Source: Candidatus Omnitrophota bacterium (GTDB taxonomy: Bacteria; Omnitrophota; Gorgyraeia; Gorgyraeales; Gorgyraeaceae). From it: DNA of 62,915 nt. Position 1 is the stretch's first letter; each line of letters begins with the position of its first letter. The notes beneath the pieces were generated by a model. It worked only from the letters and a program-made list of their open reading frames with translations, did no database searches and was not told the origin of the DNA. Below, piece by piece: positions 1-62,915 of this stretch. The translations under genes and the position numbers were made by a program. Location of the stretch: contig JAHIEN010000108.1 in the NCBI GenBank assembly GCA_018901615.1, positions 1 through 62,915 of the forward strand, given 5' to 3'.

Positions 1-1
1 A

Positions 2-613
2 GGCGAGTCTGATAAGGCGATTGAATTATTTAACAAGGTTATCTCTCTGGATGCTGAGAATCCCCGCGCTTATATCGGTTTAGGTAATATCTATTTTCAG
101 AAAGGCGAGTCTGATAAGGCGATTGAATCTTTTAACAAGGCCATATCCCTGGATGCTGAGAATACCCGTGCCTATATCGGTTTAGGTTATAGCTATTCCC
201 AGAAGGGTGAGACTGATAAGGTGATTGAATTATTTAACAAAGTCATCTCTATGGACGCCAATAGTTCCCCTGCTTACGTCGGTTTAGGTAATGCCTATTT
301 CCAAAAAGGTGAGACTGATAAGGCTATTGAATCTTTTAACAAGGCCATATCCCTGGATGCCAAGAATGCCCATGCCTACACTGGTTTAGGTAATAGCTAT
401 TCCCAAAAAGATGAGACTGGTAAGGCAATAAAATCTTTTAACAAGGCCATATCCCTGGATGCCAAGAATGCCCATGCCTACACTGGTTTAGGTAATGTCT
501 ATTTCCAGAAGGGCAAGGCTGGTAAGGCAATCAAACTCTTTAACAAGGCCATATCCCTGGACGCCAAGAATGCCAATGCTTATTACAGGCTGGGGGAGAT
601 ATACTTATCTCTT
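2..613. repeat. Six tandem 102-bp units (coding TPR repeats) with high nucleotide-level identity
   Basis: Units start at 2, 104, 206, 308, 410 and 512. Long identical strings recur, e.g. tcttttaacaaggccatatccctggatgc in units 2, 4 and 5, and cccatgcctacactggtttaggtaat in units 4 and 5. Confidence 0.85.
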
Positions 614-706
614 GAGAAGGAAAATTCTGCGTTAGAACAATGCAAGATATTAGATGGTTTAGATAAAGATTTAGCCAAAAAGCTTTATGAGCAGATCAAG
701 CCTTGA
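2..706 (+). CDS. TPR-repeat protein, 5'-truncated by the window edge
   Basis: Frame 2 is open from nt 2. The translation is a run of 34-aa units (..AYxGLGNxYxQKGExDKAIExFNKAISLDA..), the canonical TPR spacing. The GTG at 221 used by the ORF track lies inside the repeat array. Stop at 704-706. Confidence 0.8.
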   Translation, partial: GESDKAIELFNKVISLDAENPRAYIGLGNIYFQKGESDKAIESFNKAISLDAENTRAYIGLGYSYSQKGETDKVIELFNKVISMDANSSPAYVGLGNAYFQKGETDKAIESFNKAISLDAKNAHAYTGLGNSYSQKDETGKAIKSFNKAISLDAKNAHAYTGLGNVYFQKGKAGKAIKLFNKAISLDAKNANAYYRLGEIYLSLEKENSALEQCKILDGLDKDLAKKLYEQIKP

Positions 707-819
707 TGATCTATAGGCTTAAAAAGCAGACAAATAATACTATATAGCGTGATATTTGTTTTAAGAAGCTGGCATAGTTAATGATTGGCGTCTGCATAAG
801 CGCCAAACTCTAATTTAGG

Positions 820-2149
820 GTGTATTCTGTGAATATAAAAAGCAATATAAATAATAGAGTCATACCCAAGAAAACTTTACTGTGGCAAAAAATCATCCTT
901 GTCTTTCTCGGATTGTTTCTGGTTGCCTTGACCCTTGAGATAGGCTTACGCGCAAGCGGCTTTATAATGCTATCCATACAGGAGTACAAGAACCTGCAAT
1001 CCATAAAAGAGAAAGGCTCTTGTCGTATCATGTGCCTGGGAGAGTCTACCACCCAAAACCAATATCCGCCCCACTTAGAAGAGATCCTAAACAAGCGTGA
1101 TATCGGGATAAAATTCAGCGTGATAGATAAGGGCATGGCGAGTATTGACACAGGAGTGGTCCTGGCGCAATTAGAGGCTAATCTTGATAAGTATCAGCCT
1201 GATATAGTGGTAACGATGATCGGCTGTAACGATAGAAGGACAATGTATTATCAGGATATACCCGAGTCTGATGCCTGGCTATTCAGGCATTGCCGGGTAT
1301 ATTAGGTTCAGCCGGCTCATATATGTGCATATCTTAAAGAAGCTGAAAAAAGAAGATATCTACAGAGTAAAAAGCCCTGATCTAAACCAGAATAAGTACT
1401 CCAATAATGCCGTAAAGCTTGACCCTCAGGATGATTTAGCGTATGTAAGATTAGGACGTGTTTATAAAGGTCAAATGAAATATCCCGAAGCAGAGCTTGC
1501 GTTTAAGAAAGCTATTGAACTTAACCCTAAAAATGATTCCGCGTATGTCGAATTAGGCTGGCTTTATAAAGACCGGAGAAGGCTCAGTGATGCAGAACAG
1601 GCATTCAAGAAGGCTATAGAGCTTAACCCTGAGAATTATTCCGCGTATATAGGATTAGGCCAGTTTTACAGAGACCAGGGGAAAATTATGGAGTCAGAAC
1701 AGGCATTCAAGAAGGCCATAGAGAACTCTAAGGAGGATGAACGCGTATATGGAGGATTGGCAACATTATATGGCGAAATGGGTAAGGATGAGCTTTCCAA
1801 GGCCTATGCAGAAAAGGCAGATAAGCTAAGAGATAAATTTTATAACCCTGTCACGGTAAATAATTACCATAAGCTTAAGCAGATCCTGGACAAAAGAAAG
1901 ATAAAGTTAGTCTGCGTACAGTATCCTATGCGCAGCATACAACCATTAAAGAATATATTTAAAGATGATGAAAATATAATCTTTGTAGACAACGAGAGGA
2001 TATTCAAGGACGCTGTGAGAAAAGATAGATATGACGAATATTTCCGTGATATATTCGGCGGTGATTTTGGCCATTGCACTCACAAAGGCAACAGGCTTTT
2101 AGCTCAGAATATTGCTAATGCTATATTAAAAGAGATCTTCAGTAAGTAG
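820..2149 (+). pseudogene. SGNH/GDSL-family hydrolase with internal TPR insertion, split by a +1 frameshift near 1300-1304
   Basis: ORF 820-1305 (frame 1) carries an N-terminal TM anchor, block I (LGESTT) and block III (IGCNDR). ORF 1271-2149 (frame 2) carries 3-4 TPR units and block V (DFGH). The intact paralog is at 3689-4702. Removing one T from gtatattagg reads ..CRVY-RFSRLIYV.., which parallels ..SALY-RFIVMRVF.. in the paralog. Confidence 0.55.
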
Positions 2150-2498
2150 GTCCTCAGGAGCTACGGCTGAAGCAGAAAAGAATACTGGCGCTGGAGAAGG
2201 CAGGCTAAATATTTAAAGGAAAATAAAAACGCAAGGTTTGCAAATAGCCAGGTGTTATATGATGAACACTGCGACCATTGTGATAATCATCAGACTATAA
2301 TAAAGACCTTGAACGAGTTAAAAAAGTACGATTTATATAAATATTATTGAGGGGACGAAGGATCTCTGATTATCATGAATATTAAAATAATGAAATTATT
2401 CAGGGTGTTTTGTTTATTTATTATTTGCGTGTCTGTGGATACCTGTCTATTTCTTTTAAAGAAAGTTAAAAGTACACTAATTTTTCCAGGCGGATAAT

Positions 2499-3680
2499 AT
2501 GAACATACTAATGGTCCATCCTCACGATATATATTCAAGTATCGAGCCCTGGACAGTGCGCATTGTATATATCGCAAAGGAGTTTGTTAAAAAAGGTCAT
2601 AATGTAAAATTGGTGTATTTTCCTTTAGAGTGGGGACAGAAGAAGGCCGCGGAGACACCCGAAGGGATAACCGTTATTCCTTTTCCGAGAATGCACGGCC
2701 CTCATGTTTTGATTTCAAATATCCTGAGATTATGCAACCTCGCGAGGTGGGCCGATGTTATACATTTCCAGAAATGTTTTTATCATGCGGCATTGCCGGC
2801 TGTAGCAGCAGGGATATTTCACGGAAAACCTTTGCATTATGACTGGGATGACTGGGAGCTAAAGATATACGAAGTTTCGACGCGCCCTAGCTTTTTAAGA
2901 AATATTATGTGGAATTTTTTGAGTTTTCTGGAGACTACGATTCCTAAAATTGTCGATACAGTGTCTTGCGCCAGCAAGAGGCTTAAGGTTGAGTGCGAGA
3001 GGTTAGGGGTAGATAAAGATAGAATTTTTGATGCGCATGTAGGAGCTGATATCGTAAGGTTTAACCCTGATGTTTCAGGAGAGGCGATAAGAGATAAATA
3101 TAATATCACAAAGCCATTAATTTTATATCTGGGCCAGCTTCACGGCGGGCAATATGTTGAGGCCTTTATCGAGACCGCATCAAGGCTTATAAATGATCAC
3201 AGAAAAGACCTGGCCTTTATGATAGCAGGCGATGGATATCAGGCCGGGGAATTAAAAAAAATGTCGCGAAGATTAAACCTTAATGGAAAACTTATTTTTA
3301 CAGGCGCAATACCTCACGAACTCGTGCCGCAATATATAGCTGCCGCGGATGTGTGCCTGGCCTGTTTTGAAGAGAATGAGGTCACTTTGTGTAAGAGCCC
3401 TCTTAAGGTAGTGGAATATCTGGCCTCAGGCAGGGCAATAGTCGCGAGTGATGTAGGCGAGGTGCCGAGGATGCTTGATGGGGCAGGGGTCCTGACCCCG
3501 CCAGGCGATGTTGATTCCCTGGCAGACGGGATATTGAAGATCCTGCAAAATCCCAGTTTGAAAAAAAACTTAGAAAGATTAGCGCGCGAAAGAGCTGAGA
3601 AAGAATACAACTGGACTGTCACTGCTACAAATCTTTTAGGTGCCTATGAAAAAGCAGTTCAGATAAACAGCGCAAGATAA
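2499..3680 (+). CDS. Glycosyltransferase, GT4 (GT-B fold) family
   Basis: 393 aa. The C-terminal half has the GT4-type E-x7-E region (VVEYLASGRAIVASDVGEVPRML). It sits among other glycan genes. Confidence 0.75.
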   Translation: MNILMVHPHDIYSSIEPWTVRIVYIAKEFVKKGHNVKLVYFPLEWGQKKAAETPEGITVIPFPRMHGPHVLISNILRLCNLARWADVIHFQKCFYHAALPAVAAGIFHGKPLHYDWDDWELKIYEVSTRPSFLRNIMWNFLSFLETTIPKIVDTVSCASKRLKVECERLGVDKDRIFDAHVGADIVRFNPDVSGEAIRDKYNITKPLILYLGQLHGGQYVEAFIETASRLINDHRKDLAFMIAGDGYQAGELKKMSRRLNLNGKLIFTGAIPHELVPQYIAAADVCLACFEENEVTLCKSPLKVVEYLASGRAIVASDVGEVPRMLDGAGVLTPPGDVDSLADGILKILQNPSLKKNLERLARERAEKEYNWTVTATNLLGAYEKAVQINSAR

Positions 3681-3688
3681 TCAATTAG

Positions 3689-4702
3689 ATGCCGATGTCC
3701 TCACATAAAAAAAAATTATTAACTGCAATAATGTTAGTTTTCTTTTCGATAAGTTTGGCAATTTTAGGCATTGAATTGGCCTTCCTGTTCTTTTCACCAG
3801 TAAAGTTTCACTCTTTTGTAGATTCCTCAACAAAAGATTGGCGTGGTTCAGACATATTTCTTAATATTGATGTGGCTCGTCCATCCACTACCCTGGGATA
3901 TGAATGGAGGCCAAACATCAAAGGAGGATTAATAGAAACTAATTCTTTGGGTATGTTAGATCGTGAGCGTTCAAAGATTAAGCCTCAAGGTGTATATAGG
4001 ATAATTTTCCTGGGAGATTCAACAACAGCTAATTCTAGTTATGTAGCGATACTAGAGAAAATATTAAATAAAAACAAGGAGAGAGAAGAGTTTGAAGTCT
4101 GGAACTGCGCAGTAACAGGCTATACTGGTATTCAAAGTTGTCGGGCATTAAAACAGAAATGGTTAAAATGCGATCCTGATATGGTTGTTATTGGATTTTG
4201 CTTGAATGATTTTATGCCAACCCCTTTGGTTTTGAGAGAAGGCAATAATCTTGTAGGCTATTTTCCTCATAGAGAGATGCTATCGGCAGTAAGCCCATTT
4301 TTATTGAAGAATTCAGCATTATATAGATTTATTGTTATGCGTGTATTTTTTTCAAAAAATAAAGATTATCATGAAGAAATAACCAAAACCACAGCTTTTC
4401 ATTTACAGGAAGCAAAAGAACTATGCTCAGCCCAAGGGATAGATTTTCTAATAGTCATTCTAGGTATTACTAAACGATTCGAAGATAGCAATCCAGCTTG
4501 GAAAGATCACTATTTAAAAATTAAGAAAATCGCAGATGAATATAATATTCGCTCATTAGATATAGTGCCAATCTTTCAGAATAATAACCCAGAGAGCCTG
4601 ATGCTTTTAGATGAATTACATTTTAATTTAAAGGGCAATGAGATTGTTGCCAGGACAATACGCGATTATTTAAGACAAAACTTGGAAAAACAAAAAGAGT
4701 GA
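3689..4702 (+). CDS. Membrane-anchored SGNH/GDSL-family hydrolase (esterase or acyl-modifying enzyme)
   Basis: N-terminal TM segment. Block I IIFLGDSTT, block III GFCLNDF, block V DELH. Confidence 0.7.
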   Translation: MPMSSHKKKLLTAIMLVFFSISLAILGIELAFLFFSPVKFHSFVDSSTKDWRGSDIFLNIDVARPSTTLGYEWRPNIKGGLIETNSLGMLDRERSKIKPQGVYRIIFLGDSTTANSSYVAILEKILNKNKEREEFEVWNCAVTGYTGIQSCRALKQKWLKCDPDMVVIGFCLNDFMPTPLVLREGNNLVGYFPHREMLSAVSPFLLKNSALYRFIVMRVFFSKNKDYHEEITKTTAFHLQEAKELCSAQGIDFLIVILGITKRFEDSNPAWKDHYLKIKKIADEYNIRSLDIVPIFQNNNPESLMLLDELHFNLKGNEIVARTIRDYLRQNLEKQKE

Positions 4703-6849
4703 ACGTAAGGACAATTGTGAAAGTCTGTAATATTTTTAAGTTATGTTGGCTTAATTTTTTTATTTTCATCTTAATTCTATCAGGAGGTTATGTTTATAGT
4801 GAAGAGCAGATTGATTCTAGAGAGGCTCAATTTAGAATCGCTATGTTTAAAGAAAAAGATTTTCCTTCTATTGGCACACCTGTTAGCATTACACCCGAGT
4901 GGCTATATAATAATCTTTCCGCAGATTTTTCTGTAACTTACCTGGATTCTGATGATCTTGGCAATGGAGAGTGTTTGAATACAGACACCTTTGATTTGCT
5001 CGTCATGCCTTATGGCGAGGTATTTCCATACAAGGCATTTCAGAATATAAAAGAATATATATTTGGAGGAGGAGGGCTTTTGAATGTTGCTGGAAGGCCC
5101 TTCTGGGTGTCTGTGGAAAAACTCGACAACGGATGGCAGAAGGTAGATATTAAAGACCCGTATATGGAATTTTTATCTGATCTGGGTATAAAATATTATG
5201 TATCAGAAGAGACGCAGGGCATTGGTTTAAGCGTTACCACAAGCCTTAGTTTTAATCCTGTTAAGCCTACTCATGGAAATGTCTTTCCTTACAGGATACC
5301 AGCCAGGGATTTTTTAAAGAGCAAGGAAGATGTAATATTTGTAAAAAGCTGGAGAAATCCTTATGTTAGGGGATCAAAAAAACTCATTAATAAATGGTGC
5401 CTTATAGGGGCAAGAGGAGAAGACCATCCTTTGAATCCGCAAAATCCTCGTGCGCAAGAGGCCTTAATAAAAATTATAGAATATTTGTCATACCCGATTA
5501 TTATGCATGACTTAGAGACCGACCTGGCTGCTTATCAGCAGGGAGAGAAGGTCGAGGTCTCTTTAAAAGTCATGAATATTGGAAAAAATAGCGAGACAGG
5601 CACGGTAGAGGTGGAGTTTTTAGATCAAGAAGACAAGGTTGTTTACAGGAAAAGCAGGCAGGTCGAATTAAAACCAGGACAGGAGATAACGCTGCAGGAG
5701 GTATGGCAGCCCGAAGGATTTAAGAGTAATTTTTATAAGGTTACAGCGCTTTTAAAGAAGGATAGTGCGGTCTTTGATACAGAAGAGAATGGTTTTGTGG
5801 TAATAAATAAAGGCATTCTTGAATCCGGGCCTTCAATAAAGATCGAGAAAAACAGATTCATTGTTAATGGCGAGAGCTCGCTTATTTTAGGAGTGAATTA
5901 TTATGAAAGCAGGCTTGGGGAACTATTGTGGCTGAGGCCGAATCTCCTAAGGATAAGAGAGGATTTTAAGTCTATGCGCAAGATAGGCATTAACATGGTC
6001 AGGATTCACTATCATCATTCAAAATGGTTCAGGGATTACTTTGCAAATGTCGTTAAAGAACCGCTGGATCCGTATTTTGAAATGGCTGATAATACCGCAT
6101 TACCGTCAGAAAGGTCGTTAAGGATTCTGGACGCTATTATACAAATAGCGCAGGAAGAGGGCCTGGTTTTTTGCATGGATATATTTTCTCTGGTGCCAGA
6201 GGAAATGGGAAATCCCGTAGGCTGGCTTGGACTTAAAGAAAGGATTCTGGATAAAGATAAGATTAATGTGCAGAAGAAATTTGTAGAGATAATTGCCCAG
6301 CGATACAAGGATGTCCCGGGGATTACATGGGATTTGTGGAATGAACCGAGATTAGGTAATGATGATCTGGACTTATTAAGGCGCTGGGCTGGTGAGATCA
6401 GGGATCTATTTCGTAAAAACGGAGACGTCCATCCAGTTACTATAGGAGGCGATCTGAGTGTCAGGCTTCCGGATGTGTTGGATTATGTATGTGTGCATAC
6501 CTATGAACCTGCAGAGTTCAAATTTGCGGAGTCATTAGGTAAGCCAGTGATCTTTCAGGAGACATGGCATCCGGCTGGCATGGGCCTTGAAGAAGAAATA
6601 AGGCAAAAGCAAGAATTGATCAAAGACTTTAACGCATTTTTAAATACTGATGCAGCCGGCTTTATGCCATGGCAATGGACAAGGCAGGCGCGGCTCTGGA
6701 ACAATGCCTCTGAAGCTGAAAAATGGGACGATGACTTAGGGATATGCATTCGCGAAGACGGCAGCTTAAAGCCGGCAGGCAGCGCATATTATGGATTGAT
6801 CAGCAAGATTAAAGAGACGGGTAATCATCCACAGGTCGGATTAAAATGA
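4699..6849 (+). CDS. Secreted or anchored multidomain glycoside hydrolase, GH5-like TIM barrel at the C-terminus
   Basis: 716 aa. GTG start overlaps the upstream stop. Hydrophobic N-terminus. The central Ig-like segment (GEKVEVSLKVMNIGKNSETGTVEVEF) resembles CARDB-type domains. The C-terminal half has VRIHYHH, WDLWNEP (GH5-type acid/base NEP) and FQETW (candidate nucleophile Glu). Confidence 0.55.
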   Translation: MNVRTIVKVCNIFKLCWLNFFIFILILSGGYVYSEEQIDSREAQFRIAMFKEKDFPSIGTPVSITPEWLYNNLSADFSVTYLDSDDLGNGECLNTDTFDLLVMPYGEVFPYKAFQNIKEYIFGGGGLLNVAGRPFWVSVEKLDNGWQKVDIKDPYMEFLSDLGIKYYVSEETQGIGLSVTTSLSFNPVKPTHGNVFPYRIPARDFLKSKEDVIFVKSWRNPYVRGSKKLINKWCLIGARGEDHPLNPQNPRAQEALIKIIEYLSYPIIMHDLETDLAAYQQGEKVEVSLKVMNIGKNSETGTVEVEFLDQEDKVVYRKSRQVELKPGQEITLQEVWQPEGFKSNFYKVTALLKKDSAVFDTEENGFVVINKGILESGPSIKIEKNRFIVNGESSLILGVNYYESRLGELLWLRPNLLRIREDFKSMRKIGINMVRIHYHHSKWFRDYFANVVKEPLDPYFEMADNTALPSERSLRILDAIIQIAQEEGLVFCMDIFSLVPEEMGNPVGWLGLKERILDKDKINVQKKFVEIIAQRYKDVPGITWDLWNEPRLGNDDLDLLRRWAGEIRDLFRKNGDVHPVTIGGDLSVRLPDVLDYVCVHTYEPAEFKFAESLGKPVIFQETWHPAGMGLEEEIRQKQELIKDFNAFLNTDAAGFMPWQWTRQARLWNNASEAEKWDDDLGICIREDGSLKPAGSAYYGLISKIKETGNHPQVGLK

Positions 6850-7946
6850 AGGTTATTTTTATTACACGTGAAGGGTATAATTTGTCAGGCGCAAGGGTAA
6901 GATGCTATAATTTTGCCCGGGCCTTAAGAAAATACGGCATAGACACTGAAGTGTTTTCTTTTGCGGATAGCCTGGGAGCTAAGTATGGGGAAAAAGAATC
7001 AGAGATGCCATTCAGGGATAAGGTCGCGTATAATATAAAGGCATTGAAGATATTATTAAAGAAAGAAAAGGGCAGTGTGTTTTTTATGCAGCGTCTTAAT
7101 TATCATACAGTCGCGCCTTTTATAGCATCTTTAGTGAGCAGGAACAAGTTTGTATTTGATTGTGATGACTGGAATATAAGAGAAAATCCTGAATACCGTC
7201 TTGGTTTTTACCCGAGCTCCAAGATGGAGTTTCTCACGCGCAGGATGGCAGCCTGCTCTAATATATGCATTGCCGCAAGCTTATTTTTAAAAGATTATCT
7301 GTCCAGATTCAACAGCAGGGTTTACTATATCCCTACAGGCGTGGATACGGAGTCATTTAAGCCTAACGGCAGCCTTAGCGATGAAACAAGGATTGTTTTT
7401 TCCTGGGTCGGCACTGTTTATCACAAAGAGATGAGCGAAAATATTAAATTTATCCTGGACTGTTTTTTAATGCTGGCTGATAAGTATAGCAATATCTATC
7501 TTGACCTCGCGGGAGAGGGAAAATATTTTTATGAAACCAGTGTTTATCTGAAGGATCACAGGCATAAGGATAGGGTGATTATAAATGACTGGATCCTGCC
7601 CGACAAGATCCCTGATCACCTATCGCGTATTGATATCGGCCTTTTGCCTTTGACCCAAGAGACCAGATTTAATAAGGCAAAAAGCCCTACCAAGCTTTTT
7701 GAATACATGGCAATGGCGAAGCCGACTGTTTCAAGCAATATCGGCGAAGCAAGTTGTATTATAAAAAATGGCTATAATGGTTTTTTAGCCAAGACAAAAG
7801 AAAGATTTATGGAAGATATGGAAAGGCTGATCAGGGATCCTGATTTACGAAAAGACATGGCTTGTAAAGCAAGAAAGACCGTAGAAGAAAAATATTCTTT
7901 AGATGTCCTGACAAAACAGTTAAGTGAAATATTAAAAACAGTCTAA
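6846..7946 (+). CDS. Glycosyltransferase, GT4 family
   Basis: 366 aa. ATGA overlap with the upstream gene. E-x7-E region FEYMAMAKPTVSSNIGE. Confidence 0.7.
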   Translation: MKVIFITREGYNLSGARVRCYNFARALRKYGIDTEVFSFADSLGAKYGEKESEMPFRDKVAYNIKALKILLKKEKGSVFFMQRLNYHTVAPFIASLVSRNKFVFDCDDWNIRENPEYRLGFYPSSKMEFLTRRMAACSNICIAASLFLKDYLSRFNSRVYYIPTGVDTESFKPNGSLSDETRIVFSWVGTVYHKEMSENIKFILDCFLMLADKYSNIYLDLAGEGKYFYETSVYLKDHRHKDRVIINDWILPDKIPDHLSRIDIGLLPLTQETRFNKAKSPTKLFEYMAMAKPTVSSNIGEASCIIKNGYNGFLAKTKERFMEDMERLIRDPDLRKDMACKARKTVEEKYSLDVLTKQLSEILKTV

Positions 7947-8848
7947 TGCCAAAAGTATCTATTATTGTACTGACCTTTAACAGTTCTCGATTTATCATGC
8001 CTTGTCTGGATGCTGTATTCAGCCAGGCCTACAGGGATTTCGAGGTAATCCTGGTGGATAACGGTTCAGAGGATAATAGCGTATCTATCGTAAAAGAGCG
8101 TTATCCAATGGTCAGATTGATTGAAAATAAGAAGAATCTAGGCGCTTGCGCGGCGAGGAACAACGGTATCGAAGCATCCAGCGGCAAATGGATCCTGACC
8201 CTGGATTGCGATGTAGTCCTGGGGAAGGGTTTCCTTTCGGAAATAATAGCATTCGCAGAAGAATCAGAAGGCCCTATCGGTATGTTTCAGCCAAAGATCT
8301 TGCTATCGGATAAAAATACGATTTATTCCTGCGGGGCGCGTCTTTCTGGTTTAAGAAGATTTTACGACATAGGCAGAGGAAACCCTGATAAGGGTAAATT
8401 CAATACAAAAAGGCATGTCTTTGGCGCCTGTTCAGCCGCGGCCCTATATAGAAGACAGATGCTCGAGGAAATAAAAGAAGACGCAGGCTATTTTGATGAG
8501 AGATTCTTTTTTTTAGTCGAGGATGTAGATTTAGCCTGGAGGGCGCAGAAGGCAGGATGGAAGGCTGAATTTTACCCTGCAGCGGTCTGCTATCACCATG
8601 GCAATAGTTCTAATTTTAATAAACAATTCAGACAGTATCTTTGTTTCCGCAACAGGTATTACATGTTAATTAAAAACCAGGGCATTAAAGATTTGCGAAA
8701 AGATATTGTCTTTCTTTTTCCCTACGATTTCCCGCGGTTCATTTTTCTGCTATTAAGCAATCCCCATATCCTAAAGGCCCTGAGAGAGATATCAAGTTTT
8801 TCAAGATCTTTATCTTCAGAAACTTTTATACCATGTAAAAACAGTTGA
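7946..8848 (+). CDS. Glycosyltransferase, GT2 family (GT-A fold)
   Basis: N-terminal IIVLTFNS...VILVDNGSEDNS, DxD-like LDCDV and FFLVEDVDLAWR, all typical of rhamnosyltransferase-like GT2 enzymes. Confidence 0.75.
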   Translation: MPKVSIIVLTFNSSRFIMPCLDAVFSQAYRDFEVILVDNGSEDNSVSIVKERYPMVRLIENKKNLGACAARNNGIEASSGKWILTLDCDVVLGKGFLSEIIAFAEESEGPIGMFQPKILLSDKNTIYSCGARLSGLRRFYDIGRGNPDKGKFNTKRHVFGACSAAALYRRQMLEEIKEDAGYFDERFFFLVEDVDLAWRAQKAGWKAEFYPAAVCYHHGNSSNFNKQFRQYLCFRNRYYMLIKNQGIKDLRKDIVFLFPYDFPRFIFLLLSNPHILKALREISSFSRSLSSETFIPCKNS

Positions 8849-8849
8849 T

Positions 8850-10037
8850 TTATTCTGACAGGCCTATGATCATCCACCAAAAAAGGCCTGCCTGTGATAT
8901 GAAATAGGTAGAGTCAATAAAGTTGTGCAGTATAAAGGCAAGACCTGCCAGAAACAGGTACTTTGATTTAAAGAAGGCCTTTTTTATAAAGGCCCATATG
9001 AGGAAAATTATTGCTATAAGGCCTGTTATACCTGTTTCTGCCCACTGGTGAAGCACTATATTGTGAGCGTATCTGGTATCTGTGCCGCCCCCCACCTTGT
9101 AGTTTAAAAATACTTCATGAAAATTTCCAGGCCCGACCCCGGATATAAAATGGTTTTTTATGATACCCGAAGCAGCGCGCCAGTAGCCCATGCGCTGGAT
9201 AATGGAGTTTTGCGGGTCGTTTAGATCTAATAATCTTTCCTGACGGGAGATCGTGATAAAGAAAGCGGCCAGGCTTATAAATATAAAAAAAATCAGAGCC
9301 ATTATTTTTTTGTGTTTAAAAGATTTGTACGAGAGTAAAAAGAAAATGATAAACGCGGATACAAAACTTAACCATGCGCCCATGGATTTCGTGAGGATGA
9401 GCGCGGTAACTATCAAAAACGGCGCAAGATACCATACCATGGAATGGTCTTTGCTTTCCGCAATGGATAAGGAAAGAAACAGGGCCATGATCAAGTATCC
9501 GCCCAGTATATTAGGCGAAGGGAATGTGCCTATGGAGCGTTTGGTTATTAAGATATCTTTCGCGTATGAGGATTTTAAAATAAAGTCACTATTCATCTCT
9601 TTTAGATAATCCAGTGTCCCCTGGTATCCCCAGAAATATTGATATATTGAATACAGGCTTATTATTAAAGCGGCGATGACAATCGTCTTTATCAATGATT
9701 TTTTTTGTGTTTCATCTGCCTGGCGGACCAGAAAGAAAACAGAGAAACAGCTTACGAGTTTGATCGTTTCTCTGATAGAGTTTTGCATTTTGAAAGATAA
9801 CGCGGTAGATAAAAGGTAAGCCAACAGGAGCAATAAAAGAGGGCGGTTGTAAGTATTTTTGGATAGCGCTGTCCTGTTGGTAAATAGCGCTATAACAGCA
9901 AAAAATATAAGGAAGTTTTGGTAGTATATTTCCAATGCAGGGTATAAGAGGTCTGAAAAAAACGGCCTTATAAAGACAAGCGCCAGGAGGGGGAAAAAAA
10001 TGAAAGATAATAAGGCTTTAGATTTTATATTCTCCAT
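8850..10037 (-). CDS. O-antigen polymerase/ligase family (Wzy_C-like) polytopic membrane protein
   Basis: 395 aa with about 10 or more hydrophobic segments. The large-loop motif RYAHNIVLHQWAETGITGL resembles the O-antigen ligase domain. It is the only minus-strand gene in the glycan locus. Confidence 0.65.
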   Translation of the reverse strand: MENIKSKALLSFIFFPLLALVFIRPFFSDLLYPALEIYYQNFLIFFAVIALFTNRTALSKNTYNRPLLLLLLAYLLSTALSFKMQNSIRETIKLVSCFSVFFLVRQADETQKKSLIKTIVIAALIISLYSIYQYFWGYQGTLDYLKEMNSDFILKSSYAKDILITKRSIGTFPSPNILGGYLIMALFLSLSIAESKDHSMVWYLAPFLIVTALILTKSMGAWLSFVSAFIIFFLLSYKSFKHKKIMALIFFIFISLAAFFITISRQERLLDLNDPQNSIIQRMGYWRAASGIIKNHFISGVGPGNFHEVFLNYKVGGGTDTRYAHNIVLHQWAETGITGLIAIIFLIWAFIKKAFFKSKYLFLAGLAFILHNFIDSTYFISQAGLFWWMIIGLSE

Positions 10038-10052
10038 GATATAATTGATTTT

Positions 10053-10925
10053 ATGATATCAATAATCATCGCAAATTACAACAAGAAAGATTTATTAAAA
10101 AGATGCATGGATTCCGTAAGGGGCCAGGGCTTTAAGGATATAGAAATTATTGTAGTGGATAATGCATCGACAGATGGCAGCGTCGAGATGGTTGCTGGCT
10201 ATTATCCTGAGGCTAAATTGATAAGGAATACACGGAATCTACTTTTTTGCAGGGCGCATAATCAAGGCATAGACGCGTCAAAGGGAAATTTTATACTGTG
10301 TCTGAACAACGATGTTATGTTAGATAAAGATTATTTAAAGGAGGCGTTGTCAGCGATCGGGCAGGACGCCAGGATTGGCATGGTCAGCGGAAAAATTTTA
10401 AGGATGGATAAAACAACGATAGATTCGACAGGTTTGTTCGTGGGCAGAAATAGAAAGGCGATAGAGAGGGGGTACAGAAAAATTGACAGGGGCCAGTATG
10501 ATAGGCCAGGTTATGTGTTTGGCGTCAGTGGTTCGTGCGCGTTTTTCAGAAAAAGGACGCTTGTGGATGTAAAAGATGAATATGGCTATTTTGACGAGAG
10601 GTTTGGTTTTTATTATGAAGATCTGGACCTGTGCTGGAGGGCACAGAGAAAAGGCTGGAAGGCGTATTATACCCCTAAGGCAGTAGCCTGTCATGTCAGG
10701 GCCGCAACCGCTCTCATATATAAAGTCGGAACCAGAAAAAGGTGGAACTTACCCTACCTGCAGCCTGGTCTAGAGGCAAGGTACATTAAAAATAGATATA
10801 GATGCGTTAGAAAAAATGATTCCGCTGTAAAATTTTTGATAAATTTACCATTTATAATTTTATATGAATTAAAACTCTGGACATATCTAGGGTTAAAGCA
10901 TGTATTTATGAGCGGGGGTGAATGA
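10053..10925 (+). CDS. Glycosyltransferase, GT2 family
   Basis: ISIIIANYN...IIVVDNASTDGS, LNNDV and YYEDLDLCWRA. Paralogous in layout to 7946-8848. Confidence 0.75.
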   Translation: MISIIIANYNKKDLLKRCMDSVRGQGFKDIEIIVVDNASTDGSVEMVAGYYPEAKLIRNTRNLLFCRAHNQGIDASKGNFILCLNNDVMLDKDYLKEALSAIGQDARIGMVSGKILRMDKTTIDSTGLFVGRNRKAIERGYRKIDRGQYDRPGYVFGVSGSCAFFRKRTLVDVKDEYGYFDERFGFYYEDLDLCWRAQRKGWKAYYTPKAVACHVRAATALIYKVGTRKRWNLPYLQPGLEARYIKNRYRCVRKNDSAVKFLINLPFIILYELKLWTYLGLKHVFMSGGE

Positions 10926-12106
10926 TTATGAAGGTAGCCTTGGTTGTTCACACAGCTTATCCAGATTTTATCGGAGGACGAGAACATCATGTGCATTACT
11001 TGGCCTCAAGGCTTTCTCAAACCGATGAAGTAGTGGTAATTGCCGGAGGAAAGACAGGTAAGATACAAGAGAGAAAGATCTCAGGGTATAGGTTGATTAC
11101 TCTTCCGATGATATCAATCAAAGTTTCAAGAAACCCTCTTCAGATCTATCGCATTATCTGGAAGCTTTTTCCGATTTTAAAAATAGAAAAACCTGATCTG
11201 ATTCATGCCTTTGAATACGGATCATACAGTACTGACGTCACATACCTATATTCGAAAAAATATAACATTCCATTTATGATAACCGTATATGGATATCAAT
11301 TCAAAAATCCGATATTAAAATTTCTTAAAATAGTTTATAATTATTTTATTGGAAGAAAGTTATATGAAGAGGCTAGTGGAGTATTCTATTCTTCAGAGGC
11401 CCAATATAGGGAAATATTAGGAGTTATTAGGAAAGATATAAGAAGCAAGATTGTGTTCCAGGAAAACTGCATACCAGTTAATAACTTTAAATACGCAGTT
11501 CCCAAGCAGGACTTATTAAAAAGTTATAATTTACATGACAACGAGATAAAATTGTTAACCGTTCTTCGCATATTGCCCAGAAAAGGGTTAAGGTATTTAG
11601 TCCTTGCTTTAGAAAAAATTATAAAAGAAAATCATCTCGGAAAGATAAAGCTCTTGATCGTTGGACCCGATTGCGGAGAATTGAAAAATATCAAAACTAT
11701 GGTTAAAAAGGCGAAGTTAAAAAACAATATAATAATTGTAGGTCCGGTAGCCCCTCATAGGATAAAAGATTTTTTGGGTATCGCAGATATTTTTGTGCTA
11801 CCTTCTTTGTATGAAGCGTTGCCACTGGCGCTTCTTGAGGCCATGGCAGCAGGTAAGGCTGTGATTTTTACAAGTTTACCTTGTGCAAAAAAAGTGATTA
11901 TAGATGAAAAAGACGGCCTCTTGGTTAAACCTGCTGATGTCGATTCTTTGAAACGGGCGATATATAGATTATGTTGCGATAAAGAGCTTCGGCAACGCCT
12001 TGGTTATAACGCAAGAAAGAAGGCAATAAATTTTGATTATCAAATCGAGGCTACTAAATTAAGGCAGGTGTACACCAAGATTCTTTTGGACAAGGTCGAG
12101 GAGTAA
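10922..12106 (+). CDS. Glycosyltransferase, GT4 family
   Basis: 394 aa. Start overlaps the upstream stop. C-terminal LLEAMAAGKAVIFTSLPCAKKVIIDEKDG. Confidence 0.7.
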   Translation: MIMKVALVVHTAYPDFIGGREHHVHYLASRLSQTDEVVVIAGGKTGKIQERKISGYRLITLPMISIKVSRNPLQIYRIIWKLFPILKIEKPDLIHAFEYGSYSTDVTYLYSKKYNIPFMITVYGYQFKNPILKFLKIVYNYFIGRKLYEEASGVFYSSEAQYREILGVIRKDIRSKIVFQENCIPVNNFKYAVPKQDLLKSYNLHDNEIKLLTVLRILPRKGLRYLVLALEKIIKENHLGKIKLLIVGPDCGELKNIKTMVKKAKLKNNIIIVGPVAPHRIKDFLGIADIFVLPSLYEALPLALLEAMAAGKAVIFTSLPCAKKVIIDEKDGLLVKPADVDSLKRAIYRLCCDKELRQRLGYNARKKAINFDYQIEATKLRQVYTKILLDKVEE

Positions 12107-12128
12107 GACATAGAAAGATAAAATCAAT

Positions 12129-13529
12129 ATGAGAGTTATATTTGCAGTAAAGTATAGTGGTGATGAATATATAGGGCTTATGAGGATTTCTAGTATATTG
12201 AGAAACAAGGGGTATCAAGTAGAGGCGGTAGAAGCTGAATACAATAAGGTGAAAGAAAGATTAAAAGATGGCCTTCCCACTGTATTAGCCTATAGCGCCC
12301 CGACCATTTTTGTTAGTCATTATTTAAAATTAAATAAACGCATCAAAGAAAGATTTAATGTTTTTTCTGTGTTCGGCGGCCCACATCCTACTGCAGTTCC
12401 GGAAATGATCAAGGAAGACGGTGTCGATGGCGTATGCATAGGTGAAGGTGAATTCGCCATGCTTGAACTGGTAGATAATTTATGTTCCGGAAGACCCGTA
12501 AATGATATTAAAAATTGGTGGATTAAGGAAAATGGCAAGGTATTTAAAAATCCTTTAAGGCCATTGATCAAAGATTTGGATAGCTTACCTTTTCCCGATA
12601 GAGAATTATTTAAAAATCATGCTTTATTTGACAGGGAAAGGATCTACATATTAACAGGAAGGGGCTGTCCTTATGCATGCTCCTTTTGCTTTAATCCTTA
12701 TTATAATAAGATCTACGAAGGACAGATGACTAGTATCCGCAAGCGGAGCGTTGAAAACGTAATCGAAGAAATCAGGCGATTTAAAAAAGACTTTCCCTTG
12801 AAGTTTGTGAGATTTTATGACGATATTTTTATTTTGCCTTTTGGATGGCTAAAAGAGTTTTCCAGTAAGTACAAAAAATATGTCAATCTCCCATTTTATT
12901 GTAATGTGCGCGCAGACCTTATAGATTCCAGGATTGCTAGATACCTGAAGAATGCGGGTTGTTTCAGTGTTTCTATGGGCCTTGAAACAGCAGATGATAC
13001 TTTGCGCAATGAGATTTTGAATAAAGAAATTACAAAAGAACAAATAATTAGTGCAGTCAAGTTGTTAAAAGAGCAAAAAATTAGAGTGAGGACGAGCAAC
13101 ATCCTCGCCCTATCAAAGCAATCTATTGATAAAGATTTTGATACATTGAGATTGAATATTAAGTGTCGCGTGGATTATGCATCTGTCAGTATGCTTGCCT
13201 TTTATCCCAAAACCGGAGTCCAAAAATCAATAGGTAAATATAAGCATTCTTTACTGTGGGGCCTAGAAAATAATCAAGAGAAAAGTTTAGTAGAGAGGCT
13301 TTATTATCTTTTTCCAATCACTGTAGAATATCCATTTCTTTTTCCATTGGTGAAGATTTTAGTGAGGCTCCCTTTAGGTTGTTTATATAGAGTGTCATAT
13401 TTATTATGGCAGGGATATTGCGCATATTTTAGAACTTACCCTGGAGGCATCAGAGCTTTTATTAAGGGAGTTAAAAAATACACTAAAAAGATTGTTTTTT
13501 TGAGAAAAGAAAGATATAATAACGCATGA
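12129..13529 (+). CDS. B12-binding-domain radical SAM protein (paralog group 1)
   Basis: N-terminal Rossmann-like segment (FGGPHPT...VCIGEGE), then GRGCPYACSFC (CxxxCxxC) and GLETADD. The segment IKNWWIKENGKVFKNPLRP is shared with ORFs 26361 and 34594. Confidence 0.75.
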   Translation: MRVIFAVKYSGDEYIGLMRISSILRNKGYQVEAVEAEYNKVKERLKDGLPTVLAYSAPTIFVSHYLKLNKRIKERFNVFSVFGGPHPTAVPEMIKEDGVDGVCIGEGEFAMLELVDNLCSGRPVNDIKNWWIKENGKVFKNPLRPLIKDLDSLPFPDRELFKNHALFDRERIYILTGRGCPYACSFCFNPYYNKIYEGQMTSIRKRSVENVIEEIRRFKKDFPLKFVRFYDDIFILPFGWLKEFSSKYKKYVNLPFYCNVRADLIDSRIARYLKNAGCFSVSMGLETADDTLRNEILNKEITKEQIISAVKLLKEQKIRVRTSNILALSKQSIDKDFDTLRLNIKCRVDYASVSMLAFYPKTGVQKSIGKYKHSLLWGLENNQEKSLVERLYYLFPITVEYPFLFPLVKILVRLPLGCLYRVSYLLWQGYCAYFRTYPGGIRAFIKGVKKYTKKIVFLRKERYNNA

Positions 13530-14275
13530 CAAAACTACATATAGATGATTTTTTAGGTAGATATAAGTCCAGAGAATTTATAGACTTAGTAGAAAAATGG
13601 GATTGTAATCTTGAGAGAAAAACCGTACTCAAAACAGATCTTCGCGAAGAGGCCTTTGGAGAGGATGAAATCTTATTTTCATTATCGAATAAGAATACGC
13701 GGTTTTTCGCCTTAGATATTTCAAAAGAAACTGTTAAAAAAGCAGATATTAGACAAAAAGAAAAAGGTTTTGTCCATAGATATACTGTGGCTGATGTAAG
13801 AAATCTGCCTTTTAAAAGTGATGTTTTTGATTTTATATTGTCCAGTTCAACGCTCGACCATTTTAACTCGGAAAACGAACTTATAAAAGCTCTATTGGAA
13901 TTAAAAAGGGTGGTCAAGCCAGTGGGGAGTTTAATTATCACGCTTAATAATAGATGTAATGTTAATTTCTATCTATTGCTTAAACTAAAAAAGCTCTTTG
14001 GCTTGACCGCTTACCCTGAGCAATTTTATTGTTCAAGACAGTTAAAAACTATATTTCAAAAAGTTGGTTTATATATTCAAGGCGAAGATTACAGCGCCCA
14101 TATTATTAGCCCTGTAAACAGCACGTTACTGCTGCTTAGAAAATTTATAAGCAAAAAAGTTATAGATAGGATTGCAAGAGGGAGTGTATCTTTTTTTAGA
14201 TGGCTTGGCAAAAGGGAAAAAACTAAAATTTTCACAGGATGGTTTATAGCGTTAAAATGCAATAAAACGTATTAA
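13526..14275 (+). CDS. Class I SAM-dependent methyltransferase-like protein
   Basis: ALDISKETVKKA, DVRNLPFKSDVFDFILSSSTLDHF and LKRVVKPVGSLII resemble Methyltransf_11-type motifs. The usual GxGxG loop is replaced by VLKTDLREEAFGE. Confidence 0.55.
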   Translation: MTKLHIDDFLGRYKSREFIDLVEKWDCNLERKTVLKTDLREEAFGEDEILFSLSNKNTRFFALDISKETVKKADIRQKEKGFVHRYTVADVRNLPFKSDVFDFILSSSTLDHFNSENELIKALLELKRVVKPVGSLIITLNNRCNVNFYLLLKLKKLFGLTAYPEQFYCSRQLKTIFQKVGLYIQGEDYSAHIISPVNSTLLLLRKFISKKVIDRIARGSVSFFRWLGKREKTKIFTGWFIALKCNKTY

Positions 14276-14365
14276 ATTATGGATATAACAACATGGCAGC
14301 GGACAAAAATCATGAAATATATCAGGGTGGATGTTTGAATTTTAAGTAGCATATATCATGTTCTC

Positions 14366-14394
14366 TTGACAAATGTCGACGGCATGCATAATAT
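14366..14394 (+). promoter_or_regulatory. Near-consensus sigma70-type promoter upstream of the porin gene
   Basis: TTGACA (14366-14371), a 17-nt spacer, then TAATAT (14389-14394). It lies in the only sizeable gap (182 nt) of the + strand array. The RBS AAAGGAGAG precedes the ATG at 14458. Confidence 0.5.
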
Positions 14395-14457
14395 ATTTTG
14401 TTATAGCATTTCAATTCTTAAACTAATAGACGAATAGAAAAAAGAAAAGGAGAGAAA

Positions 14458-15534
14458 ATGAAGAAAATCGTTTTATGTTTTTTATTTATTTTTAGCACTT
14501 TGTTTGTAAAGAATGTAATAGCGGAACCAGACAAAAACTACCCCGCGATTAAAGTTTTCGGCTTTACGCATCTACAGGCATTGTATGATGATACCGCTGG
14601 GTCCAACCACGGCGAAGAATTTAGGATTGCAAGGGCAAGGATTGGCGCTATAGGGAATATAACCGACATTGTAGATTATATGGTGTTGACCGAATGGGGT
14701 CGATTTACCTACAATGACCCTGTTACACTTTTAGACGCCTGGGTCAATTGGAAGCTCAACCCCGGCCTTAATATTAAGATAGGTCAAACCTGGTATAAAT
14801 TTTCTTTTTCTGGAACAGACAATCTGCCCAAGATCCCCTTTATCTACAGGCCGGAGGTCGTGGATGGGATTTGGTTAACTATGGGTAGAAATGGTTCCTA
14901 TGCCTATGATCAAGGTATTGAACTTTGGGGTGACTTTAAAGAAAGTAGATTTCCCTGGGCGTATATGTTTTTTATTACTAATGGCTCAGGGCTTGATAAT
15001 TTTGAGGACAATGGTAAAAAGGATTTTACAGGAAGGGCATGGATCGAGCCTAAAAAGGATTTAAGATTAGGCCTTTCTGGTTTTTATGGCCATTCCAGAA
15101 CAGAGGTTACCTCTAATTTGGGCAATGAGGAAAAAAGAGATTTACCCGAATATGCCTATGGATTAGAACTAGTATACACTAAGGAGCGCTTTCGTTTCAT
15201 TTATGAATATTTAGAAGGCCTTTATGAGGGGTATGTGGATATAAATGGAGCAGAGGTCTTTCATATCGCCACCAAGAGACCTAGAGGGTGGTATACGACA
15301 TTCAGCTTTAAACCTTTATCGTGGATTGAAATACCCGTTCGTTACGCATGGTATGAAAAGGACGCGGTAAATAGCGATACTGGTTTAGAGACAGTGACCG
15401 CTGGCGTTACCTGGTTTTTAAAAGAAGGGACCTTAAATAATGTTAAATTGAATTATATTATAAAGAGCGAGGAAGAAAATTATGGTTCAAGCCCTAAAAA
15501 TATGGTCGCGCTTCAAATGCAGCTCATATTTTAA
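14458..15534 (+). CDS. Outer-membrane beta-barrel porin (phosphate-selective porin O/P-like)
   Basis: Signal peptide (MKKIVLCFLFIFSTLFVKNVIA). Alternating aromatic and hydrophilic strands. C-terminal ..LQMQLIF ends in Phe, as in OMP barrels. Confidence 0.6.
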   Translation: MKKIVLCFLFIFSTLFVKNVIAEPDKNYPAIKVFGFTHLQALYDDTAGSNHGEEFRIARARIGAIGNITDIVDYMVLTEWGRFTYNDPVTLLDAWVNWKLNPGLNIKIGQTWYKFSFSGTDNLPKIPFIYRPEVVDGIWLTMGRNGSYAYDQGIELWGDFKESRFPWAYMFFITNGSGLDNFEDNGKKDFTGRAWIEPKKDLRLGLSGFYGHSRTEVTSNLGNEEKRDLPEYAYGLELVYTKERFRFIYEYLEGLYEGYVDINGAEVFHIATKRPRGWYTTFSFKPLSWIEIPVRYAWYEKDAVNSDTGLETVTAGVTWFLKEGTLNNVKLNYIIKSEEENYGSSPKNMVALQMQLIF

Positions 15535-15600
15535 ATGGTGATTATGCTAATTTTGGTTACCGTCAATAACGAATTATCTTTAACTTAAAAGGAGGGTGTT

Positions 15601-16833
15601 GTGTTAGAAAGAATTGGAAATTTTTTTATAGTGATTATTTTTATTTTGGCTTTAACAGTAGCGACAGCTCCTCTTCAGGCTGCAAATGAGAAGGGTGATA
15701 TTAACGATGGTTCATGCACTGGTTGGGGGTGGCCCCTGCCTTATGAACAGGTAAGTAAAAAATCTCTGGAATGGCTAGAATCAAAAGGGTGGTCGCCGCT
15801 GACTATCGGGTATTTTGCCGATATCCCAGGCTATTCAGCTTGTTATTCGATAATTAAAGAAAAACAACTTTTAGAGAAACGCGGACTTTCGGTACGTTTT
15901 GTAAGCTTTCTTTCCGGCCCCCCTATCGTAGAGGCATTTTTGGGTGGTCAGACTCAGGTTACGCACTACGGTGATTTCCCTTTTTGGTTAACAGTTGACA
16001 AGGGTGCTTTGGTTAAGGCATATGCATTAACCGGAGTTAATATGGAAGTGGCGATGCTCGTTCATCCGGATTCTTCCATAAAAAAACCAGAAGATCTTAA
16101 ACAAGAAGGAAGGTTAACAGTGGTGGGCGCAACTTTAGGTTCGTATGCAGAGTTTTATCTTACAGCAATGGCTGAGCAAAAGAATTTAGTAAGAGATAAA
16201 GATTTTAGAGTGGCTGGTTTAACTACAAGAGACGCCCAGCTTCTTCCTAAAGGCGTAGATGCGGTTTGTATCTGGGATCCGCATATAACATTTTCTGAAG
16301 AGAAGGGTTTGGGGAAGAAGATTGATACAGGATACGCTTATTTTTTTAATACAGGATTTGATTTTGTTCGCAGAGAGATTCATGAAAACGCCCCTGATGT
16401 GGTACAGGCTCTTGCTGATGCGGCGGTTGAAGCTCTTTTATACGCCGGCTATGATATTGATGGCACAGTGGATTTTTTTCGCAAAGATCCCAGGGTCTCA
16501 GCCTATTCCAAGGAGCTCATAAGAGATCAGATCGCTAAATACGTGACTTTTTATCCTCCCACGTTCCGTTATATTCACAAGAATTTTTGGGCAACCGAAG
16601 ATTCCCGTATTATTAAAGCGTTAAATGCGCAGGGTAGGGTAAAAAAACCATGGAGCATCGAGGAGATGGAGGAGGTTATGGCTCCGGAATACATGGCAAA
16701 CACCTTTCAAAGGTTAGGTTGGGAGATTCCCAAGGAGCCTGTTTTTTTGCCACTAGAATGGAATGGAAAAGTGTCAGAGCCGCCGTATCCCGGGTATATA
16801 GTATCCGAGAGCAGGCCTCGGAACAAAGAGTAG
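15601..16833 (+). CDS. ABC transporter periplasmic substrate-binding protein, NMT1/SsuA-like (NitT/TauT family)
   Basis: GTG start 5 nt after GGAGGG. Signal peptide ending APLQA. Size and layout fit a type-II binding protein. The cognate permease and ATPase genes lie at 22724-25052. Confidence 0.55.
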   Translation: MLERIGNFFIVIIFILALTVATAPLQAANEKGDINDGSCTGWGWPLPYEQVSKKSLEWLESKGWSPLTIGYFADIPGYSACYSIIKEKQLLEKRGLSVRFVSFLSGPPIVEAFLGGQTQVTHYGDFPFWLTVDKGALVKAYALTGVNMEVAMLVHPDSSIKKPEDLKQEGRLTVVGATLGSYAEFYLTAMAEQKNLVRDKDFRVAGLTTRDAQLLPKGVDAVCIWDPHITFSEEKGLGKKIDTGYAYFFNTGFDFVRREIHENAPDVVQALADAAVEALLYAGYDIDGTVDFFRKDPRVSAYSKELIRDQIAKYVTFYPPTFRYIHKNFWATEDSRIIKALNAQGRVKKPWSIEEMEEVMAPEYMANTFQRLGWEIPKEPVFLPLEWNGKVSEPPYPGYIVSESRPRNKE

Positions 16834-16861
16834 CTGGTATCCTGATAAGATATAAAACGTT

Positions 16862-18280
16862 ATGAGCGATATTACCCTAATAAACATAACTTCTAAAAAT
16901 ACTTACGATGGTAAAATAGTCAATAGGTTAAGTACCATCGGTATCTATAGTCTGATTGCCTGCCTGGAAGATTCAGGGATTAGCGTTGATTTCCGTGAAT
17001 ATTTTCTTGATTTTGAAAAATCGTCTTCCGAAGAGATGGTTACCGCTGTAAAATTTTTTAAAAATTCCGAGAAGATCATAGGAATTGGCTGCCATTCGAT
17101 CCATCTGCCATTCGTAGCGCGCGTCGCGCAGGAGATAAAAAAAGCATTTCCCGATAAGTTTATTATTTTAGGCGGAGTAGGCCCTTCAATTGTAGCTAGA
17201 CCTTTAATGGAGCTAATAAAAGATATAGATCTAATAGTGATAGGTGAGGCCGAGGTCAACCTTCCGCAGTTAGTCAAGGCCTTGATATATGGTGGTAAAA
17301 AATTATCCGATATTAAAGGAATTATATTTCGTGAAGACGATAAGATTATAGCTGCGCCGCCCATAGAGCGAGTTAATGATTTAGATGATTTGCCCATGCC
17401 CGCGTATAAGTATTTAGATGTTGGATTGTACAAACAGCCGATGGTTATGTCCGCGCGGGGTTGTCCTTTTGGTTGTCCTTTTTGTAGTTTGGGGGCTTAT
17501 TGGAACAGAAAAGTAAGCTATCGTTCCCCGGAAAGGATACAGAAAGAGCTTCAGACCTTGAGCGGGATGGGGGTTAAACGCGTCTTTTTTGCTGACCCCT
17601 GTTTTATGTTAAATAAAGAAAGGTTAATAGGATTTGCAGATGTTGTAAAAAAGGATGCCTTAATGGAAGAGCTTAAGACATACGGTCGCTTGGACTTAGT
17701 AGACAGAGAAACATGCCAGATTCTAGCCGATGCTAATTTTAAAGCTATTTTTTATGGGTTAGAATCAGGGAGCGATTCAGTTTTAAGACAAATTAAAAGA
17801 GGGATCAGAGTGCAAGACGGGTTAGAAACGATAAGGATGACTAAAAAATATTTTACACGGATAGAAGTAAGTTTAATGTGGGGTTTTCCTTTTGAGACAT
17901 TGGGCGATTTAAAGAAAACTATAGATATACACAATTATCTTAAAGATGAGCTGGGTTGTGTTGTGCAGCTTACCTGGTTTCAGCCATTTGCCAACACAAG
18001 GTATTTTCAGGAATACAAAAATATCTTAATGAAGCCCGAGTCGCTTTCAGGAATTTATGATAGACGTATAGGTAGAGAACAGATCCATTCGACACTTGAT
18101 CGTGCTAAAGAATATGATTATACAATAAGCCTAAGAAGCATGATCGGACATTCTCACGTTTATTCTTTGGCAAAAGAGCTGATAGATAGTAACCCGTGTA
18201 TATTTCCCGATTTTTATCGATATAAAACACCAGATTTAGACAAAAAACTAGATATAGTAAACAAAATAGTCCCTAATTAA
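16862..18280 (+). CDS. B12-binding-domain radical SAM protein (paralog group 2, copy A)
   Basis: Starts MSDITLIN, as do 18307 and 21215. IGIGCHSIHLPF...ILGGVGPS (B12-like domain), ARGCPFGCPFC, GLESGSD. Confidence 0.75.
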   Translation: MSDITLINITSKNTYDGKIVNRLSTIGIYSLIACLEDSGISVDFREYFLDFEKSSSEEMVTAVKFFKNSEKIIGIGCHSIHLPFVARVAQEIKKAFPDKFIILGGVGPSIVARPLMELIKDIDLIVIGEAEVNLPQLVKALIYGGKKLSDIKGIIFREDDKIIAAPPIERVNDLDDLPMPAYKYLDVGLYKQPMVMSARGCPFGCPFCSLGAYWNRKVSYRSPERIQKELQTLSGMGVKRVFFADPCFMLNKERLIGFADVVKKDALMEELKTYGRLDLVDRETCQILADANFKAIFYGLESGSDSVLRQIKRGIRVQDGLETIRMTKKYFTRIEVSLMWGFPFETLGDLKKTIDIHNYLKDELGCVVQLTWFQPFANTRYFQEYKNILMKPESLSGIYDRRIGREQIHSTLDRAKEYDYTISLRSMIGHSHVYSLAKELIDSNPCIFPDFYRYKTPDLDKKLDIVNKIVPN

Positions 18281-18306
18281 ACTAATAATAGTGGCTTTCT
18301 TATGTT

Positions 18307-19749
18307 ATGAGTGATATTACTTTAATAAATTTAACTATAGCAAAACATTTTAGCGGCAAGGTAGTCTATAAGCATAATTCGGTTGGAGTATTTCGATTGA
18401 TCGCTGTCCTTGAAAAGGCAGGATTTAAAGTCAATTTTTCCGAATATTGTTTGGATCATAGAAATTCTTTTTCGGAAGAGATAAAATGTTTTATATCCAT
18501 TATAGATCCTGCTTCTCCGCTTATAGGCATAGGGTGCCATTCGGTACATCTTCCTTTTGCAGTAATGGCCGCAAAAGAGTTAAAAAAAAGATTTCCTGAT
18601 AAAAAAATTATTATGGGGGGCATTGGCCCCTCTATGGTAGCTAAAAAATTATTAGAGAGATTTGATTTTATAAACGCTGTAGTGATTGGTGAAGCCGAAG
18701 AAACCATTGTGGAGGTTGTAAAAAATAGCATCAAAAGTTTTAAAGGCATAAAGGGCGTGCTTTATAGAGACAATGGCACTGTGGGTGTTAATGCGCCCAG
18801 GCTTCCCATAGAAGACTTGGACGCAATCCCATTGCCTGCTTACCATGCGGTAAACTTTAAAGAACAATATCAAATTCCCATTGTTTTTACATCTCGAGGG
18901 TGCCCTTTTGGGTGTTCCTTTTGTGGATTAAGCGCTTTCTGGGGAAGAAAGGTCAGATATCGTTCGTTTGATAATATAATAGAGGAACTCAGGCTTTTAA
19001 CGCATAACTATGGTATGAAATATTATTTTTTTGGCGATCCTACATTTACGCTAAATAAAGACAGGGCTCTCGAATTCTGCCAGAGGCTTCAAAAGGAAAA
19101 TTTAGGGATTAGATTTGATTGTATGGCCAGGATAGATTGCATTGATGAAGAGTTGATGGAGGAAATGGCAAAAAGCGGATGCGAGGCGCCATTTTATGGT
19201 TTAGAGTCAGGAAGCGACGATGTCCTTAAGAGGGTTAAACAGGGCGTTACCGTGAAACAGGCTTTAGAAGTCATTAAAAAATCTATCAGGCATTTTAAGA
19301 CAGTTGAAGTGGGCCTGATGTGGGGATTTCCCTTTGAGACATTAGATGATTTTAAACAAACAATTAATGCGAGAGAATATCTGGAAGATGAACTTGGCTG
19401 TGGCGTGCAGTTACGATGGCTTGAGCCATATCCCTGCACAGCGCTTTACAACGAATTTAAAAATGAGTTATTTTTACCTTATGACCAGAGCGCTATATTT
19501 AGATTTGATATGGTACACGAAGCTGTCGCCAAAGGAAAAAAATTCTATGAACCCGAAAAATATACTTCACAGGTCAATATCCCCCCCGACGTAACCAGTG
19601 TTCGATTTATGATTGCCGCTTCTCATATCGCATCGTTATGTCGAGAAACAATAGAACAGAATCAAGATATTTTCTGTGATTACTATCGCTATAAAACTCC
19701 GGCCTTAAAGGAAAAATTGGAATCCGCACAGCGATACAGCATATATTAA
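18307..19749 (+). CDS. B12-binding-domain radical SAM protein (paralog group 2, copy B)
   Basis: MSDITLIN start. SRGCPFGCSFC, GLESGSD. C-terminal DVTSVRFMIAASH...FCDYYRYKTP is shared with copy C. Confidence 0.75.
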   Translation: MSDITLINLTIAKHFSGKVVYKHNSVGVFRLIAVLEKAGFKVNFSEYCLDHRNSFSEEIKCFISIIDPASPLIGIGCHSVHLPFAVMAAKELKKRFPDKKIIMGGIGPSMVAKKLLERFDFINAVVIGEAEETIVEVVKNSIKSFKGIKGVLYRDNGTVGVNAPRLPIEDLDAIPLPAYHAVNFKEQYQIPIVFTSRGCPFGCSFCGLSAFWGRKVRYRSFDNIIEELRLLTHNYGMKYYFFGDPTFTLNKDRALEFCQRLQKENLGIRFDCMARIDCIDEELMEEMAKSGCEAPFYGLESGSDDVLKRVKQGVTVKQALEVIKKSIRHFKTVEVGLMWGFPFETLDDFKQTINAREYLEDELGCGVQLRWLEPYPCTALYNEFKNELFLPYDQSAIFRFDMVHEAVAKGKKFYEPEKYTSQVNIPPDVTSVRFMIAASHIASLCRETIEQNQDIFCDYYRYKTPALKEKLESAQRYSIY

Positions 19750-19757
19750 GGAAAATT

Positions 19758-21176
19758 ATGATGAAAAAAAATAGTTTTTTTTATTCTTGGTTATCGGATA
19801 AGAGAGAAAAAAAAGCAAATGACGGAAAAAAGTCATATCCCCTTAGTCAAAGAGTAAGAAAATTATTTCATAGCCATCACCTGGTAGGTAATTTTTTCCA
19901 CTATCGCACAGCGATAAAAATATTAGGCTGGAATTATAACAGTGTTTTTGAAGATGGCCGGTTGGATTTAAATCCTCACAGATGGGCGGATTTTGGCCCC
20001 TTAAATTTTCAAATAGGCCCCCCTAAAGATGTCGCAAGGTGTTTACAAAAGATGAGCATATCTAAAAATATAAACTCATACCCGCCAAATCTTATACCCT
20101 CTCTCAGAGAAATTGTTTCAAGGGTTATTTTTAAGCGGAGTTGTAGTAAAGATTTTGACTTGATTTGTACCGAAGGGGCTCAATCCGCTTTGGCGTATTG
20201 CATGCTGACGTTCGTTAATCGCGGCGATGAGGTTATAATAACAGACCCGGGATATTTTTTCTTTGAACCTCCGATCCTGACAGCGGGAGGAAAAATAAAA
20301 AGAATCACCCTTTCCAAAAAAAATAATTTCAGGATAGACATCGAAAGTCTTAAAAAGAAAATAACCCCCAGGACAAAAATAATCATCATTTGCGACCCCA
20401 TTAACCCTTTTGGTACCATTCAAACAGAGGATGAATTGAGGGAAATAATAAAAATCGCGAATAAGTACAATATTATAGTGCTAAATAACATAACCCATGG
20501 TTTTCATCGATTAAATGTAAATGCAGAACATAGCCCTATGAGTTCTTTGCGTGGCGCAAACTCAAAAAACGTCATTACGATCGCAGGCCTTTCGCATGGA
20601 TACGGATTGGCAGGTTTAAGGATAGGGTTTTTAGGAGCGCATCCTGAAATATTAAAACCTGTTTTATCAATAAAAAGCGCCTTGACCCGTATAAATACGA
20701 ATCTTTTAACACAGTACGCGGCTATAGCAGCTTTAGAGGACAATGAATATATCCATAACTGCGACAACCTGTTGAGAAAAAACTTTTCTTTTTTTAAGGA
20801 TATTATATATGGAATTCCAGCGCTAAGTTTTATTATAGAACCTGATTATGGTTTTTTCGCTTGCGTGGATACTTCCAAAATAAAAGCGAGCTCTCAGGAG
20901 TTGACCGTAGCCTTATTGAAAAGGAAATGCGCGGTGTATCCTTCGGATGGCTTAGGAAACACAAAAGCGTCTTCCTATATAAGGATAAATTTTTCTACGC
21001 CGCACAGAAAACATTTCACGTGGCTTAAGAAGGCATTGCCAAAGGCGATAAAAGAGGCTGAAACAAGAAAATATGGAAAAGCAGTGATTGATTTTTTTAG
21101 GTCCGTAGGTACGAAGAGGGCATTGAAAATAATTAAAGATATTGGTTCAGGAGCGTCTTTAAAGAATAAAAATTAG
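19758..21176 (+). CDS. Class I/II aminotransferase-fold protein lacking the canonical PLP-lysine
   Basis: CDPINPFGT (the NPxNPTG-like motif) and GLAGLRIGF (the GxRxG motif) identify the fold. The expected SxSK reads GLSH (His codon 20595-20597), and the expected D-x-x-Y region reads LNNITH. Confidence 0.6.
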   Translation: MMKKNSFFYSWLSDKREKKANDGKKSYPLSQRVRKLFHSHHLVGNFFHYRTAIKILGWNYNSVFEDGRLDLNPHRWADFGPLNFQIGPPKDVARCLQKMSISKNINSYPPNLIPSLREIVSRVIFKRSCSKDFDLICTEGAQSALAYCMLTFVNRGDEVIITDPGYFFFEPPILTAGGKIKRITLSKKNNFRIDIESLKKKITPRTKIIIICDPINPFGTIQTEDELREIIKIANKYNIIVLNNITHGFHRLNVNAEHSPMSSLRGANSKNVITIAGLSHGYGLAGLRIGFLGAHPEILKPVLSIKSALTRINTNLLTQYAAIAALEDNEYIHNCDNLLRKNFSFFKDIIYGIPALSFIIEPDYGFFACVDTSKIKASSQELTVALLKRKCAVYPSDGLGNTKASSYIRINFSTPHRKHFTWLKKALPKAIKEAETRKYGKAVIDFFRSVGTKRALKIIKDIGSGASLKNKN

Positions 21177-21214
21177 ACGAGCCCATATATGAAGCAAGTT
21201 TTTAGAGATTTTTT

Positions 21215-22657
21215 ATGAGCGATATTACATTGATCAATATATCCATAGCCAAATATTTCGGCACAAAAGTAGTCTATGAACGGAACGCCGTGGGGATTTT
21301 TTTATTGATCGCTGTTCTTGAACGGTCGGGGTTTAAAGTAGCTTTTCATGAGCATTTCTTAGATCATCGATGTACATTCAAAGAAGAGACGGATCGTTTT
21401 ATGTCTTTGATAGATCCAACATCTCTTTTTATAGGTATCGGATGTCATTCGGTCCATCTTCCTTTCGCGGTAAGGGTCGCAAAAAAATTAAAAACGCGGT
21501 TTCCTGATAAAATTATAATTATGGGAGGCATAGGGCCTTCAGCTGTAGCTAAGCAGTTATTAGAACGGTTTGCTTTTATTGATGTTATAGTAGTGGGAGA
21601 GGCCGAAGAGACCATAGTAGAAGTGATAGAGAAGGGCAGAAAGTCTTTTAAGGATATAAGAGGCATAGTCTATAGAGAGAAGGGTGCTGTATTTGTTAAT
21701 GATCCTCGGCCACCCATAGAAGATTTGGACGGTATTCCATTGCCAGCATATCATGCGGTGGATTTTAAGCGAGAGTATCAAATCCCCACTCTTTTTACTT
21801 CCAGGGGGTGTTCTTTTGCCTGTTCATTTTGTAGTTTGAGCACTTTTTGGGGAAAAAAAATCCGATATCGGTCAATCGATAACGTTATGCAGGAATTGAT
21901 TTTTTTGAAAGAGCATTATGGAACGAAATACATATTTTTTGGTGACCCTACTTTTAACGCGGATAGAGACAGAATCCTCATGTTTTGCCGTAGGATGAAG
22001 AAGGAAGGATTAGGGCTTAAATGGGAATGCTTGGTAAGGGCGGATTATATGGACGAAGAAATGATGGATTGCATGAAACAAGCCGGGTGCGAAACAGTAT
22101 TTTATGGATTAGAATCAGGAAGCAGAAGCATCTATAAGAAAATTAAACATGATATTTTTATAGATAGATCAATAGAAAACATACAAAAATCTTTTAAATA
22201 TTTCAAAACCGTGGAAGTAAGTTTAATATGGGGCTTTCCTTTTGAGACATTGGATGATTTTAAGACAACGCTGGAAATGCGAAATTCCTTAGAAAACGAA
22301 CCCGGTTGCGAAGTACAGCTGCGGTGGCTGGAGCCCTATCCCGGAACACCGCTTTATAAAGAATATAAAGATGAATTGTTTTTACCTGAAATACATAGCT
22401 TGATTTTTCAGAAAGAGAGAGTTGGTTCAGCTATAGCAGGAGGAAAGGACTATTATGCCTGTCAAGGCGGGGAATCAGGTATTCGTATTCCCGCTGATGT
22501 TACCAGTGTTCGATTTATGATCGCCGCTTCTCATACTGCGTCGTTATGCCGAGAAATAATCGAACAAAACCCCGATATTTTTTGTGATTACTATAGATAT
22601 AAAACGCCAGATTTAGAAGAAAAATTGAGACTCGCAAAAAGATATAGTGTTTATTAA
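21215..22657 (+). CDS. B12-binding-domain radical SAM protein (paralog group 2, copy C)
   Basis: MSDITLIN start. SRGCSFACSFC, GLESGS. 39 of the first 60 residues are identical to copy B by eye, and both are 480 aa. Confidence 0.75.
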   Translation: MSDITLINISIAKYFGTKVVYERNAVGIFLLIAVLERSGFKVAFHEHFLDHRCTFKEETDRFMSLIDPTSLFIGIGCHSVHLPFAVRVAKKLKTRFPDKIIIMGGIGPSAVAKQLLERFAFIDVIVVGEAEETIVEVIEKGRKSFKDIRGIVYREKGAVFVNDPRPPIEDLDGIPLPAYHAVDFKREYQIPTLFTSRGCSFACSFCSLSTFWGKKIRYRSIDNVMQELIFLKEHYGTKYIFFGDPTFNADRDRILMFCRRMKKEGLGLKWECLVRADYMDEEMMDCMKQAGCETVFYGLESGSRSIYKKIKHDIFIDRSIENIQKSFKYFKTVEVSLIWGFPFETLDDFKTTLEMRNSLENEPGCEVQLRWLEPYPGTPLYKEYKDELFLPEIHSLIFQKERVGSAIAGGKDYYACQGGESGIRIPADVTSVRFMIAASHTASLCREIIEQNPDIFCDYYRYKTPDLEEKLRLAKRYSVY

Positions 22658-22723
22658 GCTGTATTTCTGCGATAATATGGCAGGCTGGACACGTTAGAAT
22701 GAACGAGAGGGTAATGCATTACA

Positions 22724-23482
22724 TTGAAATATTTTTCTAGATACTTATCATTTATAATTTTCATTATTTTCTGGCAGGTCTGTGCGGAGTATATCTATCC
22801 ACAGTTTAACCCTATGGCACATAATGTTCTTCCTTCTCCGTGGGAGGTAGTGCGGATGGGAGCGGAGTTATTCAGGAGAGGAGAGTTGGTAAGACATATA
22901 TGGGCTACCGTGAGGCGGGTTGCGATTGGATTTTCATTAGCAGTTCTGATTGGAATTTTTTTAGGGGGTTTAATGGGTTTAAATAGCGCTGTGAAGGAAC
23001 GCTTGAAATTGATAATCGTCCTTTTAAGACCGATACCACCCTTTGCCTGGATTCCCTTGGGACTGATTTGGTTTGGGATAGGGGAAGCGGAGATGATAAT
23101 GATCATTGTTATCAGCAGCGTTTTTTTTGTGGCCATACACACTCTTTATGGAATAGAAAGAATTGACTTTAGATTGAAGCAGGCAGCAAAAAGTTTAGGG
23201 TCGAATCGCTGGGATTTATTGAAAAGGGTAATCCTGCCAAGTTTATTGCCAGAATTATTTCATGGGATGAGGCTGGCTTTGGGCTTTTGCTGGGTTGCGG
23301 TTGTGGGGGCCGAGATAGTCGGTTCTGTTTCTGGTTTGGGTTATTTAATTTTAGATTCAAGGAATCGAGGCCTTCCCCAGATGGCTATTTTAGGAATGAT
23401 GTTGATAGGTTTTATTGGTCTGAGCATGGATCGTATATTAGTCAGGGTTAAGAAGACATTTTTACCGTGGGATAGTAAATGA
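22724..23482 (+). CDS. ABC transporter permease (NitT/TauT family)
   Basis: TTG start. About 6 TM segments. The EAA-like loop AAKSLGSNRWDLLKRVILPSLLP is typical of binding-protein-dependent permeases. Confidence 0.7.
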   Translation: MKYFSRYLSFIIFIIFWQVCAEYIYPQFNPMAHNVLPSPWEVVRMGAELFRRGELVRHIWATVRRVAIGFSLAVLIGIFLGGLMGLNSAVKERLKLIIVLLRPIPPFAWIPLGLIWFGIGEAEMIMIIVISSVFFVAIHTLYGIERIDFRLKQAAKSLGSNRWDLLKRVILPSLLPELFHGMRLALGFCWVAVVGAEIVGSVSGLGYLILDSRNRGLPQMAILGMMLIGFIGLSMDRILVRVKKTFLPWDSK

Positions 23483-24273
23483 CAGGACGCCTTACGAAAA
23501 TCGCGCATAGAGTAAAAAAATTTGATTTGATTATATTAGTGTTATTTTCATGGGAAATCTTCGCGCGATTTATTTATCCTCGATTTGAACCTCGAGCGGC
23601 AGTTTATTTACCAGCTTTTTCAAGTGTCTTAAAGGAATGCTGGCAACTTCTGGCCGATGGAATTCTCATGCAGCATATATGGGCTAGTCTTAGACGCGTA
23701 TTGATTGGTTTTTCATTAGCTTCTTTATTCGGCATAACCTTAGGATTCATTATAGGTCTTTCACAAAAAGCATATGAACAATTGCATACACTGTGTCAAA
23801 TTTTTCGGCCTATACCTCCTGTAGCATGGATACCGATTAGCTTGCTTTGGTTTGGAATAACAGACGCGCAGCAGTATTTTATTATTTTTATAGGCGTCCT
23901 TTTTCCTATTTTGTTTAATACCTTGCAGGGTGTCCATAGTGTGTCCAGTCAATATAAACTCGTAGCGCAGGCTTTAGGGGCTCGAAGATTCCTGCTTATA
24001 AGGCGAGTGATATTGCCAGCAGTCCTTCCAAGGATAATTTTTGGATTACGTTCAGGGGTTGGATATGCCTGGTTTATAATAGTGGCAGCTGAGTTTGTTT
24101 CAGCGCCCAATGGCCTGGGCTACCTTATTTTAGAAGGAAGAAACATGATCATTACAGAGAGGATTTTTGTAGGCATGATAACCATAGGCGCGATAAATCT
24201 TTTTTTTCATTATTTTTTAACTAAATTTGAAAATTGGATTGCGCCTTGGCGGAAAATCGCTTTTATTTTTTAA
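23479..24273 (+). CDS. ABC transporter permease (NitT/TauT family), second subunit
   Basis: Paralog of 22724. Loop VAQALGARRFLLIRRVILPAVLP. Start overlaps the upstream stop. Confidence 0.7.
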   Translation: MTGRLTKIAHRVKKFDLIILVLFSWEIFARFIYPRFEPRAAVYLPAFSSVLKECWQLLADGILMQHIWASLRRVLIGFSLASLFGITLGFIIGLSQKAYEQLHTLCQIFRPIPPVAWIPISLLWFGITDAQQYFIIFIGVLFPILFNTLQGVHSVSSQYKLVAQALGARRFLLIRRVILPAVLPRIIFGLRSGVGYAWFIIVAAEFVSAPNGLGYLILEGRNMIITERIFVGMITIGAINLFFHYFLTKFENWIAPWRKIAFIF

Positions 24274-24275
24274 TT

Positions 24276-25052
24276 ATGGCCAAAGTAGAGTTTAAGAATG
24301 TATCCAAAGTTTACCAGGATAGTAAAGACGATCGCAAGATACTGTCTTTAAAAGACATTTCTTTTTTAGTGAATCCGGGTGAGATTATGGTGTTAATCGG
24401 TCCGTCTGGCTGCGGCAAGACCACGATCTTAAACCTTATTGCAGGTTTTATTCAGCCTACGGAAGGAAAGGTATTATTTAACGGCCAGCCGGTTACCGGC
24501 CCTGGAGCGGAACGAACGATAATCTTTCAGGAGTATATCCTCTTTCCCTGGTATTCAGTCCGCAATAATATCGAATTTGGTTTGACTGCTAAGAAGGTCC
24601 CGAAACAAGAAAGGCGGCGGATATCCGACGAGTTATTATCTTTAGTCGATTTAGAGCGATTTGCCGATTTCTACCCCCACCAGTTATCCGGAGGGATGAA
24701 GCAGCGCGTTGCTTTAGCGAGAGCACTTGCCGTAAATCCGGAAGTCCTTTTGATGGATGAGCCATTTGGTTCTTTAGACGAGCAGGTGAGAAGGTTTTTG
24801 CAGCAGTCTTTATTAAAAATTTGGAGAGTTAAAAGGCCGACAATTATTTTTGTTACGCATAGCATTGGTGAAGCGCTTATTCTCGGCCATAAGATCTTGG
24901 TATTGAGCTGTCAGCCGGCTGAAGAACGCGATTATATAGAAATCAATAAACCTTTTCCTCGTGATCTTGTGCGTGATTTATTTTTTCAAGATATCAAGAT
25001 CAGAATCCATGGAATGCTACAAGAAGAGTTTAAAAAAGGTAAAAAGTGTTAG
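24276..25052 (+). CDS. ABC transporter ATP-binding protein (SsuB/TauB-like)
   Basis: Walker A GPSGCGKTT, signature LSGGMKQR, Walker B LLMDEPFGSLD. The ATG at 24276 (MAKVEFKNV) is preferred over the upstream in-frame start of the ORF track, which overlaps the permease gene. Confidence 0.8.
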   Translation: MAKVEFKNVSKVYQDSKDDRKILSLKDISFLVNPGEIMVLIGPSGCGKTTILNLIAGFIQPTEGKVLFNGQPVTGPGAERTIIFQEYILFPWYSVRNNIEFGLTAKKVPKQERRRISDELLSLVDLERFADFYPHQLSGGMKQRVALARALAVNPEVLLMDEPFGSLDEQVRRFLQQSLLKIWRVKRPTIIFVTHSIGEALILGHKILVLSCQPAEERDYIEINKPFPRDLVRDLFFQDIKIRIHGMLQEEFKKGKKC

Positions 25053-25058
25053 CCCTTA

Positions 25059-26336
25059 ATGAAAAATAAAATAATCAAGATTGTAATCTGGATTATTTCC
25101 TGGCTAAGGTCCGGTAGTTTACGAAGAAAAATTATCTTGCCATTCCTTAGTTCTAAATTTTTTACGTTTCTATCATTAGATTTTTTAAAGCCCCCCCGGA
25201 ATAAAATTTCTGATAACCCTGCCAGAAGCCAGATCTTGTTTCAAAAAATTTATTTAAAGATATTTAGGAAGCCGGAAGTTTTTTTGTGTAACTTTCAGGA
25301 TACTTTAAGGGTGTGTGCAACCTACAGGTGCAATTTGTCTTGCAAATCATGTTATGCCCGGGGATTACATGATCAAATGCCGGTCGATATGAAAATAGAT
25401 GATTTTAAGCGTCTAATAAAGTGGTCAAAAGACAAAGGTTGGAAAAAAATAAGATTTTTGGGAGGGGAGGCTACTATTCACCCGGAGTTTATCAAGATGC
25501 TGGATATTTGTTATCAAAATCAAATGATGGTTACGATACCGACGAATAACCTTTTTCCGGAAAAGATCCTGAAAAATCTCGATAATCGTTTAGTAAAGGA
25601 CATTTCCATTAACTACAATGCCGGCTTTATGAATGATAAACAAAAAAATAGACTCTTCAGGGAGAATATTGGAAAACTCGCGCAACGCGACATGCCTTTT
25701 GGGTTTTCTTATGTGTTAAGTTATGAAGAAGACAGCGATAATTGGACCGATCTTATCAAGGATGCTGAACGGTTTAAACCTTTATATATCAGGGTAAGTA
25801 TTGAACTTCCTTCTTTTTCCGACCAGTCTTTTTTTGCCGAACTTGACCCTGACGCGCTATTTGCGAAAGTACACCGGATGTGGCAGATGAGCGCGAAGTT
25901 ATACATCCCATTTTTTTTCTACCGCCCTGTACTTTTGTGCATGGTCCCGCAATGGGTTCTGGATTCCGATTATTATTCTGGACATCTTTTTTTTACCTGT
26001 TGTCCGATCAGCTATTGTTCGAAGGATAGTGGTTACGGTACGATGGTTACGGTCAATCCAGACTTGTCTACTTTTCCCTGCGCATCGGTGTTTATCAAAG
26101 GGCCGGAAATACTTAGTTTTAATGACCGGAGCGAAATAGATCTTTTTTATAGAGAACAGATAAAGGCTTTGTTATTAACCCCGCTTATGAATAAGTGTAA
26201 TTATTGCAAATACCGGAGAGAATTTGTTGCGGCTGTTCAAAAGGACCAGGCAATGATTGATGATAAAGGTATTTGCCAGGCCGGATGCGCTAATTTTCGG
26301 TGTCACAATAGCGTGTGTTTTAATTGCAAAGAATGA
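25059..26336 (+). CDS. Radical SAM protein with Cys-rich (SPASM-like) C-terminal region
   Basis: CNLSCKSCY cluster motif and GGEATIHPE. The C-terminal third has many Cys (FFTCCPISYC, FPCAS, KCNYCKY, CQAGCANFRCHNSVCFNC). Confidence 0.65.
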   Translation: MKNKIIKIVIWIISWLRSGSLRRKIILPFLSSKFFTFLSLDFLKPPRNKISDNPARSQILFQKIYLKIFRKPEVFLCNFQDTLRVCATYRCNLSCKSCYARGLHDQMPVDMKIDDFKRLIKWSKDKGWKKIRFLGGEATIHPEFIKMLDICYQNQMMVTIPTNNLFPEKILKNLDNRLVKDISINYNAGFMNDKQKNRLFRENIGKLAQRDMPFGFSYVLSYEEDSDNWTDLIKDAERFKPLYIRVSIELPSFSDQSFFAELDPDALFAKVHRMWQMSAKLYIPFFFYRPVLLCMVPQWVLDSDYYSGHLFFTCCPISYCSKDSGYGTMVTVNPDLSTFPCASVFIKGPEILSFNDRSEIDLFYREQIKALLLTPLMNKCNYCKYRREFVAAVQKDQAMIDDKGICQAGCANFRCHNSVCFNCKE

Positions 26337-26360
26337 ATGCCAGTGTGTGGTAGCTAAAAG

Positions 26361-27908
26361 ATGAGCAAGAAAATAATTAGTTTAATTTCCACTGAGCTTA
26401 TCCCTACTTGTCACGGACTGCGAAGCATCTCTTCGTTTTTACGGCAAAAAGGATACGACACAAAACTTATTTTTTTCGGTACCCGGAGCCGGCGCTATCC
26501 GCAAAAGGCCTTAAGAGAATTACGGAATTGCGTTAATGGGTCAGACTTAATAGGTATTTCTTGCTACAGCCAGAGTTTTTCTAAAGCCTTGCAGGTCATC
26601 TCCGTTTTAAAACCGCTTAGTATTCCTATTGTCTGGGGTGGCTGTCATGCCACACTGAATTCCGCCGAATGCATTAAGCATGTCGATATCATCTGCAGAG
26701 GTGAGGGAGAAGGCGCAATTCTGGAATTGATAGGATCTCTCGACAATCGCGAAAAAATAAAACGGATCCCTAACTTATGGGTTAAACAAAATGGGGAAAT
26801 ATTTAAGAATGCGCTTCGGCCGCTCATGCCCAATCTGGATATACTGCCTCCGGAAGATTACGAATTCAATCACCAGTATTTTCTTGAATCCGGGAAACGT
26901 ATTGCGCGATATGCCGGACAAAGATTAGGCGCTCAAAGCTATCAAAATGTGCTTGCGAGAAAAAAACTAAAAGGATTTAGCGTATCCTTATCGCGCGGAT
27001 GTCCTTATGCTTGCGCGTATTACTATAATTATGATTACAAGGAGATTTACCGGGACATCAACAATAATACCCTTAAAAGAAAAAGCGTTGAGGCCGCGAT
27101 AAAAGAAATACTTTATTATAAAAAGAAACTTAATTTGACTTCGCGGTTTCATTTTATCTCATTTGATGATGACGATTTTTTTGTGCGCCCTTTAAGTGAA
27201 ATAAAACAATTCTCTGAAGAATACCGAAAGAATATTGGTATTTCTTTTGGGTGCCATGTCCACGTACAGTCTTTCAATGAAGAGAAGCTTAAGGCGCTCA
27301 TCGATGCCGGCTTAAAAGTAGTAACCACGGGGCTGCAGACGGGGAGCGAGAGGATTAACCGGGAAATATATAACCGGATCGTATCGGATAAAGAAGTGAT
27401 CAATGTGGCAAAAACGCTGCGTCGATATTTAAAATATTTCTTTCTGCCCCCTTCTTATCATGTAATAAACACTAATCCCTACGAGACAAAAGAAGACGTG
27501 TGGAAGACAATTAACCTTATCAATGAGCTGCCCCGTCCGTTTAATATTCAGATATTCCAATTAGCGTTCTTTCCTAACAGCCGGCTGGCCACTAAGGCGT
27601 TTGAAGATAAAGTTGTTATGAATAAAAAAGATTTAGCTTTCGACCTCCATTATTACGACGCGATTTCTTATCTGAAAAGGAGGCGAAATTACCGCTACGA
27701 GTGGTTTTTATTGAATTTAATGAACGGTAGTCACCATAGATTTCGTAAAGGGCGGATCTCTTATTTGATGTTCAATATCCTTACGCACAAAAGAATGCTC
27801 AAAATGTCTGAGCGCTGCAGTTGGATAACATATTTATTATCTTTGCTTTTTCTTTTCTCAAAAAAAAGATATGTAAGGTATCATTATGAACGAAACCACA
27901 GATTGTAA
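26361..27908 (+). CDS. B12-binding-domain radical SAM-like protein (paralog group 1) with degenerate cluster motif CxxxCxxY
   Basis: WGGCHAT...ICRGEGE, then SRGCPYACAYYYN. The third Cys position is Tyr (codon tac, 27021-27023). GLQTGSERIN is retained. IPNLWVKQNGEIFKNALRP matches group 1. Confidence 0.65.
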   Translation: MSKKIISLISTELIPTCHGLRSISSFLRQKGYDTKLIFFGTRSRRYPQKALRELRNCVNGSDLIGISCYSQSFSKALQVISVLKPLSIPIVWGGCHATLNSAECIKHVDIICRGEGEGAILELIGSLDNREKIKRIPNLWVKQNGEIFKNALRPLMPNLDILPPEDYEFNHQYFLESGKRIARYAGQRLGAQSYQNVLARKKLKGFSVSLSRGCPYACAYYYNYDYKEIYRDINNNTLKRKSVEAAIKEILYYKKKLNLTSRFHFISFDDDDFFVRPLSEIKQFSEEYRKNIGISFGCHVHVQSFNEEKLKALIDAGLKVVTTGLQTGSERINREIYNRIVSDKEVINVAKTLRRYLKYFFLPPSYHVINTNPYETKEDVWKTINLINELPRPFNIQIFQLAFFPNSRLATKAFEDKVVMNKKDLAFDLHYYDAISYLKRRRNYRYEWFLLNLMNGSHHRFRKGRISYLMFNILTHKRMLKMSERCSWITYLLSLLFLFSKKRYVRYHYERNHRL

Positions 27909-29433
27909 GATGAAAATCAATATCGTTGTTGCTCCGACAATGCACCATCCTTATCAGTTACGGCGGATTTCGCATAATGATCAAGATCTTCCGCCTTACG
28001 GGGCCGCCTGCATCGCTTCATTTTTAAAAGCAAAAGGGTATTCTGTAGCGATAAAGGATTTTCCTTTATTTTTTGATGAATTTCGGGATATCTTGAAGTT
28101 ACTGGATAGCAAAGCAATGTTCGAAAAGATCACGGAATACGTTACTAAAGATATTCCGCATCCGATGGTGGATAAATTCGCCGAGAAGATGCTTAACTGT
28201 GTCACTGAGGACAGATGCGATCTTTTAGGGTTTTCTCTCTTGAGCCGCCTTAGTCTTCCAATTTCTCTGTTATTAGCTAAAAAGGTGAAACAAAAAAGTA
28301 AAGTTCCAATTGTATTCGGCGGAGCAGTTGTTACGGAGTTTTTCGAACAATATAAATTTAATAAAAAGAGTTTTTTCTTTAGTAACTACGGAAACTGCAA
28401 TTTCATTGATTATTTTATTGTCGGAAAAGGAATGTATCCTTTACTTGGGCTTTTGGAATACCTCCAGGGAAAGGTAAACATTGACAAGATTCCCAATCTC
28501 GTATACCACAAAGAAGGCGAATTAAAATTGAATCAAAGGGTTTTTTTTGGCCTCGAAGAGATTCCTGTTCCTGATTTTTCTGATTTGAATTTAGGTAAAT
28601 ACGAGACCATTCAGCGCAGGATGAGCAAAAAAAGACGGGAGCCAAAACGATTACAACTACCTTACCAGATTACTTCCGGATGTGTTCATAAATGCAGTTT
28701 TTGTAATTTTTATTTAGTGAGCCCTAACGTGCAGTTTAAAAGCTGCGATAAGGTTATCCGTGAATTGATGTTCCTTAAAAAAAAGTATAATACTAATCAT
28801 TTTTTCTTTTGTGAATCCAATGTCAACCTTTCTTATAAATATCTGAAAGAACTATGCGAAGGTATTATTAAGCATAAATTGGATATTGTCTGGAGGAGTG
28901 TCGCAAGCATCGTTAACATTGACAAAAACCTGCTCTCATTACTGAAAGCATCCGGCTGCTACAGTCTTACTTGGGGGATCGAATCGGGCAGCGATGCGAT
29001 TTTAAAGAAAATGAATAAAGGATTTACCGCTTCCCATGCGCGTCAGGTTTTAAAAGATGCACATGATGTTGGTATACATAATACCGTCAATTTTATCACT
29101 GGTTTTATTCATGAAACAAAAAAGGATTTAAATTATACAATTTCTTTTGCGAAGGAAAACGCGGCTTATATTGACAAAGTAAGGATATTTGATTTTGCGC
29201 TTGCTTTTTATACGCCAATACACTTCCATCCAGACCGGTATGGAATTGAAAATATATTCGTTGATTATAATTCTTTAATGGGATTTTCGCGTATCGGATT
29301 TGATGAACAGGGTGGTTTAAAATGGGACAAAAAAATCAAGCAAAAACTAAAATTTTACCGGATGGCGTCACAGGCGATTTTAAAACAAGAGATTTTTAAT
29401 ACTATTTGGAAAAAAATAAGCAATTGTCTTTAG
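27886..29433 (+). CDS. B12-binding-domain radical SAM protein (paralog group 3)
   Basis: TSGCVHKCSFC, GIESGSD. IPNLVYHKEGE...IPVPDFSDLNL parallels ORF 41756. An alternative start at 27910 (MKINIVV) is possible. Confidence 0.7.
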   Translation: MNETTDCKMKINIVVAPTMHHPYQLRRISHNDQDLPPYGAACIASFLKAKGYSVAIKDFPLFFDEFRDILKLLDSKAMFEKITEYVTKDIPHPMVDKFAEKMLNCVTEDRCDLLGFSLLSRLSLPISLLLAKKVKQKSKVPIVFGGAVVTEFFEQYKFNKKSFFFSNYGNCNFIDYFIVGKGMYPLLGLLEYLQGKVNIDKIPNLVYHKEGELKLNQRVFFGLEEIPVPDFSDLNLGKYETIQRRMSKKRREPKRLQLPYQITSGCVHKCSFCNFYLVSPNVQFKSCDKVIRELMFLKKKYNTNHFFFCESNVNLSYKYLKELCEGIIKHKLDIVWRSVASIVNIDKNLLSLLKASGCYSLTWGIESGSDAILKKMNKGFTASHARQVLKDAHDVGIHNTVNFITGFIHETKKDLNYTISFAKENAAYIDKVRIFDFALAFYTPIHFHPDRYGIENIFVDYNSLMGFSRIGFDEQGGLKWDKKIKQKLKFYRMASQAILKQEIFNTIWKKISNCL

Positions 29434-29493
29434 TGGAATAGCTTAAGTTTGTAGTAAAATTATTTGTTACTTAAGAACAGCATAAATGTCACT

Positions 29494-32400
29494 ATGAGAT
29501 CTAAAGTAAAGGTAGGGATAATTTTATCATTGTTCCTTTTGGTTATTGTGTGGGGAGTAATGCGTTATAGAAGCGCCGTGGTATATGAGCAAGCATGCGC
29601 TTTTTATTCCCAGATGCAGGCGATAGAGAAAGATAAAATTATTGAAATAACCAAATATATTACCAGTAATAATTACCTGGATAATCACAGGGCTTGGCAG
29701 AAGGCATTCTCGTTTTCTTACGACACGCTTATCAAAATGAAAAAGTTTAGTAAGGCATTGTCTTTTCCAAAAGAATTCAAGAAACTTATCGATGAAGTTA
29801 TTGGAAAGAAGGAAGACGCAAGTTTATATTTGTTGCAACAGGCTATTCATATCAATAATACCCCTGTTCTAGCGGCCTTTCCGTTCTATGAAAAAGACAA
29901 GCCAAATATAAGCAGTATAAAACCGTATGCGGAATATATATATATTGATAATCTTAAATTGCGCTTTACCCCTAACAGATTAACTAAGAAAAGCGATATG
30001 TGGTATGTAAACAGTGATATGATTGATGATAAAGCAAAAATAGAAAGTTTTAAGAACAAAGATGAAATTGGACAAGAGAAAATACCATTTTCATATAAAG
30101 ATTCTAAAAAAAGGTTTTCTTCCTCATGGTTTTATCAACTTAAAGAGGATAAATTGAGCATTCCTGCTGCGGCTCTTAGGCCATGGTATAGAAAATATGA
30201 AAAAAGTCCGCTAGATTTAGTTATGTATAATAGTACTGTTATTTTAAGAAATGAACACCGTATTTATGGCCTAGATTTATTTTCCGGACAGGAAATTTGG
30301 TCTTTTCGAGATGAAAGGAATGATAACGCGGAATATTATCAGACGTTTCGGCATCTTCATCATAATTCTTTCGGATATGAATTGTTATTGGATAAAGATG
30401 TAATATTCACTGAGCTGGAAGGATTGCTTTTAGCGGTAAAATTTTTAGGTTCAAATACTCCGCAACTATTGTGGAAGCGTAATCTTGGGGAATATACCCT
30501 ATGCGCAAAACCAATAAAAGTAAAAGAAATCCTTGTCGTGGGAGTGATTAATGCAAGAGGCGAATTATGGATATGCGGGTTTGATTCTAAGAATGGGGAA
30601 TTACAGTGGAATACATACATTGGCACATCGTCTTTCTTTTCTCCCGTGAGTATGCTATCAGTGGCTTATGGCGATAACGTAATTTTAGGTACTAATCATG
30701 GGGTCTTACTATGTTTGTCGGTAGTTGATGGAACACTTCTTTGGTTGAGAAAATACCAGCCAAAACAATTCAAACTTTTTGATTATTGGGAGCAGAAGTA
30801 CTATTTGGGTAGATTCACAGGGAAAGGGTATATTAAATATGATACTCAATTTATGGAAATTGAAAGGCCAGGGGTTTTGTACTATAAGCCCCGTGAATCC
30901 GAATATTTTTATATGGTCGACATTGAAAACGGGGCATTGCAAGAAGAAATAATAACTAATGTAAACGGATCGCTTATGTTAAATGTCCTTAATAATAAAG
31001 CGATCTTCTTTAAACCCTTAAACTCCAAAAAGAATGCCTCAGAAATATTGGCCATCGACTTAGAAAACGGAAAGTGTATTTCGAGTTTTAAACTAAGGGG
31101 CAAGATATTTAAGGGGGTAACAAAAAATAATAATACAATAGTATTTAAAATCAGCGATACGGTTTACATGTTGCGGGAGGAAAAAGGTAAAATAATGTGT
31201 AGTAAGACAGGAGTTACTGCTCCCGGATGGCTATTAGCAAACGAAAATAATTTGTTATTTTTTGGAGAGAGGGAAACCCTAAGATGTATAAAATTGACAC
31301 AGCGGGACGCTTCAAATGATTTCCAAAAGGGTCCTACGTCAAAATTTTTGGCAGAAAACAAAAAAGTGTTTGCTATGCTGGAAAAGGCGTTGCAAATAGA
31401 TGATAAAGATAAGAAAAAAATACTTATTAGCAAAATTAATGTTCTGCTGTCCCAGGCAGATAAATTTACTATTCATCCCGCTGACTTTTTCTCTTTTCTT
31501 GTTGCTAATAAAGAAACCTTGAAACATCCGATATGGAAGGAGTTTATCTCAGTATTGAATAAGTTATTCGCCGATCAGGTTGTAACATATAAAGATATTG
31601 AGATAAAGTTTTCAAATTTTTTATATGAGAGCAAGCTTTTGAAAAAACCAAACTCTGAGAAACGGAGTCTCCTCTTACAATCGGCATTTGATAACGATAA
31701 AATTAGTCCTAAAATTAAAGCAAGAGGAGAAAAAATATTTTTGGTCCCAATAGATACGCAAGAAGGAGAAGGGAAGGTGGATTTTTTGCTTCTCTTAAAT
31801 AACGATCAGCTTATTTGTGCTGAAGAAAATGGCAGTATTAGGTGGGTAAGAAAGGTGTTTTATTCGCCACAGATATTAGAGATCAACTCAAGCTTAGATA
31901 TGCATGAGGGTCGAATGTACGCCGATAATATTATTGCTTATTTAGTTAATGATACTCTCGTTGTAAATGATAGCGTAAATGTTTTGGGGATTAACGTGGG
32001 CGACGGCGGTTATCTCTGGAGCATAACAAATCAAGGCCCTGCATTTAAGGATGAAAAACAGTCACCGGAATTGTGGAAAGATAGCTCTATGCTTTTTAAA
32101 AGATACGGTGTGAAGAAATCATTTGTAGAAAAAGTGAAAATGCATATGCAATTTATAGATGGCCGCCTTATCATTGTACACGCCAACAAAATATATTTAG
32201 TCAATCCGGAAACAGGCTTCTGTGAACAGCGTCGGAAGCTAGATATAAAAGGGGCAATGCAAGTGGTAGCTTTTGATCATCTGATTTATATTGTAGATAG
32301 TGAAACGAATAATGTACGCATCTTTGATAAGGTCCTTAGATCTATTGCGCAATATCCGATTAATTTTAAGGATAAAGAAAGCTATTGCCCGAAGTTAATA

Positions 32401-33105
32401 TTTCACAACAAATATGTGTTTGTAAGTGAAAAATCCAAAATATTTGTTCTTAATAAAACAAGCGGAGAATTGATTAATATAATTCATCTGGAAAGCATTG
32501 AAGATTATTATGTTGAGGTGAATAATGATAATTTACTTGTAATTGTACCATTACAATCTATTAGGTGTTTTGATCTAGCCAGCAATGAATTTAATGAAAA
32601 ATGGGCATATAAGCAAGATGCCGGGTTGAGACTAGAGGCTGAAGTTTCCTCGAAGACAAAACCTAACTTTTACTTTGTTCTTGAGAACAGGTCTATATTT
32701 TTCATTTACAAAAATACCGATACATACGAAGCAGCTCTTATTGATATCGAAATCGGAGAGGTTAAGTATGAGACTGTGCTGGATGGCGTAAAAGGAAGAT
32801 TTTTTAATATGTCTAACAGTCAAGAAAGAAAAGGGTCATTGTATTTTTCAATAACAACCCAGCGGTGTCATGAAAATGACGAAAAGAGCGAATTATTTAA
32901 AAAGGCAAAACGTTTACCTGTATGGACCCACCTGATTGAAGTTGACTATCTAAAAGGAGAAATTATGAGAAATGAAACAATAGTAGCGGGTGCGTCTGAT
33001 TATGCCTTTGAAAAGAACGTATTTACTCAGACAAATGCCAATATTTTTTGTTCCATTAATGGCAATCTATTGTACGAATTTTTACCAGAGAGTGACTGGC
33101 AATAA
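29494..33105 (+). CDS. Large membrane-anchored protein with PQQ/BamB-like beta-propeller repeats
   Basis: The ATG at 29494 gives MRSKVKVGIILSLFLLVIVWGV (basic residues plus TM). The ORF track uses a TTG at 29464. Repeated propeller-type motifs are IYGLDLFSGQEIWSF, GFDSKNGELQWN, LSVVDGTLLWL, INVGDGGYLWS and VNPETGF. Confidence 0.55.
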   Translation: MRSKVKVGIILSLFLLVIVWGVMRYRSAVVYEQACAFYSQMQAIEKDKIIEITKYITSNNYLDNHRAWQKAFSFSYDTLIKMKKFSKALSFPKEFKKLIDEVIGKKEDASLYLLQQAIHINNTPVLAAFPFYEKDKPNISSIKPYAEYIYIDNLKLRFTPNRLTKKSDMWYVNSDMIDDKAKIESFKNKDEIGQEKIPFSYKDSKKRFSSSWFYQLKEDKLSIPAAALRPWYRKYEKSPLDLVMYNSTVILRNEHRIYGLDLFSGQEIWSFRDERNDNAEYYQTFRHLHHNSFGYELLLDKDVIFTELEGLLLAVKFLGSNTPQLLWKRNLGEYTLCAKPIKVKEILVVGVINARGELWICGFDSKNGELQWNTYIGTSSFFSPVSMLSVAYGDNVILGTNHGVLLCLSVVDGTLLWLRKYQPKQFKLFDYWEQKYYLGRFTGKGYIKYDTQFMEIERPGVLYYKPRESEYFYMVDIENGALQEEIITNVNGSLMLNVLNNKAIFFKPLNSKKNASEILAIDLENGKCISSFKLRGKIFKGVTKNNNTIVFKISDTVYMLREEKGKIMCSKTGVTAPGWLLANENNLLFFGERETLRCIKLTQRDASNDFQKGPTSKFLAENKKVFAMLEKALQIDDKDKKKILISKINVLLSQADKFTIHPADFFSFLVANKETLKHPIWKEFISVLNKLFADQVVTYKDIEIKFSNFLYESKLLKKPNSEKRSLLLQSAFDNDKISPKIKARGEKIFLVPIDTQEGEGKVDFLLLLNNDQLICAEENGSIRWVRKVFYSPQILEINSSLDMHEGRMYADNIIAYLVNDTLVVNDSVNVLGINVGDGGYLWSITNQGPAFKDEKQSPELWKDSSMLFKRYGVKKSFVEKVKMHMQFIDGRLIIVHANKIYLVNPETGFCEQRRKLDIKGAMQVVAFDHLIYIVDSETNNVRIFDKVLRSIAQYPINFKDKESYCPKLIFHNKYVFVSEKSKIFVLNKTSGELINIIHLESIEDYYVEVNNDNLLVIVPLQSIRCFDLASNEFNEKWAYKQDAGLRLEAEVSSKTKPNFYFVLENRSIFFIYKNTDTYEAALIDIEIGEVKYETVLDGVKGRFFNMSNSQERKGSLYFSITTQRCHENDEKSELFKKAKRLPVWTHLIEVDYLKGEIMRNETIVAGASDYAFEKNVFTQTNANIFCSINGNLLYEFLPESDWQ

Positions 33106-34107
33106 ATGAAAACAACATTCATATTAATAGTAAGTATCGTATCATTTTTGGCAATAGCATATGCCGGCGATAGGGACTACTCGCGTCTGCCAAATATCAT
33201 TATTATTACGTATAGTGGTTTAAGAAATAGTGAGAGCATAGAAGATCCAACGCGTCAATACATTGATAATCAAAACAACGTGATGTTTAAAGAAGGCACT
33301 TTATTCACAAATCTTATAAATGTTAATTTTGAATTCCACATGTCTTCAGTGCAGGCAATCAATACGGGTCTTAACCACCGCTATTATGGCCCAACAGTTG
33401 TACCAACTATTTTTCAATATGTTAGAAAACAATACGTTTTACCTAAAGAGAAACTGTGGTCTATCGGACACTGGCAACACAATATCAGTGCTTTTGCAAA
33501 TAAACAATATGGAGAAGATACATTCCCTGAGGCCTTTGAGATAGATGACCTATATGTATCAGCCGGGCTGTTAAAAAATCTTAATAAACAAGAGTTGCTT
33601 TTTCTTAAACGTTATCGCAATTTAATTAAGCAAAAGATATTTACATGGCCAACTTGGGATAGTTTTGCTTTTTTTCAGTATGAAATTTTTAAAAAGAATT
33701 TTTTAATCTTGAAGCCTAAAATGGTTCACTATATAATGAATAGTACAGAGATTGCTCATTCTGATACGTTCGCTCGGTATGTATTAGCAATAAAAGAGGC
33801 GGATGAACGCATTTTTGAAATGTGGAATTTGATAAAAGAACATCCTTTTTATCGTGATAATACTTATTTTATTATTGTTGTTGACCATGGAAGAGATCAG
33901 TACTATATGGATCATGATGAAAGTTCATTATTTAAACCAGATCGAGTATGGATGTATATTTATGGACCAGATATTAAAAGGGGGGCAAGGGTTGAACGTG
34001 AGGTTAGGCATGTCGATTTGTTTGCAACGATTGCAAAGATTATGCGTGTGAAAACTCATTATACCGAAGGCAAATTTCTTAATGATTGTTTTACGGGTGA
34101 AAAATAA
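33106..34107 (+). CDS. Secreted hypothetical protein, possibly alkaline-phosphatase-superfamily-like
   Basis: Signal peptide (..FLAIAYA). IIIITYSGLRN and IIVVDHGRD loosely resemble the metal-site motifs of type I phosphodiesterase/sulfatase-fold enzymes, but the first-motif Asp is not evident. Confidence 0.3.
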   Translation: MKTTFILIVSIVSFLAIAYAGDRDYSRLPNIIIITYSGLRNSESIEDPTRQYIDNQNNVMFKEGTLFTNLINVNFEFHMSSVQAINTGLNHRYYGPTVVPTIFQYVRKQYVLPKEKLWSIGHWQHNISAFANKQYGEDTFPEAFEIDDLYVSAGLLKNLNKQELLFLKRYRNLIKQKIFTWPTWDSFAFFQYEIFKKNFLILKPKMVHYIMNSTEIAHSDTFARYVLAIKEADERIFEMWNLIKEHPFYRDNTYFIIVVDHGRDQYYMDHDESSLFKPDRVWMYIYGPDIKRGARVEREVRHVDLFATIAKIMRVKTHYTEGKFLNDCFTGEK

Positions 34108-34152
34108 AAAGTAGTTTTGAGGCAATAACTAATAATAAAGGAGTGGAGTAAA

Positions 34153-34587
34153 ATGAAAAAATCTATGCACGCGCCGCAGGTATTAAATGAACCTGTTAAA
34201 TACGTCAAACCTGTTTCTTTTTCCCGGGGGATGAGGGTTGATCTGGGGGAGTGGGGTATATTGTTTATTTCAGGAACAGCAAGCGTAGATAAGCATGGGA
34301 AGACAGTATATCGTGGTGATTTACTGGCCCAGAGTAAACGTACATTCAAAAATCTTACTGCATTGCTTAAGTCTGAAGGCGCCAGTTGGCATAATGTTGT
34401 GAAGACAACTTGTTTTTTAAAGGATATGCTTAATTATGATGCCTTTAATGAATTCAGAAACAGGTTCTATAAAGACCAGGGACTTAAAATGTTCCCAGCT
34501 TCCACCTGTGTAGAAGCATGTCTTTGCCGCGCGGATCTACTTGTGGAAGTGGAGTTGATCGCTATCTTTAAAATAAAAAGAAAATAG
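34153..34587 (+). CDS. RidA/YjgF/Endoribonuclease L-PSP family protein
   Basis: 144 aa. LFISGTASVDKHGK, VVKTTCFLKDM and PASTCVEA...VEVELIA match the family layout. Confidence 0.75.
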   Translation: MKKSMHAPQVLNEPVKYVKPVSFSRGMRVDLGEWGILFISGTASVDKHGKTVYRGDLLAQSKRTFKNLTALLKSEGASWHNVVKTTCFLKDMLNYDAFNEFRNRFYKDQGLKMFPASTCVEACLCRADLLVEVELIAIFKIKRK

Positions 34588-34593
34588 GTAGTC

Positions 34594-36687
34594 ATGAAGA
34601 CCAGGATAGCCCTTATTTCAATATTTAATATAGATTTCGGGGTAAGATATATCTCAGCTTACTTAAAATCCAAAGGTTATCATACAGACATTATATCCTT
34701 TGGTGCGTTGAGATTAAAAGAAGAAATCTTCTGCAATAATTATATAACACCCGGACTTCTTCATCAAAAGGCTTGCCCAGATGGAGATGACGAGTTACTT
34801 GTAAAACTTCTCTTAAGTTTAAAACCCGATCTTATTGGCATAACCGTACCTTCCACTTCATTTATTACAGCTTCGATCCTGACCCAGAAGATAAAAGAAA
34901 AGCTAAATGTCCCAATTATTTGGGGAGGCATACATGCCACTCTTTGTCCTGAACACTGTATTCAATATGCGGATATGGTTTGTATTGGCGAGGGGGAGTA
35001 TCCGATGTATGAACTTGCAGAGAAGTTAGAAAATACTGAACAAATAACTGCCATAAAGAATCTCTGGATAAAAGACAGAGACGGTTCGATAGAAAAAAAC
35101 GAATTAAGAGATTTAATTCTCGAACTTGACTCCCTGCCTTATCCTGATTTTGCAGGTTTAGGTAATAAATTCCTAATAGACAGGGGTAAGGTAATACCTG
35201 ATCCGATCATTGTTTCTGCCTATCGAGAGAAGGCATATCCCATTATGTCTTCCAGGGGTTGTCACTATAGTTGTTCCTTTTGTTGTAATAGTGTCTTAAA
35301 AGAAATTTATAAGAATAAAGGTCCCTACTTAAGAAGGAGGACTCCAGAGAATGTTATAGATGAAATAGTATATATTAGAACAAACATGGAAGCATGGGAA
35401 ATAAGATTTTGGGATGATATCTTTACCTATGACGCTGAATGGATTGAGGTGTTTCACCAATTGTATAAGAGAAAAGTAGCCTTACCTTTCACTTGCTATG
35501 CGCATCCTGAGCATACCGATAGAACAATTATTGAGATGCTTGCCAATTCGGGACTGAAAGCAGTTGATTTAGGAATACAAAGCGGCAGTGAAAGCTTTTG
35601 TAGAGATAGATTTAAAAGAAAGCAGTCCAATGAAGAAATTATTGAATTTGCGAAAGTGCTTAAAAAATTTGGTGTCATTCCCCGATATAACCTTATAATG
35701 GATAACCCTTATGAGACCGACTCTGATTTAGATGCTACTGCGGAACTTCTAATGGCATTACCCCGGCCATATATAACAAGAATATACTCCTTATGCTATT
35801 TTCCAAAAACACCACTTACAAATCAAAGCCTTAAAGATAAGCTTATAACTGAAGAAGATGTAGAAGGGAGAGACAACAAGGCCCTCAATAACTTTTATAT
35901 GTTTATAGATTTGGCAAAAGATAAAAAAACCCTTTTTTGGGATACGATTATGGCTATGGTAGTTAGTAGTTTTTTTTCAGAGAAATTAATAAGAAGGTGT
36001 AAGCGCAGTAGATTTATCAGAAGTCATCCAAGACTTTTACTGAGCTTAATCCGGCTATATTTGAGAATAAGCTTTATTTCACCTATGCCAATTTTTCATA
36101 AAGAACTGAGGACTAAATGGTTTAGAAAAGCTCTAAGGTTTTTTCTTAGTATTTCTGGATTATGTCTTGGGATGAATATATTCCATAAAGATATAAGTAA
36201 GATTTTCAAAAAAGAATTTTTTTTTACAGCAAACTTAATTGCGTATCATCTTGAAGGGGTGACAACCGAAACTAACAATCAAGACTTCAGAAATAAAGCA
36301 AAAATTGATTTGCTTATATACCCAAAAGATTCAACCAATGCTGTTTGCAAAAGTTTTTACTTAAAAATAGGACTAAGGAATTCCTTTCGTCTACCCTTAA
36401 TTCTTAAGATGTTAGTGGAATTAACAGACTCTTTGATCGCTACTGAACCAGGAGAAAGACTGGCGCTTTGGGAAATAGATTATAAAATCAATGATATAGA
36501 AACAGAGACAGAGGTAGATCTGTTATACCCTCGTCTATTCTTCACACAGAAAGGTATTCGTAGAGAAGTTTCTCTAGTAGAAGTGAAAAAAGTTACAAAA
36601 AAAGGTTTATATGGACTCAGGGTTTTTTTATATAGCGGGCGGCACAAAAGATATATTTTGAAAAATTGTTCCGTTGTTTATTTTTAA
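34594..36687 (+). CDS. B12-binding-domain radical SAM protein (paralog group 1) with ~250-aa C-terminal extension
   Basis: WGGIHATL...VCIGEGE, SRGCHYSCSFC, GIQSGSE. IKNLWIKDRDGSIEKNELRD matches group 1. Residues from about 450 to 697 have no counterpart in the other paralogs. Confidence 0.7.
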   Translation: MKTRIALISIFNIDFGVRYISAYLKSKGYHTDIISFGALRLKEEIFCNNYITPGLLHQKACPDGDDELLVKLLLSLKPDLIGITVPSTSFITASILTQKIKEKLNVPIIWGGIHATLCPEHCIQYADMVCIGEGEYPMYELAEKLENTEQITAIKNLWIKDRDGSIEKNELRDLILELDSLPYPDFAGLGNKFLIDRGKVIPDPIIVSAYREKAYPIMSSRGCHYSCSFCCNSVLKEIYKNKGPYLRRRTPENVIDEIVYIRTNMEAWEIRFWDDIFTYDAEWIEVFHQLYKRKVALPFTCYAHPEHTDRTIIEMLANSGLKAVDLGIQSGSESFCRDRFKRKQSNEEIIEFAKVLKKFGVIPRYNLIMDNPYETDSDLDATAELLMALPRPYITRIYSLCYFPKTPLTNQSLKDKLITEEDVEGRDNKALNNFYMFIDLAKDKKTLFWDTIMAMVVSSFFSEKLIRRCKRSRFIRSHPRLLLSLIRLYLRISFISPMPIFHKELRTKWFRKALRFFLSISGLCLGMNIFHKDISKIFKKEFFFTANLIAYHLEGVTTETNNQDFRNKAKIDLLIYPKDSTNAVCKSFYLKIGLRNSFRLPLILKMLVELTDSLIATEPGERLALWEIDYKINDIETETEVDLLYPRLFFTQKGIRREVSLVEVKKVTKKGLYGLRVFLYSGRHKRYILKNCSVVYF

Positions 36688-36711
36688 TCTTTCATTGTTA
36701 CCTGTTAAAAT

Positions 36712-37902
36712 ATGGAACTTCTTAAAAAGCATACTGTAAGCATTTGCCCGAAATGTTACGAGGAGATTCCTGCTAGTGTTTATGAAGATAAGCAGATGGT
36801 CTATATGGCGAAGAATTGTCATAAACATGGGGAATTTACCTTCTTGATAGAGAAAGATGCCAGGCTTTACAGGCGATTAATGAACGGCGTAGAGTCGCAG
36901 GATAGGAAACCTTTTGAAAACATTATGATTGCTGTGACGCATTCATGTAATCTTGATTGCCCTGTTTGTTATTTGCCGTCTAGGGCAGAATCCGAGCTTA
37001 GCCTGCAGGTCCTTAAAAAGACCATAGTTGGTTTTGAGGGAGACAATGTAAGGCTTTCTGGTGGAGAGCCGACCTTAAGGGAAGATCTGCCGGAAATAAT
37101 CAGTTTCATATTAGAGCAGGGAAAGATTCCGTCTTTGACTACAAACGGACTAAGATTTTGCAATAGACAGTATTTACGCAGACTAAAAGATGCCGGCTTA
37201 TACTATGTTCATATGTCTTTTAATGGTTTAAGTGATCAGACTTATCAAAAGATAAACGGATGTAGGCTTTTGAATAAAAAATTAAAAGCGTTAAGAAACC
37301 TAAAAGCCGAAAAGATGAACGTCAGGACTTCGATATTGCTTGAGCGTGGAGTTAATGATAAAGAGTTGACAAAGATGTACCGTTTTTGTGTCAGGAACTT
37401 AAACTTTATCCATTCCTTAAGAATAAGGACGGTTGTGCCTTCAGGAAGACATAATGTTTTTGAACAACTATATTTATCTGAAATACTGAGTATTTTTTCT
37501 AATGCGATTAAGGTAAGTAAGGATGAAATAATAAAGCATTCACTCTCTAATTTCGGGGGAGAGCATTTGCCTTGCTCTTTAACTATTGATTTAGGGAGAT
37601 TGCTTTACGATAAGGCTGAAGTCAAAGGCACCCGGAATCCAGTTGTGAGGCTGGTAAAGATAGCATTAGTTTTCTTGCCAAGGGTAGGGATATTGATTAC
37701 TATCGGTGCGCTGATAAGGTATGTGCTTAGAAAGAAAAGACTGATAGACTTTATAGTGTTTATTCGCGTCTGGCCGCATATTTACAGCATTGATTTAAAT
37801 GAAATAAAAAGATGCCCATCAGCGCATTTTGTGGGAAGCACTGGAGAGGTTCTTCCTTTTTGTTACGCGATCGCTCTTAATGACAGGAAATACAAGCTTT
37901 AA
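36712..37902 (+). CDS. Radical SAM protein with N-terminal CxxC...CxxH zinc-ribbon/rubredoxin-like motif and C-terminal hydrophobic segment
   Basis: CPKCYEEIPA...KNCHKHGEF, then THSCNLDCPVCY and SGGEPTL. A hydrophobic stretch VKIALVFLPRVGILITIGALI lies near the C-terminus. Confidence 0.65.
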   Translation: MELLKKHTVSICPKCYEEIPASVYEDKQMVYMAKNCHKHGEFTFLIEKDARLYRRLMNGVESQDRKPFENIMIAVTHSCNLDCPVCYLPSRAESELSLQVLKKTIVGFEGDNVRLSGGEPTLREDLPEIISFILEQGKIPSLTTNGLRFCNRQYLRRLKDAGLYYVHMSFNGLSDQTYQKINGCRLLNKKLKALRNLKAEKMNVRTSILLERGVNDKELTKMYRFCVRNLNFIHSLRIRTVVPSGRHNVFEQLYLSEILSIFSNAIKVSKDEIIKHSLSNFGGEHLPCSLTIDLGRLLYDKAEVKGTRNPVVRLVKIALVFLPRVGILITIGALIRYVLRKKRLIDFIVFIRVWPHIYSIDLNEIKRCPSAHFVGSTGEVLPFCYAIALNDRKYKL

Positions 37903-37938
37903 TCGAGGGTCCAATCGTATAATTAAGGATATTGAAAA

Positions 37939-38952
37939 ATGGAAAAAGTAAATGATTTGAACAAGCCAGTATGGTTTTTAAACCCTTGGTTTGATATCCT
38001 AATTCTTGCCGGTTTTCCAATCGCTTTTATATTCATACCTTTAATATGTTATGCCTGGATACATAGCCCAAAATTTGAGTATTACTTATATGCGGCATCT
38101 AATCTTCCCCATGTCTTTGCCGGATACACTGTAGTCTATTTGTCTCAAAAGGCATATAAAGAAAAACCGATAACATTTCTCTGGATTCCACTATTTATTA
38201 TTATTGCCACAATAATCTTTTGGCAGCCAAGATATTACAGACAGATTCTACATATTCGATTTTTCTGGGGAATGTGGCATGTCGCCATACAGTTTTTCTA
38301 TATTTTAAGCTTTTATAAGTTGCGAAACCTTGATTATTTGAGGATCGATAAGATTTTAGACACACTTGCTCTTGCAGCGGGGCCTGTCTATTTATATCTT
38401 AGCTACTACGTACGTCTTATCTTAAAACCGCAGGCGGATATTATTTATAAGGTATCATTTGTTGAGCAGCTATTGAAATACTCGGTTATGTTCACATGGA
38501 TTATCGCAGTCGCCTTTATAGCAAGACAGGTCTATTTGTTTATCCGATGGAAGAAGGTTTATCTTTTTAAGTTCTTAATGATTCCTATAGTTATCTTAAT
38601 TTATGTCGTTCCGTTATTAATATTTAAGGATATTCATGCTGCCAGTCAAGCGGTGATAGCAATGCATAATGTGCAATATGTCAGCTGGGTTTGGTTGTAT
38701 TATCATCAAAGGTTTAAAGGGAAAGCTGTTCAAGAAAATAGGGCAATATCTTACTTTTTTAAACCTGGCCGTACCGGACATTATGTTTTCTTTTTTTTGT
38801 TGGCAGGTACTTTATTTATGCTAGTTGTGATGAAGATGGCGTATTTAAGTCATGACCCACATTTGACTTTCAAGGCAATAACCGGCCCTTTTGCTCTTAT
38901 CCATTTTTACCTTGATGGAAGAATCTGGAAAAATGTCAATGATATGATGTGA
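37939..38952 (+). CDS. Polytopic integral membrane protein, function unknown
   Basis: 337 aa with about 8-9 hydrophobic segments. Recurrent His in or near TM segments (PHVFAGY, WGMWHVAIQ, AMHNVQY, LIHFYLDGRIWK). No family recognised. Confidence 0.5.
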   Translation: MEKVNDLNKPVWFLNPWFDILILAGFPIAFIFIPLICYAWIHSPKFEYYLYAASNLPHVFAGYTVVYLSQKAYKEKPITFLWIPLFIIIATIIFWQPRYYRQILHIRFFWGMWHVAIQFFYILSFYKLRNLDYLRIDKILDTLALAAGPVYLYLSYYVRLILKPQADIIYKVSFVEQLLKYSVMFTWIIAVAFIARQVYLFIRWKKVYLFKFLMIPIVILIYVVPLLIFKDIHAASQAVIAMHNVQYVSWVWLYYHQRFKGKAVQENRAISYFFKPGRTGHYVFFFLLAGTLFMLVVMKMAYLSHDPHLTFKAITGPFALIHFYLDGRIWKNVNDMM

Positions 38953-39039
38953 TATAGGCATTAGCTTGGTTACAAACGATGGTATTTTTTGATGAAATCC
39001 CAGGGAATAGTTTTTAATTAAGGTCAATCCGAAACAATT

Positions 39040-39783
39040 ATGCATTACGCAGTCGAAATAAGTAATCTATCCAAAGAGTTTATACAAAAAGAGAACCCGG
39101 CAAGCCTTTTGGCTTCAAAGCGAAACAAGAAAAATATTGTGGCCTTGGATGATATTAATTTGCAGATCAAAAAAGGCGAATGTTTTGGGCTGGTCGGCGT
39201 AAATGGGTCAGGCAAGACTACATTGTTAAAGTTATTAGCTACCCTTATTTTGCCCACGAAAGGGACAGCCCATATTAATGGCTATAATATTGTCAGGGAC
39301 GCCATAAAGGTACGCGCTATTACGGGGTTTGTCAGCTCAGGGCAGCGCAGTTTTTACTGGCGTTTAACCGGAAGACAAAATTTGGAATTCTTTGCCGCTC
39401 TTTATGAATTATTTCAGCTAGAAGCGCGCAGAAGAATAGATGAATTAGCAGCTTTGCTGGAAATCGAGAAATACATGGATTACACTTTTTATAGTTGTTC
39501 TGCCGGGATACAGCAAAGATTTTTTCTTGCCCAAAGCCTTCTTCATAATCCAGATGTCCTCCTTTTAGATGAACCCACGAAAGGTTTAGATACGGTAATA
39601 GCTAAACAGTTACGGAGTTTTATTAAAGAAAAATTTGCGCGCGAGCAAGGTAAAACCGTGTTATTTACTACCCATGATCATGATGAAATGGCCATGTTTT
39701 CAGATAGGATCGCGATATTAGAGCATGGCCAAATTAAAACCGTCGGCACCGCAGATGGATTAAGAGATGTTAAGCTTTTATAA
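39040..39783 (+). CDS. ABC transporter ATP-binding protein (ABC-2 exporter type)
   Basis: Walker A GVNGSGKTT, Walker B LLLDEPTKGLD, H-loop TTHD. The signature motif is atypical (CSAGIQQR instead of LSGGxxQR). Confidence 0.75.
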   Translation: MHYAVEISNLSKEFIQKENPASLLASKRNKKNIVALDDINLQIKKGECFGLVGVNGSGKTTLLKLLATLILPTKGTAHINGYNIVRDAIKVRAITGFVSSGQRSFYWRLTGRQNLEFFAALYELFQLEARRRIDELAALLEIEKYMDYTFYSCSAGIQQRFFLAQSLLHNPDVLLLDEPTKGLDTVIAKQLRSFIKEKFAREQGKTVLFTTHDHDEMAMFSDRIAILEHGQIKTVGTADGLRDVKLL

Positions 39784-39829
39784 GATGATTAGCGGTAAAG
39801 AAATATGTTTTTGTATCCGGGAGTAGATA

Positions 39830-40648
39830 GTGATAACTTTGATGAAAAAGATAGCCGCTTGCGTCAAAAAGGATTTTTTAGATACCTTAAGCTATAGATT
39901 ACCCTGTTTTTTGACGGTTTGCGGTATCGTTTTAGTATTAGTAATTCTTTATTTCTTGCCCCACTCCTTTGTTAAGAGATCTTTTGTCCTTAATCCCGAA
40001 GGTATTAGGATAACATATTTTAATTTTATACTGAGCGGCTTGATGCTTAGCATGTATTTAGTCTCACCCTTTGCTGCTTTTTCTGCGCAAATACAAAAGA
40101 TACGGACAATAGGGATACTGGAAGCATTATTAGTAACCCCTACCAGATTTATCACCATTCTTGCAGCGCAGTATATCGGATATTTTCTTTTTGCATCAAT
40201 AATCAATATACCTATTCTGTTATTCATTAGCTATTGCTTAAAGGATCTTGTGGTAAGCCCAAATATTTTTGCGATCGCTATTATTTTTACTCTATCTTTC
40301 ATTTTGTTTGGTGCTTTTTCTATATTCATAGCAAGTTTCATCATAGTATTTGAAGATGGCAAGCCGATTACTAAAGCAATAATCGGCTGTCTTAGAATTT
40401 GCGGAAACATTTACTTTCCCGTTACTATTTTACCAAAGAGCTTACAAATGTTCGCTTATAGCCTGCCCTTTAGTCATATTTTTCGCGCCTTTAGGATGGC
40501 CTTGTTTGCTAACTATACGCTTTGGGATATAGCGCCGTATATATTAATTCTTTTAGCTTTTGCTCTTGTTTTATTTCCATTAAGCGTCTGGAGTCTCAAT
40601 TGTGCCTTAAGAAAAGCAAAAGAAAGGGGAACCCTTGCGAAATATTAA
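39830..40648 (+). CDS. ABC-2 type transporter permease
   Basis: 272 aa with about 6 TM segments, immediately after the ATPase. GTG start; an alternative ATG lies at 39842. Confidence 0.6.
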   Translation: MITLMKKIAACVKKDFLDTLSYRLPCFLTVCGIVLVLVILYFLPHSFVKRSFVLNPEGIRITYFNFILSGLMLSMYLVSPFAAFSAQIQKIRTIGILEALLVTPTRFITILAAQYIGYFLFASIINIPILLFISYCLKDLVVSPNIFAIAIIFTLSFILFGAFSIFIASFIIVFEDGKPITKAIIGCLRICGNIYFPVTILPKSLQMFAYSLPFSHIFRAFRMALFANYTLWDIAPYILILLAFALVLFPLSVWSLNCALRKAKERGTLAKY

Positions 40649-40747
40649 GTTGAACCGTTACAGTGCATGCAGCGATTCTGAAAGTGTATTCAGCTCAAAC
40701 TGCAACAATCGTGATTATCAAAATATAAATAAAGTGAAAATAATACT

Positions 40748-41731
40748 ATGAAGATAGGTATTCTGGGATGTGGAGCAATAGGGGGATTGTTGTTAGGATA
40801 TCTTACCGATAAAGGGCACAATGTTCGAGGGGTGGTAAAACCCTATCAAAAATATTCAATCGCATCGGACAATTTAATTGTCCAAGGCATAAGGGGGAAT
40901 CGCCGCTATAATGTGCTTGTTGACACGTCATTGAGGGAAAAGGTTGACCTGGCTATTATAGCGACAAAAATAAATGATGTGGACCAGATTATAAAAGAAA
41001 ATAGCCAATATTTAAACAGCGCGCTTATTCTTACAGTTCAAAATGGGATAAAAACAGATTATATTGTAAGGAAGCATTTCCCTGAAGAGCGTATTATTTC
41101 GAGCGTGGTGATGTTTGCTTCAATGTTCAATCCTCCCAATACCATTCTCCATAGTCTTGAAGGAGATCTTATCTTAGGGAATATCTTTTCTGTCAATGTG
41201 CAAGGCATGAATGAGGTAAAGGATGTCTTAAAAACTGTTTTCAATACATACATAGTTGAGGACATGAAGGCGGCAAAGTATACGAAGTTAATGATTTCTT
41301 TGCAGTTTTGCATTCCAGCGGTACTCGGACTATCTATGCAAGAGGCATTTTTGGATTTAGAAATGGCTGAATTCGCGTTATTGTTAAGAAGGGAGGCCTA
41401 TGATATCCTCAAGAAAGCTCACATTGGCTTATGCGGCCTCCCTGGCTTTTCCAAAGAAATAATCGAAAAATCTGTTTCTATGGATATAAGGAAAATGAAA
41501 AGGCTATTCTCCAAAGCTAAACGCAGCAAATCGTTCTATGGCTCAATGTCCCAAAGTATAAAAAGAGGGAAAAAGACAGAGATAGATTATATTAATGGAG
41601 AGATACAAGAAATCGCGCGCAGGCATCAGCTAACAGCGCCATTAAATGAGAAAATAACCGCTTTGGTCCATCGGGTTGAGGAAACAGGAAGTTTCGTTAC
41701 TAAAAAAGATTTAGTAAGCATCTTTAAGTAA
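40748..41731 (+). CDS. Ketopantoate reductase (PanE/ApbA) family NAD(P)-dependent oxidoreductase
   Basis: N-terminal MKIGILGCGAIGG dinucleotide-binding motif. AIIATK, SMSQSIKRGKKTEIDYINGEI resembles the ApbA C-terminal domain (S..D...g..tEid.inG). Confidence 0.65.
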   Translation: MKIGILGCGAIGGLLLGYLTDKGHNVRGVVKPYQKYSIASDNLIVQGIRGNRRYNVLVDTSLREKVDLAIIATKINDVDQIIKENSQYLNSALILTVQNGIKTDYIVRKHFPEERIISSVVMFASMFNPPNTILHSLEGDLILGNIFSVNVQGMNEVKDVLKTVFNTYIVEDMKAAKYTKLMISLQFCIPAVLGLSMQEAFLDLEMAEFALLLRREAYDILKKAHIGLCGLPGFSKEIIEKSVSMDIRKMKRLFSKAKRSKSFYGSMSQSIKRGKKTEIDYINGEIQEIARRHQLTAPLNEKITALVHRVEETGSFVTKKDLVSIFK

Positions 41732-41755
41732 ATCATTGGAACAAAAATTTTAATC

Positions 41756-43183
41756 ATGTCCAAATTTAAAATAAAACTTATTGTTCCGCCTTCTTTTAAG
41801 CAGTTAGAAGGGGATAATGTACAATACGCCGAATATTTAGATTATTATAGCTTGCCCGTTTATGGGATGGGAGTCCTGATTTCTTTCTTAAGACAGAAGG
41901 ATTATTATGTCGATGTGCAGGATTTTACCGCACAATCTGAAAGATCAGCCCAAGAATCAGACCTTTACCTTTATGATTACACAGAGTTTTTTACGCAGAT
42001 TCTTACTACAGGCAGAGCTGATCAGAAGATCGAAACGATAGTAGATAAGATATTTAATCCCGCTGATTACAAAGGGTTTGGCGTTGTAGGTTTTTCTCTC
42101 CACCATTTTGGCCATTTTCTTTTTGCTATTTTACTTGCCAGAAAAATCAGGGATATGTCTAATATACCTATTGTTTTTGGAGGGGCGTTTATTACTATAT
42201 GGGGCCGTCTCTATCCAGAAGTTTTTGATTTTATAAATTATATGATAGTGGGCGATGGACGGCAACCTTTTCTGAAGCTTTTAAATTATTTTGAAAACGG
42301 CGCAAAAGCTAAGGCGACGATCCCAAACCTTATTTATCGAGAAGGTGAAAAGTTAATCGCAACCGAGTTTATTCGTTATTCTTTTCATGATATCCCTATC
42401 CCTGATTTTACTGATCTTGATCTTAATTCTTGCAGGGAGTCTCTAGGCGGCGAACTGGTTTTGCCTTATGAACCTACGCGAGGATGTGTCTATCGATGCA
42501 GTTTTTGTATAAAAAACCCAATGGAAAACGGATATCAAACAAAATCGTATGATAGAATTATCAAAGAATTAAGGGAGATGAAAGAGAAGTATGATTGCGA
42601 AAGGTTTCAGTTCTGCGATCATAATATAGCTTGTTCATATCAATATCTAGATGGATTAGTTGATGTGTTCATAACGGAAGGTTTAGAGATCAAATGGAGG
42701 CCGTTTATGGACATCAGAAAGGTAGATAAAAAACTTCTTAAGAAAATGAGCCAAGCAGGTTGTGAGGTAATTTTTTACGGCATAGAATCCGGGAGCGATC
42801 GAATGCTGGAGATGATTCACAAAGGGCAGTCTTCAAAACAAGCCGCTAAGGTATTACGCTGGACAAAGGAGGCAGGGATAAAAACGCTGGTAGCTTTTAT
42901 GGTAGGGTATCCTCATGAAGCGGAGAGCGATGTTATCAGGACGATCAAGTTTATTAAAAGAAATAGAGGATATATTGATTTTGCCGTGGTGCGATATTTT
43001 GGGATTTTGGATAGTAACTTTATGTCAAAAAATCCATTGGAATATGGAATCCGCAATCTTAGGCGTTCATTGAGCCGCTATATGCTTGAGTATGATGAAG
43101 TCGGTGGGTTGTCTTGGGAGCAGAAGATAATACAACGGAAAAAAACAATGAGAAGGATAATGCAGGTGTTATGGGGAAAATAG
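41756..43183 (+). CDS. B12-binding-domain radical SAM protein (paralog group 3)
   Basis: TRGCVYRCSFC, GIESGSD. IPNLIYREGEK...IPIPDFTDLDL parallels ORF 27886. Confidence 0.7.
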   Translation: MSKFKIKLIVPPSFKQLEGDNVQYAEYLDYYSLPVYGMGVLISFLRQKDYYVDVQDFTAQSERSAQESDLYLYDYTEFFTQILTTGRADQKIETIVDKIFNPADYKGFGVVGFSLHHFGHFLFAILLARKIRDMSNIPIVFGGAFITIWGRLYPEVFDFINYMIVGDGRQPFLKLLNYFENGAKAKATIPNLIYREGEKLIATEFIRYSFHDIPIPDFTDLDLNSCRESLGGELVLPYEPTRGCVYRCSFCIKNPMENGYQTKSYDRIIKELREMKEKYDCERFQFCDHNIACSYQYLDGLVDVFITEGLEIKWRPFMDIRKVDKKLLKKMSQAGCEVIFYGIESGSDRMLEMIHKGQSSKQAAKVLRWTKEAGIKTLVAFMVGYPHEAESDVIRTIKFIKRNRGYIDFAVVRYFGILDSNFMSKNPLEYGIRNLRRSLSRYMLEYDEVGGLSWEQKIIQRKKTMRRIMQVLWGK

Positions 43184-43197
43184 TTATGATGTAGTGT

Positions 43198-44574
43198 ATG
43201 ATAAATATGGATAAGTTTAAAATGAAATATCGTAAAAGAATAACGCCGTGGTATTTCTATCCCCCTATAGGAGTTTTGGGATCAAATAGAGAAGAGATAA
43301 ATTTAAGAGAAAGATCTGAATTACAAGACTCATCTTCGCTTTACGTACACATCCCTTTCTGCGCTTCGATCTGCACTTATTGCGGTTTTTACCGTACTAT
43401 AAGCTTGAAAAAAGAAAAATTATTAGAAGCGTATCTTATCGCTTTGGAAAAAGAGATAGTAATGTATGCCAAAACACCTTATGTGAAATCACTAAAGTTT
43501 GGAGCGGTTTACTTTGGCGGAGGCACGCCAAGCGTATTGTCTTCAACGCAGTTAGAGAGGCTTCTGGAGATATGCAAAAGAGAATTCAATTTATCTGATA
43601 ATGCCCAGATAACAATAGAAGGGAATAGTTCAAGTCTCGATGAGACTAAGCTCAGTAAGATACTACTGAAAGGATTCAACAGGCTAAGCCTTGGCGTACA
43701 AACGTTTAATGATGCAATAGGTAAAAGTCTCAATCTGCCGCATTCCTGGCACCAGGCTATAAAAATTATCGAGCAAGCCCGCAACATTGGGTATAGAAAT
43801 ATTAGTATTGATTTAATGTATAATTTGCCTGGAGAGACATTAGAAATATGGGAAGATGATTTAAAAAAAGCGATTGCTTTAGGTGTTGATCATGTGACTG
43901 TTTTCTTTTTATCCGTACTTCCTAACACACTACTAGAGCAACAACTTAAAGATAATAGAATTCTTCCAATAGGTTCTCGCGATAAAGAAATAAAGATGTA
44001 TGAACTCGCGATAAAAACATTAACAGGTGCCGGATATTTACAAGAAAGGTTAACAGACTTTGTTAAATCAGAAGTTGAGGGATGGGTATATGGGCGTCTT
44101 CGAGCAGCCTGTACCGATGTTGTGGGGTTAGGGGCGGGAGCTTTTGGGTATCTTAATCATTATCTTTACCATAACCTTAGATCAATCGATGGCTATATTA
44201 ACGCAGTGAAAGACAGGCAGTTTCCTATAAATATTTCAAAAAAGATTTCAGTCGTAGAAGAGATGCATGGTTTTATGGCGGTTGGGTTGAGAGATCTAAA
44301 GGTAAATAAACAAAAATTTAAAAAAAGATTTGGCCTCGAGGCGCAGGATGTTTTTTACGATACCTTGAATAGGTTAGAGAGTAAAGGATGGATCGAATTA
44401 ACAGATGAAGAGATAAGATTATCTTATTTAGGCATGCTTTGGGCAGTAGAGGTCTGCCGCGAGTTCTATTCTCCCGAAGTAAGGACATTGCTGGGTAAGA
44501 TAGGGTGTAACAAAACTAAAGATTTTTGGAAAGATAAACTGAGTCGTTTAATAAAACGAATTGGTTCATATTAA
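43198..44574 (+). CDS. HemN/HemW-like radical SAM protein (coproporphyrinogen-III-oxidase family, possibly class C methyltransferase-type)
   Basis: YVHIPFCASICTYCGF, YFGGGTPS, SLGVQTF and a HemN_C-like tail. Confidence 0.7.
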   Translation: MINMDKFKMKYRKRITPWYFYPPIGVLGSNREEINLRERSELQDSSSLYVHIPFCASICTYCGFYRTISLKKEKLLEAYLIALEKEIVMYAKTPYVKSLKFGAVYFGGGTPSVLSSTQLERLLEICKREFNLSDNAQITIEGNSSSLDETKLSKILLKGFNRLSLGVQTFNDAIGKSLNLPHSWHQAIKIIEQARNIGYRNISIDLMYNLPGETLEIWEDDLKKAIALGVDHVTVFFLSVLPNTLLEQQLKDNRILPIGSRDKEIKMYELAIKTLTGAGYLQERLTDFVKSEVEGWVYGRLRAACTDVVGLGAGAFGYLNHYLYHNLRSIDGYINAVKDRQFPINISKKISVVEEMHGFMAVGLRDLKVNKQKFKKRFGLEAQDVFYDTLNRLESKGWIELTDEEIRLSYLGMLWAVEVCREFYSPEVRTLLGKIGCNKTKDFWKDKLSRLIKRIGSY

Positions 44575-44609
44575 ATGTTTAATGTTCAGTATCAGAAACT
44601 TTCATCAAC

Positions 44610-45146
44610 CTAGGGATTCTTGGGTTCCCTGCGCCAGGTCCATTGAAGTATTTTCCACGCCCCTTGTTCTTTAGAGAGGACAAAATTTCTTACATTCGTT
44701 CCACTGACTGGTTGATCGGTTTGGATCTCAAAGGCTTCGAAGGTACTCTTAGCTTCAATAAAGGCTTTGTTATCTCTGATTTCTACGTCGCCTATTTCTA
44801 TGTTAACATTATGAGAGTCGCGGTATAGGCTAAAAAAACGATCAAGTCCTGTTTCAAGCTGTTCTCTGCAGCCGCTATAATCGACAACACCGTTATCAAA
44901 TTTGTTAAGAAAATTCGGCGATAGTTGTTGCATAATAAAATCCACATCGTTAGAAGCAAAGGCCTCGGTGACGCCTCTTATTATTCTTTGAATCTCCTGA
45001 GTATCTTTAGCGTCAGTGGTATTTAATGGCGATCCTGATGTTACAGTATCTTTTTCGGAACTAATTTCTTTTATTTCATATACAGTCTGGGCATAACAAC
45101 TAATAGTACTTAATAAAAATACAAGGCAGATTAACATTGTTTTCAT
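44610..45146 (-). CDS. Secreted NTF2/SnoaL-like small protein, paralog of the C-terminal domain of the adjacent GT-C enzyme
   Basis: The ATG at 45146 follows GGAGG and gives the signal peptide MKTMLICLVFLLSTISCYA. DTQEIQRII, IRDNKAFIEAKSTFEAFEI and KEQGAWKIL align with the tail of ORF 45181-47121. Confidence 0.55.
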   Translation of the reverse strand: MKTMLICLVFLLSTISCYAQTVYEIKEISSEKDTVTSGSPLNTTDAKDTQEIQRIIRGVTEAFASNDVDFIMQQLSPNFLNKFDNGVVDYSGCREQLETGLDRFFSLYRDSHNVNIEIGDVEIRDNKAFIEAKSTFEAFEIQTDQPVSGTNVRNFVLSKEQGAWKILQWTWRREPKNP

Positions 45147-45180
45147 AGGTCCCTCCTTTTTTCTAATCATAGCATATTTT

Positions 45181-47121
45181 TTACAAGCTGTCAATGCCAT
45201 AAATTATTTTCCATTCCCCGTTTTCTTTATGAAAAAGTACTTTTCTTTTTTTTGTTCTACTGAACCAGCGAGTGGCTTTAATATTAAAAGATTCTATAGT
45301 GTATTGCATATTAAGAAAAGCTTTATCGTTTTTAATATACAAGCTTTCTATTTCCATAGAAGGTATAAAAATAATATTTTTCTGAAAAAAACTATCGCTA
45401 GTTTTTTTATTAATTCGCTTAGACATGGCATAATCGATAATTTTGCCTTCATGCAGAGTGCGGTAATTTTCCGATATATATTGTATTATAGAGGTTTCGT
45501 CTTTGATGGGCCATTTTAGCATAATTTCCCAAATTATTTTTTTTATTTCTTGGGCATCTTCGCTGTTTAATGTTTTCGTATTGTCTATTACCTTAGGTTT
45601 TATATCATGATGGGTATCTTTTGTATCCTTTGTGTAAAGATCTACAAAGATCCCGTCGAATTCTTTACTCTTTACTTTTTCATAAAAAGAATCAAGTCTT
45701 GATTTTAATAAGGAAGTATGGTTTTCTAATTTTCCGTCTCTCGGCCAGGAAGAAGAAACCAGCCAGATTCTTTGATAGTCAGGCGAATTTTTGGTATCTT
45801 GCTTTAAATCGTACCGTTCGAGGTAATACCAAAAAGAAGGCCGAGTGCTTGTGTGCCCGTGGACAATGATATCGTTTTCCTGCCAATTATTTTTAATATA
45901 ATCAACCGCTGGAAGAAAAGGTTTTTTAATATGTACCCCCTGGTGGTGCAGTATGTTTTTTATCGGCAGATAATTGGAAAAATAATTATTTAAAGAGAAT
46001 GCCGCCAGGATGATAATTAAACCGACAGCGAAATATTGTATTTTTTTAGTTTTAGTGGTCGAGATTCCTTGCGCTACTATCAGGTAATAAAAAGGAGAGA
46101 AAATCATAAGCTGCCTGTCAAGATAAATCGGAATTACCCGAGAGAGTAAAAAGGTCGTTACAATCGGCGTGAACAACAATGATACCAGGATTATTCTTTT
46201 TTCTCTTTTTAACGAATACACGCCGAGTAGCAGCAAAATAGAAAATATTACCAAAGACAACCGGAAAGCAAAGGGATGCGCGTTATAGCCTAAGTTAAAA
46301 TTTTCAAAGGTGATCAGCATTGAGATTAAAGATGGATTAGCCGCCCAAAATGTTTTTTTTATGTAGAGAAAATGATTAAGAAAGATCTTTGCCCACGGAA
46401 GAAAAGAAAGCATAATGGCCAGATTGATTAAAAACCACTTTTTAACAAAGGGTCTGTATTGTTTTAAAAGAAATAAAGGCCAGGCGGCGAAGATGATGTA
46501 AATGGCGAAGTAATTCGCGTAAACGGCAATAATTGCAACCACGGTAAACGTTTGCCATGTGCCGCGTTTGTTGTGCCTTAAAGATAAGAGAAGAAGATAG
46601 GCCGCCCACAATATTAGAAATATTGATAAAGTGTATCCTCGTGCTTCCTGGGCATACCAGACTTGAAGCGGAGATAAAGACATTATGAGCATAGCCAGCA
46701 ATCCTGTATTCTGGCTTGTAAGCGCGTTCCCGAATTTATATATAATTAACAAAGAGAGCACGCTGAACAAAACAGACAACATCCTTATTGACTGTTCGCT
46801 ATTGCCGAAAATTTTCATCCAAATATTCAGCATTACGTAATAAAAGGGCGGCTGGGGATCAAAATTTTTATAAGGAAAATCCTCAAAATCATATATTCCT
46901 GCGGGATTGTTTAAAGGAAGTTCTACATTAGGCAGGGAATACGTCTTGAATATATCTTCCGAATGCATGACGCTAATGGCTTCGTCAAACCATAAATCAT
47001 TATTGCCTATTGTATAGATTCTTAAAGCGGCGCCCCCGAGGATGATTAAGACAACGATAAAAATGAAGTGTTTCTTATTGGCAACCCTATCTGATTTTAA
47101 TACGATTTGTGGTCTGGGCAT
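45181..47121 (-). CDS. GT-C fold glycosyltransferase (ArnT/PMT-like, GT39/GT83-type) with C-terminal NTF2-like domain
   Basis: 646 aa with about 11-12 TM segments. The DEAISVMH motif follows TM1 (first-loop acidic motif of GT-C enzymes). The soluble C-terminal domain of about 130 aa is DAQEIKKII...IKNDKAFLNMQYTIESFNI...KENGEWKII. Confidence 0.6.
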   Translation of the reverse strand: MPRPQIVLKSDRVANKKHFIFIVVLIILGGAALRIYTIGNNDLWFDEAISVMHSEDIFKTYSLPNVELPLNNPAGIYDFEDFPYKNFDPQPPFYYVMLNIWMKIFGNSEQSIRMLSVLFSVLSLLIIYKFGNALTSQNTGLLAMLIMSLSPLQVWYAQEARGYTLSIFLILWAAYLLLLSLRHNKRGTWQTFTVVAIIAVYANYFAIYIIFAAWPLFLLKQYRPFVKKWFLINLAIMLSFLPWAKIFLNHFLYIKKTFWAANPSLISMLITFENFNLGYNAHPFAFRLSLVIFSILLLLGVYSLKREKRIILVSLLFTPIVTTFLLSRVIPIYLDRQLMIFSPFYYLIVAQGISTTKTKKIQYFAVGLIIILAAFSLNNYFSNYLPIKNILHHQGVHIKKPFLPAVDYIKNNWQENDIIVHGHTSTRPSFWYYLERYDLKQDTKNSPDYQRIWLVSSSWPRDGKLENHTSLLKSRLDSFYEKVKSKEFDGIFVDLYTKDTKDTHHDIKPKVIDNTKTLNSEDAQEIKKIIWEIMLKWPIKDETSIIQYISENYRTLHEGKIIDYAMSKRINKKTSDSFFQKNIIFIPSMEIESLYIKNDKAFLNMQYTIESFNIKATRWFSRTKKRKVLFHKENGEWKIIYGIDSL

Positions 47122-47237
47122 ATGAAGATTTTTTTACTTTAATGTTAATTAGATATAATCATAATATATAAGATTGAACAAGTCAAGGCTTGCCTTTCAA
47201 AGGATTGCCTGGCGAGGGCACAGGGGACATATTTTTC

Positions 47238-47266
47238 TTGACGAGATAGCCTGGACATAGTATAAT
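47238..47266 (+). promoter_or_regulatory. Near-consensus sigma70-type promoter of rpsO
   Basis: TTGACG (47238-47243), a 17-nt spacer, then TATAAT (47261-47266). GGAGG at 47276-47280 precedes the GTG start at 47288. Confidence 0.55.
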
Positions 47267-47287
47267 TTCACCCTGGAGGTAAGAAAA

Positions 47288-47557
47288 GTGACATTGGTAA
47301 AAGATAGAAAACAAGAACTCGTAAAGACTTTTGCGGAGCACGAAGGGGATACAGGATCGTGCAGTGTGCAGATAGCTCTGCTTACCGAGCGGATTAATAA
47401 TCTTACAGGACATTTTAAGAGCCACAAAAAAGATTTTAATTCCAGGGTGGGGCTTCTGCGGTTGGTAAGCCAGAGAAAGAGACTCCTGGACTATTCAAAA
47501 AGAGAAAATCCGGAAAAATATCGCGAGCTCATAGAGAAACTGAAGCTAAAGAAGTAA
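47288..47557 (+). CDS. rpsO: 30S ribosomal protein S15
   Basis: 89 aa. [50 protein letters not shown] is the S15 signature region. Confidence 0.95.
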
Positions 47558-47564
47558 GCTGAAG

Positions 47565-47630
47565 ACGGGGTTAATGTCCTGGCCTGCAGGGAACAAACTG
47601 GATGATCGCCAGGGCCGTAATCCCGTTTTT
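47565..47630 (+). terminator. Intrinsic terminator/attenuator hairpin after rpsO
   Basis: ACGGGGTTA (47565-47573) pairs with TAATCCCGT (47618-47626, one G-U). The inner stem is CCTGGC (47578-47583) with GCCAGG (47608-47613). The T5 run at 47626-47630 begins with the last stem nucleotide. Confidence 0.55.
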
Positions 47631-47740
47631 GATTAAACAGTGCTTTCAGCCATCAACCATCCCGAACAGCTATGTATTGATGATTCGGCTGTTCGAGATT
47701 ATTGACAGCTGAAGGCTCAAAGCGAAAGGAAGCGTTAGAG

Positions 47741-49810
47741 ATGAAAGTTGAAACTAAGTTTGGAAATGAAAATCTGGTGATAGAGACAGGTAAGGTAGCG
47801 AGACAGGCAAATGGCTCTGTATACGTGCAGTATGGCGGCACAGTGGTCCTGGCCACAGCTGTTTCATCAAAGAAACTGAGAGAAGGCATTGATTTTTTTC
47901 CTCTGTCAGTCGAATACCAGGAAAAGACATATGCGGCAGGCAGGATACCAGGCGGTTATTTTAAGCGCGAAGGCAGGCCTACTGAAAAAGAGATCCTTAC
48001 AGCCAGGTTGGTGGATAGGCCCATAAGGCCGCTATTCCCAAAAGGTTTTAAGAATGAGGTCCAGATATTTGCCATAGTGCTTTCAAGCGATGGCGCGAAT
48101 GACTCTGACATACCAGCTATAATAGGGGCATCAGCGGCCCTGACTATATCTGATATACCTTTTCTGGGTCCTATAGGAGCTGTAAGAGTGGGACTTATAG
48201 GCGAAGAGTTTTCTGTCAATCCCACGTTTGAGGAACTTGAAAAGAGCAGCCTGAACCTTGTGGCAGTGGGCATGAAGGACAGGATTATAATGCTTGAGGC
48301 CGGGGCGAGCGAGATCTCAGAGGAAAAGATGCTCGAGGCAATAAAATTTGCCCAGGTGCATATCAGGCGTTCTATTGAGATTCAGGAAGAGCTTCAGAAA
48401 AAGTGCGGCAAAGAAAAAATTACCCCTGATTTGAAAGGCCCTTCCGAAGAATTGTATAAAACAGTAAAGGACCTGACATCCGAGGGGTTAAGGAAGGCAT
48501 ATTCTCTTCCATCAAAAGAGCAGAGAGAAGAGGCGCTTGATATATTAAGCAGGGATGTAATTGAGAAATTAAAAAAAGAGGATGATACTCTCGGGGACGC
48601 GGATGTAAAGAAGGCCCTTGAAAAAGTAGAAAAAGAACAGGTAAGGAATCTTATCCTTGAGAAAAACACAAGGGTAGACGGCAGAAAGCATGAGGATATA
48701 AGAGAGATAACCTGCGAGGTCGGGATATTACCCAGGACGCACGGCTCGGGCCTGTTCACAAGGGGCCAGACCCAGAGCCTATCTACTACAACGCTTGGGA
48801 CAAGCAGGGATGAGCAGCGTCTGGATACGCTCGAGGGGGAGAAATTCAAGAGTTTTATGCTGCATTATAATTTTCCGCCTTTTAGCGTAGGAGAGGTCAG
48901 GCCCGCGAGAGGTCCGGGAAGGCGCGAGATAGGCCATGGCGCCCTGGCGGAACGCGCCCTTAAAGCAGTCATGCCTTCGGAAGAAAAATTTCCTTACACA
49001 GTGAGGGTTGTTTCTGATATCCTTGAGTCCAATGGCTCAAGCAGCATGGCTACTGTTTGCGCGAGCACGCTGTCTCTGATGGACGCGGGAGTACCGATTA
49101 AAAAACCTGTGTCAGGCATAGCAATGGGCCTTGTAAAAGAGGGCGACAGGGCGGTTATCCTGACTGATATAGCAGGCGTTGAAGATCATTTCGGCGATAT
49201 GGATTTTAAGGTTACTGGCACTGATTCAGGTATTACCGCTCTTCAGATGGACCTTAAGATAGACGGCATAGACCTGGATCTGATAAAAAAGATAACCGCC
49301 CAGGCAAAACCCGCGCGGCTTTTTATATTAAAGAAGATCATGGATGTGATGAGCGCGCCCAGGGAATCGCTTTCCGAATACGCGCCAAGGATCGTGGCTA
49401 TCAACATTGATACTGGCAAGATAAGGGACTTAATAGGCCCTGGCGGGAAGATAATAAAGAAGATCATACTGGATACAGGAGCCAACATAGAGGTAGAAGA
49501 CGACGGCAAGGTCTCTGTGTCTTCGGATAGCAGCCAGGCAATAGAAAAGGCCCTTGAGATAATAAAAGGCATAACAGGCCAGCTCGAGGTCGGCACTTTA
49601 TTTGACGGCACTATTACGAGGCTCATGAATTTTGGAGCGTTCTGCGAGATCCTTCCTGGTAAAGAAGGCCTGATACACGTCTCAGAGCTGTCAGGTAAAT
49701 TCGTGAAGAATGTTGAAGATGCTGTAAAGGTAGGCGACAAGGTAAAAGTCAAACTCATAAAGATAGATGAAATGGGCAGGCTGAATCTAAGCGTCAAGCA
49801 GGCAAACTAG
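47741..49810 (+). CDS. pnp: Polyribonucleotide nucleotidyltransferase (PNPase)
   Basis: MKVETKFGNENLVIETGKVARQANGSV start. Two RNase PH domains (GHGALAERAL), plus KH and S1 domains at the C-terminus. The ATG at 47741 is preferred over the upstream in-frame start at 47702. Confidence 0.95.
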   Translation: MKVETKFGNENLVIETGKVARQANGSVYVQYGGTVVLATAVSSKKLREGIDFFPLSVEYQEKTYAAGRIPGGYFKREGRPTEKEILTARLVDRPIRPLFPKGFKNEVQIFAIVLSSDGANDSDIPAIIGASAALTISDIPFLGPIGAVRVGLIGEEFSVNPTFEELEKSSLNLVAVGMKDRIIMLEAGASEISEEKMLEAIKFAQVHIRRSIEIQEELQKKCGKEKITPDLKGPSEELYKTVKDLTSEGLRKAYSLPSKEQREEALDILSRDVIEKLKKEDDTLGDADVKKALEKVEKEQVRNLILEKNTRVDGRKHEDIREITCEVGILPRTHGSGLFTRGQTQSLSTTTLGTSRDEQRLDTLEGEKFKSFMLHYNFPPFSVGEVRPARGPGRREIGHGALAERALKAVMPSEEKFPYTVRVVSDILESNGSSSMATVCASTLSLMDAGVPIKKPVSGIAMGLVKEGDRAVILTDIAGVEDHFGDMDFKVTGTDSGITALQMDLKIDGIDLDLIKKITAQAKPARLFILKKIMDVMSAPRESLSEYAPRIVAINIDTGKIRDLIGPGGKIIKKIILDTGANIEVEDDGKVSVSSDSSQAIEKALEIIKGITGQLEVGTLFDGTITRLMNFGAFCEILPGKEGLIHVSELSGKFVKNVEDAVKVGDKVKVKLIKIDEMGRLNLSVKQAN

Positions 49811-49940
49811 AAGTTATCTGAGGTTGTCAGAAGTTATCTGAGGTTGTCTGAGGTTGCTTTCTAGCAAACCGCAACTTAATGTAACTTAATGCAACCTCAT
49901 ATAACCTTATATAACCTCAGATAACCTCAGATAACCTCAT
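49811..49940. repeat. Composite inverted repeat built from tandem short repeats in the pnp-uppP spacer
   Basis: The left arm has aagttatctgaggttgtc twice (49811-49828, 49831-49848), then tgaggttgc. The right arm has gcaacctca (49891-49899), then ataacctcag twice and ataacctcat (49911-49940). The core CTGAGGTT occurs 3 times on the left, and its complement AACCTCA occurs 4 times on the right. Confidence 0.8.
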
Positions 49941-49948
49941 AGAACAGT

Positions 49949-50689
49949 ATGAGTTTTTTAGAAGTCATAATTAGTGGCATAGTCCAGGGCATAACAGAAT
50001 TTTTACCTGTGTCCAGTTCGGGTCATCTGGTGATCCTGCATAAACTTTTCGGGTTTAAAGAACCGCAGATCGATTTTGATATATTTCTTCATCTAGGCAC
50101 GCTCAGCGCCGTATTTATAGTATTCCGAAGGGATATCATAAATATCTTTACCACTAAGAAAAAAATAGGCCTTTTTATTATTATAGCTACTATAGCCACC
50201 GCGATCTTTGTGCTTGTGTTCGGTAAAGGCGTTGAGGCGTCATTTGGAAACAGTAAGCTCGTAGGGGCGATGCTCATCTTGACAGGCGTATGGCTTATCA
50301 TAGGCAGTTTTGTCAGGTTCGGCTCAAGCGGCCTGACAGGCGTTAAATCCTTTTTAATCGGCATCGCCCAGGGCGTGGCCAGCATCCCGGGTATTTCCAG
50401 AAGCGGCGCTACTATCTCAACAGCACTTTTTCTGGGCGTAGAGCCGCGGAGCGCGGCCAGGTTTTCTTTTTTGTTGTCCATACCAGCCATAATAGGGGCA
50501 TTTTTATTCAAGATAAAACAAGGCGGTTTTTCAGGCTTCAACGCAAATTATATTTTTGGTTTTTTTACTTCTTGCGCAATAGGCATTTTAGCATTAAAAT
50601 TATTACTAAAGACCATTGAGAACGACAGGCTCCACTTTTTTGGTTTTTATTGCATAGCCGCGGGCGTAGCAGCGCTGGTATTATTATGA
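49949..50689 (+). CDS. uppP: Undecaprenyl-diphosphate phosphatase
   Basis: GITEFLPVSSSGHL and PGISRSGATI motifs. 246 aa polytopic protein. Confidence 0.9.
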   Translation: MSFLEVIISGIVQGITEFLPVSSSGHLVILHKLFGFKEPQIDFDIFLHLGTLSAVFIVFRRDIINIFTTKKKIGLFIIIATIATAIFVLVFGKGVEASFGNSKLVGAMLILTGVWLIIGSFVRFGSSGLTGVKSFLIGIAQGVASIPGISRSGATISTALFLGVEPRSAARFSFLLSIPAIIGAFLFKIKQGGFSGFNANYIFGFFTSCAIGILALKLLLKTIENDRLHFFGFYCIAAGVAALVLL

Positions 50690-52875
50690 AAAGAGAAAAA
50701 AAAGACCTTATCTTTTCACTTGGCTTGCTTGGATTGGCTGTGCTTTTCATGGCAGCCATGATCTCCTATTCTCCGTATGACATCAGATTCGAGACATCCT
50801 CTCCAAATCTTCACATAAGGAACTACGTTGGCGTAGCAGGGGCCTACAGCGCGTGGTTTGTCTTTAAGCTTGTAGGTCATGCCGGATTTTTAATGCCGAT
50901 TCTTTTCCTGGTATGGGGGATCGGCTTGCTGGCGGAGAGGCTTGAACAAAGACCTTTTTTTAGGTTCCTGGGAATATTGCTTTTGTTCTGTTCAGGCTCT
51001 GCGCTCTTTAGTCTTACAGGTTCAAGTGATCCTGTCCTGGTAGTGGATAGAGGCGGGATTCTGGGTCTTTTTCTTTCGCGTATACTTTTCGGGTATTTCG
51101 GCTCTTTGGGCGGCTATACAATAACCATAACACTTGGTATCCTTGCGCTCTTGGTAGCTACAGACTTTCTTATTGTTCCGCTTGTCTCGTTTTTATTAGT
51201 GCGCACCTGGAACATTCTCGGAAGCCTAAGAAAGGCCAGGCTGCGGAAGACAGCGGATGTAAAAAAAGAGAGACCGAATATAAGGCCAAGGCTCAGGCCC
51301 GCGATCAAGATGGAAAAGAAGGAAGGTATAGAAGAAAAGGCAAAAGAGCCAGTCTTTCCCAGCATAATCTTATCCAAGCCAAAACCAGCGCCTAAAAAAC
51401 CCATTAAGATCGAACCGAGGATAGTCGGTGATTACAAGTTGCCCACCCTGGAACAACTTGACGCGCCTCCGCCTGAGTCAGAGAGGATGCTTGGCGAAGA
51501 CCTGGAAACCAGCGCGGGTGTTCTTGAGGACACCTTGCGAGACTTTGGGATAGAAACCAAGGTAGTTAATATAAGCAAAGGGCCTGTTATTACAAGGTAT
51601 GAACTTCAGCCAGCCCCTGGAGTTAAGGTCAACAGGATCACCGCGTTAAGCGATGACATAGCGCTTGTTATGAAGGCTACTACGGTCAGGATCGTAGCAC
51701 CTATACCAGGGAAGTCAGCTGTCGGCGTTGAGGTGCCGAACCAGAGTTCGTCTTTGGTTTTTCTCAGGGAAGTGCTAGAGTCCGGCGAGTTCCAGAAAAA
51801 GGCGGCAAAGTCAAAGCTCGCCATGGCGTTGGGAAAAGATATATCCGGAAAAAGCGTAGTTGCTGACCTCGGGGATATGCCGCATCTTTTAATAGCAGGC
51901 ACTACTGGTTCAGGAAAGACCGTATGCGTGAATTCATTGATAATGAGCATGATCTTTAACGCCACTCCTGACGAACTCAAGTTTATCATGGTCGATCCAA
52001 AGATGGTGGAACTGGCCATATATAACGGCTTGCCGCATCTTTTATGCCCTGTGGTGACTGATTCAAAGAAAGCGTCAGGCGCGCTTGACTGGGTGGTCAA
52101 TGAGATGGAAGAGCGATATAAGCTGCTCGCAAAGGCCTCTGTCAGGAATATAGACGCGTTCAACCTGAAATCAGAGGAAAGGCTGCCCTATATAGTGGTC
52201 ATCATAGATGAACTCGCTGATCTTATGGTCGTGGCGCAGCAGGAAGTGGAAAATGCTATTACGCGGTTGGCCCAGCTTTCCAGGGCAGTAGGCATACACA
52301 TAATACTTGCCACTCAGAGGCCGTCAGTGGATGTAGTGACAGGAGTAATAAAGGCAAACTTTCCCGCGAGGATTTCTTTTAAGGTGGCGTCCAAAGTAGA
52401 TTCAAGGACTGTACTTGATATGAACGGCGCGGATAAATTGTTAGGGAAAGGCGATATGCTGTTCCTGGAGCCTGGAAACGCGAAACCGATCAGGGCGCAA
52501 GGTACGCTTCTCACAGACGCTGAGATAGAACGGGTTGTCAATGTGATAAAAGAACAGAGAGAGCCTATCTATGATGACGAGATACTTGAAAAACAGAAAA
52601 AGAGCGCGTCTGGCAGGGGCGGGTTTGACAAAGATGAGTTTTTTGACGAAGCCGTAAAGATGGTCCTTGAAACAGGCCAGGCGTCTGTATCCATGCTGCA
52701 GCGCAGGCTCAGATTAGGTTATACCAGGGCCGCCCGTATGATAGACGCCATGGAAGAAGAAGGCATAGTAGGCCCTTTCAGGGGCAGTAAGACCAGAGAG
52801 ATACTCGTAAGCGAATATACAAGCAAGGAAGAGCCTGCTGAAACCGGGCAGGGTCCGCAAGAGGAAAATGCCTGA
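50686..52875 (+). CDS. ftsK: DNA translocase FtsK/SpoIIIE
   Basis: ATGA overlap with the uppP stop. N-terminal TM domain, Walker A GTTGSGKTV, IIDELADLM, and the gamma winged-helix SVSMLQRRLRLGYTRAARMIDAMEEEGIVGP. Confidence 0.9.
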   Translation: MKREKKDLIFSLGLLGLAVLFMAAMISYSPYDIRFETSSPNLHIRNYVGVAGAYSAWFVFKLVGHAGFLMPILFLVWGIGLLAERLEQRPFFRFLGILLLFCSGSALFSLTGSSDPVLVVDRGGILGLFLSRILFGYFGSLGGYTITITLGILALLVATDFLIVPLVSFLLVRTWNILGSLRKARLRKTADVKKERPNIRPRLRPAIKMEKKEGIEEKAKEPVFPSIILSKPKPAPKKPIKIEPRIVGDYKLPTLEQLDAPPPESERMLGEDLETSAGVLEDTLRDFGIETKVVNISKGPVITRYELQPAPGVKVNRITALSDDIALVMKATTVRIVAPIPGKSAVGVEVPNQSSSLVFLREVLESGEFQKKAAKSKLAMALGKDISGKSVVADLGDMPHLLIAGTTGSGKTVCVNSLIMSMIFNATPDELKFIMVDPKMVELAIYNGLPHLLCPVVTDSKKASGALDWVVNEMEERYKLLAKASVRNIDAFNLKSEERLPYIVVIIDELADLMVVAQQEVENAITRLAQLSRAVGIHIILATQRPSVDVVTGVIKANFPARISFKVASKVDSRTVLDMNGADKLLGKGDMLFLEPGNAKPIRAQGTLLTDAEIERVVNVIKEQREPIYDDEILEKQKKSASGRGGFDKDEFFDEAVKMVLETGQASVSMLQRRLRLGYTRAARMIDAMEEEGIVGPFRGSKTREILVSEYTSKEEPAETGQGPQEENA

Positions 52876-53659
52876 GATCCTAGGAAAAACTTTCAAAAAG
52901 GCGCGAGAGGCAAAGCAGCTTTCCATAGAAGAGACCTCAGAAAAAACACGCATACCTAAAAAAATCATCAAGGCCATAGAAGAAGACAGGCTCTGCGAGA
53001 TCCCCTCGGTGTTCTACGCCAGGGGGTTTGTCAGGACGTATTCTAAGTTTCTCGGGTGCGAAGGCGAAAAGGCTGTAAAAGAATACCTGGCAGGTTCAGA
53101 AAAAAAGAAAGAGGAGCCCCGCCTGCTTCTGGATAATGAACAGGTGCCAGGAGACAAGGTCCTTAAATACCAAAGAAAGGCAGCCATTGCCCTCTTGGCT
53201 ATTTTCGGCATATGGATGCTGGGCCTCGGCATTCTGCAGGTAAAAAAGTTTGTCAGTAATAGCGCGTCGAAATACAAGGCCCATGTCGCGGATAAAAAAG
53301 AGCAGGCTGTAAAAGAACAGGCGGTAAAGATAGTCCCTCCGCGGGAAGCGGCAAAAGAAAAGGTTCAGGATGCAGCTAAGGCCGTGCCTGAAAAAACAGA
53401 GGGTATTGAGCTTGAGATATCAGCCCGCGCCAGCACGTTGATAGAGGTTGTGAGCGATGATGACCTCTTGTTCAAAGGGATATTAAAGAAAGGGTCCAGC
53501 GATACCTGGCGCGCGAAAAAAGAGATAAATCTGGAGATCGGCAATGCCGGCGGGGTGACCCTGAAACTTAATGGCAAAGACTTAGGTTATGCGGGGAAAA
53601 GAGGAAAGAAGAAGACGATAGAAATAACCAAAGACGGCATAATAGATAAAACCAAATGA
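52868..53659 (+). CDS. rodZ: Cytoskeleton protein RodZ-like (HTH, TM and DUF4115-type C-terminal domain)
   Basis: N-terminal XRE-like HTH (GKTFKKAREAKQLSIEETSEKTRIPKKIIKAIEED), a central TM, and C-terminal ..LEIGNAGGVTLKLNGKDLG. Confidence 0.75.
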   Translation: MPEILGKTFKKAREAKQLSIEETSEKTRIPKKIIKAIEEDRLCEIPSVFYARGFVRTYSKFLGCEGEKAVKEYLAGSEKKKEEPRLLLDNEQVPGDKVLKYQRKAAIALLAIFGIWMLGLGILQVKKFVSNSASKYKAHVADKKEQAVKEQAVKIVPPREAAKEKVQDAAKAVPEKTEGIELEISARASTLIEVVSDDDLLFKGILKKGSSDTWRAKKEINLEIGNAGGVTLKLNGKDLGYAGKRGKKKTIEITKDGIIDKTK

Positions 53660-53719
53660 CAAGACCCAAGGCGCAAAATAAATTCGATCTTTTAGCTGCG
53701 TTCAAGATTGCCCTCCTCT

Positions 53720-54967
53720 ATGTCTAAGACTTTTTCAATAATAAGCCTTGGTTGTCCGCGTAATCTGGTGGATTCAGAATATATAGCGTCTGAGTTAAAG
53801 GCCAGTGGATATGCGTTCATGGAGCAGGTAAAGGATATAGATACCCTTGTGGTCAATACATGCGCATTTATTGAAGACGCTAAAAAAGAGTCTATAGACG
53901 TTATTTTAAAGGCGATAGACGCGAAAAAATCAGGCGATGTAAAGAAAATTATAGTAGCTGGGTGCTTGCCTGAGAGATACGCCATGGAATTAAAGAAAGA
54001 ATTTAAAGACATTGATGAGTTCAGGGGTGTGTTGGCGTTTAAATCCAGAGGTGTTCAGCAGGAGTTTAAGCTAACCTCGGGCCATTACGCGTATGTAAAG
54101 ATTTCAGAAGGATGCGGGAACAGATGCAGCTATTGCATAATACCATATCTAAAAGGCCCTTATAAGAGCAAGGAAATGGCTTCAATAATAGAGGAGGTCA
54201 GGGCCCTTGTAAAAAATGGAGTAAAAGAGATCGTACTTGTAGGCCAGGACACCTCTTTGTATGGTATTGACCTATATGGCAAAAAAAAGCTGGCCGAATT
54301 ATTAAAAAAGATCTGTAGTGTTGCCGGGGAAAGCTGGATAAGGCTTTTATATTGTCATCCCGCGAATCTGGATAGAGACGTTATCAGGCTTATCCGGGAT
54401 AGCAGTAATATATGCAAGTACATTGATCTGCCTGTCGAGCATATAAGCGACAGGATATTAAAGAAGATGGGGAGAAGGTCGGGCAAAAAAGATATTCTCT
54501 CTCTTATAGATCATATCAGGGCTGAAATCCCGGGTATCGCGTTAAGGAGTTCGCTTATAGTCGGGTTCCCTGATGAGACAGAAAAAGACTTTCAGGAGCT
54601 ATTGTCTTTTATCCGGGATGTCAAGTTTGAAAGATTGGGGATTTTCAGATATTCCAGAGAGGAAGGCACTCCCGCGTACAGATATAAAGGCCATATCCCT
54701 GAAAAAGAAAAAGAGAGGCGTTTCGATATGGCCATGTCGCTGCAGCAGGAGGTCTCTCTAGAGGTGAATGAAAGATTTAAGGGCCAGATATTGAAGGTAT
54801 TAATAGAAGACAGCGAAAAAGATTATTATATAGGCAGGACCGAATATGACGCCCCGGAGGTAGACGGTCTGATATATATAAAGGGCAAAGAACTGCAAAG
54901 AGGCAATTTTTACAACGTCCGCGTGACCAGCACATACGAATACGATTTAGTAAGCGAGGTATTATGA
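53720..54967 (+). CDS. rimO: Ribosomal protein S12 methylthiotransferase RimO
   Basis: MSKTFSIISLGCPRNLVDSE (UPF0004 domain), EGCGNRCSYCIIP radical-SAM motif and a C-terminal TRAM domain. The ATG at 53720 is preferred. Confidence 0.85.
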   Translation: MSKTFSIISLGCPRNLVDSEYIASELKASGYAFMEQVKDIDTLVVNTCAFIEDAKKESIDVILKAIDAKKSGDVKKIIVAGCLPERYAMELKKEFKDIDEFRGVLAFKSRGVQQEFKLTSGHYAYVKISEGCGNRCSYCIIPYLKGPYKSKEMASIIEEVRALVKNGVKEIVLVGQDTSLYGIDLYGKKKLAELLKKICSVAGESWIRLLYCHPANLDRDVIRLIRDSSNICKYIDLPVEHISDRILKKMGRRSGKKDILSLIDHIRAEIPGIALRSSLIVGFPDETEKDFQELLSFIRDVKFERLGIFRYSREEGTPAYRYKGHIPEKEKERRFDMAMSLQQEVSLEVNERFKGQILKVLIEDSEKDYYIGRTEYDAPEVDGLIYIKGKELQRGNFYNVRVTSTYEYDLVSEVL

Positions 54968-55530
54968 ATCTTCCAAATAAATTAACAATATCAAGGATAA
55001 TACTGGCTGGTATTTTTATACTTTTTTTGTTTATTAAAGGGCCTGGCGCTAAGTTTATAGCGCTGGCTTTATTTTTAACAGCGTGTGTCACTGATTATTA
55101 TGACGGTTATCTTGCCAGGAAAAACAGCATGATCACGGATTTCGGGAGGTTTATGGATCCGATCGCTGACAAGGTCCTTATTTTAAGCGCCTTTCTCGCG
55201 TTTGTTGAGTTGAGGATCGTGCCTGCCTGGATGGTGATGGTGATCATAACCAGAGAGTTTATTATAACAGGAATAAGGTTCCTTGCCCTGTCCAAGAAAA
55301 AGGTCCTGGCGGCGGAAATCGCGGGTAAGCACAAGACTATTTCCCAGATAGTGTCAGTGTTATTCATCCTTATATTCCTTATTATCAAGGAGTCGGGTTT
55401 TACATTCCGTTATGTGCATCATTACAGGTCATTTATATATGTCCTCATGTCCATTACAGTGCTGATGACTCTTGTGTCAGGTGTTTCTTATATGATTAAG
55501 AATAGAGATGTTTTTACAAGGGAGAGATGA
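54964..55530 (+). CDS. pgsA: CDP-diacylglycerol--glycerol-3-phosphate 3-phosphatidyltransferase
   Basis: CDP-alcohol phosphatidyltransferase motif DYYDGYLARK...G.FMDPIADK. 188 aa membrane protein. Confidence 0.85.
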   Translation: MNLPNKLTISRIILAGIFILFLFIKGPGAKFIALALFLTACVTDYYDGYLARKNSMITDFGRFMDPIADKVLILSAFLAFVELRIVPAWMVMVIITREFIITGIRFLALSKKKVLAAEIAGKHKTISQIVSVLFILIFLIIKESGFTFRYVHHYRSFIYVLMSITVLMTLVSGVSYMIKNRDVFTRER

Positions 55531-55976
55531 GTTTTTTATATAGATTGATCGCAACAGTTTTTTTTGTGGGGTATATACCGTTTGCGCCAGGGACGTTCGG
55601 CAGTCTCGCGGCGCTTTTTTTATATTATTTCATCAAGGATTCTCCGTATGCAATGGGCGCGGCTGTTGCCTTAAGCCTTTTGTCGGGTTTTTTAAGCGCA
55701 GGCAGGGCGGAAAAGTTTTTTAAAAAAAAGGACCCTCGCAGTATAGTAATCGACGAATTTTCAGGCATGCTGATCGCGGTCTTATTTTTACCGCCGCGCC
55801 CGGCCTATATTTTAACCGCGTTTTTTCTTTTTAGATTCTTCGATGTGGTTAAGACTTGGCCGATCGCGGGGCTTGAGAGATTAAAGGGAGGCAAGGGGAT
55901 AATGCTTGACGATATAATGGCAGGCATATACGCCAACCTGATACTACAAGCCATAAATAACTTCACACTTTGGTGA
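55527..55976 (+). CDS. pgpA: Phosphatidylglycerophosphatase A
   Basis: 149 aa. GYIPFAPGTFGS and IVIDEFSGM, typical of PgpA. Adjacent to pgsA. Confidence 0.8.
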   Translation: MSFLYRLIATVFFVGYIPFAPGTFGSLAALFLYYFIKDSPYAMGAAVALSLLSGFLSAGRAEKFFKKKDPRSIVIDEFSGMLIAVLFLPPRPAYILTAFFLFRFFDVVKTWPIAGLERLKGGKGIMLDDIMAGIYANLILQAINNFTLW

Positions 55977-55997
55977 CACACAGAAAAGTGTGAAGTT
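55959..55997. terminator. Bidirectional hairpin between convergent pgpA and thpR
   Basis: Perfect 13-bp stem: aacttcacacttt (55959-55971) pairs with aaagtgtgaagtt (55985-55997). The 13-nt loop overlaps both stop codons. Confidence 0.55.
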
Positions 55998-56568
55998 ATT
56001 TCTTTGAGAGAGGGAATTCTTGCAATAATGTGTATATAGCGCCTTTTGGAGTTAGGGTGCTCTGAAAGAGAATAAGCCTATTTATTTTCATGGTGGATTC
56101 AGTTTTAGCATAGGTTTCATTTATATTTTTTGCCAGTTCTTGAATGTTTTTTTGAGAGCGGACCCTTCCTAATGTAAGATGCGCTTTGTAGCAACGCCCT
56201 TCTTTTGTAAATCCTAGGTTTTTCATTTTATCTTCTATGTGGCCCGCCAATTTTTTTAAATTATCAGCGCCTTTTTCAATGCCGAGCCATATCACGCGCG
56301 GCCGGTTTATGTCAGGGAAGGCCCCAATACCTGAAAAAATTATTTGAAATACAACGGCCTTTGACGCTATGTCTTTAAGCGCGCCTGATATTTCAGGGAT
56401 TTTATCTTGTTCGATATTGCCGAGGAATTTCAGGGTCAGGTGCATCTGCGTATCATTTACCCATTTGACGTCAGATCCAGATCTTTTGAGTTGATCTATA
56501 AGCTCTGAGATTTTTAGCTTACTGGCAGGGCTGATTTCTATAGCTATGAACGCCCGGATTGTTTTCAC
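55996..56568 (-). CDS. thpR: RNA 2',3'-cyclic phosphodiesterase (2H phosphoesterase, LigT/ThpR)
   Basis: Two HxTx motifs (HLTLKF and HLTLGR) at the spacing typical of 2H phosphoesterases. 190 aa. Confidence 0.8.
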   Translation of the reverse strand: MKTIRAFIAIEISPASKLKISELIDQLKRSGSDVKWVNDTQMHLTLKFLGNIEQDKIPEISGALKDIASKAVVFQIIFSGIGAFPDINRPRVIWLGIEKGADNLKKLAGHIEDKMKNLGFTKEGRCYKAHLTLGRVRSQKNIQELAKNINETYAKTESTMKINRLILFQSTLTPKGAIYTLLQEFPLSKK

Positions 56569-56586
56569 GGTAGTTTGTCTATTTGT

Positions 56587-57882
56587 CTAAGGCCTCGCTT
56601 TGGACAAGGCCTTTCTTATCATATTTAGCGCCGCTTGAGTCGATTTAAATTTGATTATCTTTCGTTGTCCAAGAAACCTGAATTCTTTACAGATAGTTTT
56701 TCTTTTCGCGGATAACGCGATGTAAACTAACCCGACAGGCTTTTTAGCTGTTCCGTTGCCAGGTCCGGCGATCCCGCTTATGCCGATACCTATATCTGTC
56801 TCAGCCAGTAGCCTTATATTTTTTGCCATAGAGGCGGCCACCTGTCTTGAGACAGCGCCGTATTTTTTGATAATTTCCATGGGGATATCAAGCAGTTTAT
56901 TTTTTGATTCATTACTGTAAGTTACGACCCCCGCCTTAAAATATCTGGAGCTGCCAGGAACATCAGTGATCCTGTTTGCCAGGAGCCCGCCTGTACAGGA
57001 TTCCGCCAGGGCAATGCTTTTTTTAGTCCTGAGAAGAAGCCTTCCGGTTATTTCTTCAAGGCCTTCATCGTCATAGGCGAAGATATGATCTCCAAGCCGG
57101 GATTCGATCCTTTTTTCTATTTTATTAATGGCGGTATTCGCGAGTTTTTTATTTTTTTCAGTCACTGTTATCTTTACAGCGATCTCTTCAGGATGCGGAT
57201 ATATGCCCATCTGAATATTTCCTTTAATATTAAGGATATCCTTGATCTTTTCATTTACCCTGGATTCAGGAAGCCCTGTTATTTTTATCACCCTTGATTT
57301 TATTATTAGACCCGGTTTAAAGGTTTTTTTGAGAAAAGGTATTATGGCCTGTTCAAACATGTCGCGCATCTCGAAAGGCACGCCCGGCAATGCAAAGAGG
57401 ATCTTCTTCTTCATCCTGACTTTCTCCCTTTTGGAAAAAGGGGAGGGCGAAGGGATAGGTATTATGAGACCAGGGGCGCTGCCGATATTGTTCAGTACAG
57501 CTGTGGCGCCTTCGGGGATCAGGGCCTGGCGGAGGTTGTTTTTTGGCATCTTCAGATTTCTTTTTTTAAAATGGGTTTTTATATTTTCAGCTACTTTTTT
57601 TTGCAGGATTAATTTTCTATCAAGGGTCTTTGATATACATCCCAGGGTTATGTCGTCCACAGTAGGGCCCAGCCCCCCTGTAAGGATGACTATGTCGGAA
57701 TCGCTCAATGAACTTCTAATAGCGTGAATAATAGTATCTTCTTCATCAGGAACAGAGATATGCTTGGAGGTCTTGATGCCTATAGAGGAAAGTCTTCTGG
57801 ATATATATTCGGCGTTTGTATTAGAGATATGGCCGAGGAGTATTTCATTGCCTATGCAGATCACATGAGCCTGTATGTCCAT
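56587..57882 (-). CDS. cinA: Competence/damage-inducible protein CinA (MoCF-type domain plus PncC-like nicotinamide-nucleotide amidase domain)
   Basis: N-terminal VICIGNEILLGHISNTNAEY, C-terminal AESCTGGLLANRITDVPGSS. The start is uncertain (ATG 57882 or TTG 57900). Confidence 0.85.
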   Translation of the reverse strand: MDIQAHVICIGNEILLGHISNTNAEYISRRLSSIGIKTSKHISVPDEEDTIIHAIRSSLSDSDIVILTGGLGPTVDDITLGCISKTLDRKLILQKKVAENIKTHFKKRNLKMPKNNLRQALIPEGATAVLNNIGSAPGLIIPIPSPSPFSKREKVRMKKKILFALPGVPFEMRDMFEQAIIPFLKKTFKPGLIIKSRVIKITGLPESRVNEKIKDILNIKGNIQMGIYPHPEEIAVKITVTEKNKKLANTAINKIEKRIESRLGDHIFAYDDEGLEEITGRLLLRTKKSIALAESCTGGLLANRITDVPGSSRYFKAGVVTYSNESKNKLLDIPMEIIKKYGAVSRQVAASMAKNIRLLAETDIGIGISGIAGPGNGTAKKPVGLVYIALSAKRKTICKEFRFLGQRKIIKFKSTQAALNMIRKALSKARP

Positions 57883-58008
57883 AGGAGATATTATAAGCAA
57901 TAGTTACAAAAGAAGCAAATTTTTTTTGAAAGAAATGGCAGGGGTGGTGTGTCTTATATGAAGGGAGGAGGTGATGTTATAATTTGCTTTACTTTAATGC
58001 GTTATGAC

Positions 58009-58017
58009 TGGTATAAT
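58009..58017 (+). promoter_or_regulatory. Candidate extended -10 element (TGGTATAAT) upstream of recA
   Basis: TGnTATAAT match at 58009-58017, about 125 nt upstream of the recA ATG. There is no good -35 at 17-nt spacing. Confidence 0.3.
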
Positions 58018-58141
58018 TTTAACGAAGACATAGTTTACAGAAATCTCAGATTTTTGTAAACTGTATGTCTGAGTTAAATCCACCGCAGGCGGATTAAATT
58101 TGTCCGATTCAAGCGGACTTACTTATTTGAGGAGGTTTAAG

Positions 58142-59176
58142 ATGGCTAAGAAAGAAGAAAAAAAGACAGTAGAGCAGAATGACAAGGAAAAGGCCCTGAA
58201 TACGGCATTTACGCAGATAGAGAAACAGTTTGGCAAGGGCTCCATAATGAGGCTTGGACAAGAGACCAATTTTGACGTGGACGTGATCCCTACAGGGGCG
58301 TTGTCGCTTAACCTGGCATTGGGCGTAGGGGGCGTGCCAAGGGGCAGGGTTGTGGAGATATTCGGACCTGAGGCAGGCGGAAAGACGACATTGACGCTGA
58401 GTATTATTTCAGAGGCGCAGAAGAAAGGCGGGGTGGCTGCTTTTATTGACGCGGAACACGCGTTAGACCCTACCTATGCAAAAAAATTAGGCGTGAATCT
58501 GGATGACCTCTTGATCTCCCAGCCAGATACAGGCGAGCAGGCCCTTGATATTGCCGAGATGCTTGTCAGGAGCAAGGCAGTTGACCTTATTGTCATAGAC
58601 TCTGTGGCAGCGCTTGTGCCCAGGGCAGAGATCGAAGGTGAGATGGGCGACAGACACATAGGCCTTCAGGCAAGGCTTATGTCCCAGGCCCTCAGAAAAT
58701 TGACTGCAGTGATCTCAAAGACAAATACCTGCATGATTTTTATAAACCAGATAAGGGAAAAGATAGGCGTCATGTTCGGGAGTCCTGAGGTTACGACTGG
58801 CGGACGGGCCTTGAAATTTTATTCTTCCGTAAGAATAGACCTGAGAAGGATCGGAGCTATAAAGTCAGGCGATGCTGTAATAGGCGCAAGGATAAGGGCC
58901 AAGGTTGTAAAGAACAAGGTCGCCCCGCCGTTCAAAAAAGCGGAATTCGATATAATGCACGATGAAGGTATTTCAAAATCAGGCAATATCCTGGACCTGG
59001 GCGTCGAAGAAGGAGTCTTGGGAAAGAGCGGTTCATGGATAACGTACGGGGATGAAAAGATAGGCCAGGGCAGGGAGTCAGCCAGGGAATTTCTAAAAGG
59101 CAATCTCAAGCTCAGCAATGAGATCGAGAAGAGAATAAAAGAAGTGGCGTTGAGTAAGGCGTCAGCTAAAAAATGA
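58142..59176 (+). CDS. recA: Recombinase RecA
   Basis: The ATG at 58142 lies 6 nt after [15 protein letters not shown] Walker [36 protein letters not shown]. Confidence 0.95.
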
Positions 59177-59222
59177 CCTGCCTCAAGCGGATTATTTAAG
59201 GATAAAAGGAGGCAGCATAAAG

Positions 59223-60668
59223 ATGGTTAAAAATCTGCTATTGATAGCCCTGATGTTAGGCATGGTTTCAAGGGGCGTTTCCGCGGAACCTACTGATGAG
59301 GCGCTGAGCCTGCAGGAGGCGTTTGTCAGGGTCTCCAAGGATGCCGGCCCTGCTGTAGTAAGCATTAGCACTGAACACGTGGAACATTATCAGACCAGAT
59401 ATTATCCCTTTTCCCAATTTCAGGACCAGTTCTTTGACGAATTTTTCAGTGATTTTTTTGTAACAGGGCCTGACAGGGAATTTAAAAAAATAGGACTTGG
59501 CTCAGGGGTGATCGTTAATAAAGAAGGATACGTCCTTACAAATGAACATGTGATTCACGGAGCTGATAAGATCACTGTTACCCTGCCTGATGGAAGAGAA
59601 TTTGAGGGGCAATTGACAGGCTCTGATATCTATTCTGACCTCGCGGTTGTCAAGATCGGTTCGGAAGACGATTTACCATTCGCAAAGCTGGGAGATTCTG
59701 ATGAGGTAGAAATAGGCCACTGGGCCATAGCAATAGGCAATCCTTTTGCCTTTGCTGTCAGGAATCCTGAGCCCACTGTCACAGTCGGGGTGGTAAGCGC
59801 TTTGCGCAGGAGTCTTCCAAGGACAGATAAGAGGGCCCGTGAATATTCTGACCTGATCCAGACAGACGCCTCGATCAATCCGGGCAATAGCGGCGGTCCG
59901 CTTGTAAATATACGCGGAGAGGTCATAGGAATAAACGTGGCTATATTCACCATGAGCGGAGGTTCAGAAGGTATAGGTTTTGCAATACCCGTTAATACAG
60001 CAAAGAAGGTAATGGATGACCTGATGCAGGGCAGAAAGGTCTTGTACGGATGGGTTGGAGTCATAATCCAGGATGTAGACGAGGACCTGGCGGGATATTT
60101 TGGTCTTTTGGAAAAAAACGGGGTGTTGATATCGAGGATCCTGGAGAATAGCCCGGCTGAAAAGGCAGGTCTTAGACCAGGGGATATAATAGTGTCTTTT
60201 GATAAAAATAAGATAAGGGACACGCAGGATCTGATCAGCAGGGTATTAAAAAAAGATATAGGCGGCAAGGCCTTGCTTGAGATAGTCAGGAAGAGGAAGG
60301 TTTACTCTGTGGATGTGGAAATAGGCGAACGGCCCGAAGATAGAGGCCTGGCTGTCAGCAAAAAAGCGCAAATAGATCAAGGGCCGGCAGCGCAGCCACC
60401 AAAGAACTGGAACGGCATAGAGGTCTCTGAGATCACGCAAGACATCGCAGCCCGATTTAAGCTCAGCCCAGGGTCAGGGGTTATTGTCGCGGGAGTGGAG
60501 CAGGGAAGCGTTGCTGAAGATGCCGGCATAAGGGTGGGCGACATTATCCATGAAATAAATAGGCAGCCCATTAAAAATATAACAGAGTACAATGACGCGA
60601 TTAAAGGCCTTTCAGGCGACGTGCTTGTGGGCACGTATAGAGGGTATGTATTAATAAAAGAGAAATAG
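59223..60668 (+). CDS. htrA: Periplasmic serine endoprotease DegP/HtrA (Do family) with two PDZ domains
   Basis: Signal peptide. Catalytic triad context TNEHVI, SDLAVVKI, GNSGGPLVN. Two PDZ-like segments (GVLISRILENSPAEKAGLRPGDII and GVIVAGVEQGSVAEDAGIRVGDII). Confidence 0.9.
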   Translation: MVKNLLLIALMLGMVSRGVSAEPTDEALSLQEAFVRVSKDAGPAVVSISTEHVEHYQTRYYPFSQFQDQFFDEFFSDFFVTGPDREFKKIGLGSGVIVNKEGYVLTNEHVIHGADKITVTLPDGREFEGQLTGSDIYSDLAVVKIGSEDDLPFAKLGDSDEVEIGHWAIAIGNPFAFAVRNPEPTVTVGVVSALRRSLPRTDKRAREYSDLIQTDASINPGNSGGPLVNIRGEVIGINVAIFTMSGGSEGIGFAIPVNTAKKVMDDLMQGRKVLYGWVGVIIQDVDEDLAGYFGLLEKNGVLISRILENSPAEKAGLRPGDIIVSFDKNKIRDTQDLISRVLKKDIGGKALLEIVRKRKVYSVDVEIGERPEDRGLAVSKKAQIDQGPAAQPPKNWNGIEVSEITQDIAARFKLSPGSGVIVAGVEQGSVAEDAGIRVGDIIHEINRQPIKNITEYNDAIKGLSGDVLVGTYRGYVLIKEK

Positions 60669-60695
60669 CTGTTCGAGGTTAAACCTCGAACAGCT
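60667..60695 (+). terminator. Perfect 12-bp hairpin immediately after the htrA stop
   Basis: agctgttcgagg (60667-60678), loop ttaaa, then cctcgaacagct (60684-60695). No clear T tract follows, so terminator function is uncertain. Confidence 0.4.
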
Positions 60696-60718
60696 ATGTA
60701 TTCGCACAATCATTTAAT

Positions 60719-62915
60719 ATGAAAGTTGACGAAATACGGGAAAGATTTCTGAAATTCTTCGAACAGCGCGGGCACATGGTCTATCCAAGCGATTCGCTTG
60801 TGCCGCAGAATGATCCCACACTCCTTTTTACAGGAGCTGGCATGAATCAATTCAAAGAAGAATTCCTGGGCAGGGTAAAAGGGTCCAGGAGGGCCGCCAC
60901 GTGCCAGAAGTGCCTGAGGACAGGCGACCTTGATAATGTCGGCAGGACGCCTGATCACCATACATTTTTTGAGATGCTGGGAAATTTTTCTTTCGGCGAT
61001 TACTTTAAAAAAGAAGCGATTGCGTGGGCCTGGGAATTTCTCACAAAAGAACTGGGATTAAAGGGATCTGACCTGTGGGTGTCTGTATATAAAGATGATG
61101 ACGAGGCGTATGATATCTGGAAAGATGCTATAAGAATTCCGACAGAGAAAATAGCGAGACTGGGGGAAAAGGACAATTTCTGGCCAGCCAGCGCTCCTAG
61201 CAAAGGGCCGAATGGCCCTTGCGGGCCATGCTCTGAGATCTTTTACGGAGGCCCTGACGGCGTGGAGGTCTGGAACCTTGTTTTTACGCAGTTTGACAGA
61301 AAAGACGGAGGTAAACTTGATACTCTGCCGAATAAAAATATAGACACAGGCATGGGCCTTGAAAGGATCACAAGGGTCATGCAGGGCAAGAAGACAAATT
61401 TTGAGATAGATTTGTTTGTGCCAATAGTAGATGAAATAGTGAAATATGCGGGGAAAAGCCCGAATATTAATACTGTTAATGCCATAGCAGACCATATTCG
61501 CGCAGTGACTTTTGCTGTTGGAGACGGCATATTGCCCTCGAATGAGGAGAGGGGTTATGTCATACGCAAGTTGATCAGAAGGGCATTCTGGTATGGCAGG
61601 TCAATGGGTATTAAAAAGCCTTTTCTGTATAAGCTGGTCTTCGTGGTGTCAGACGCGATGAAAAGGCCTTACCCTGAACTTACGGGCCGAAGAGAAGATA
61701 TCAGCCAGGTAGTGTTAGCGGAGGAAATGAGATTTACAAGCACAATAGAAGAAGGACTTGCGCGACTGGAAGAAATAACTGAAATAGCCAACAAACAGAG
61801 AAAATGCAATATTATTTCAGGAGAAGATATCTTTAAACTTTATGATACCTATGGTTTTCCAGTGGAACTGACTCAGGAGATAGCCGCGACAAAAGGGCTG
61901 AAACTTGACCTCAAGGGTTTTGAATCGCGAATGAAGGAACAGCGCGTCAAATCACGCGCCTCCAGCAAGATGAAAGGCCCTATATTCGACGTCAAGGGAG
62001 ACGCAAAGATAGAATTGCCGGAAGAAAGCATTTTTATAGAAGATAAAGAAAAGATAGTGACCGAGGTATCTAAGGTTTCAGGGAACTTTGTATTTTTAAA
62101 AGAGACTAATTTCTATGGAGAAAAAGGAGGCCAGACAGGCGATACTGGTGTATTGATTAAAGACGGGAAGGTTGTTATAGATGTTGTGAATGCTATAGAT
62201 ATTGCGGGCAGGATCCAGCACGAGATCAAGTCAAAAGGCGGCAATTTAAAGGCCGGCGATAAAGTAACGGCAAAGATAGATATAAAACGCCGCGAAGCAA
62301 TAAAAAAGAATCACACGGCAACGCACCTTCTTCATAACGCGCTGAGGACTGTTTTGGGCGAACACGTGAGGCAGGCAGGGTCTCTGGTCGCGCCGGACAG
62401 GCTCAGATTTGACTTTACGCATTTTAAGGGCCTTACAGATGAGGAGCTTGAGAGGGTCGAAGGGCTTGTAAATAAAAACATAAAAGGCGACAGCCCTATT
62501 GAGATAAAAGAGATGACAGTTGATGAGGCAAAGGAGCGGGGCGCGATAGCCCTTTTTGGTGAAAGGTACGGAGAAAAAGTAAGGATGGTTTCCGTAGGAG
62601 ATTACAGCAAGGAGCTGTGCGGCGGTACGCACGTAGAGCGCACCGGAGAAATAAAACTATTTAAGATAATATCAGAATCTTCTATTGCCAGCGGCGTAAG
62701 AAGGATAGAGGCTTTTACAGGCGCGGCGGCCCTGTCAAAAGTCAAAGAAGAAAAAGATATACTGACGCAGGCGGCAAAAGAATTAAAGACCGTGCCTGGG
62801 AACGTGCTTAAAGAAATAAGCGCGCTGACGGGAAAACTTAAAGGGCTCGAGAGAGGGCTTGAGGCCATAAAAGACAGGTTAGCTCAGTCTAATATAGACG
62901 CACTGTCGAATAATA
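60719..62915 (+). CDS. alaS: Alanine--tRNA ligase, 3'-truncated by the window edge
   Basis: Not in the ORF track because it has no stop in the window. Translating from the ATG at 60719 gives MKVDEIRERFLKFFEQRGHMVYPSDSLVPQNDPTLLFTGAGMNQFKE, then HHTFFEMLGNFSFGDYFK, PCGPCSEIFY, HTATHLLHNALR and ELCGGTHV. Confidence 0.9.
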   Translation, partial: MKVDEIRERFLKFFEQRGHMVYPSDSLVPQNDPTLLFTGAGMNQFKEEFLGRVKGSRRAATCQKCLRTGDLDNVGRTPDHHTFFEMLGNFSFGDYFKKEAIAWAWEFLTKELGLKGSDLWVSVYKDDDEAYDIWKDAIRIPTEKIARLGEKDNFWPASAPSKGPNGPCGPCSEIFYGGPDGVEVWNLVFTQFDRKDGGKLDTLPNKNIDTGMGLERITRVMQGKKTNFEIDLFVPIVDEIVKYAGKSPNINTVNAIADHIRAVTFAVGDGILPSNEERGYVIRKLIRRAFWYGRSMGIKKPFLYKLVFVVSDAMKRPYPELTGRREDISQVVLAEEMRFTSTIEEGLARLEEITEIANKQRKCNIISGEDIFKLYDTYGFPVELTQEIAATKGLKLDLKGFESRMKEQRVKSRASSKMKGPIFDVKGDAKIELPEESIFIEDKEKIVTEVSKVSGNFVFLKETNFYGEKGGQTGDTGVLIKDGKVVIDVVNAIDIAGRIQHEIKSKGGNLKAGDKVTAKIDIKRREAIKKNHTATHLLHNALRTVLGEHVRQAGSLVAPDRLRFDFTHFKGLTDEELERVEGLVNKNIKGDSPIEIKEMTVDEAKERGAIALFGERYGEKVRMVSVGDYSKELCGGTHVERTGEIKLFKIISESSIASGVRRIEAFTGAAALSKVKEEKDILTQAAKELKTVPGNVLKEISALTGKLKGLERGLEAIKDRLAQSNIDALSNN

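Follow-up and report, generated by a model that had tools for sequence, protein, structure and literature searches.

A modular radical-SAM gene cluster linked to an ABC importer in an Omnitrophota bacterium

A contig from an Omnitrophota bacterium carries eleven radical-SAM (rSAM) genes in an array of 25 ORFs (12129-44574, ~32 kb), which raises the question of whether these genes serve a dedicated pathway and, if so, what that pathway might make. We addressed it within the 62,915 nucleotides of DNA that were analysed, here called the window. As the original prediction stated, all ORFs of the array (25/25) lie on the + strand and are tightly packed, with 18 of the 24 junctions at 45 nt or less and four overlaps. 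Its borders stood only in part: the array itself is as described, but the true start of the run lies further upstream and takes in the first two of these flanking genes, and back to position 221 the majority of genes are likewise on the + strand.

10053-10925, + strand, GT2 glycosyltransferase (Pfam)
10922-12106, + strand, GT4 glycosyltransferase (Pfam)
45181-47121, - strand, PMT_2 (ArnT-like, GT-C) glycosyltransferase (Pfam)

The longest gap in the array, and its sole long intergenic stretch, spans 182 nt (14276-14457). Neither a riboswitch nor a plausible peptide ORF was found in it. A promoter-like site (TTGACA-17-TAATAT, 14366-14394) is a likely start of the importer/rSAM transcription unit; it comes from a promoter scan that as a whole scores no better than shuffles.

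The rSAM genes are as follows.

12129-13529, + strand, B12-binding rSAM, group 1, CPYACSFC (PF02310, PF04055)
16862-18280, + strand, B12-binding rSAM, group 2, CPFGCPFC (PF02310, PF04055)
18307-19749, + strand, B12-binding rSAM, group 2, CPFGCSFC (PF02310, PF04055)
21215-22657, + strand, B12-binding rSAM, group 2, CSFACSFC (PF02310, PF04055)
25059-26336, + strand, rare SPASM-like rSAM, CNLSCKSC (PF04055)
26361-27908, + strand, degenerate B12-binding rSAM, CPYACAYY (PF02310, PF04055)
27886-29433, + strand, B12-binding rSAM, group 3, CVHKCSFC (PF02310, PF04055)
34594-36687, + strand, B12-binding rSAM, 697 aa, CHYSCSFC (PF02310, PF04055)
36712-37902, + strand, zinc-ribbon rSAM, TrsS/Tes-like, CNLDCPVC (PF23545, PF04055)
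41756-43183, + strand, B12-type rSAM, group 3, CVYRCSFC (PF04055; PF02310 sub-threshold)
43198-44574, + strand, HemN-fold (class C type) rSAM with a HemN_C domain, CASICTYC (Pfam)

In a Pfam profile search, all eleven ORFs named in the original prediction match PF04055 above the gathering score, and ten carry an exact CxxxCxxC motif where it was said to be; the motif of 26361, a paralog of 34594, lacks the third Cys and is degenerate as claimed. Eight had been assigned a B12-binding domain. PF02310 exceeds its threshold in seven of them (12129, 16862, 18307, 21215, 26361, 34594, and 27886 with a score of 32.6 vs 32.1), while the eighth, 41756, is sub-threshold (22.5 bits, E 1e-4) but is a full-length paralog of 27886. 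The three paralog groups sorted by eye were recovered by blastp, namely 12129/26361/34594 (30-33% identity), 16862/18307/21215 (42-64%, with 64% between 21215 and 18307) and 27886/41756 (33%). A twelfth rSAM gene, of the MiaB/RimO housekeeping type, lies outside the array at 53708-54967.

The remaining genes of the array are these.

13526-14275, + strand, class I SAM-dependent methyltransferase (Methyltransf_11/25/31)
14458-15534, + strand, outer-membrane porin, phosphate-selective O/P family (Porin_O_P, PF07396; signal peptide)
15601-16833, + strand, periplasmic binding protein, SsuA/TauA-like, NitT/TauT group (TIGR01728; signal peptide)
19758-21176, + strand, class I aminotransferase-fold protein (PF00155, 131 bits)
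22724-25052, + strand, whole ABC importer (Pfam), comprising the next three genes
22724-23482, + strand, BPD_transp_1 permease 1 (Pfam)
23479-24273, + strand, BPD_transp_1 permease 2 (Pfam)
24234-25052, + strand, importer ABC ATPase (Pfam)
29464-33105, + strand, membrane-anchored PQQ_2 beta-propeller protein, 1213 aa (Pfam, N-terminus)
33106-34107, + strand, secreted alkaline-phosphatase-superfamily protein (Pfam, N-terminus)
34153-34587, + strand, Rid/YjgF-family protein (PF01042)
37939-38952, + strand, polytopic membrane protein, very rare family (alignment)
39040-40648, + strand, DrrAB-like ABC-2 exporter, ATPase 39040-39783 and permease 39830-40648 (Pfam)
40748-41731, + strand, ketopantoate-reductase-family (KPR-like, ApbA/PanE-like) NAD(P)H 2-oxoacid reductase (PF02558, PF08546)

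The interleaved porin, importer, ABC-2 exporter, reductase and propeller protein of the original prediction were thus all found by profile search.

If the rSAM gene frequency is assumed to be 3%, a figure independent of this genome, the probability of at least 11 rSAM genes in 25 is ~5e-11. Conserved synteny is the stronger argument against chance. In Omnitrophota, in Elusimicrobiota and in a single MAG labelled Planctomycetia (GC 0.28-0.67), a dozen or more independent loci have the same families in tight arrays, syntenic rather than scattered, and the array is therefore not a chance juxtaposition; this linkage supports the dedicated radical pathway that had been predicted. The recurring core consists of an outer-membrane channel, a binding protein, a NitT/TauT-type ABC importer, group-2 B12-rSAMs and a 25059-family rSAM, and the linkage of importer and rSAM genes is its most conserved feature of all. 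When window proteins were compared by tblastn with 10 independent locus groups, the importer ATPase was present in 8/10 and a permease in 7/10 (64-77% identity in the closest loci), 18307, the cluster's most widely conserved enzyme, in 8/10, and the 25059 family in 9/10. Frequent companions are the lysine-less aminotransferase-fold protein, the arginine-less Rid, the rare membrane protein, the Tes/TrsS-like rSAM and the DrrAB-like exporter. The best relative, L113, has 12 window families within 21 kb (35-70% identity), and its importer operon encloses the Rid-like and 37939-like genes. Overlapping loci L055 and L064, together with L009, share the porin, binding protein, importer, 18307, 27886 and exporter with the window, and also hold three 25059-like and two 36712-like genes.

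The linkage predicted for a single 32-kb array is genuine, but the array is modular and not one fixed operon. Four genes are without counterpart in the loci examined: the KPR-like reductase, the degenerate rSAM 26361, and the propeller and phosphatase-like genes (tblastn), the last two of which are probably outside the conserved pathway. Two blocks travel as separate modules, one of GT4, 12129 and methyltransferase, the other of Rid, 34594, 36712 and 37939. In the first, 13526 overlaps 12129 by 4 nt, its orthologs in L012 and L064 (48-54%) adjoin a GT4 or a 12129-like gene, and the pair has GT4 as a conserved neighbour (49-60% orthologs in the same loci). The cluster has possibly spread by lateral transfer.

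The original prediction could not match the array to a described pathway, and we found no published description of it in the literature searched. None of the B12-rSAMs reaches a curated NCBIfam equivalog cut-off. The best matches are HpnJ for 12129 (100 vs 578 bits; orthologs 43-45% in L012, L068), the PhpK family for 27886 (129 vs 600 bits; 44-46% in L009/L064) and TIGR04072, 'lipid biosynthesis B12/rSAM', for 34594 (113 vs 360 bits), which has a conserved C-terminal extension of ~250 aa, basic and hydrophobic, and orthologs of 700-722 aa (48-58%) in L065-L069 and L072. Orthologs of 16862 (62-66%) occur in Elusimicrobiota-type loci and L113, and those of 41756 (37-38%) in L007 and L072, the latter with three tandem copies. 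The zinc-ribbon enzyme 36712 (N-terminal ribbon; one hydrophobic segment, residues 310-339; orthologs 36-49% in L009, L068, L072, L113) scores 172 vs 490 bits for TrsS and 137 vs 450 for Tes, and its best PDB match, GDGT-MAS 7tol (124 bits), covers the rSAM core alone. The 25059 family is rare: at E<=1e-30, 1.84 billion representatives yield 35. Besides the motif, its alignment shows another seven conserved Cys, and the N-terminal region is amphipathic; the top Foldseek hits of the AF2 model (pLDDT 81.8) are SuiB, TigE, SkfB, BlsE and viperin at TM about 0.5. The HemN-fold enzyme 43198 resembles HemN and NocN in the PDB, scores 264 vs 400 bits for ChuW/HutW and 232 vs 205 for HemW, and has a homolog (38%) adjoining 18307-like paralogs in L022. 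Judged by such scores, no array enzyme appears to reach the cut-off of a characterised family, save for the ambiguous HemW match.

The 'aminotransferase-fold' and 'RidA' calls were right as to fold and family, but the canonical catalytic residues are absent. Aligned to 1dju, 1gd9 and 1bkg, 19758 has H280 in place of the Schiff-base lysine, Asn for the pyridine-N Asp and His for a Tyr; the Ser/Arg that bind phosphate and Arg409, which binds the carboxylate, are retained, and an N-terminal extension of ~85 aa is conserved. Across this protein and 8 orthologs the lysine position is H (8) or S (1) and K in none. The Rid-family protein lacks the RidA catalytic arginine (FPASTCVEA, in a manual comparison with an E. 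coli sequence) and scores 66.6 vs 106 bits for TIGR00004; L068 and L113 have orthologs of 69-71% identity, and direct inspection of the one from L113 shows the same arginine substitution. Only 5 relatives of 37939 were found among 5.8 billion proteins; orthologs occur in L068 (41%) and L113 (35%). Four His and two Gln are invariant across the family, which has no Pfam or NCBIfam match and an AF2 model too poor for use. What is established directly is the gene content, its conserved linkage, the absence of these residues and that the enzymes belong to no characterised family. We read the array as a true biosynthetic gene cluster with a modular build.

What the substrate is, which radical chemistry acts on it and where the product goes are inferred from this evidence. 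Tentatively, and at a little under even confidence, we propose that the cell imports an anionic organic acid, functionalises its C-H bonds in a series of radical steps and exports the product to the envelope. The acid, which would resemble an amino, oxo or hydroxy acid and may carry a sulfonate or phosphonate group, would enter through the outer-membrane channel, the SsuA-like binding protein and the NitT/TauT-type importer. An anionic cargo is suggested by the phosphate-selective family of the porin (orthologs 43-60% in L009/L064, L013, L113) and by the binding protein, whose closest relatives are sulfonate/taurine binders (PDB best matches SsuA and TauA; TIGR01728 83 bits vs a cut-off of 163.5; orthologs 69-74% in L009, L013, L063, L113). 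The importer best matches SaoP/SaoA, then TauC/NtrB/SsuC, in NCBIfam, all below cut-offs. In L112 a non-homologous Phenol_MetA_deg channel stands in place of the porin with binding protein and importer retained, which argues that uptake is integral to the system. The rSAM battery (three B12-domain families, SPASM-like, Tes/TrsS-like and HemN-fold enzymes) would then act in the cytoplasm, probably at the membrane, by repeated C-methylation, C-C coupling or rearrangement. Functional coupling of these families is indicated by a 926-aa fusion of a B12-rSAM with a 25059-like rSAM in L055/L064, and by the aminotransferase-fold gene directly adjoining a group-2 B12-rSAM in 8 of the 10 loci where it occurs. 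This protein and the arginine-less Rid would be substrate-handling partners, not a classical transaminase and deaminase; the 2-oxoacid reductase (TIGR00745, 148.6 vs 141 bits) and methyltransferases would complete the molecule, and the DrrAB-like pump (ATPase 208 vs 312 bits for the DrrA subfamily; orthologs in L009/L055, 55% and 45%, L072, L113) would export it, either for release or for attachment to the envelope glycan that the neighbouring glycosyltransferase genes produce.

Dehydratases, cyclases and enzymes of ring contraction are also found among B12-domain rSAMs, and the solved structures nearest to 18307 are AprD4 (a dehydratase, the closest), CysS, OxsB and TokK, so that the methylation or C-C bond formation of the original prediction is one option among others; by analogy with AprD4, the B12 domains here may not bind cobalamin. 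Recurrent carboxylic-acid or 2-oxoacid chemistry is suggested by the retained carboxylate-binding arginine, the KPR-like reductase and unrelated acid enzymes across loci: an acetolactate synthase in L072 (660 bits) and an indolepyruvate:ferredoxin oxidoreductase in L055 (654 bits), both above cut-off, a LysA-like decarboxylase also in L055, PaaK/CapK-like adenylating enzymes in L072 and L113, AMP-binding::B12-rSAM fusions in L006 and L111, and D-2-hydroxyacid dehydrogenases (2-Hacid_dh) in L006 and L068 that could play the role of the KPR-like reductase. These accessory enzymes vary between loci, and some may be neighbours with no link to the pathway; by score, the first two are housekeeping enzymes of the ordinary kind.

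A lipid, rather than a small organic acid, is suggested as substrate by the Tes-like enzyme, by the B12-rSAM whose best match is a 'lipid biosynthesis' family and by the hydrophobic tails that several enzymes carry. No lipid-synthesis gene was found, nor a NifH-like one. Profile searches revealed no PKS, NRPS, fatty-acid, isoprenoid or PEP-mutase domain anywhere in the window, in line with the absences originally reported. SPASM-type rSAMs act most often on peptides, which counts against an organic acid. No precursor peptide was found. As to the fate of the proposed acid-derived product, exporters kept in four loci and the adjoining glycan genes argue for an outward destination in an envelope context. 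GT2 and GT4 lie directly upstream of the array, a PMT_2 gene comes after a 21215-like gene in L005, and GT2, GT4, GT9, Wzy_C, PMT_2, DegT and dTDP-sugar genes flank the cluster in the window, L005, L007, L056 and L064. Against this, the glycan genes flank the conserved core without interleaving, the window has no adenylating or ligating enzyme to join product to glycan, and the 21 kb of L055 contain no glycosyltransferase. In L064, which overlaps L055, GT2 and GT4 do lie upstream of this core, at a distance of a few kb.

B12-rSAM methylases consume two SAM per turnover, an expense that argues for a biosynthetic rather than an energy-yielding role. The product is probably a heavily modified cell-envelope or secreted compound.

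All 25 open reading frames between positions 12129 and 44574 lie on the + strand, and 18 of their 24 junctions measure 45 nt or less, while four are overlaps. The original prediction had counted eleven radical-SAM (rSAM) genes in this array, eight of them with a B12-binding domain, and both counts stand. All eleven products match PF04055 above the Pfam gathering score; PF02310 exceeds its gathering score in seven of the eight, and the eighth, 41756 (ORFs are named by their start positions), is sub-threshold (22.5 bits), yet belongs with the others as a full-length paralog of 27886. The CxxxCxxC motif is present in ten of the ORFs, and 26361 reads CPYACAYY (CxxxCxxY), the degenerate member that had been pointed out. 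Indeed, blastp recovered the three paralog groups that had been sorted by eye, and the expected companions were all found, namely a porin, an SsuA-like binding protein, two permeases with an ATPase, an ABC-2 exporter, a PF00155-fold protein, a Rid-family protein, a ketopantoate-reductase (KPR)-family enzyme and a propeller protein of 1213 aa. The predicted lack of PKS, NRPS and lipid-synthesis genes, and of a precursor peptide, was borne out on searching. The genes concerned are:

12129, + strand, B12-domain rSAM enzyme, paralog group 1
13526, + strand, methyltransferase
14458, + strand, porin
15601, + strand, binding protein
16862, 18307 and 21215, + strand, B12-domain rSAM enzymes, group 2
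19758, + strand, aminotransferase-fold protein
22724-25052, + strand, importer (ATPase at 24234-25052)
25059, + strand, SPASM-like rSAM enzyme
26361-27908, + strand, B12-domain rSAM enzyme with CPYACAYY, group 1
27886 and 41756, + strand, B12-domain rSAM enzymes, group 3
29464, + strand, propeller protein
33106, + strand, phosphatase-like protein
34153-34587, + strand, Rid protein
34594, + strand, B12-domain rSAM enzyme, group 1
36712, + strand, Tes/TrsS-like rSAM enzyme
37939, + strand, membrane protein
39040-40648, + strand, exporter
40748, + strand, KPR-like reductase
43198, + strand, HemN-fold rSAM enzyme

The window stems from an uncultured Omnitrophota bacterium. Each window protein was compared with genome and metagenome loci fetched around the 18307 and 25059 anchors and with further long contigs. 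The 18307 protein has an identical copy annotated 'Candidatus Omnitrophica bacterium' and occurs on GCA_018899115.1 and three metagenome contigs, while its homologs at 50-65% identity come only from Omnitrophota, Elusimicrobiota and one MAG labelled Planctomycetia. The synteny check spoke against a chance juxtaposition: the same families re-associate on contigs whose GC ranges from 0.28 to 0.67, and 11 rSAM genes out of 25 is far beyond chance. Among ten independent locus groups, the 25059 family is present in nine, the 18307 family and the importer ATPase in eight each, and a permease in seven. The best relative is L113, a 114-kb contig (GC 0.37) that holds the families listed for it below within 21 kb; there, the Rid-like and 37939-like genes separate the permeases from the importer ATPase.

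Gene content of related loci (percentages are identities to the window proteins)
L113: 25059-like, two copies (36%); porin (57%); 21215-like (58%); 16862-like (65%); binding protein (70%); permeases (68% and 64%); Rid-like (69%); 37939-like (35%); importer ATPase (69%); aminotransferase-fold (68%); Tes-like (36%); exporter ATPase (48%)
L009, L055 and L064: GT4, methyltransferase, porin, binding protein, importer, 18307, 27886, three 25059-like, two Tes-like, exporter
L007 and L068 (SM23_72-type contig): GT4, Wzy_C, importer, two binding proteins, 12129-like with methyltransferase, 18307-like, three 25059-like, Rid, 37939-like, 34594-like (57%), Tes-like
L072: three 41756-like, two 34594-like, one 25059-like, one Tes-like, exporter

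To judge from gene content, the cluster is a modular family and not a fixed operon, since the combinations of families vary and four window genes (26361, the 29464 propeller, the phosphatase-like 33106 and the KPR-like 40748) have no counterpart in the related loci. Two kinds of gene fusion indicate, at the sequence level, that the rSAM families are functionally coupled: a 926-aa protein joins a B12-domain rSAM enzyme to a SPASM-like rSAM enzyme of the 25059 type (L055 2148-4928, equal to L064 8291-11071), and an AMP-binding (adenylating) domain is fused to a B12-domain rSAM enzyme in several proteins of 1009-1067 aa from two Elusimicrobiota-type loci (L006 16186-19323; L111 13593-19807). Enzymes of carboxylic-acid or 2-oxoacid metabolism recur through unrelated families: the KPR-like reductase in the window, D-2-hydroxyacid dehydrogenases in L006 and L068, acetolactate synthase in L072, indolepyruvate:ferredoxin oxidoreductase with a LysA-like decarboxylase in L055, and PaaK/CapK-like ligases in L072 and L113. 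Some loci also hold Peptidase_U32-family genes (L112 6807-7787; L018 14002-15087) or N-terminal fragments of them (L012 11480-11623; L061 769-867), such fragments being the only small ORFs conserved between loci; the window has no gene of this family, which includes the O2-independent hydroxylases UbiU/UbiV, TrhP and RlhA. In a marine Omnitrophota locus (L010 2631-6983), two sulfotransferases, an ADI/DDAH-fold protein and a fusion of a cytidylyltransferase-like domain with APS kinase precede the 18307 homolog, which suggests a sulfated product for this variant.

The most constant partners across loci are the channel, the binding protein and the importer; in L112 the porin is swapped for an unrelated outer-membrane channel and the rest of the uptake system is kept. 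Judged by this distribution, uptake is part of the system. The 14458 porin belongs to the phosphate-selective family. For the 15601 binding protein, sulfonate and taurine binders come nearest (83 bits, cut-off 163; PDB matches SsuA and TauA), and the permeases rank SaoP, TauC, NtrB and SsuC, all under cut-off; in NCBIfam, SaoP gave 178 and 166 bits against 295, and SaoA gave 252 against 360. An organic anion is thus the probable cargo, to judge from the families nearest to porin, binding protein and permeases. As listed, the importer ATPase (24234-25052) starts at a TTG and overlaps the preceding permease by 40 nt; its true start may be an internal Met (MAKVEF...), which leaves the annotated N-terminus uncertain. 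The exporter resembles DrrAB and not Wzm/Wzt, as would suit a small or amphiphilic product.

None of the eight B12-domain enzymes reached the NCBIfam cut-off of a characterised family, the best matches being 56-194 bits against cut-offs of 251-750. The families tested were HpnJ, HpnR, BchE, PhpK, BzaD, ApyD, KedN5, AprD4, the 'ladderane-type' TIGR04072 and the RiPP C-methyltransferase TIGR03975. The top score, 194 bits, was for ApyD, with a cut-off of 750, and ApyD was the best match of the group-2 enzymes. TIGR03975 came first for 41756 and second after PhpK for 27886, and PhpK-type P-methyltransferases were among the top matches of 27886, 16862 and 12129. The solved structures nearest to 18307 are AprD4, CysS, OxsB and TokK; PDB sequence searches with 27886 and 34594 returned essentially no relatives. 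Some enzymes of this domain architecture, AprD4 among them, do not use cobalamin. The paralog with CPYACAYY (26361-27908) has no ortholog in the related loci and may have arisen from the 34594 family as an inactive copy or a scaffold.

The three other rSAM enzymes are of different types. The 25059 family is very rare: among 5.8 billion proteins, searched by word index, it has 23 clusters at E<=1e-10, and an exhaustive HMMER scan of 1.84 billion representatives gave 35 at E<=1e-30. PF13186 was undetected in 25059; in the alignment, seven invariant cysteines follow the core, and the AF2 model is predicted to lie nearest to the SPASM enzymes SuiB, TigE and SkfB, at a TM of about 0.5. The Tes/TrsS-like 36712 (396 aa) scored 172 bits with TrsS against a cut-off of 490; a literature search for the TrsS and DVU_1553-type families gave no published function. 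Lastly, 43198 combines an rSAM core with a HemN_C domain (Pfam) and matches HemN and NocN in the PDB. It scores 232 bits with HemW (above the cut-off of 205) and a higher 264 with ChuW/HutW (below 400), so that by sequence its equivalog assignment appears ambiguous between HemW and ChuW.

Two partner proteins lack catalytic residues of their families. The 19758 protein has a class I aminotransferase fold (PF00155, 131 bits) but lacks residues that define an aminotransferase. In HMMER alignments with three solved aminotransferases, His280 takes the place of the Schiff-base lysine (of the S-x-S-K motif), Asn that of the Asp facing the pyridine nitrogen and His that of a Tyr; the residues that bind phosphate (Ser, Arg) and carboxylate (Arg) are retained. 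At the Schiff-base position, the window protein and its eight orthologs (L011, L015, L016, L019, L058, L111, L112, L113) have His in eight cases and Ser in one, and never Lys. The protein also has a strongly conserved N-terminal extension of ~85 aa, HQLVGNFFHYRTAIKILG...GRLDLNPxKWADFGPLNF, and its gene stands directly beside a group-2 B12-domain rSAM gene in eight of the ten loci that hold it. From these features we infer a putative substrate holder, or a non-classical PLP role. The Rid protein (34153-34587) has a Pfam Rid-family domain and scores 66.6 bits with TIGR00004 against a cut-off of 106. It reads FPASTCVEA, as does its L113 counterpart (15733-16188), and so lacks the catalytic arginine of RidA; the E. 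coli RidA motif is FPARSCVEV, with Arg105 as the catalytic residue. This protein is 69-71% identical across loci and lies inside the importer operon in L113. A third partner, 37939, is a rare polytopic membrane protein with invariant His residues that accompanies the rSAM enzymes; it has only five relatives, and its structure model (pLDDT 47.5) was too poor for a fold search.

Upstream of the array lies an envelope-glycan locus with three GT4 and two GT2 glycosyltransferases, SGNH-type proteins and a Wzy_C/O-antigen-ligase-type gene; among its glycosyltransferase genes, 4699-6849 encodes a secreted protein of 716 aa that combines GH5 (cellulase-type) with CARDB-like domains. Downstream follow a PMT_2 (ArnT-like) glycosyltransferase and then a housekeeping flank with pnp, uppP, ftsK, rodZ, a MiaB/RimO-type rSAM gene, pgsA, pgpA, cinA, recA and a DegP-like protease. 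The MiaB/RimO-type gene (53708-54967; UPF0004, Radical_SAM and TRAM domains) is a twelfth rSAM gene, a methylthiotransferase unrelated to the array. Envelope-glycan genes adjoin the cluster in at least five loci, and a triad of GT4, 12129 and methyltransferase genes is conserved. GC is 0.35-0.41 in the glycan and rSAM region (window 1-48000) against 0.41-0.47 in the housekeeping flank (48000-62915); the rSAM cluster itself has 0.35-0.40 and the housekeeping part about 0.46. Core proteins are 57-77% identical between contigs spanning GC of 0.29-0.67, and lateral transfer of the module would be compatible with the GC contrast together with these identities. Rfam found no riboswitch of any class (cobalamin, SAM or other) anywhere in the window. 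Promoter and terminator scans gave counts not above those of shuffled sequence, a site in a 182-nt gap alone being noteworthy.

A plausible explanation for this assembly, which we put forward tentatively and rate a little short of an even chance, would be that an imported anionic organic acid is modified serially by the rSAM enzymes and then exported, either free or as a decoration of the envelope glycan. The acid would enter by the dedicated uptake route, the Rid-like and lysine-less PLP-fold proteins would take charge of it, and the four kinds of rSAM enzyme (B12-domain, SPASM-like, Tes-like, HemN-fold) would then modify it stepwise, by C-methylation, C-C coupling or rearrangement. Reduction and methylation would follow, and the ABC-2 system would export the product, free or decorating the glycan made next door. 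Stoichiometric rSAM and B12-rSAM turnover uses one or two SAM per reaction, and because of this cost, and because an exporter travels with the genes, we favour a biosynthetic over a catabolic role. A more specific version, which we regard as a rather unlikely conjecture, has the lysine-less PLP-fold protein hold the imported amino or oxo acid, perhaps as a cofactor-bound adduct, which the cobalamin/rSAM and SPASM-like enzymes then alkylate or cross-link serially by radical chemistry to give a new class of heavily C-modified envelope or secreted metabolites. If true, this would be a previously unseen enzymatic logic and a metabolite class characteristic of Omnitrophota and Elusimicrobiota. Three narrower substrate themes were considered and not adopted, each resting on one or two loci and sub-threshold scores: arginine (a GntC-like top match, the ADI-like gene of L010, the decarboxylase of L055), an aromatic acid (indolepyruvate oxidoreductase, PaaK-like ligase, aromatic-aminotransferase-like fold) and a C3 sulfonate or phosphonate.

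The targets of the rSAM enzymes might instead be membrane lipids, or acyl chains in lipid A or another glycolipid, modified by methyl branching, ring formation and Tes-like tail-to-tail coupling, with the ABC-2 system moving the lipid outward; we consider this unlikely. It would parallel the membrane-spanning-lipid toolkit of archaea (Tes/GDGT-MAS, GrsA/B, Hbs, Hgm) and the bacterial Mss, which has the same mix of a Tes-related zinc-ribbon rSAM enzyme, a SPASM-like rSAM enzyme and B12-domain rSAM enzymes, and Mss and Hbs homologs are reported in Omnitrophota (preprint 10.1101/2023.10.20.563219). Among solved structures, 36712 is nearest to the tetraether synthase GDGT-MAS (7tol, 526 aa; 124 bits), with which it shares the zinc ribbon (PF23545, 54 bits), the best NCBIfam match of 34594 is TIGR04072 ('lipid biosynthesis B12-binding/rSAM'), the polytopic 37939 with its invariant His residues stands alongside, and the adjoining genes are of LPS/O-antigen type. 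However, the scores are far under cut-off (137 against 450 bits for Tes, NF045702; 113 against 360 for TIGR04072), and 36712, shorter by 130 aa than GDGT-MAS and without the C-terminal part of Tes, aligns over residues 73-247, the rSAM core, only. Hydrophobic segments in 36712, the extension of 34594, the C-terminus of 12129 and the N-terminus of 25059 weakly suggest membrane association of these enzymes; their conservation is patchy and inconsistent as a test of it. Fatty-acid, isoprenoid, glycerolipid and lipid A genes are absent from the array and from the Pfam-called genes of the related loci, and lipid tailoring leaves the channel, binding protein and importer and the recurring soluble-acid enzymes, which have no counterpart in the lipid toolkit, unexplained. 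Peptide or protein modification, RiPP-like or in envelope-protein maturation, would have the SPASM-like and B12-domain enzymes cross-link and C-methylate a peptide that the ABC-2 system exports. Several SPASM-like and B12-domain rSAM enzymes with an ABC exporter are likewise seen in rSAM-rich RiPP clusters (polytheonamide proteusins, streptide with SuiB, sactipeptides); the 25059 model falls nearest to RiPP maturases and keeps seven auxiliary cysteines, groups 2 and 3 rank ApyD and TIGR03975 high, and the exporter also resembles lantibiotic-protection pumps. Against this, the family scores are all far under cut-off, no plausible precursor-peptide ORF lies in the intergenic gaps of the array, the conserved small ORFs being U32 fragments, and no protease, leader-recognition (RRE) or cyclodehydratase gene accompanies it. 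The binding-protein-dependent importer, porin, PLP-fold and Rid proteins and 2-oxoacid enzymes are foreign to known RiPP clusters, and we hold this reading to be very improbable.

A salvage reading would have the cell import an organosulfonate, phosphonate or other recalcitrant compound and salvage or assimilate it anaerobically, with a core of importer, B12-domain and SPASM-like enzymes cleaving or remodelling the nutrient and the remaining rSAM genes as unrelated neighbours. The transporter affinities (sulfonate, taurine and SAO-type importers; phosphate-selective porin), the PhpK-type matches and the sulfotransferases and APS kinase of L010 agree with it, and there is a precedent in anaerobic isethionate assimilation, where an rSAM enzyme gene adjoins sulfonate transporters (PMC11423573). 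The cluster shares permease, ATPase and binding-protein families with the NitT/TauT-group importers SsuABC, TauABC and SaoABP, at scores under cut-off, but here the importer comes with an outer-membrane channel of its own and with rSAM genes interspersed, and the window lacks MerB-like SaoL or any other SAO gene, SsuD and TauD. The likeness to the SAO system is at the level of transporter families only. By established enzymology, the SAM cost of stoichiometric turnover suits nutrient catabolism poorly; there is no sulfite, phosphite or C-P lyase follow-up gene and no nitrogenase-like partner (no NifH-like gene in the window or L001-L110, by tblastn with a NifH query sequence), the PEP_mutase domain is absent among the scanned window proteins, and three to eleven rSAM genes travelling with an exporter argue for building and not for breakdown. 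We therefore find salvage quite improbable. A mosaic of unrelated co-directional operons in a variable envelope island, serving no single pathway, would account for the differing gene order and content, for the four window genes without a counterpart, for the separation of the GT4/12129/13526 and Rid/34594/36712/37939 blocks from the importer block in some loci, and for a GC below that of the housekeeping flank. The same dozen families nevertheless re-associate repeatedly across the full GC range, the blocks interleave, with the Rid and 37939 genes inside the L113 importer operon, families are joined by fusion, and rSAM genes exceed chance expectation; on the available sequences this explanation appears largely refuted by synteny and fusions, and is extremely unlikely.

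The eight B12-domain enzymes have the same N-terminal B12-binding Rossmann domain and rSAM core as the class B rSAM tailoring enzymes (CysS, TokK/ThnK, GenK, Fom3, PhpK), a class in which AprD4, OxsB and HpnJ are non-methylating members. The tandem paralogs, by analogy with CysS and TokK, point to enzymes that act iteratively or in sequence. In contrast to class B tailoring pathways, the cluster has no PKS, NRPS, aminoglycoside or phosphonate scaffold gene, and its eight such enzymes share one array with a binding-protein-dependent importer. The closest finding in print comes from groundwater Elusimicrobia, one phylum being in common: rSAM-rich loci beside group VI nitrogenase-like genes, with up to 13 rSAM genes per locus, some with B12-binding or HemN_C domains (Meheust et al. 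2020). There the partner is a nitrogenase paralog, whereas here it is an importer. The original prediction had found no described pathway to match, and this still holds: no B12-domain enzyme comes near a cut-off, and full-text searches of the literature found no description of such a cluster. The enzymes are from known superfamilies, and rSAM-rich clusters as such are already known. What is undescribed in the literature searched is the cluster family: its architecture centred on an importer, its four B12-rSAM families without assignment, the rare families of 25059 and 37939, and the PLP-fold and Rid partners 'decapitated' at their catalytic residues.

Some of biology's hardest reactions fall to radical-SAM and cobalamin-dependent enzymes, most of whose families, to our knowledge, are without a known function. 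Here, one conserved, transportable module brings together four uncharacterised families of B12-rSAM enzymes, a SPASM-like family of great rarity, a Tes-like enzyme and a pair of 'decapitated' helpers, and the module's own binding protein, whose ligand is directly screenable, provides an experimental handle. Omnitrophota and Elusimicrobiota, which include host-dependent nanobacteria, are candidate phyla about whose cell-surface chemistry we know of essentially no information. The identity of the product could reveal new radical chemistry and a new envelope component or secreted effector, and could explain why small genomes invest in eleven SAM-consuming enzymes.

Follow-up and report, generated by a model that had tools for sequence, protein, structure and literature searches.

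Why does one bacterial operon encode three similar B12-binding radical SAM proteins, and what might they do? In the window (the whole stretch of 62,915 nucleotides that was analyzed), the three genes lie close together on the forward strand, with a gene for an aminotransferase-fold protein between the second and the third:

16862-18280, + strand: copy A, A-type B12-binding radical SAM protein (472 aa, C-terminus ...KIVPN)
18307-19749, + strand: copy B, BC-type B12-binding radical SAM protein (480 aa)
21215-22657, + strand: copy C, BC-type B12-binding radical SAM protein (480 aa)

A sequence-only reading of this locus had proposed a local tandem duplication with divergence, and iterative or regio-distinct chemistry.

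Three paralogs of a cobalamin-binding radical SAM family

The coordinates and lengths given by the sequence-only reading were exact, and all three proteins begin with MSDITLIN, as it had stated. Across the first 60 residues, B and C match at 39, which agrees with its count; it put A and B at about 28 matches, and we counted 29 (A and C match at 28). Over their full length, B and C are 64% identical (307/480, gap-free, BLASTP E = 0), A and B are 43-45% identical (E = 4e-141), and A and C are 43% identical. The C-terminal block that was said to be common to B and C is real, with 85% identity over 40 columns. By these comparisons, the similarity of the three copies is far above the chance level. 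The five remaining B12-radical-SAM genes of the window are just 20-28% identical to A, B, or C.

Each copy has the same domain order, as claimed, with matches to B12-binding (42-50 bits, 45.7 for A; the cut-off is 32.1) and Radical_SAM (75-94 bits, 75.5 for A; the cut-off is 29.5) in Pfam. The CxxxCxxC motif is present in all three copies (CPFGCPFC, CPFGCSFC, and CSFACSFC; CPFGCPFC begins at residue 201 of A), and so is an intact GLESGS motif (YGLESGS). None of them has lost SAM-binding or cluster residues, which the sequence-only reading had named as a possible refutation. Where a position shows at least 90% conservation in the BC-type, the deviations in C are all conservative. Judging from their alignment, A, B, and C are full-length paralogs of one family.

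Two old lineages

The MSDITLIN start and a YYRYKTP tail are motifs of the entire family, seen in about 60 homologs in other genomes of Omnitrophota and Elusimicrobiota. We found no curated family model or publication that covers these proteins, and no NCBIfam model reaches its cut-off with A, B, or C. The family appears to be a small, uncharacterised group of class B (cobalamin-binding) radical SAM proteins from these two phyla.

Our phylogeny is a neighbor-joining tree only, with 300 bootstraps and weak deep nodes (47-59%). A lies in its own clade, and in a separate orthogroup, with orthologs from three Elusimicrobiota genomes (100% bootstrap). B lies within an 80%-supported clade alongside proteins of other MAGs, and C falls outside that clade, with weak resolution. 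B and C are exclusive sisters in just 37 of the 300 replicates. The copies are not each other's closest relatives, a result that the sequence-only reading had said would refute it: this is clear for A and weak for B versus C. The explanation is ancient paralogy, and not necessarily independent acquisition. Based on these comparisons, the family is split into two old lineages, the A-type and the BC-type (B and C). The copy number in related loci is one, two, or three.

A recent, lineage-specific tandem triplication, followed by fast divergence, would explain the adjacency, common strand, and similar lengths of the three genes, as well as the 173 nt that the 3' ends of B and C have in common at 79% identity. 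But dS is saturated in every pair (pS 0.72-0.80), and even the start regions of A, B, and C differ at synonymous sites. A-type orthologs from Elusimicrobiota and metagenome loci are closer to A (62-67% identity) than B and C are (43-45%), B resembles proteins from other MAGs (65%) as closely as it resembles C (64%), and the common termini are family-wide. These data already contradict a recent triplication, to which we give almost no credence; of the proposed local duplication, the paralogy stands.

Ten columns distinguish the A-type from the BC-type. Seven of these are in the C-terminal region, which is the presumed substrate-binding region, and none are in the B12 domain. This pattern fits distinct steps or substrates for the two types, and to that extent it fits the proposed regio-distinct or iterative chemistry.

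Similarity to characterized radical SAM enzymes

We compared the AF2 model of copy B (pLDDT 94.8, pTM 0.93) to known structures with Foldseek. The matches were class B radical SAM enzymes (MgmA, AprD4, CysS, TsrM, OxsB, and TokK; TM 0.62-0.66), with E = 1e-23 to 1e-18 for the class B methyltransferases. MgmA was the best match and AprD4 was second. Most of the characterized class B enzymes are methyltransferases. Like our family, MgmA/QCMT (9ccb), CysS (9n1b), TsrM (6wte), and TokK (7kdx) have an N-terminal B12-binding Rossmann domain, then a CxxxCxxC radical SAM barrel and a C-terminal domain. However, they are just 16-22% identical to the family, they lack its conserved termini, none of them belongs to a transporter operon, and they act on a protein, carrier-bound aromatic ethers, tryptophan, and a carbapenem. 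Iterative methylation, the type of chemistry that the sequence-only reading proposed, is known from CysS and TokK. That reading also drew an analogy to ThnK, ThnL, and ThnP, where several class B paralogs are encoded together and presumably act on one scaffold. This analogy is loose: TokK matches at the fold level only (TM 0.62, 17% identity), and the paralogs here are conserved orthogroups from at least two phyla, with ties to an importer. The scanned ORFs of the window included no carbapenem core genes.

The best match by sequence in the PDB is AprD4 (6fd2, E = 2e-19), a non-methylating radical SAM 1,2-diol dehydratase from apramycin biosynthesis, whose pathway also employs aminotransferase-fold enzymes on a sugar. 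The alignment covers the radical SAM core only (residues 169-395). AprD4 works without cobalamin, whereas A, B, and C carry a B12 domain above Pfam's cut-off, and this domain aligns by sequence to CysS and TokK and not to AprD4. The best match in NCBIfam is the RiPP enzyme ApyD (135-194 bits versus a cut-off of 750); the AprD4 model gave 46-83 bits (cut-off 500). Class B enzymes that are not methylases (OxsB, BchE, and HpnJ-like proteins) score about as well as the methylases do.

Clusters of as many as 13 neighboring radical SAM genes, several of which encode B12-binding or HemN_C domains, have been described from groundwater Elusimicrobia (Meheust et al., bioRxiv 10.1101/765248), and this phylum holds many members of our family. 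Those clusters are defined by nitrogenase-like NifHDK paralogs, but we found no Nif-like genes among the window ORFs scanned.

An operon with transporter genes

The sequence-only reading overlooked the transporter genes around the three copies:

14458-15534, + strand: OprO/P-like outer-membrane porin, first gene of the co-directional run (Pfam Porin_O_P, 34.4 bits; N-terminal signal sequence)
15601-16833, + strand: periplasmic substrate-binding protein, SsuA/TauA/NrtA type (410 aa, signal peptide)
19758-21176, + strand: aminotransferase-fold (class I/II) protein (Pfam Aminotran_1_2, 131 bits)
22724-23482, + strand: ABC importer permease 1, TauC/SsuC/NrtB type (Pfam BPD_transp_1, 81.6 bits)
23479-24273, + strand: ABC importer permease 2 (Pfam BPD_transp_1, 75.4 bits)
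24234-25052, + strand: ABC importer ATPase (Pfam ABC_tran, 122.8 bits)
25059-26336, + strand: non-B12 radical SAM protein (425 aa, Cys-rich C-terminus; Pfam Radical_SAM, 42.3 bits)
26361-29433, + strand: two more B12-radical-SAM genes, 515 aa each (Pfam matches), in the same tightly spaced run

The order is thus porin, binding protein, A, B, aminotransferase-fold protein, C, two permeases, ATPase, and radical SAM gene. An operon-like run with gaps of at most 66 nt extends from the porin gene (14458) to 34107, and the porin gene is preceded by a 182-nt gap that contains a promoter-like site.

The AF2 model of the binding protein (pLDDT 91.4) is most similar, by Foldseek, to SsuA (3ksj/2x26) and TauA (6ssy, with 2-AEP), and then to NrtA/CmpA. 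In NCBIfam, it matches SsuA_fam at 83 bits, under the cut-off of 163.5. Similarly, permease 1 matches SaoP, TauC, NtrB, and SsuC, and the ATPase matches SaoA and TauB-like models, all under their cut-offs. The operon resembles SsuABC and TauABC, which are encoded with the oxygenases SsuD and TauD, in the fold of the binding protein, in the types of permease (TauC/SsuC/NrtB) and ATPase (TauB), and in having an enzyme gene embedded among transporter genes. It differs in that every NCBIfam score is below its cut-off, there are two permease genes, and the enzyme is a radical SAM protein instead of an oxygenase.

In total, the window contains eight B12-radical-SAM genes and another three radical SAM genes, a tally that the sequence-only reading missed. 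The 425-aa radical SAM protein, in which CNLSCKSC begins at residue 91, is the most constant neighbor of the family: its homologs (28-45% identity) are encoded within 10 kb of family members at 12 loci (L003, L005, L007, L008, L010, L011, L012, L014, L045, L054, L059, and L061). The 515-aa pair has gaps of 24 nt and -23 nt. The first of these proteins has a degenerate cluster motif (CPYACAYY), and an ortholog of 515b (46% identity) is encoded after the ATPase in L005. A RidA-family gene is present in the same island.

Histidine in place of the catalytic lysine

The aminotransferase-fold protein lacks the catalytic lysine, which the sequence-only reading did not report. In an alignment to 1DJU, His280 occupies the site of the Schiff-base lysine (SK in the target, SH in the query). 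This position is histidine in 117/119 homologs, and the equivalent of Tyr225 is histidine in all 119. The arginine that binds the alpha-carboxylate, the phosphate arginine, and the asparagine are invariant across the 119 homologs. The protein also has a conserved N-terminal extension of about 85 amino acids. Given the lysine-to-histidine change, the protein probably relies on PMP or, in some other way, is not an ordinary transaminase.

The same change is the hallmark of ColD and E1. ColD, E1 (AscC), and SpnQ are PMP-dependent 3-dehydratases that share the aminotransferase fold, but they belong to the DegT/DnrJ/EryC1 family of sugar aminotransferases and act on NDP-4-keto sugars. The protein here has a partial match to DegT_DnrJ_EryC1 in Pfam (29.9 bits) and is closest to aspartate and aromatic amino-acid aminotransferases. 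Its alpha-carboxylate arginine points to an amino or keto acid as the substrate, and not a nucleotide sugar.

Conservation of the gene set

Parts of this arrangement recur across phyla. In L005, the order is porin, binding protein, BC-type gene, two permeases, and ATPase; in L009, it is porin, A, binding protein, X, B, permeases, and ATPase. These two loci contain orthologs of the binding protein (70-71% identity), permease 1 (65-66%), permease 2 (64-69%), and the ATPase (65-78%). Porin orthologs (44-73% identity) adjoin family members there and in L044, L046, and L060, and permease or ATPase genes are next to a BC-type gene in L044, L047, L059, and L012. The aminotransferase-fold gene is followed by an A-type and a BC-type gene in L007, L011, L050, and L053; across these loci and L012, its orthologs (52-62% identity) adjoin A-type or BC-type genes.

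The association is not universal. The importer is not present within 10 kb in L007, L008, or L011, and the aminotransferase-fold gene is not present in L005 or L009. In other phyla, the binding protein has homologs (45-56% identity) that are unaccompanied by radical SAM genes, and some adjoin pstSCAB-phoU (L038), TauE (L037), or phosphodiesterases (L035). From these gene neighborhoods, A, B, and C seem to belong to a gene set, the other members of which are found beside them in varying combinations.

Both in the window and in those related loci whose annotated maps we read, envelope-glycan genes (glycosyltransferases, Wzy, Wzm/Wzt, PMT_2, GT9, DegT, and RmlD-like) are found at a distance of at most 10 kb.

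Proposed function

Our best guess, to which we assign a probability of roughly 40%, is that the operon carries out cobalamin-dependent radical tailoring, probably methyl transfer, of an imported small anionic compound that resembles an amino or keto acid. The porin and the SsuA/TauA-type importer would bring in the solute. Each radical SAM enzyme would cleave SAM at its [4Fe-4S] cluster to form a 5'-deoxyadenosyl radical, which would remove hydrogen from an unactivated carbon in the compound or a derivative, and the substrate radical would then be methylated by methyl-cobalamin. A-type and BC-type enzymes may act at different positions or on different intermediates, while B and C may perform successive or closely related steps. 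The histidine-variant enzyme would act at the alpha-keto or alpha-amino acid end, and the product might feed the surrounding cell-envelope glycan island.

In favor of this proposal are the intact radical SAM and B12 signatures, the class B fold, with four methylases among the top structural matches, and the C-terminal location of the type-specific residues. The operon-like run, the fold of the binding protein, and the recurrence of the arrangement also favor it, as do the retained arginines and lost lysine of the aminotransferase-fold family, the nearby envelope-glycan genes, and the lack of a conserved precursor ORF. Against it, the closest sequence in the PDB is the non-methylating AprD4, and other non-methylases score about as well. 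The importer or the aminotransferase-fold gene is missing at some loci, and the binding protein has homologs that are apart from radical SAM genes. The unmet NCBIfam cut-offs and the weak deep nodes of a neighbor-joining tree also count against it.

It is conceivable, but unlikely, that the operon is instead an O2-independent counterpart of ssuEADCB or tauABCD. Organosulfonates or phosphonates would enter via the porin and importer, and the B12-radical-SAM enzymes would replace SsuD or TauD by radical C-S or C-P cleavage or by 1,2-elimination, with AprD4 or the glycyl-radical isethionate lyase as a model. The histidine variant would use PMP for a beta-elimination from a sulfo- or phosphono-keto acid, and the paralogs would broaden the substrate range. 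The similarity of the binding protein to SsuA and 2-AEP-bound TauA fits this idea, as do the phosphate/anion-selective OprO/P family of the porin, the homologs beside pstSCAB-phoU, TauE, and phosphodiesterases, the RidA-family gene, and AprD4, an eliminating enzyme, as the top sequence match. In L005, the single radical SAM gene between the binding-protein and permease genes is placed like the oxygenase in tau or ssu operons. There is also a precedent: a radical SAM protein beside tau/ssu genes is tied to anaerobic isethionate assimilation (PMC11423573). However, a scavenging operon would not be expected to recur within envelope-glycan biosynthesis islands. In the window, we saw no partner gene for a sulfite reductase, a sulfite exporter, or a phosphatase, and a regulator that responds to sulfur or phosphorus starvation is absent. 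The B12 domain also seems intact and is similar to the domains of true cobalamin methylases.

Direct tailoring of envelope-glycan sugars or nucleotide sugars strikes us as rather improbable. The paralogs would be C-methylating or deoxygenating enzymes for sugar carbons, like GenK, GenD1, and AprD4, the histidine variant would act like ColD, E1, and SpnQ, and the importer would be a neighbor with a separate role. This would account for the envelope-glycan genes around the family, the high rank of an aminoglycoside-sugar enzyme (AprD4) by both sequence and structure, the ColD/E1-type substitution, and the partial DegT_DnrJ_EryC1 match. But the affinity of the aminotransferase-fold protein to aspartate and aromatic aminotransferases and its alpha-carboxylate arginine (119/119) argue against a nucleotide-sugar substrate, the radical SAM genes are interleaved with transporter genes at gaps of at most 66 nt in at least three lineages, and there is no adjacent nucleotidyltransferase.

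Modification of a RiPP-type peptide or a protein by C-methyltransferases such as ApyD, PoyB/C, or MgmA is very improbable. In its favor, ApyD is the top NCBIfam match, the top structural match, MgmA, is a protein glutamine methylase, the constant 425-aa partner has a SPASM-like tail, and distant relatives in Kuenenia adjoin several small ORFs, but the ApyD score is far under its cut-off, the operon's gaps are too short for a precursor gene, and none of 337 small island ORFs is conserved outside of annotated genes in 19 related loci.

In this uncultured Omnitrophica bacterium, the three anciently diverged copies, the aminotransferase-like protein without its catalytic lysine, and their place in an operon for uptake together point to anaerobic chemistry, so far unexplored, that acts on a small molecule from outside the cell, and not to a recent triplication.

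The three paralogs and their shared motifs

The sequence-only reading described three B12-binding radical SAM paralogs (A, B, and C), interrupted by one aminotransferase-fold gene. The ORF listing bears out their lengths, their coordinates, and the common start MSDITLIN:

16862-18280, + strand: A, 472 aa, B12-binding and Radical_SAM matches in Pfam
18307-19749, + strand: B, 480 aa, B12-binding and Radical_SAM matches in Pfam
19758-21176: aminotransferase-fold ORF between B and C, 472 aa, Aminotran_1_2 at 131 bits
21215-22657, + strand: C, 480 aa, B12-binding and Radical_SAM matches in Pfam

Over the first 60 residues, B and C agree at 39 positions, as had been counted by eye, and A and B agree at 29 (the earlier count was about 28). 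In full-length BLASTP comparisons, B and C are 64% identical without gaps (E = 0) and A and B are 43% identical (E = 4e-141). Global alignments gave 64.0% for B/C, 44.7% for A/B, and 43.3% for A/C. The 3' ends of B (19578-19750) and C (22486-22658) share 173 nt at 79% identity, versus 68% across the whole genes; either the C-terminal block is under strong constraint, or it underwent partial gene conversion long ago.

All three proteins have an N-terminal cobalamin-binding Rossmann domain (PF02310; 45.7, 42.0, and 50.1 bits for A, B, and C, with a cut-off of 32.1 bits) and a Radical_SAM match above Pfam's gathering score. The CxxxCxxC motif, which holds the [4Fe-4S] cluster for SAM cleavage, reads CPFGCPFC in A, CPFGCSFC in B, and CSFACSFC in C, and YGLESGS is intact in each. 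We divide the family into two lineages, A-type (including A) and BC-type (including B and C). Every A-type (12 of 12) and BC-type (49 of 49) sequence has CxxxCxxC, and the three cluster cysteines do not vary across 112 aligned relatives.

Class B radical SAM proteins with no functional twin

We modeled B with AF2 (pLDDT 94.8, pTM 0.93). The top Foldseek matches of this model in the PDB were all class B radical SAM enzymes: MgmA, AprD4, CysS, TsrM, OxsB, and TokK (TM 0.62-0.66, 16-22% identity). The model superposes on the cobalamin-bound structures of TsrM, OxsB, TokK, and CysS. By sequence, the B12 domain aligns with CysS and TokK, and AprD4 aligns over the radical SAM core only. None of the NCBIfam models came near its cut-off for A, B, or C:

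Best NCBIfam scores among A, B, and C
ApyD (NF050148): 135-194; cut-off 750
HpnJ (TIGR03471): 94-158; cut-off 577.6
BchE (TIGR02026): 114-129; cut-off 481
PhpK family (TIGR04479): 104-125; cut-off 600
AprD4 (NF033070): 46-83; cut-off 500

Thus, class B membership of A, B, and C is established at the level of fold and motifs, and the equivalog-level tests that we ran, all of which failed, identified no functional twin. The thienamycin enzymes ThnK, ThnL, and ThnP had been suggested as an analogy. The analogy holds in that one cluster encodes several class B enzymes. It does not extend to close kinship with TokK or ThnK, as the sequence match to TokK (E = 3e-5) is confined to the B12 domain and the structural identity is 17%. 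Nor does it extend to a carbapenem context: in the window, the neighboring genes encode transporter components, glycan-related proteins, and further radical SAM proteins.

Ten positions are kept within both lineages yet differ between A-type and BC-type proteins (numbered as in B, M287, C292, F349, R370, L372, E373, Y375, T430, A438, and C445). Seven of them lie in the C-terminal 115 residues and none in the B12 domain, a pattern that fits common cofactor machinery with differing substrate handling. B and C depart from the BC-type consensus by conservative changes only, so both look functional.

The copies are old

Searching 5.8 billion proteins, we found about 60 full-length homologs (39-65% identity), mostly from MAGs of Omnitrophica and Elusimicrobia, that start with M(S/N/T)DITL(I/V)N and finish with (Y/F)YRYxTPxLxxK. 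The common N-terminus of A, B, and C is therefore no sign of recent duplication. Their start regions are also unlike at synonymous sites. pS is 0.72-0.80 for every pair (Nei-Gojobori), and dS is saturated throughout, so the dN/dS ratio, which had been proposed as a check, is meaningless here. We rejected recent gene conversion at the common 5' ends: the first 24 nt vary at synonymous sites, and a 29-nt start repeat is only 83% identical.

We placed the copies in a distance-based neighbor-joining tree of 81 sequences (numpy implementation, 300 bootstraps), in which deep nodes are weak. A falls within the A-type clade with 100% support, along with proteins of three Elusimicrobiota genomes that are 62-66% identical to A, as compared to 43-45% for B and C. 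B groups with 18 proteins of other MAGs in a clade supported at 80%. C is outside of that clade and weakly resolved, and B and C were exclusive sisters in just 37 of 300 replicates. B's best foreign homolog is 65% identical to it, and C is 64% identical to B. Given foreign homologs that are as close as the local ones, and the placements in the tree, A, B, and C therefore appear to be old paralogs of one family and not a young local triplication. The sequence-only reading had proposed local tandem duplication with divergence; the paralogy stands, and is in itself ordinary, but the family-wide termini, the saturated dS, and the tree make a recent triplication highly improbable.

From scans of GTDB species representatives and JGI metagenomes and from exact look-ups, we gathered more than 20 loci of the family, including some that record one place twice. 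Related loci carry one, two, or three copies, with co-occurrence counts that rest on about 20-25 partly redundant loci, mostly on short contigs:

Family copies per locus
One copy: for instance L005/L052, L003/L048, L006, L045, L059
Two copies, in the order aminotransferase-fold gene, A-type, BC-type: L007/L055, L011, L050, L053
Three copies: the window, L009

Family-level matches (50% identity or above) were found in at least about eight MAGs among the 185,579 species in GTDB; as that scan used two peptide patterns, the count is a minimum. The family consists of two old orthogroups, conserved in candidate phyla of which few or no members have been cultured.

Three to five B12-radical-SAM genes in tandem are also seen among more distant relatives (32-40% identity; L016, L018-L020, L022-L024, L026, and L040), and in several loci a HemN-like radical SAM gene follows the array. 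These arrays are from Aminicenantes (five copies in 8 kb), Deferrimicrobium, Deltaproteobacteria, Kuenenia (with several small ORFs upstream), Brocadia, Rhodospirillales, and Blastocatellia.

An operon with an SsuA/TauA-type importer

A, B, and C lie in a co-directional run of genes from 14458 to 34107, with gaps of at most 66 nt, which begins after a 182-nt gap with a promoter-like site. The order is an OprO/P-like porin, an SsuA-like binding protein (15601-16833), A, B, the aminotransferase-fold gene, C, two BPD_transp_1 permeases, an ABC ATPase, a 425-aa radical SAM protein without a B12 domain (25059-26336), two further B12-radical-SAM genes, a 1213-aa beta-propeller protein, and an alkaline-phosphatase-superfamily protein.

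The model of the binding protein (pLDDT 91) has the SsuA/TauA fold (Foldseek E = 3e-16 to 4e-15, TMt 0.72-0.82). Its nearest solved structures are SsuA and TauA (with 2-aminoethylphosphonate), then NrtA and CmpA. The permeases and ATPase, which match BPD_transp_1 and ABC_tran, are of the TauC/SsuC/NrtB type. All of the components score below the equivalog cut-offs (SsuA_fam, 83 vs. 163.5; TauC, 144 vs. 342; SsuC, 118-135 vs. 347; TauB-type model, 229 vs. 357). The best permease and ATPase matches were SaoP and SaoA of the SAO (selenocysteine-assisted organometallic) system, also below their cut-offs (178 vs. 295 and 252 vs. 360). Among the ORFs scanned in the window, we saw none of the SAO-specific proteins (bioRxiv 10.1101/2022.07.06.499078), and we treat the likeness to SaoP and SaoA as generic TauC/SsuC-type similarity.

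The coupling of importer and radical SAM genes recurs. L005, from a MAG labeled Planctomycetia, has porin, binding protein, one BC-type gene, two permeases, and ATPase in that order (60-78% identity), and the Elusimicrobiota locus L009 has porin, A, binding protein, a divergent copy, B, permeases, and ATPase. Several shorter contigs have a BC-type gene adjacent to the permease/ATPase genes or to the porin. In most family loci, a homolog of the 425-aa radical SAM protein is encoded within 10 kb.

L005 (also retrieved as L041 and L052) is the closest syntenic locus. We took its label, "uncultured Planctomycetia," as given; it may reflect misbinning or horizontal transfer. This locus also carries a 926-aa fusion of a B12-radical-SAM domain to a second radical SAM domain and, beside the importer, an Orn/Arg-decarboxylase-like gene and a 2-oxoacid:ferredoxin oxidoreductase.

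Homologs of the binding protein from Myxococcota, Hyphomonadaceae, and others (45-56% identity) keep the four-gene transporter, without radical SAM genes. In three such loci (L035, L037, and L038), the binding protein adjoins phosphodiesterases and an aminotransferase, adjoins PEP-mutase-superfamily genes and TauE, or directly follows pstSCAB-phoU. These contexts hint at an organic anion containing sulfur or phosphorus as the ligand.

A lysine-less aminotransferase-fold partner

The protein encoded between B and C far exceeds the cut-off for PF00155 (19.7 bits), and its best matches in the PDB are aspartate and aromatic aminotransferases (E = 4e-31). It lacks the PLP-binding lysine: in a HMMER alignment to the Pyrococcus aromatic aminotransferase 1DJU (GfSKtfamtGwRlGf vs. 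GlSHgyglaGlRiGf), the SK of 1DJU aligns with S279-H280. Across 119 homologs, this position is His in 117 and Lys in none, and the equivalent of Tyr225 is His in all 119. The equivalent of Asp222 is Asn in the window's protein and Asp (90) or Asn (29) in the homologs. All homologs keep the Asn of NPxG and the Arg residues for the phosphate and the alpha-carboxylate. Ahead of the aminotransferase fold, the protein has a conserved extension (about 85 residues).

A change from Lys to His is the hallmark of the PMP-dependent 3-dehydratases ColD, E1, and SpnQ, and the window's protein shares it. Its closest relatives, however, are amino-acid aminotransferases. Its match to the DegT/DnrJ/EryC1 family is partial (PF01041; 29.9 bits, residues 139-249). 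Judging from these residues, it is not a plain aminotransferase, and the retained alpha-carboxylate Arg suggests an alpha-keto or alpha-amino acid as the substrate.

Orthologs (52-62% identity) directly adjoin A-type or BC-type genes in loci from Elusimicrobiota and Omnitrophota, as does a 47% identical relative on a Thermodesulfobacteriota contig (L015). More distant homologs (43-44% identity) on two other Thermodesulfobacteriota contigs (L033 and L034; 2.3 and 3.1 Mb) have another conserved neighborhood, in which the aminotransferase-like gene is accompanied by genes for a methyltransferase, a PALP enzyme, and an Orn/DAP decarboxylase; GT4, AllH, and one radical SAM gene lie upstream of these. 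This context did not identify the substrate. The gene run has a single large gap (486 nt), most of which is filled by a RidA/YjgF-family ORF (34153-34587, 144 aa, Ribonuc_L-PSP at 80.7 bits). Proteins of the RidA type quench enamines and imines produced by PLP enzymes.

The surrounding envelope-glycan island

Window positions 12129-44574 are unusually rich in radical SAM genes, which are interleaved with glycosyltransferases, Wzy, Wzm/Wzt, and PMT_2:

B12-binding (eight), starting at 12129, 16862, 18307, 21215, 26361, 27886, 34594, and 41756
Others (three), starting at 25059; 36712, with HMPTM zinc ribbon and TrsS/Tes-like matches; and 43198, HemN/ChuW-like

Across the window and those related loci whose annotated maps we examined, nearby envelope-glycan genes include glycosyltransferases, Wzy, Wzm/Wzt, PMT_2, GT9, DegT, and RmlD-like genes. 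In the 515-aa B12-binding radical SAM homolog at 26361-27908, the cluster motif reads CPYACAYY, so that Tyr stands where CxxxCxxC has its third Cys; this protein may be a catalytically dead or non-canonical paralog. At 12129-14275, a B12-radical-SAM gene (~466 aa) is followed, with a 4-nt overlap, by a class I SAM methyltransferase (~250 aa). The same pair adjoins family members in an Elusimicrobiota MAG (L008, 4669-6895; by BLAST) and in an Omnitrophica MAG (L003, 7840-9986; by gene order and Pfam domains).

The island of glycan and radical SAM genes (1-47000) has a G+C content of 34-41%, and the housekeeping block at 47700-62915 (PNPase, UppP, FtsK, RodZ, MiaB-like, PgsA, CinA, RecA, and HtrA) one of 41-47%, mostly 46-47%. 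This step suggests that the envelope island is compositionally distinct and possibly mobile or fast-evolving.

Potential substrates and reactions

Our best reading, to which we assign a probability of about 0.4, is that A, B, and C are cobalamin-dependent radical SAM enzymes, most probably C-methyltransferases, that act on an imported, small, anionic compound resembling an amino or keto acid. The compound would be taken up by the co-encoded porin and importer; A, B, and C would act on it at different positions or stages; it would also be a substrate of the His-variant aminotransferase-like enzyme and of the 425-aa radical SAM protein; and the product would feed the envelope-glycan island. Our observations cover fold, motifs, operon structure, recurring neighbors, and old orthogroups; that the enzymes use cobalamin and transfer methyl groups, what kind of substrate they have, and how they connect to the glycans are inferred.

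The alternative that survives best, though we think it unlikely, is O2-independent scavenging of sulfonates or phosphonates, with the radical SAM enzymes standing in for SsuD or TauD. The fold of the binding protein and the neighbors of its homologs are compatible with such ligands, and the importer's scores fall short of the SsuA, SsuC, and TauC models. In a related and rather unlikely proposal, the porin-importer-radical-SAM set would process small organosulfonates or organophosphonates, or anionic amino acids related to them, by a new O2-independent route, with A-type and BC-type enzymes for different substrates or steps. Importer-coupled cobalamin radical SAM enzymes and the His-containing, lysine-less aminotransferase-like enzyme would then replace the SsuD/TauD chemistry of aerobes. 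We also considered the IsrBHDK nitrogenase-like/radical SAM sulfonate system (PMC11423573) and the NifH-paralog clusters of Elusimicrobia (10.1101/765248), and found no Nif-like genes among the ORFs scanned in the window.

Direct tailoring of sugars, of the GenK, AprD4, or ColD kind, is quite unlikely: glycan genes are at hand and the aminotransferase-like protein has the histidine of ColD, but its closest relatives act on amino acids. Methylation of a RiPP or a protein is improbable, as we did not find a conserved small intergenic ORF that could encode a precursor.

We found no paper on the family, its coupling to an importer, or its lysine-less partner in the literature on radical SAM proteins of Omnitrophota and Elusimicrobia, on cobalamin radical SAM enzymes and sulfonates, or on PMP-dependent lysine-less enzymes. 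Some of the most difficult reactions in biology, for example the alkylation of unactivated carbon or phosphorus, are the work of class B radical SAM enzymes, and substrates are known for only a few of these enzymes. Here, a family without a curated model recurs beside an SsuA/TauA-type uptake system and a lysine-less aminotransferase-fold protein. Two features, the conserved coupling to an importer and the partner with His for Lys, are unusual and directly testable. Their combination gives a concrete handle on the chemistry, as the binding protein should reveal the substrate. The outcome would be either a new anaerobic use of organosulfonates or phosphonates, or the synthesis of an unusual, heavily modified substituent of the envelope glycans of Omnitrophota and Elusimicrobiota.

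Follow-up and report, generated by a model that had tools for sequence, protein, structure and literature searches.

A class I aminotransferase-fold family with histidine in place of the Schiff-base lysine, encoded beside B12-binding radical SAM enzymes in Omnitrophota

Introduction

The Schiff-base lysine and the aspartate that contacts the pyridine nitrogen are regarded as the two universal residues of fold-type-I vitamin-B6 enzymes. A natural histidine takes the place of the catalytic lysine in the PMP-dependent nucleotide-sugar 3-dehydratases ColD, E1 (AscC/DdhC) and SpnQ, where it serves as acid/base on a non-covalent PMP-substrate Schiff base (PMC8987622), and the engineered aspartate aminotransferase (AspAT) variant K258H, which forms no internal aldimine, is described as retaining residual catalysis (Malashkevich et al. 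1995, cited by PMC8405696). LCB1 of eukaryotic SPT and Ser4 of the Serratia Ser4/Ser5 system are described in PMC3794620 and PMC11726168 as fold-type-I proteins without the catalytic lysine.

Here we report on a gene in a 62,915-nucleotide stretch of a Candidatus Omnitrophota genome (contig JAHIEN010000108.1 of assembly GCA_018901615.1), hereafter referred to as the window. An initial annotation, made from the DNA letters, had described its product as a non-canonical aminotransferase homologue with histidine for the Schiff-base lysine and altered cofactor-contact residues, and had suggested that it was perhaps a substrate-binding or scaffold subunit, or a PLP-independent enzyme. Alignment upholds the first part of that description, including the histidine; the two functional readings are not favoured, for the reasons discussed below.

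Results

An intact aminotransferase-fold gene

The start codon (ATG) of the gene lies 8 bases past the stop of the upstream B12-binding radical SAM gene (Table 1). The protein matched the PF00155 profile with 131.1 bits (cut-off 19.7), residues 88-413 aligning to positions 18-348 of the 361-position model, and phmmer searches against the PDB returned the Pyrococcus horikoshii aromatic aminotransferase (1DJU/1GD9, E 4e-31) and the Thermus thermophilus AspAT (1BKG/1BJW, E 3e-26). An AF2 model (pLDDT 90.1, pTM 0.89) retrieved prephenate aminotransferases and AspATs as top Foldseek matches (TMt 0.85-0.88, E about 1e-27). The product is a full-length class I/II aminotransferase fold with large and small domains, extended relative to canonical class Ib enzymes by about 45 N-terminal residues (region ~1-85) and about 35 C-terminal residues (region ~435-467). 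The motifs recognized in the initial annotation are all present in the translated frame: CDPINPFGT at residues 212-220, LNNITH at 242-247 (nucleotides 20481-20498), GLSH at 277-280 and GLAGLRIGF at 283-291.

Table 1. Coordinates of the His-type gene, its active-site positions and the neighbouring genes in the window
Feature	Coordinates	Strand	Evidence or remark
Phosphate-porin-like outer-membrane protein and SsuA/NMT1-type substrate-binding protein	14458..16833	+	PF07396; SsuA_fam 83 bits, below cut-off
B12_b, B12-binding radical SAM enzyme, conserved partner	16862..18280	+	PF02310 and PF04055
B12_c, B12-binding radical SAM enzyme, conserved partner	18307..19749	+	64% identical to 21215-22657
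His-type class I/II aminotransferase-fold gene	19758..21176	+	472 aa; PF00155, PDB phmmer, AF2, Foldseek
Asn216 (retained O3' ligand; Asn194 in AspAT)	20403..20405	+	Invariant 121/121; Asn in 111 canonical relatives
Asn244-Ile-Thr246-His247, replacing D-x-x-Y (pyridine-N Asp, O3' Tyr)	20487..20498	+	phmmer and MAFFT alignments
His280 codon CAT, Schiff-base lysine position	20595..20597	+	Opposite Lys234 of Thermus AspAT and the K in the GFSK of 1DJU
Arg288 (retained ligand of the cofactor phosphate; Arg266 in AspAT)	20619..20621	+	Invariant 121/121
Lys306...Arg311-x-Asn313, family-specific segment	20673..20696	+	Alignment; side-chain anion site, other subunit
Arg409 (retained ligand of the substrate alpha-carboxylate; Arg386 in AspAT)	20982..20984	+	Invariant 121/121; Arg in 110 canonical relatives
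B12_d, B12-binding radical SAM enzyme, paralogue of B12_c	21215..22657	+	Profile searches
Importer: two ABC permeases and ATPase	22724..25052	+	PF00528 twice, PF00005
rSAM_e, non-B12 radical SAM enzyme, conserved partner	25059..26336	+	PF04055
RidA/L-PSP family enamine/imine deaminase, loosely associated	34153..34587	+	PF01042
Tes/TrsS/HMPTM-type radical SAM enzyme, 337-aa protein and ABC-2 exporter pair	36712..40648	+	Recurs in same cluster type

Histidine occupies the Schiff-base lysine column

In the phmmer alignments to 1DJU/1GD9 and to 1BKG/1BJW, His280 falls under the lysine of G-x-S/A-K...G-W-R-x-G, and counting residues along the Thermus AspAT chain makes its partner Lys234, the PLP lysine. 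The codon CAT is two base changes away from AAA or AAG, so that, as already pointed out in the initial annotation, a single-base error does not account for it. Column 280 is histidine in 119 of 121 homologues spanning 43-97% identity, encoded across 87 loci as CAC (47) and CAT (25); purifying selection acts on this residue at the level of the amino acid. The lysine-to-histidine change is thus common to other genomes. Among canonical class I relatives (about 105 after 50% clustering), lysine stands at this column in 107 rows; the histidine rows in that alignment were all fragments of the His-type family, and a single unrelated sequence had no lysine. Three relatives from the same cluster type (P0029/L096, P0110 and L047) carry serine, from which it follows that His280 is not strictly indispensable.

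A lysine elsewhere in the motif would have restored a canonical reading, and the alignment of the 121 homologues contains no replacement lysine near GLSH: Lys270 is not conserved, with aspartate at that position in 82 of 121 sequences. The near-invariant lysines are Lys207, Lys306 and Lys388, none of them in the Schiff-base register of the sequence alignment. A displaced catalytic lysine was rejected by sequence register alone, Lys306 lying at or beside AspAT position 292, in the side-chain site and not at C4'.

Other active-site positions

The altered D-x-x-Y region reported in the initial annotation resolves in the alignments into Asp to Asn244 and Tyr to His247. Asn244 lies beneath the conserved aspartate in both phmmer alignments (1DJU and Thermus AspAT), so that the pyridine-N1 aspartate (Asp222 in AspAT numbering) is absent from the window protein. 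In the 1DJU alignment His247 lies beneath the conserved tyrosine, and a MAFFT alignment that included more than 100 canonical relatives (tyrosine in 104) gives the same pairing; this correspondence is slightly less certain, as the Thermus alignment has a two-residue gap there. Thr246-His247 is invariant in the His-type family. Position 244 is asparagine in 31 of the 121 homologues, those of the window's clade, and aspartate in the other 90, as it is in 109 canonical relatives; Asn244 is specific to the clade linked to radical SAM genes (Omnitrophota/Elusimicrobiota), and most of the family keeps aspartate.

The rest of the pocket is preserved. Tyr108, Gly140, Tyr166, Asn216, Ser279, Arg288 and Arg409 are invariant or nearly so across the 121 homologues, the ring-stacking aromatic Tyr166 being present in all of them; seven of the nine classical cofactor-contact positions are thereby kept, together with the alpha-carboxylate arginine. 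A further segment is particular to the family: Lys306 is found in 120 of 121 sequences, Arg311 and Asn313 are nearly invariant, and canonical relatives are gapped at 311, making Arg311 an insertion. From the alignment and from the Thermus S292R mutants, we take this segment to be the region of AspAT position 292. Glu139 is invariant family-wide and His250 within the window's clade. Cys212, the sole invariant cysteine in the family, is also common in canonical enzymes.

Distribution and phylogeny

About 194 His-type relatives were identified among 185,579 species genomes, and a metagenome scan added 9 loci. Family members reach 300 bits or more; the canonical aminotransferases that come next do not exceed 141 bits. 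The family was monophyletic in 200 of 200 bootstraps, forming a separate long-branch clade; histidine for lysine is a trait of the family across several phyla and no error. In its closest sister clade the lysine is kept, together with the Asn244 and His247 pocket. One neighbour-joining tree nested this Lys-type clade within the His clades, as a reversion from histidine to lysine would require; the bootstraps do not support this nesting, since in 107 of the 200 replicates the Lys clade branches outside every His-type sequence. Relatives carry the database labels "pyridoxal phosphate-dependent aminotransferase" or "aspartate/methionine/tyrosine aminotransferase", and literature searches for a His-type class I aminotransferase, or for PF12147, returned nothing relevant.

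Two large clades, B and C, retain His280 and the active-site signature and have no radical SAM neighbours. Conserved operons of other His-type clades include a CoADR-like reductase, OsmC, Methyltransf_20, a CysK/CBS-like enzyme and a LysA/FslC-like decarboxylase, and an operon with a disulfide reductase, OsmC, a methyltransferase, a CysK-like enzyme and a decarboxylase is found in Dadabacteria and Thermodesulfobacteriota. The retention of His280 amid such different conserved operons indicates that its role is independent of the radical SAM partners.

Gene neighbourhood

A B12-binding radical SAM gene lies within 3 kb of the His-type gene in 11 of 13 informative related loci and directly adjacent to it in 8, bearing out the tie to the flanking radical-SAM paralogues suggested in the initial annotation. 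Orthologues of B12_b (685-712 bits) accompany the His-type gene in L003, L005, L009, L088, L090 and L093, and orthologues of rSAM_e (149-398 bits) in L003, L005, L006, L009, L010, L090, L093 and L094. The transport genes recur as well: the permease/ATPase set in L005, L006, L010, L091, L094, L096 and L097, the pair of porin-like and binding proteins in L005 and L096, and the set that includes the ABC-2 exporter in L005, L006, L091 and L097. A RidA gene occurs in L005 too, at 2 kb from the His-type gene, and is missing from most other related loci; the association would be consistent with an enamine or imine being released, but is present in only 2 of about 13 loci.

The partners yield distant matches. 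Searches of the B12-binding radical SAM enzymes, the Methyltransf_20 protein, a 188-aa protein and the binding protein against NCBIfam, PDB and Pfam gave no pathway name; the best solved relatives of B12_c (AprD4, 9CCB and CysS) reach E values of about 1e-19 only, and the binding protein has weak PDB matches to SsuA and TauA. The B12-binding radical SAM enzymes also match ApyD and RiPP C-methyltransferase models, and a RiPP pathway was therefore considered and rejected, the sole sizeable intergenic gap (14275-14458) containing no plausible precursor ORF. Given the missing precursor and the binding-protein importer in the cluster, a small-molecule pathway is preferred. A link to the Elusimicrobia clusters of nitrogenase paralogues and radical SAM enzymes (bioRxiv 10.1101/765248) was also considered; no nifHDK-like genes were found in the window or the related loci. 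No second PF00155 or DegT gene was found in the window cluster or in loci L005, L006, L096 and L097; a fused ABC_tran and DegT gene 1.4 kb upstream in L003 is not conserved elsewhere.

Discussion

A candidate B6 enzyme with a non-covalently held cofactor

From these comparisons, which establish the fold, the residue matches, the conservation throughout the family and the linkage of the genes, we infer, with moderate confidence, that the His-type protein is an active vitamin-B6 enzyme, with PMP/PLP bound non-covalently and His280 as acid/base. Such an enzyme would have given up the covalent internal aldimine, and the cofactor would be held solely by Tyr108 (from the partner subunit), Gly140, Tyr166, Asn216, Ser279 and Arg288. 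His280, at the place of Lys258, would act as general acid/base at C4'/C-alpha, as in ColD, E1, SpnQ and AspAT K258H. A probable substrate is an amino or 2-oxo acid whose alpha-carboxylate is gripped by Arg409; it probably also bears a further anionic group, bound by the Lys306/Arg311/Asn313 segment. An active B6 enzyme is favoured because the seven cofactor contacts and Arg409 are kept, unlike what would be expected of a decayed pseudo-enzyme.

In the Omnitrophota/Elusimicrobiota clade, the His-type enzyme belongs to a conserved module with three radical SAM enzymes, two of them B12-binding; an ABC importer of the SsuA/NMT1 type and an exporter of the ABC-2 type are usually part of it. By virtue of this membership, the enzyme would produce or use up the carbonyl/amine handle on an imported small molecule tailored by the radical SAM enzymes.

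Several observations count against this proposal. The protein is not a member of the DegT family like ColD, lacks the Fe-S cysteine motif of E1 and is encoded beside no nucleotide-sugar dehydratase; serine at position 280 in three relatives shows that the histidine is not strictly indispensable; and Asn244, combined with the lysine-to-histidine change, could mean that B6 chemistry has been lost in the window's clade. Loss of the pyridine-N aspartate alone cripples classical transamination, as mutants of Asp222 in AspAT illustrate. A neutral N1 is also found in PLP-dependent radical aminomutases. The Omnitrophota/Elusimicrobiota protein might be imagined, speculatively and with the balance of probability well against it, as a dedicated B6 partner for radical chemistry, its cofactor, with no internal aldimine (His280) and a neutral pyridine nitrogen (Asn244), keeping the substrate as an external imine; the adjacent B12-binding radical SAM enzymes would take hydrogen from this cofactor-bound intermediate, methylate it or rearrange it. 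If true, this would be a two-protein system of B6, B12 and radical SAM chemistry without a described counterpart.

Alternative explanations

An error of sequencing or assembly, or a pseudogene in decay, can be set aside as having practically no probability: the gene has an unbroken frame with translational coupling, confidence in the AF2 model is high, and the reading is already refuted by the same CAT codon in an independent metagenome contig (L087), by the near-fixation of histidine among homologues and by the use of both histidine codons. The window gene and the 99%-identical L087 differ in 7 codons only, too few for a dN/dS signal. A non-catalytic ligand-binding or scaffold subunit, holding the substrate or a B6-substrate adduct for the B12-binding radical SAM enzymes, is unlikely though credible. 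Pseudo-subunits without lysine are described in this superfamily, LCB1 and Ser4 among them (PMC11726168, PMC3794620), both universal fold-type-I residues are gone from the window's clade (Lys280 to His, Asp244 to Asn), B12-binding radical SAM genes are tightly and almost invariably adjacent, and the Ser280 variants occur in the same cluster type. Against such a subunit stand the invariance of the remaining cofactor and substrate ligands across phyla, the conservation of His280 through both of its codons and the upkeep of the active-site signature in clades B and C, away from any radical SAM neighbour; known pseudo-subunits, moreover, have a catalytic paralogue as their partner, and the neighbourhood encodes no such protein. 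These same points (the near-invariant ligands and Arg409, the histidine in large clades without radical SAM neighbours and the missing paralogue), together with the catalytic histidine at the exact position in ColD, E1 and SpnQ (PMC8987622), are why we do not favour either the scaffold or the PLP-independent reading of the initial annotation.

The PLP-independent reading would have His247, His280, His250 and Glu139 form a metal or acid-base site where PLP once sat, with the retained Arg288/Ser279 phosphate cup binding a substrate phosphate or sulfonate in place of that of PLP. It would make sense of two PLP-contact residues both now being histidine, of the invariance of His250 in the clade and of Glu139 in the family, and of the associated sulfonate/NMT1-type binding protein; we consider it very unlikely, since the invariant Tyr166 and Asn216, which stack on and hydrogen-bond to the pyridine ring, and the invariant Tyr108 are hard to explain without a ring, and most of the family keeps Asp244. 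An ordinary, possibly slow transaminase, in which His280 shuttles the 1,3-proton for one pair of amino acid and 2-oxo acid without elimination, is distinctly unlikely. It draws on the activity of AspAT K258H (Malashkevich et al. 1995, via PMC8405696) and on the aminotransferase activity that SpnQ shows when given PLP and glutamate (PMC8987622). Arg409 and the class Ib architecture are retained, and the closest sister clade combines the lysine with the same Asn244 and His247 pocket. Replacing the lysine in model enzymes, however, lowers the transaminase rate by orders of magnitude, and a histidine fixed family-wide in spite of such a cost suggests selection for something that lysine prevents, such as a free PMP form or the avoidance of an internal aldimine; Asn244 should further weaken the electron sink in the window's clade. 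The preferred reading remains a B6 enzyme with a non-covalently held cofactor and His280 as its acid/base.

Significance

The aminotransferase label that these proteins carry, in the roughly 194 species genomes as in a much larger number of metagenomic sequences, probably misstates the mechanism and may misstate the reaction as well. Their conserved partnerships offer an entry to two uncharacterised anaerobic pathways, the B12-radical-SAM module and the Dadabacteria/Thermodesulfobacteriota operon.

Comparison with known systems

The class Ib aspartate, aromatic and prephenate aminotransferases (1BJW, 1DJU and the Arabidopsis thaliana 6F5V) have PF00155, the fold, N-P-x-G, G-x-R-x-G and the C-terminal arginine in common with the His-type protein, as well as the phosphate, stacking and alpha-carboxylate ligands. 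The His-type protein is 20-30% identical to them and differs in the replacement of Lys234/258 by histidine, of the aspartate by asparagine and of the tyrosine by histidine, and in the extra Lys306/Arg311/Asn313 segment. Other class I-fold enzymes, GntC (guanitoxin) and the VioD/CmnD cyclodehydratases, carry out elimination and addition and not transamination, and keep the Schiff-base lysine. GntC provides the best NCBIfam model (NF041364), at 181.6 bits against a cut-off of 415, and VioD scores 92.5 against 390.9, both far below threshold. LCB1 and Ser4 have lost further catalytic elements and form heteromers with a catalytic paralogue, in contrast to the window protein, where the rest of the site is conserved and no paralogue is nearby.

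AspAT K258H, likewise of PF00155, carries this substitution at the equivalent position, as a laboratory mutant with wild-type Asp222 and Tyr225; in the His-type family the change is natural and fixed, and is accompanied by Tyr to His and, in the window's clade, by Asp to Asn. ColD, E1 and SpnQ resemble the window protein in having histidine in the place of the catalytic lysine, but belong to DegT/DnrJ/EryC1 (PF01041), to which the window protein has a partial match of 29.9 bits (residues 139-249) against 131 bits for PF00155. The four-cysteine [2Fe-2S] motif of E1 and SpnQ is missing from the His-type family, and the window gene, unlike theirs, has no adjoining NDP-sugar 4,6-dehydratase and retains the alpha-carboxylate arginine in its product. 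Given these differences, the change from lysine to histidine arose independently, by convergence, which would make the His-type family the first lineage within PF00155 to show a natural His-for-Lys exchange. A natural multi-phylum family in which the first universal residue is replaced, and in one clade both, with the rest of the pocket kept, would mean that the solution adopted by ColD and E1 evolved more than once, and also outside sugar metabolism.

Fold and active-site residues

The His-type reading frame is intact and encodes 472 aa; its start codon lies 8 bases beyond the upstream gene's stop (coordinates are collected in the table below). Pfam PF00155 (aminotransferase class I and II) covers residues 88-413 of the product with 131 bits, and the closest solved relatives are class Ib enzymes, the P. 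horikoshii aromatic aminotransferase (1DJU/1GD9; E 4e-31) and T. thermophilus AspAT (E 3e-26). AlphaFold2, run on a family alignment of 30 sequences, gave a confident model (pLDDT 90.1, pTM 0.89); superposed on prephenate aminotransferase and on AspAT, it reached target-normalised TM-scores between 0.85 and 0.88.

HMMER alignments placed the query segment AGLSHGYGLAGLRIGF under NGFSKTFAMTGWRLGF (1DJU) and NGAAKAFAMTGWRIGY (Thermus). The lysine aligned with His280 is Thermus residue 234 (chain counting), the PLP lysine of that enzyme, and the His280 codon, CAT, lies two substitutions from either Lys codon. Both alignments pair Asn244 with the conserved Asp. The 1DJU alignment, like a MAFFT alignment with more than 100 canonical relatives, pairs His247 with the conserved Tyr; this correspondence is slightly less secure because a small gap opens there in the Thermus alignment. 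The initial annotation had described an aminotransferase fold with the Schiff-base Lys replaced by His and an altered D-x-x-Y region, and every element of that description is borne out.

Features of the window and of related genomic loci (L handles)
Feature	Sequence	Position	Remark
His-type gene	window	19758-21176	+ strand
Asn244 codon	window	20487-20489	
His247 codon	window	20496-20498	
His280 codon	window	20595-20597	
Same-strand block	window	12129-44574	32 kb
B12-binding radical SAM paralogue	window	16862-18280	tandem
B12-binding radical SAM paralogue	window	18307-19749	tandem
B12-binding radical SAM paralogue	window	21215-22657	tandem
ABC ATPase	window	24234-25052	listed TTG start
Non-B12 radical SAM	window	25059-26336	
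1213-aa protein	window	29464-33105	PQQ/BamB-like beta-propeller
333-aa protein	window	33106-34107	sulfatase/metalloenzyme-like
Radical SAM, Tes/TrsS type	window	36712	HMPTM zinc ribbon
Radical SAM	window	43198	HemN/ChuW-like
Peptidase-U32-family genes	L005	15776-16876	clade-A cluster type
Peptidase-U32-family genes	L006	18403-21419	clade-A cluster type
Peptidase-U32-family genes	L096	9942-11054	clade-A cluster type
Ser-type relative	L096	2588-3970	GLSSGYG
Ser-type relative	L047	1905-3512	GLSSGYG
Interleaved operon	L004	2614-7697	Thermodesulfobacteriota chromosome OZ244197
Bio-cluster arrangement	L064	4079-11353	Rhizobium herbae

Conservation and phylogeny of the family

Among 5.8 billion proteins searched, 120 close relatives were found, 43-97% identical and almost all 455-480 aa long; their sources include Omnitrophota, Elusimicrobiota and Thermodesulfobacteriota/'Deltaproteobacteria'. 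The Lys column of the family alignment holds His in 119 of 121 sequences and Ser in 2, so the Lys-to-His change is common to homologs elsewhere. An exhaustive phmmer search of 1.84 billion cluster representatives revealed a sharp score gap: all family members reach 300 bits or more, and no canonical aminotransferase exceeds 141 bits. Among canonical representatives, 107 carry Lys in this column, just one unrelated sequence lacks it, and every His row is a fragment of the His-type family. Both His codons are in use over 87 genomic loci (CAC 47, CAT 25), so the amino acid itself is under selection, and an independent, 99% identical metagenome contig has the same CAT codon. The family-wide His, the two codons and this contig exclude a sequencing error or pseudogene.

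Invariant or nearly so are Tyr108, Asn216, Arg288 and Arg409 (equivalents of AspAT Tyr70*, Asn194, the phosphate-binding Arg266 and the alpha-carboxylate-binding Arg386), the ring-stacking Tyr166, and Gly140 and Ser279 at classical ligand positions. Conserved residues peculiar to the family are Glu139, Gln142, Gln222, Thr246, His247, Lys306, Arg311, Asn313 and an N-terminal N-F-F-H-Y-R motif.

One genome from each of 185,579 species was scanned, giving 194 relatives, and the loci of the best 80 were divided into four groups by residues 244/247/280 and gene context. Clade A (Omnitrophota and Elusimicrobiota, including the window) has Asn-His-His; clade B (Dadabacteria, Thermodesulfobacteriota, others) and clade C (Thermoleophilia, in the order His-type protein, decarboxylase, OsmC, reductase) have Asp-His-His; clade D (Rhizobium herbae, Pararhizobium, Chloroflexia, Tissierellia, others) has Asn-His-Lys, keeping the Lys while sharing Asn244 and His247. 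Asp-to-Asn at 244 is thus found in clades A and D only. All 200 NJ bootstraps recovered the whole family as monophyletic; in 107 of them the Lys clade lay outside every His-type sequence, whereas one single tree had it nested. Thr246-His247 is therefore the family synapomorphy, with Lys-to-His characterising most of the family. In L064 and L068 (Pararhizobium polonicum), and in no other clade D member, the gene directly follows bioB-bioF-bioD-bioA-bioZ and a 236-aa gene of no known function on the same strand.

Gene neighbourhoods

The His-type gene of the window lies inside a same-strand block with ten B12-binding radical SAM genes, including tandem paralogues 42-64% identical to one another, and three other radical SAM genes. 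Also encoded in the block are an importer (SsuA/NMT1-type binding protein, two permeases and an ATPase), an ABC-2 exporter, a phosphate-porin-like protein, a RidA protein and a ketopantoate-reductase-like enzyme; envelope genes (glycosyltransferase, Wzy, PMT_2) flank it. With its listed start, the ATPase gene would share 40 bases with the upstream permease; translation more probably begins at an internal ATG (MAKVEFKNVS...) some 14 codons further on. The beta-propeller protein lies mid-block, directly followed by the sulfatase-like protein.

Across 13 informative clade-A-type loci, the conserved core comprises the His-type gene, orthologues of the first tandem paralogue (685-712 bits) and of the other two (about 570-660 bits), and the non-B12 radical SAM gene. 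A B12-binding radical SAM gene lies within 3 kb of the His-type gene in 11 of the 13, directly adjoining it in 8, and the importer and ABC-2 exporter recur in about half. The solved structures related to these partners are distant (AprD4, CysS, TokK, OxsB), and their NCBIfam matches (ApyD, HpnJ, BchE) are all far below cut-off. Some loci add a fold-III decarboxylase-like gene or Peptidase-U32-type proteins, in L006 together with chorismate mutase and PabA/PabB-like genes; the Peptidase-U32 family includes O2-independent, prephenate-dependent hydroxylases, which hints at an anaerobic hydroxylation step. Since no precursor-peptide-like ORF was seen in the one sizeable intergenic gap (14275-14458) and the cluster encodes a binding-protein importer, a small-molecule pathway starting from an imported compound is the more natural reading.

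Clade B shows a strikingly conserved operon (L001, L004, L011-L057) for which we found no description. It encodes a CoA-disulfide-reductase-like flavoprotein, an OsmC/Ohr-like protein, an uncharacterised 188-aa protein with weak ferritin-like similarity and Methyltransf_20, then the His-type protein, a CysK/CBS/cysteate-synthase-like fold-II enzyme and a LysA/FslC-like fold-III decarboxylase, and looks like a pathway to a sulfur-containing or low-molecular-weight thiol-type metabolite. In L004, an MSMEG_0568-family radical SAM and an MSMEG_0565-family glycosyltransferase, both above NCBIfam cut-offs, are interleaved with it.

Proposed mechanism and alternatives

The conservation pattern points to an active site, not a relic, because the non-covalent cofactor grips and the alpha-carboxylate grips are all kept and the two or three residues behind classical aldimine chemistry have undergone fixed replacements; a cofactor-free His/His site seems very improbable. 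With confidence evenly balanced, we propose a PMP/PLP enzyme in which the cofactor would be held without a covalent tether and His280 would act as proton shuttle, following the precedents of ColD/E1/SpnQ and AspAT K258H. ColD, E1 and SpnQ carry the same replacement, their cofactor is never tethered, and the His takes the C4' proton of PMP within the PMP-substrate Schiff base as an acid/base (PMC8987622); engineered AspAT K258H, the same substitution within PF00155, is described as a working if slower catalyst in a reference cited in PMC8405696. Candidate reactions would include half-transamination and ColD-like elimination or deamination, among others. By the Thermus alignment and the numbering of the Thermus 'S292R' mutants, the Lys306/Arg311/Asn313 segment probably aligns at or beside AspAT position 292. 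This site is the neighbouring subunit's contact to the substrate distal carboxylate, and the segment therefore hints at a second anionic group on the substrate, which weakly fits the sulfonate-type binding protein and the clade B cysteate-synthase-like partner.

AspAT D222 variants are severely impaired, and in clade A the pyridine-nitrogen Asp is replaced by Asn; together with the loss of Lys, this makes efficient classical transamination unlikely there, and a plain but slow transaminase is a rather improbable description of the protein. A neutral-N1, Lys-free B6 site might present imine-bound substrate to the neighbouring B12-binding radical SAM enzymes, a quite improbable arrangement reminiscent of PLP use in radical aminomutases, although here split over separate proteins. 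A scaffold or pseudo-subunit role has precedents in LCB1 (PMC3794620) and Ser4 (PMC11726168), but in these proteins the site is more extensively lost and a catalytic paralogue serves as partner, of which none lies in the window cluster; this role is unlikely. The three Ser-type relatives (the third being protein P0110) still sit in the cluster type with B12-binding radical SAM, NMT1-ABC importer, porin and U32 genes, so either the base is supplied otherwise or the role there is binding.

Comparison with known systems

No NCBIfam model reached its cut-off for the His-type protein (best GntC, 182 bits against 415), source databases label family members as ordinary aminotransferases, and the literature searched did not describe any natural His-type family within PF00155. 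Fold and profile place the protein in the class I/II aminotransferase superfamily, yet it lacks two catalytic features that define the superfamily. The family offers a handle on two uncharacterised anaerobic pathways and, despite the ColD precedent, would surprise PLP enzymologists. The working mode proposed is that of ColD/E1/SpnQ, but the protein is not a member of that group, belonging to another Pfam family without the Fe-S motif or nucleotide-sugar context; we therefore propose a convergent, second origin of a Lys-free His-type B6 active site, with what appears to be a further Asp-to-Asn step in the radical-SAM-linked clade.
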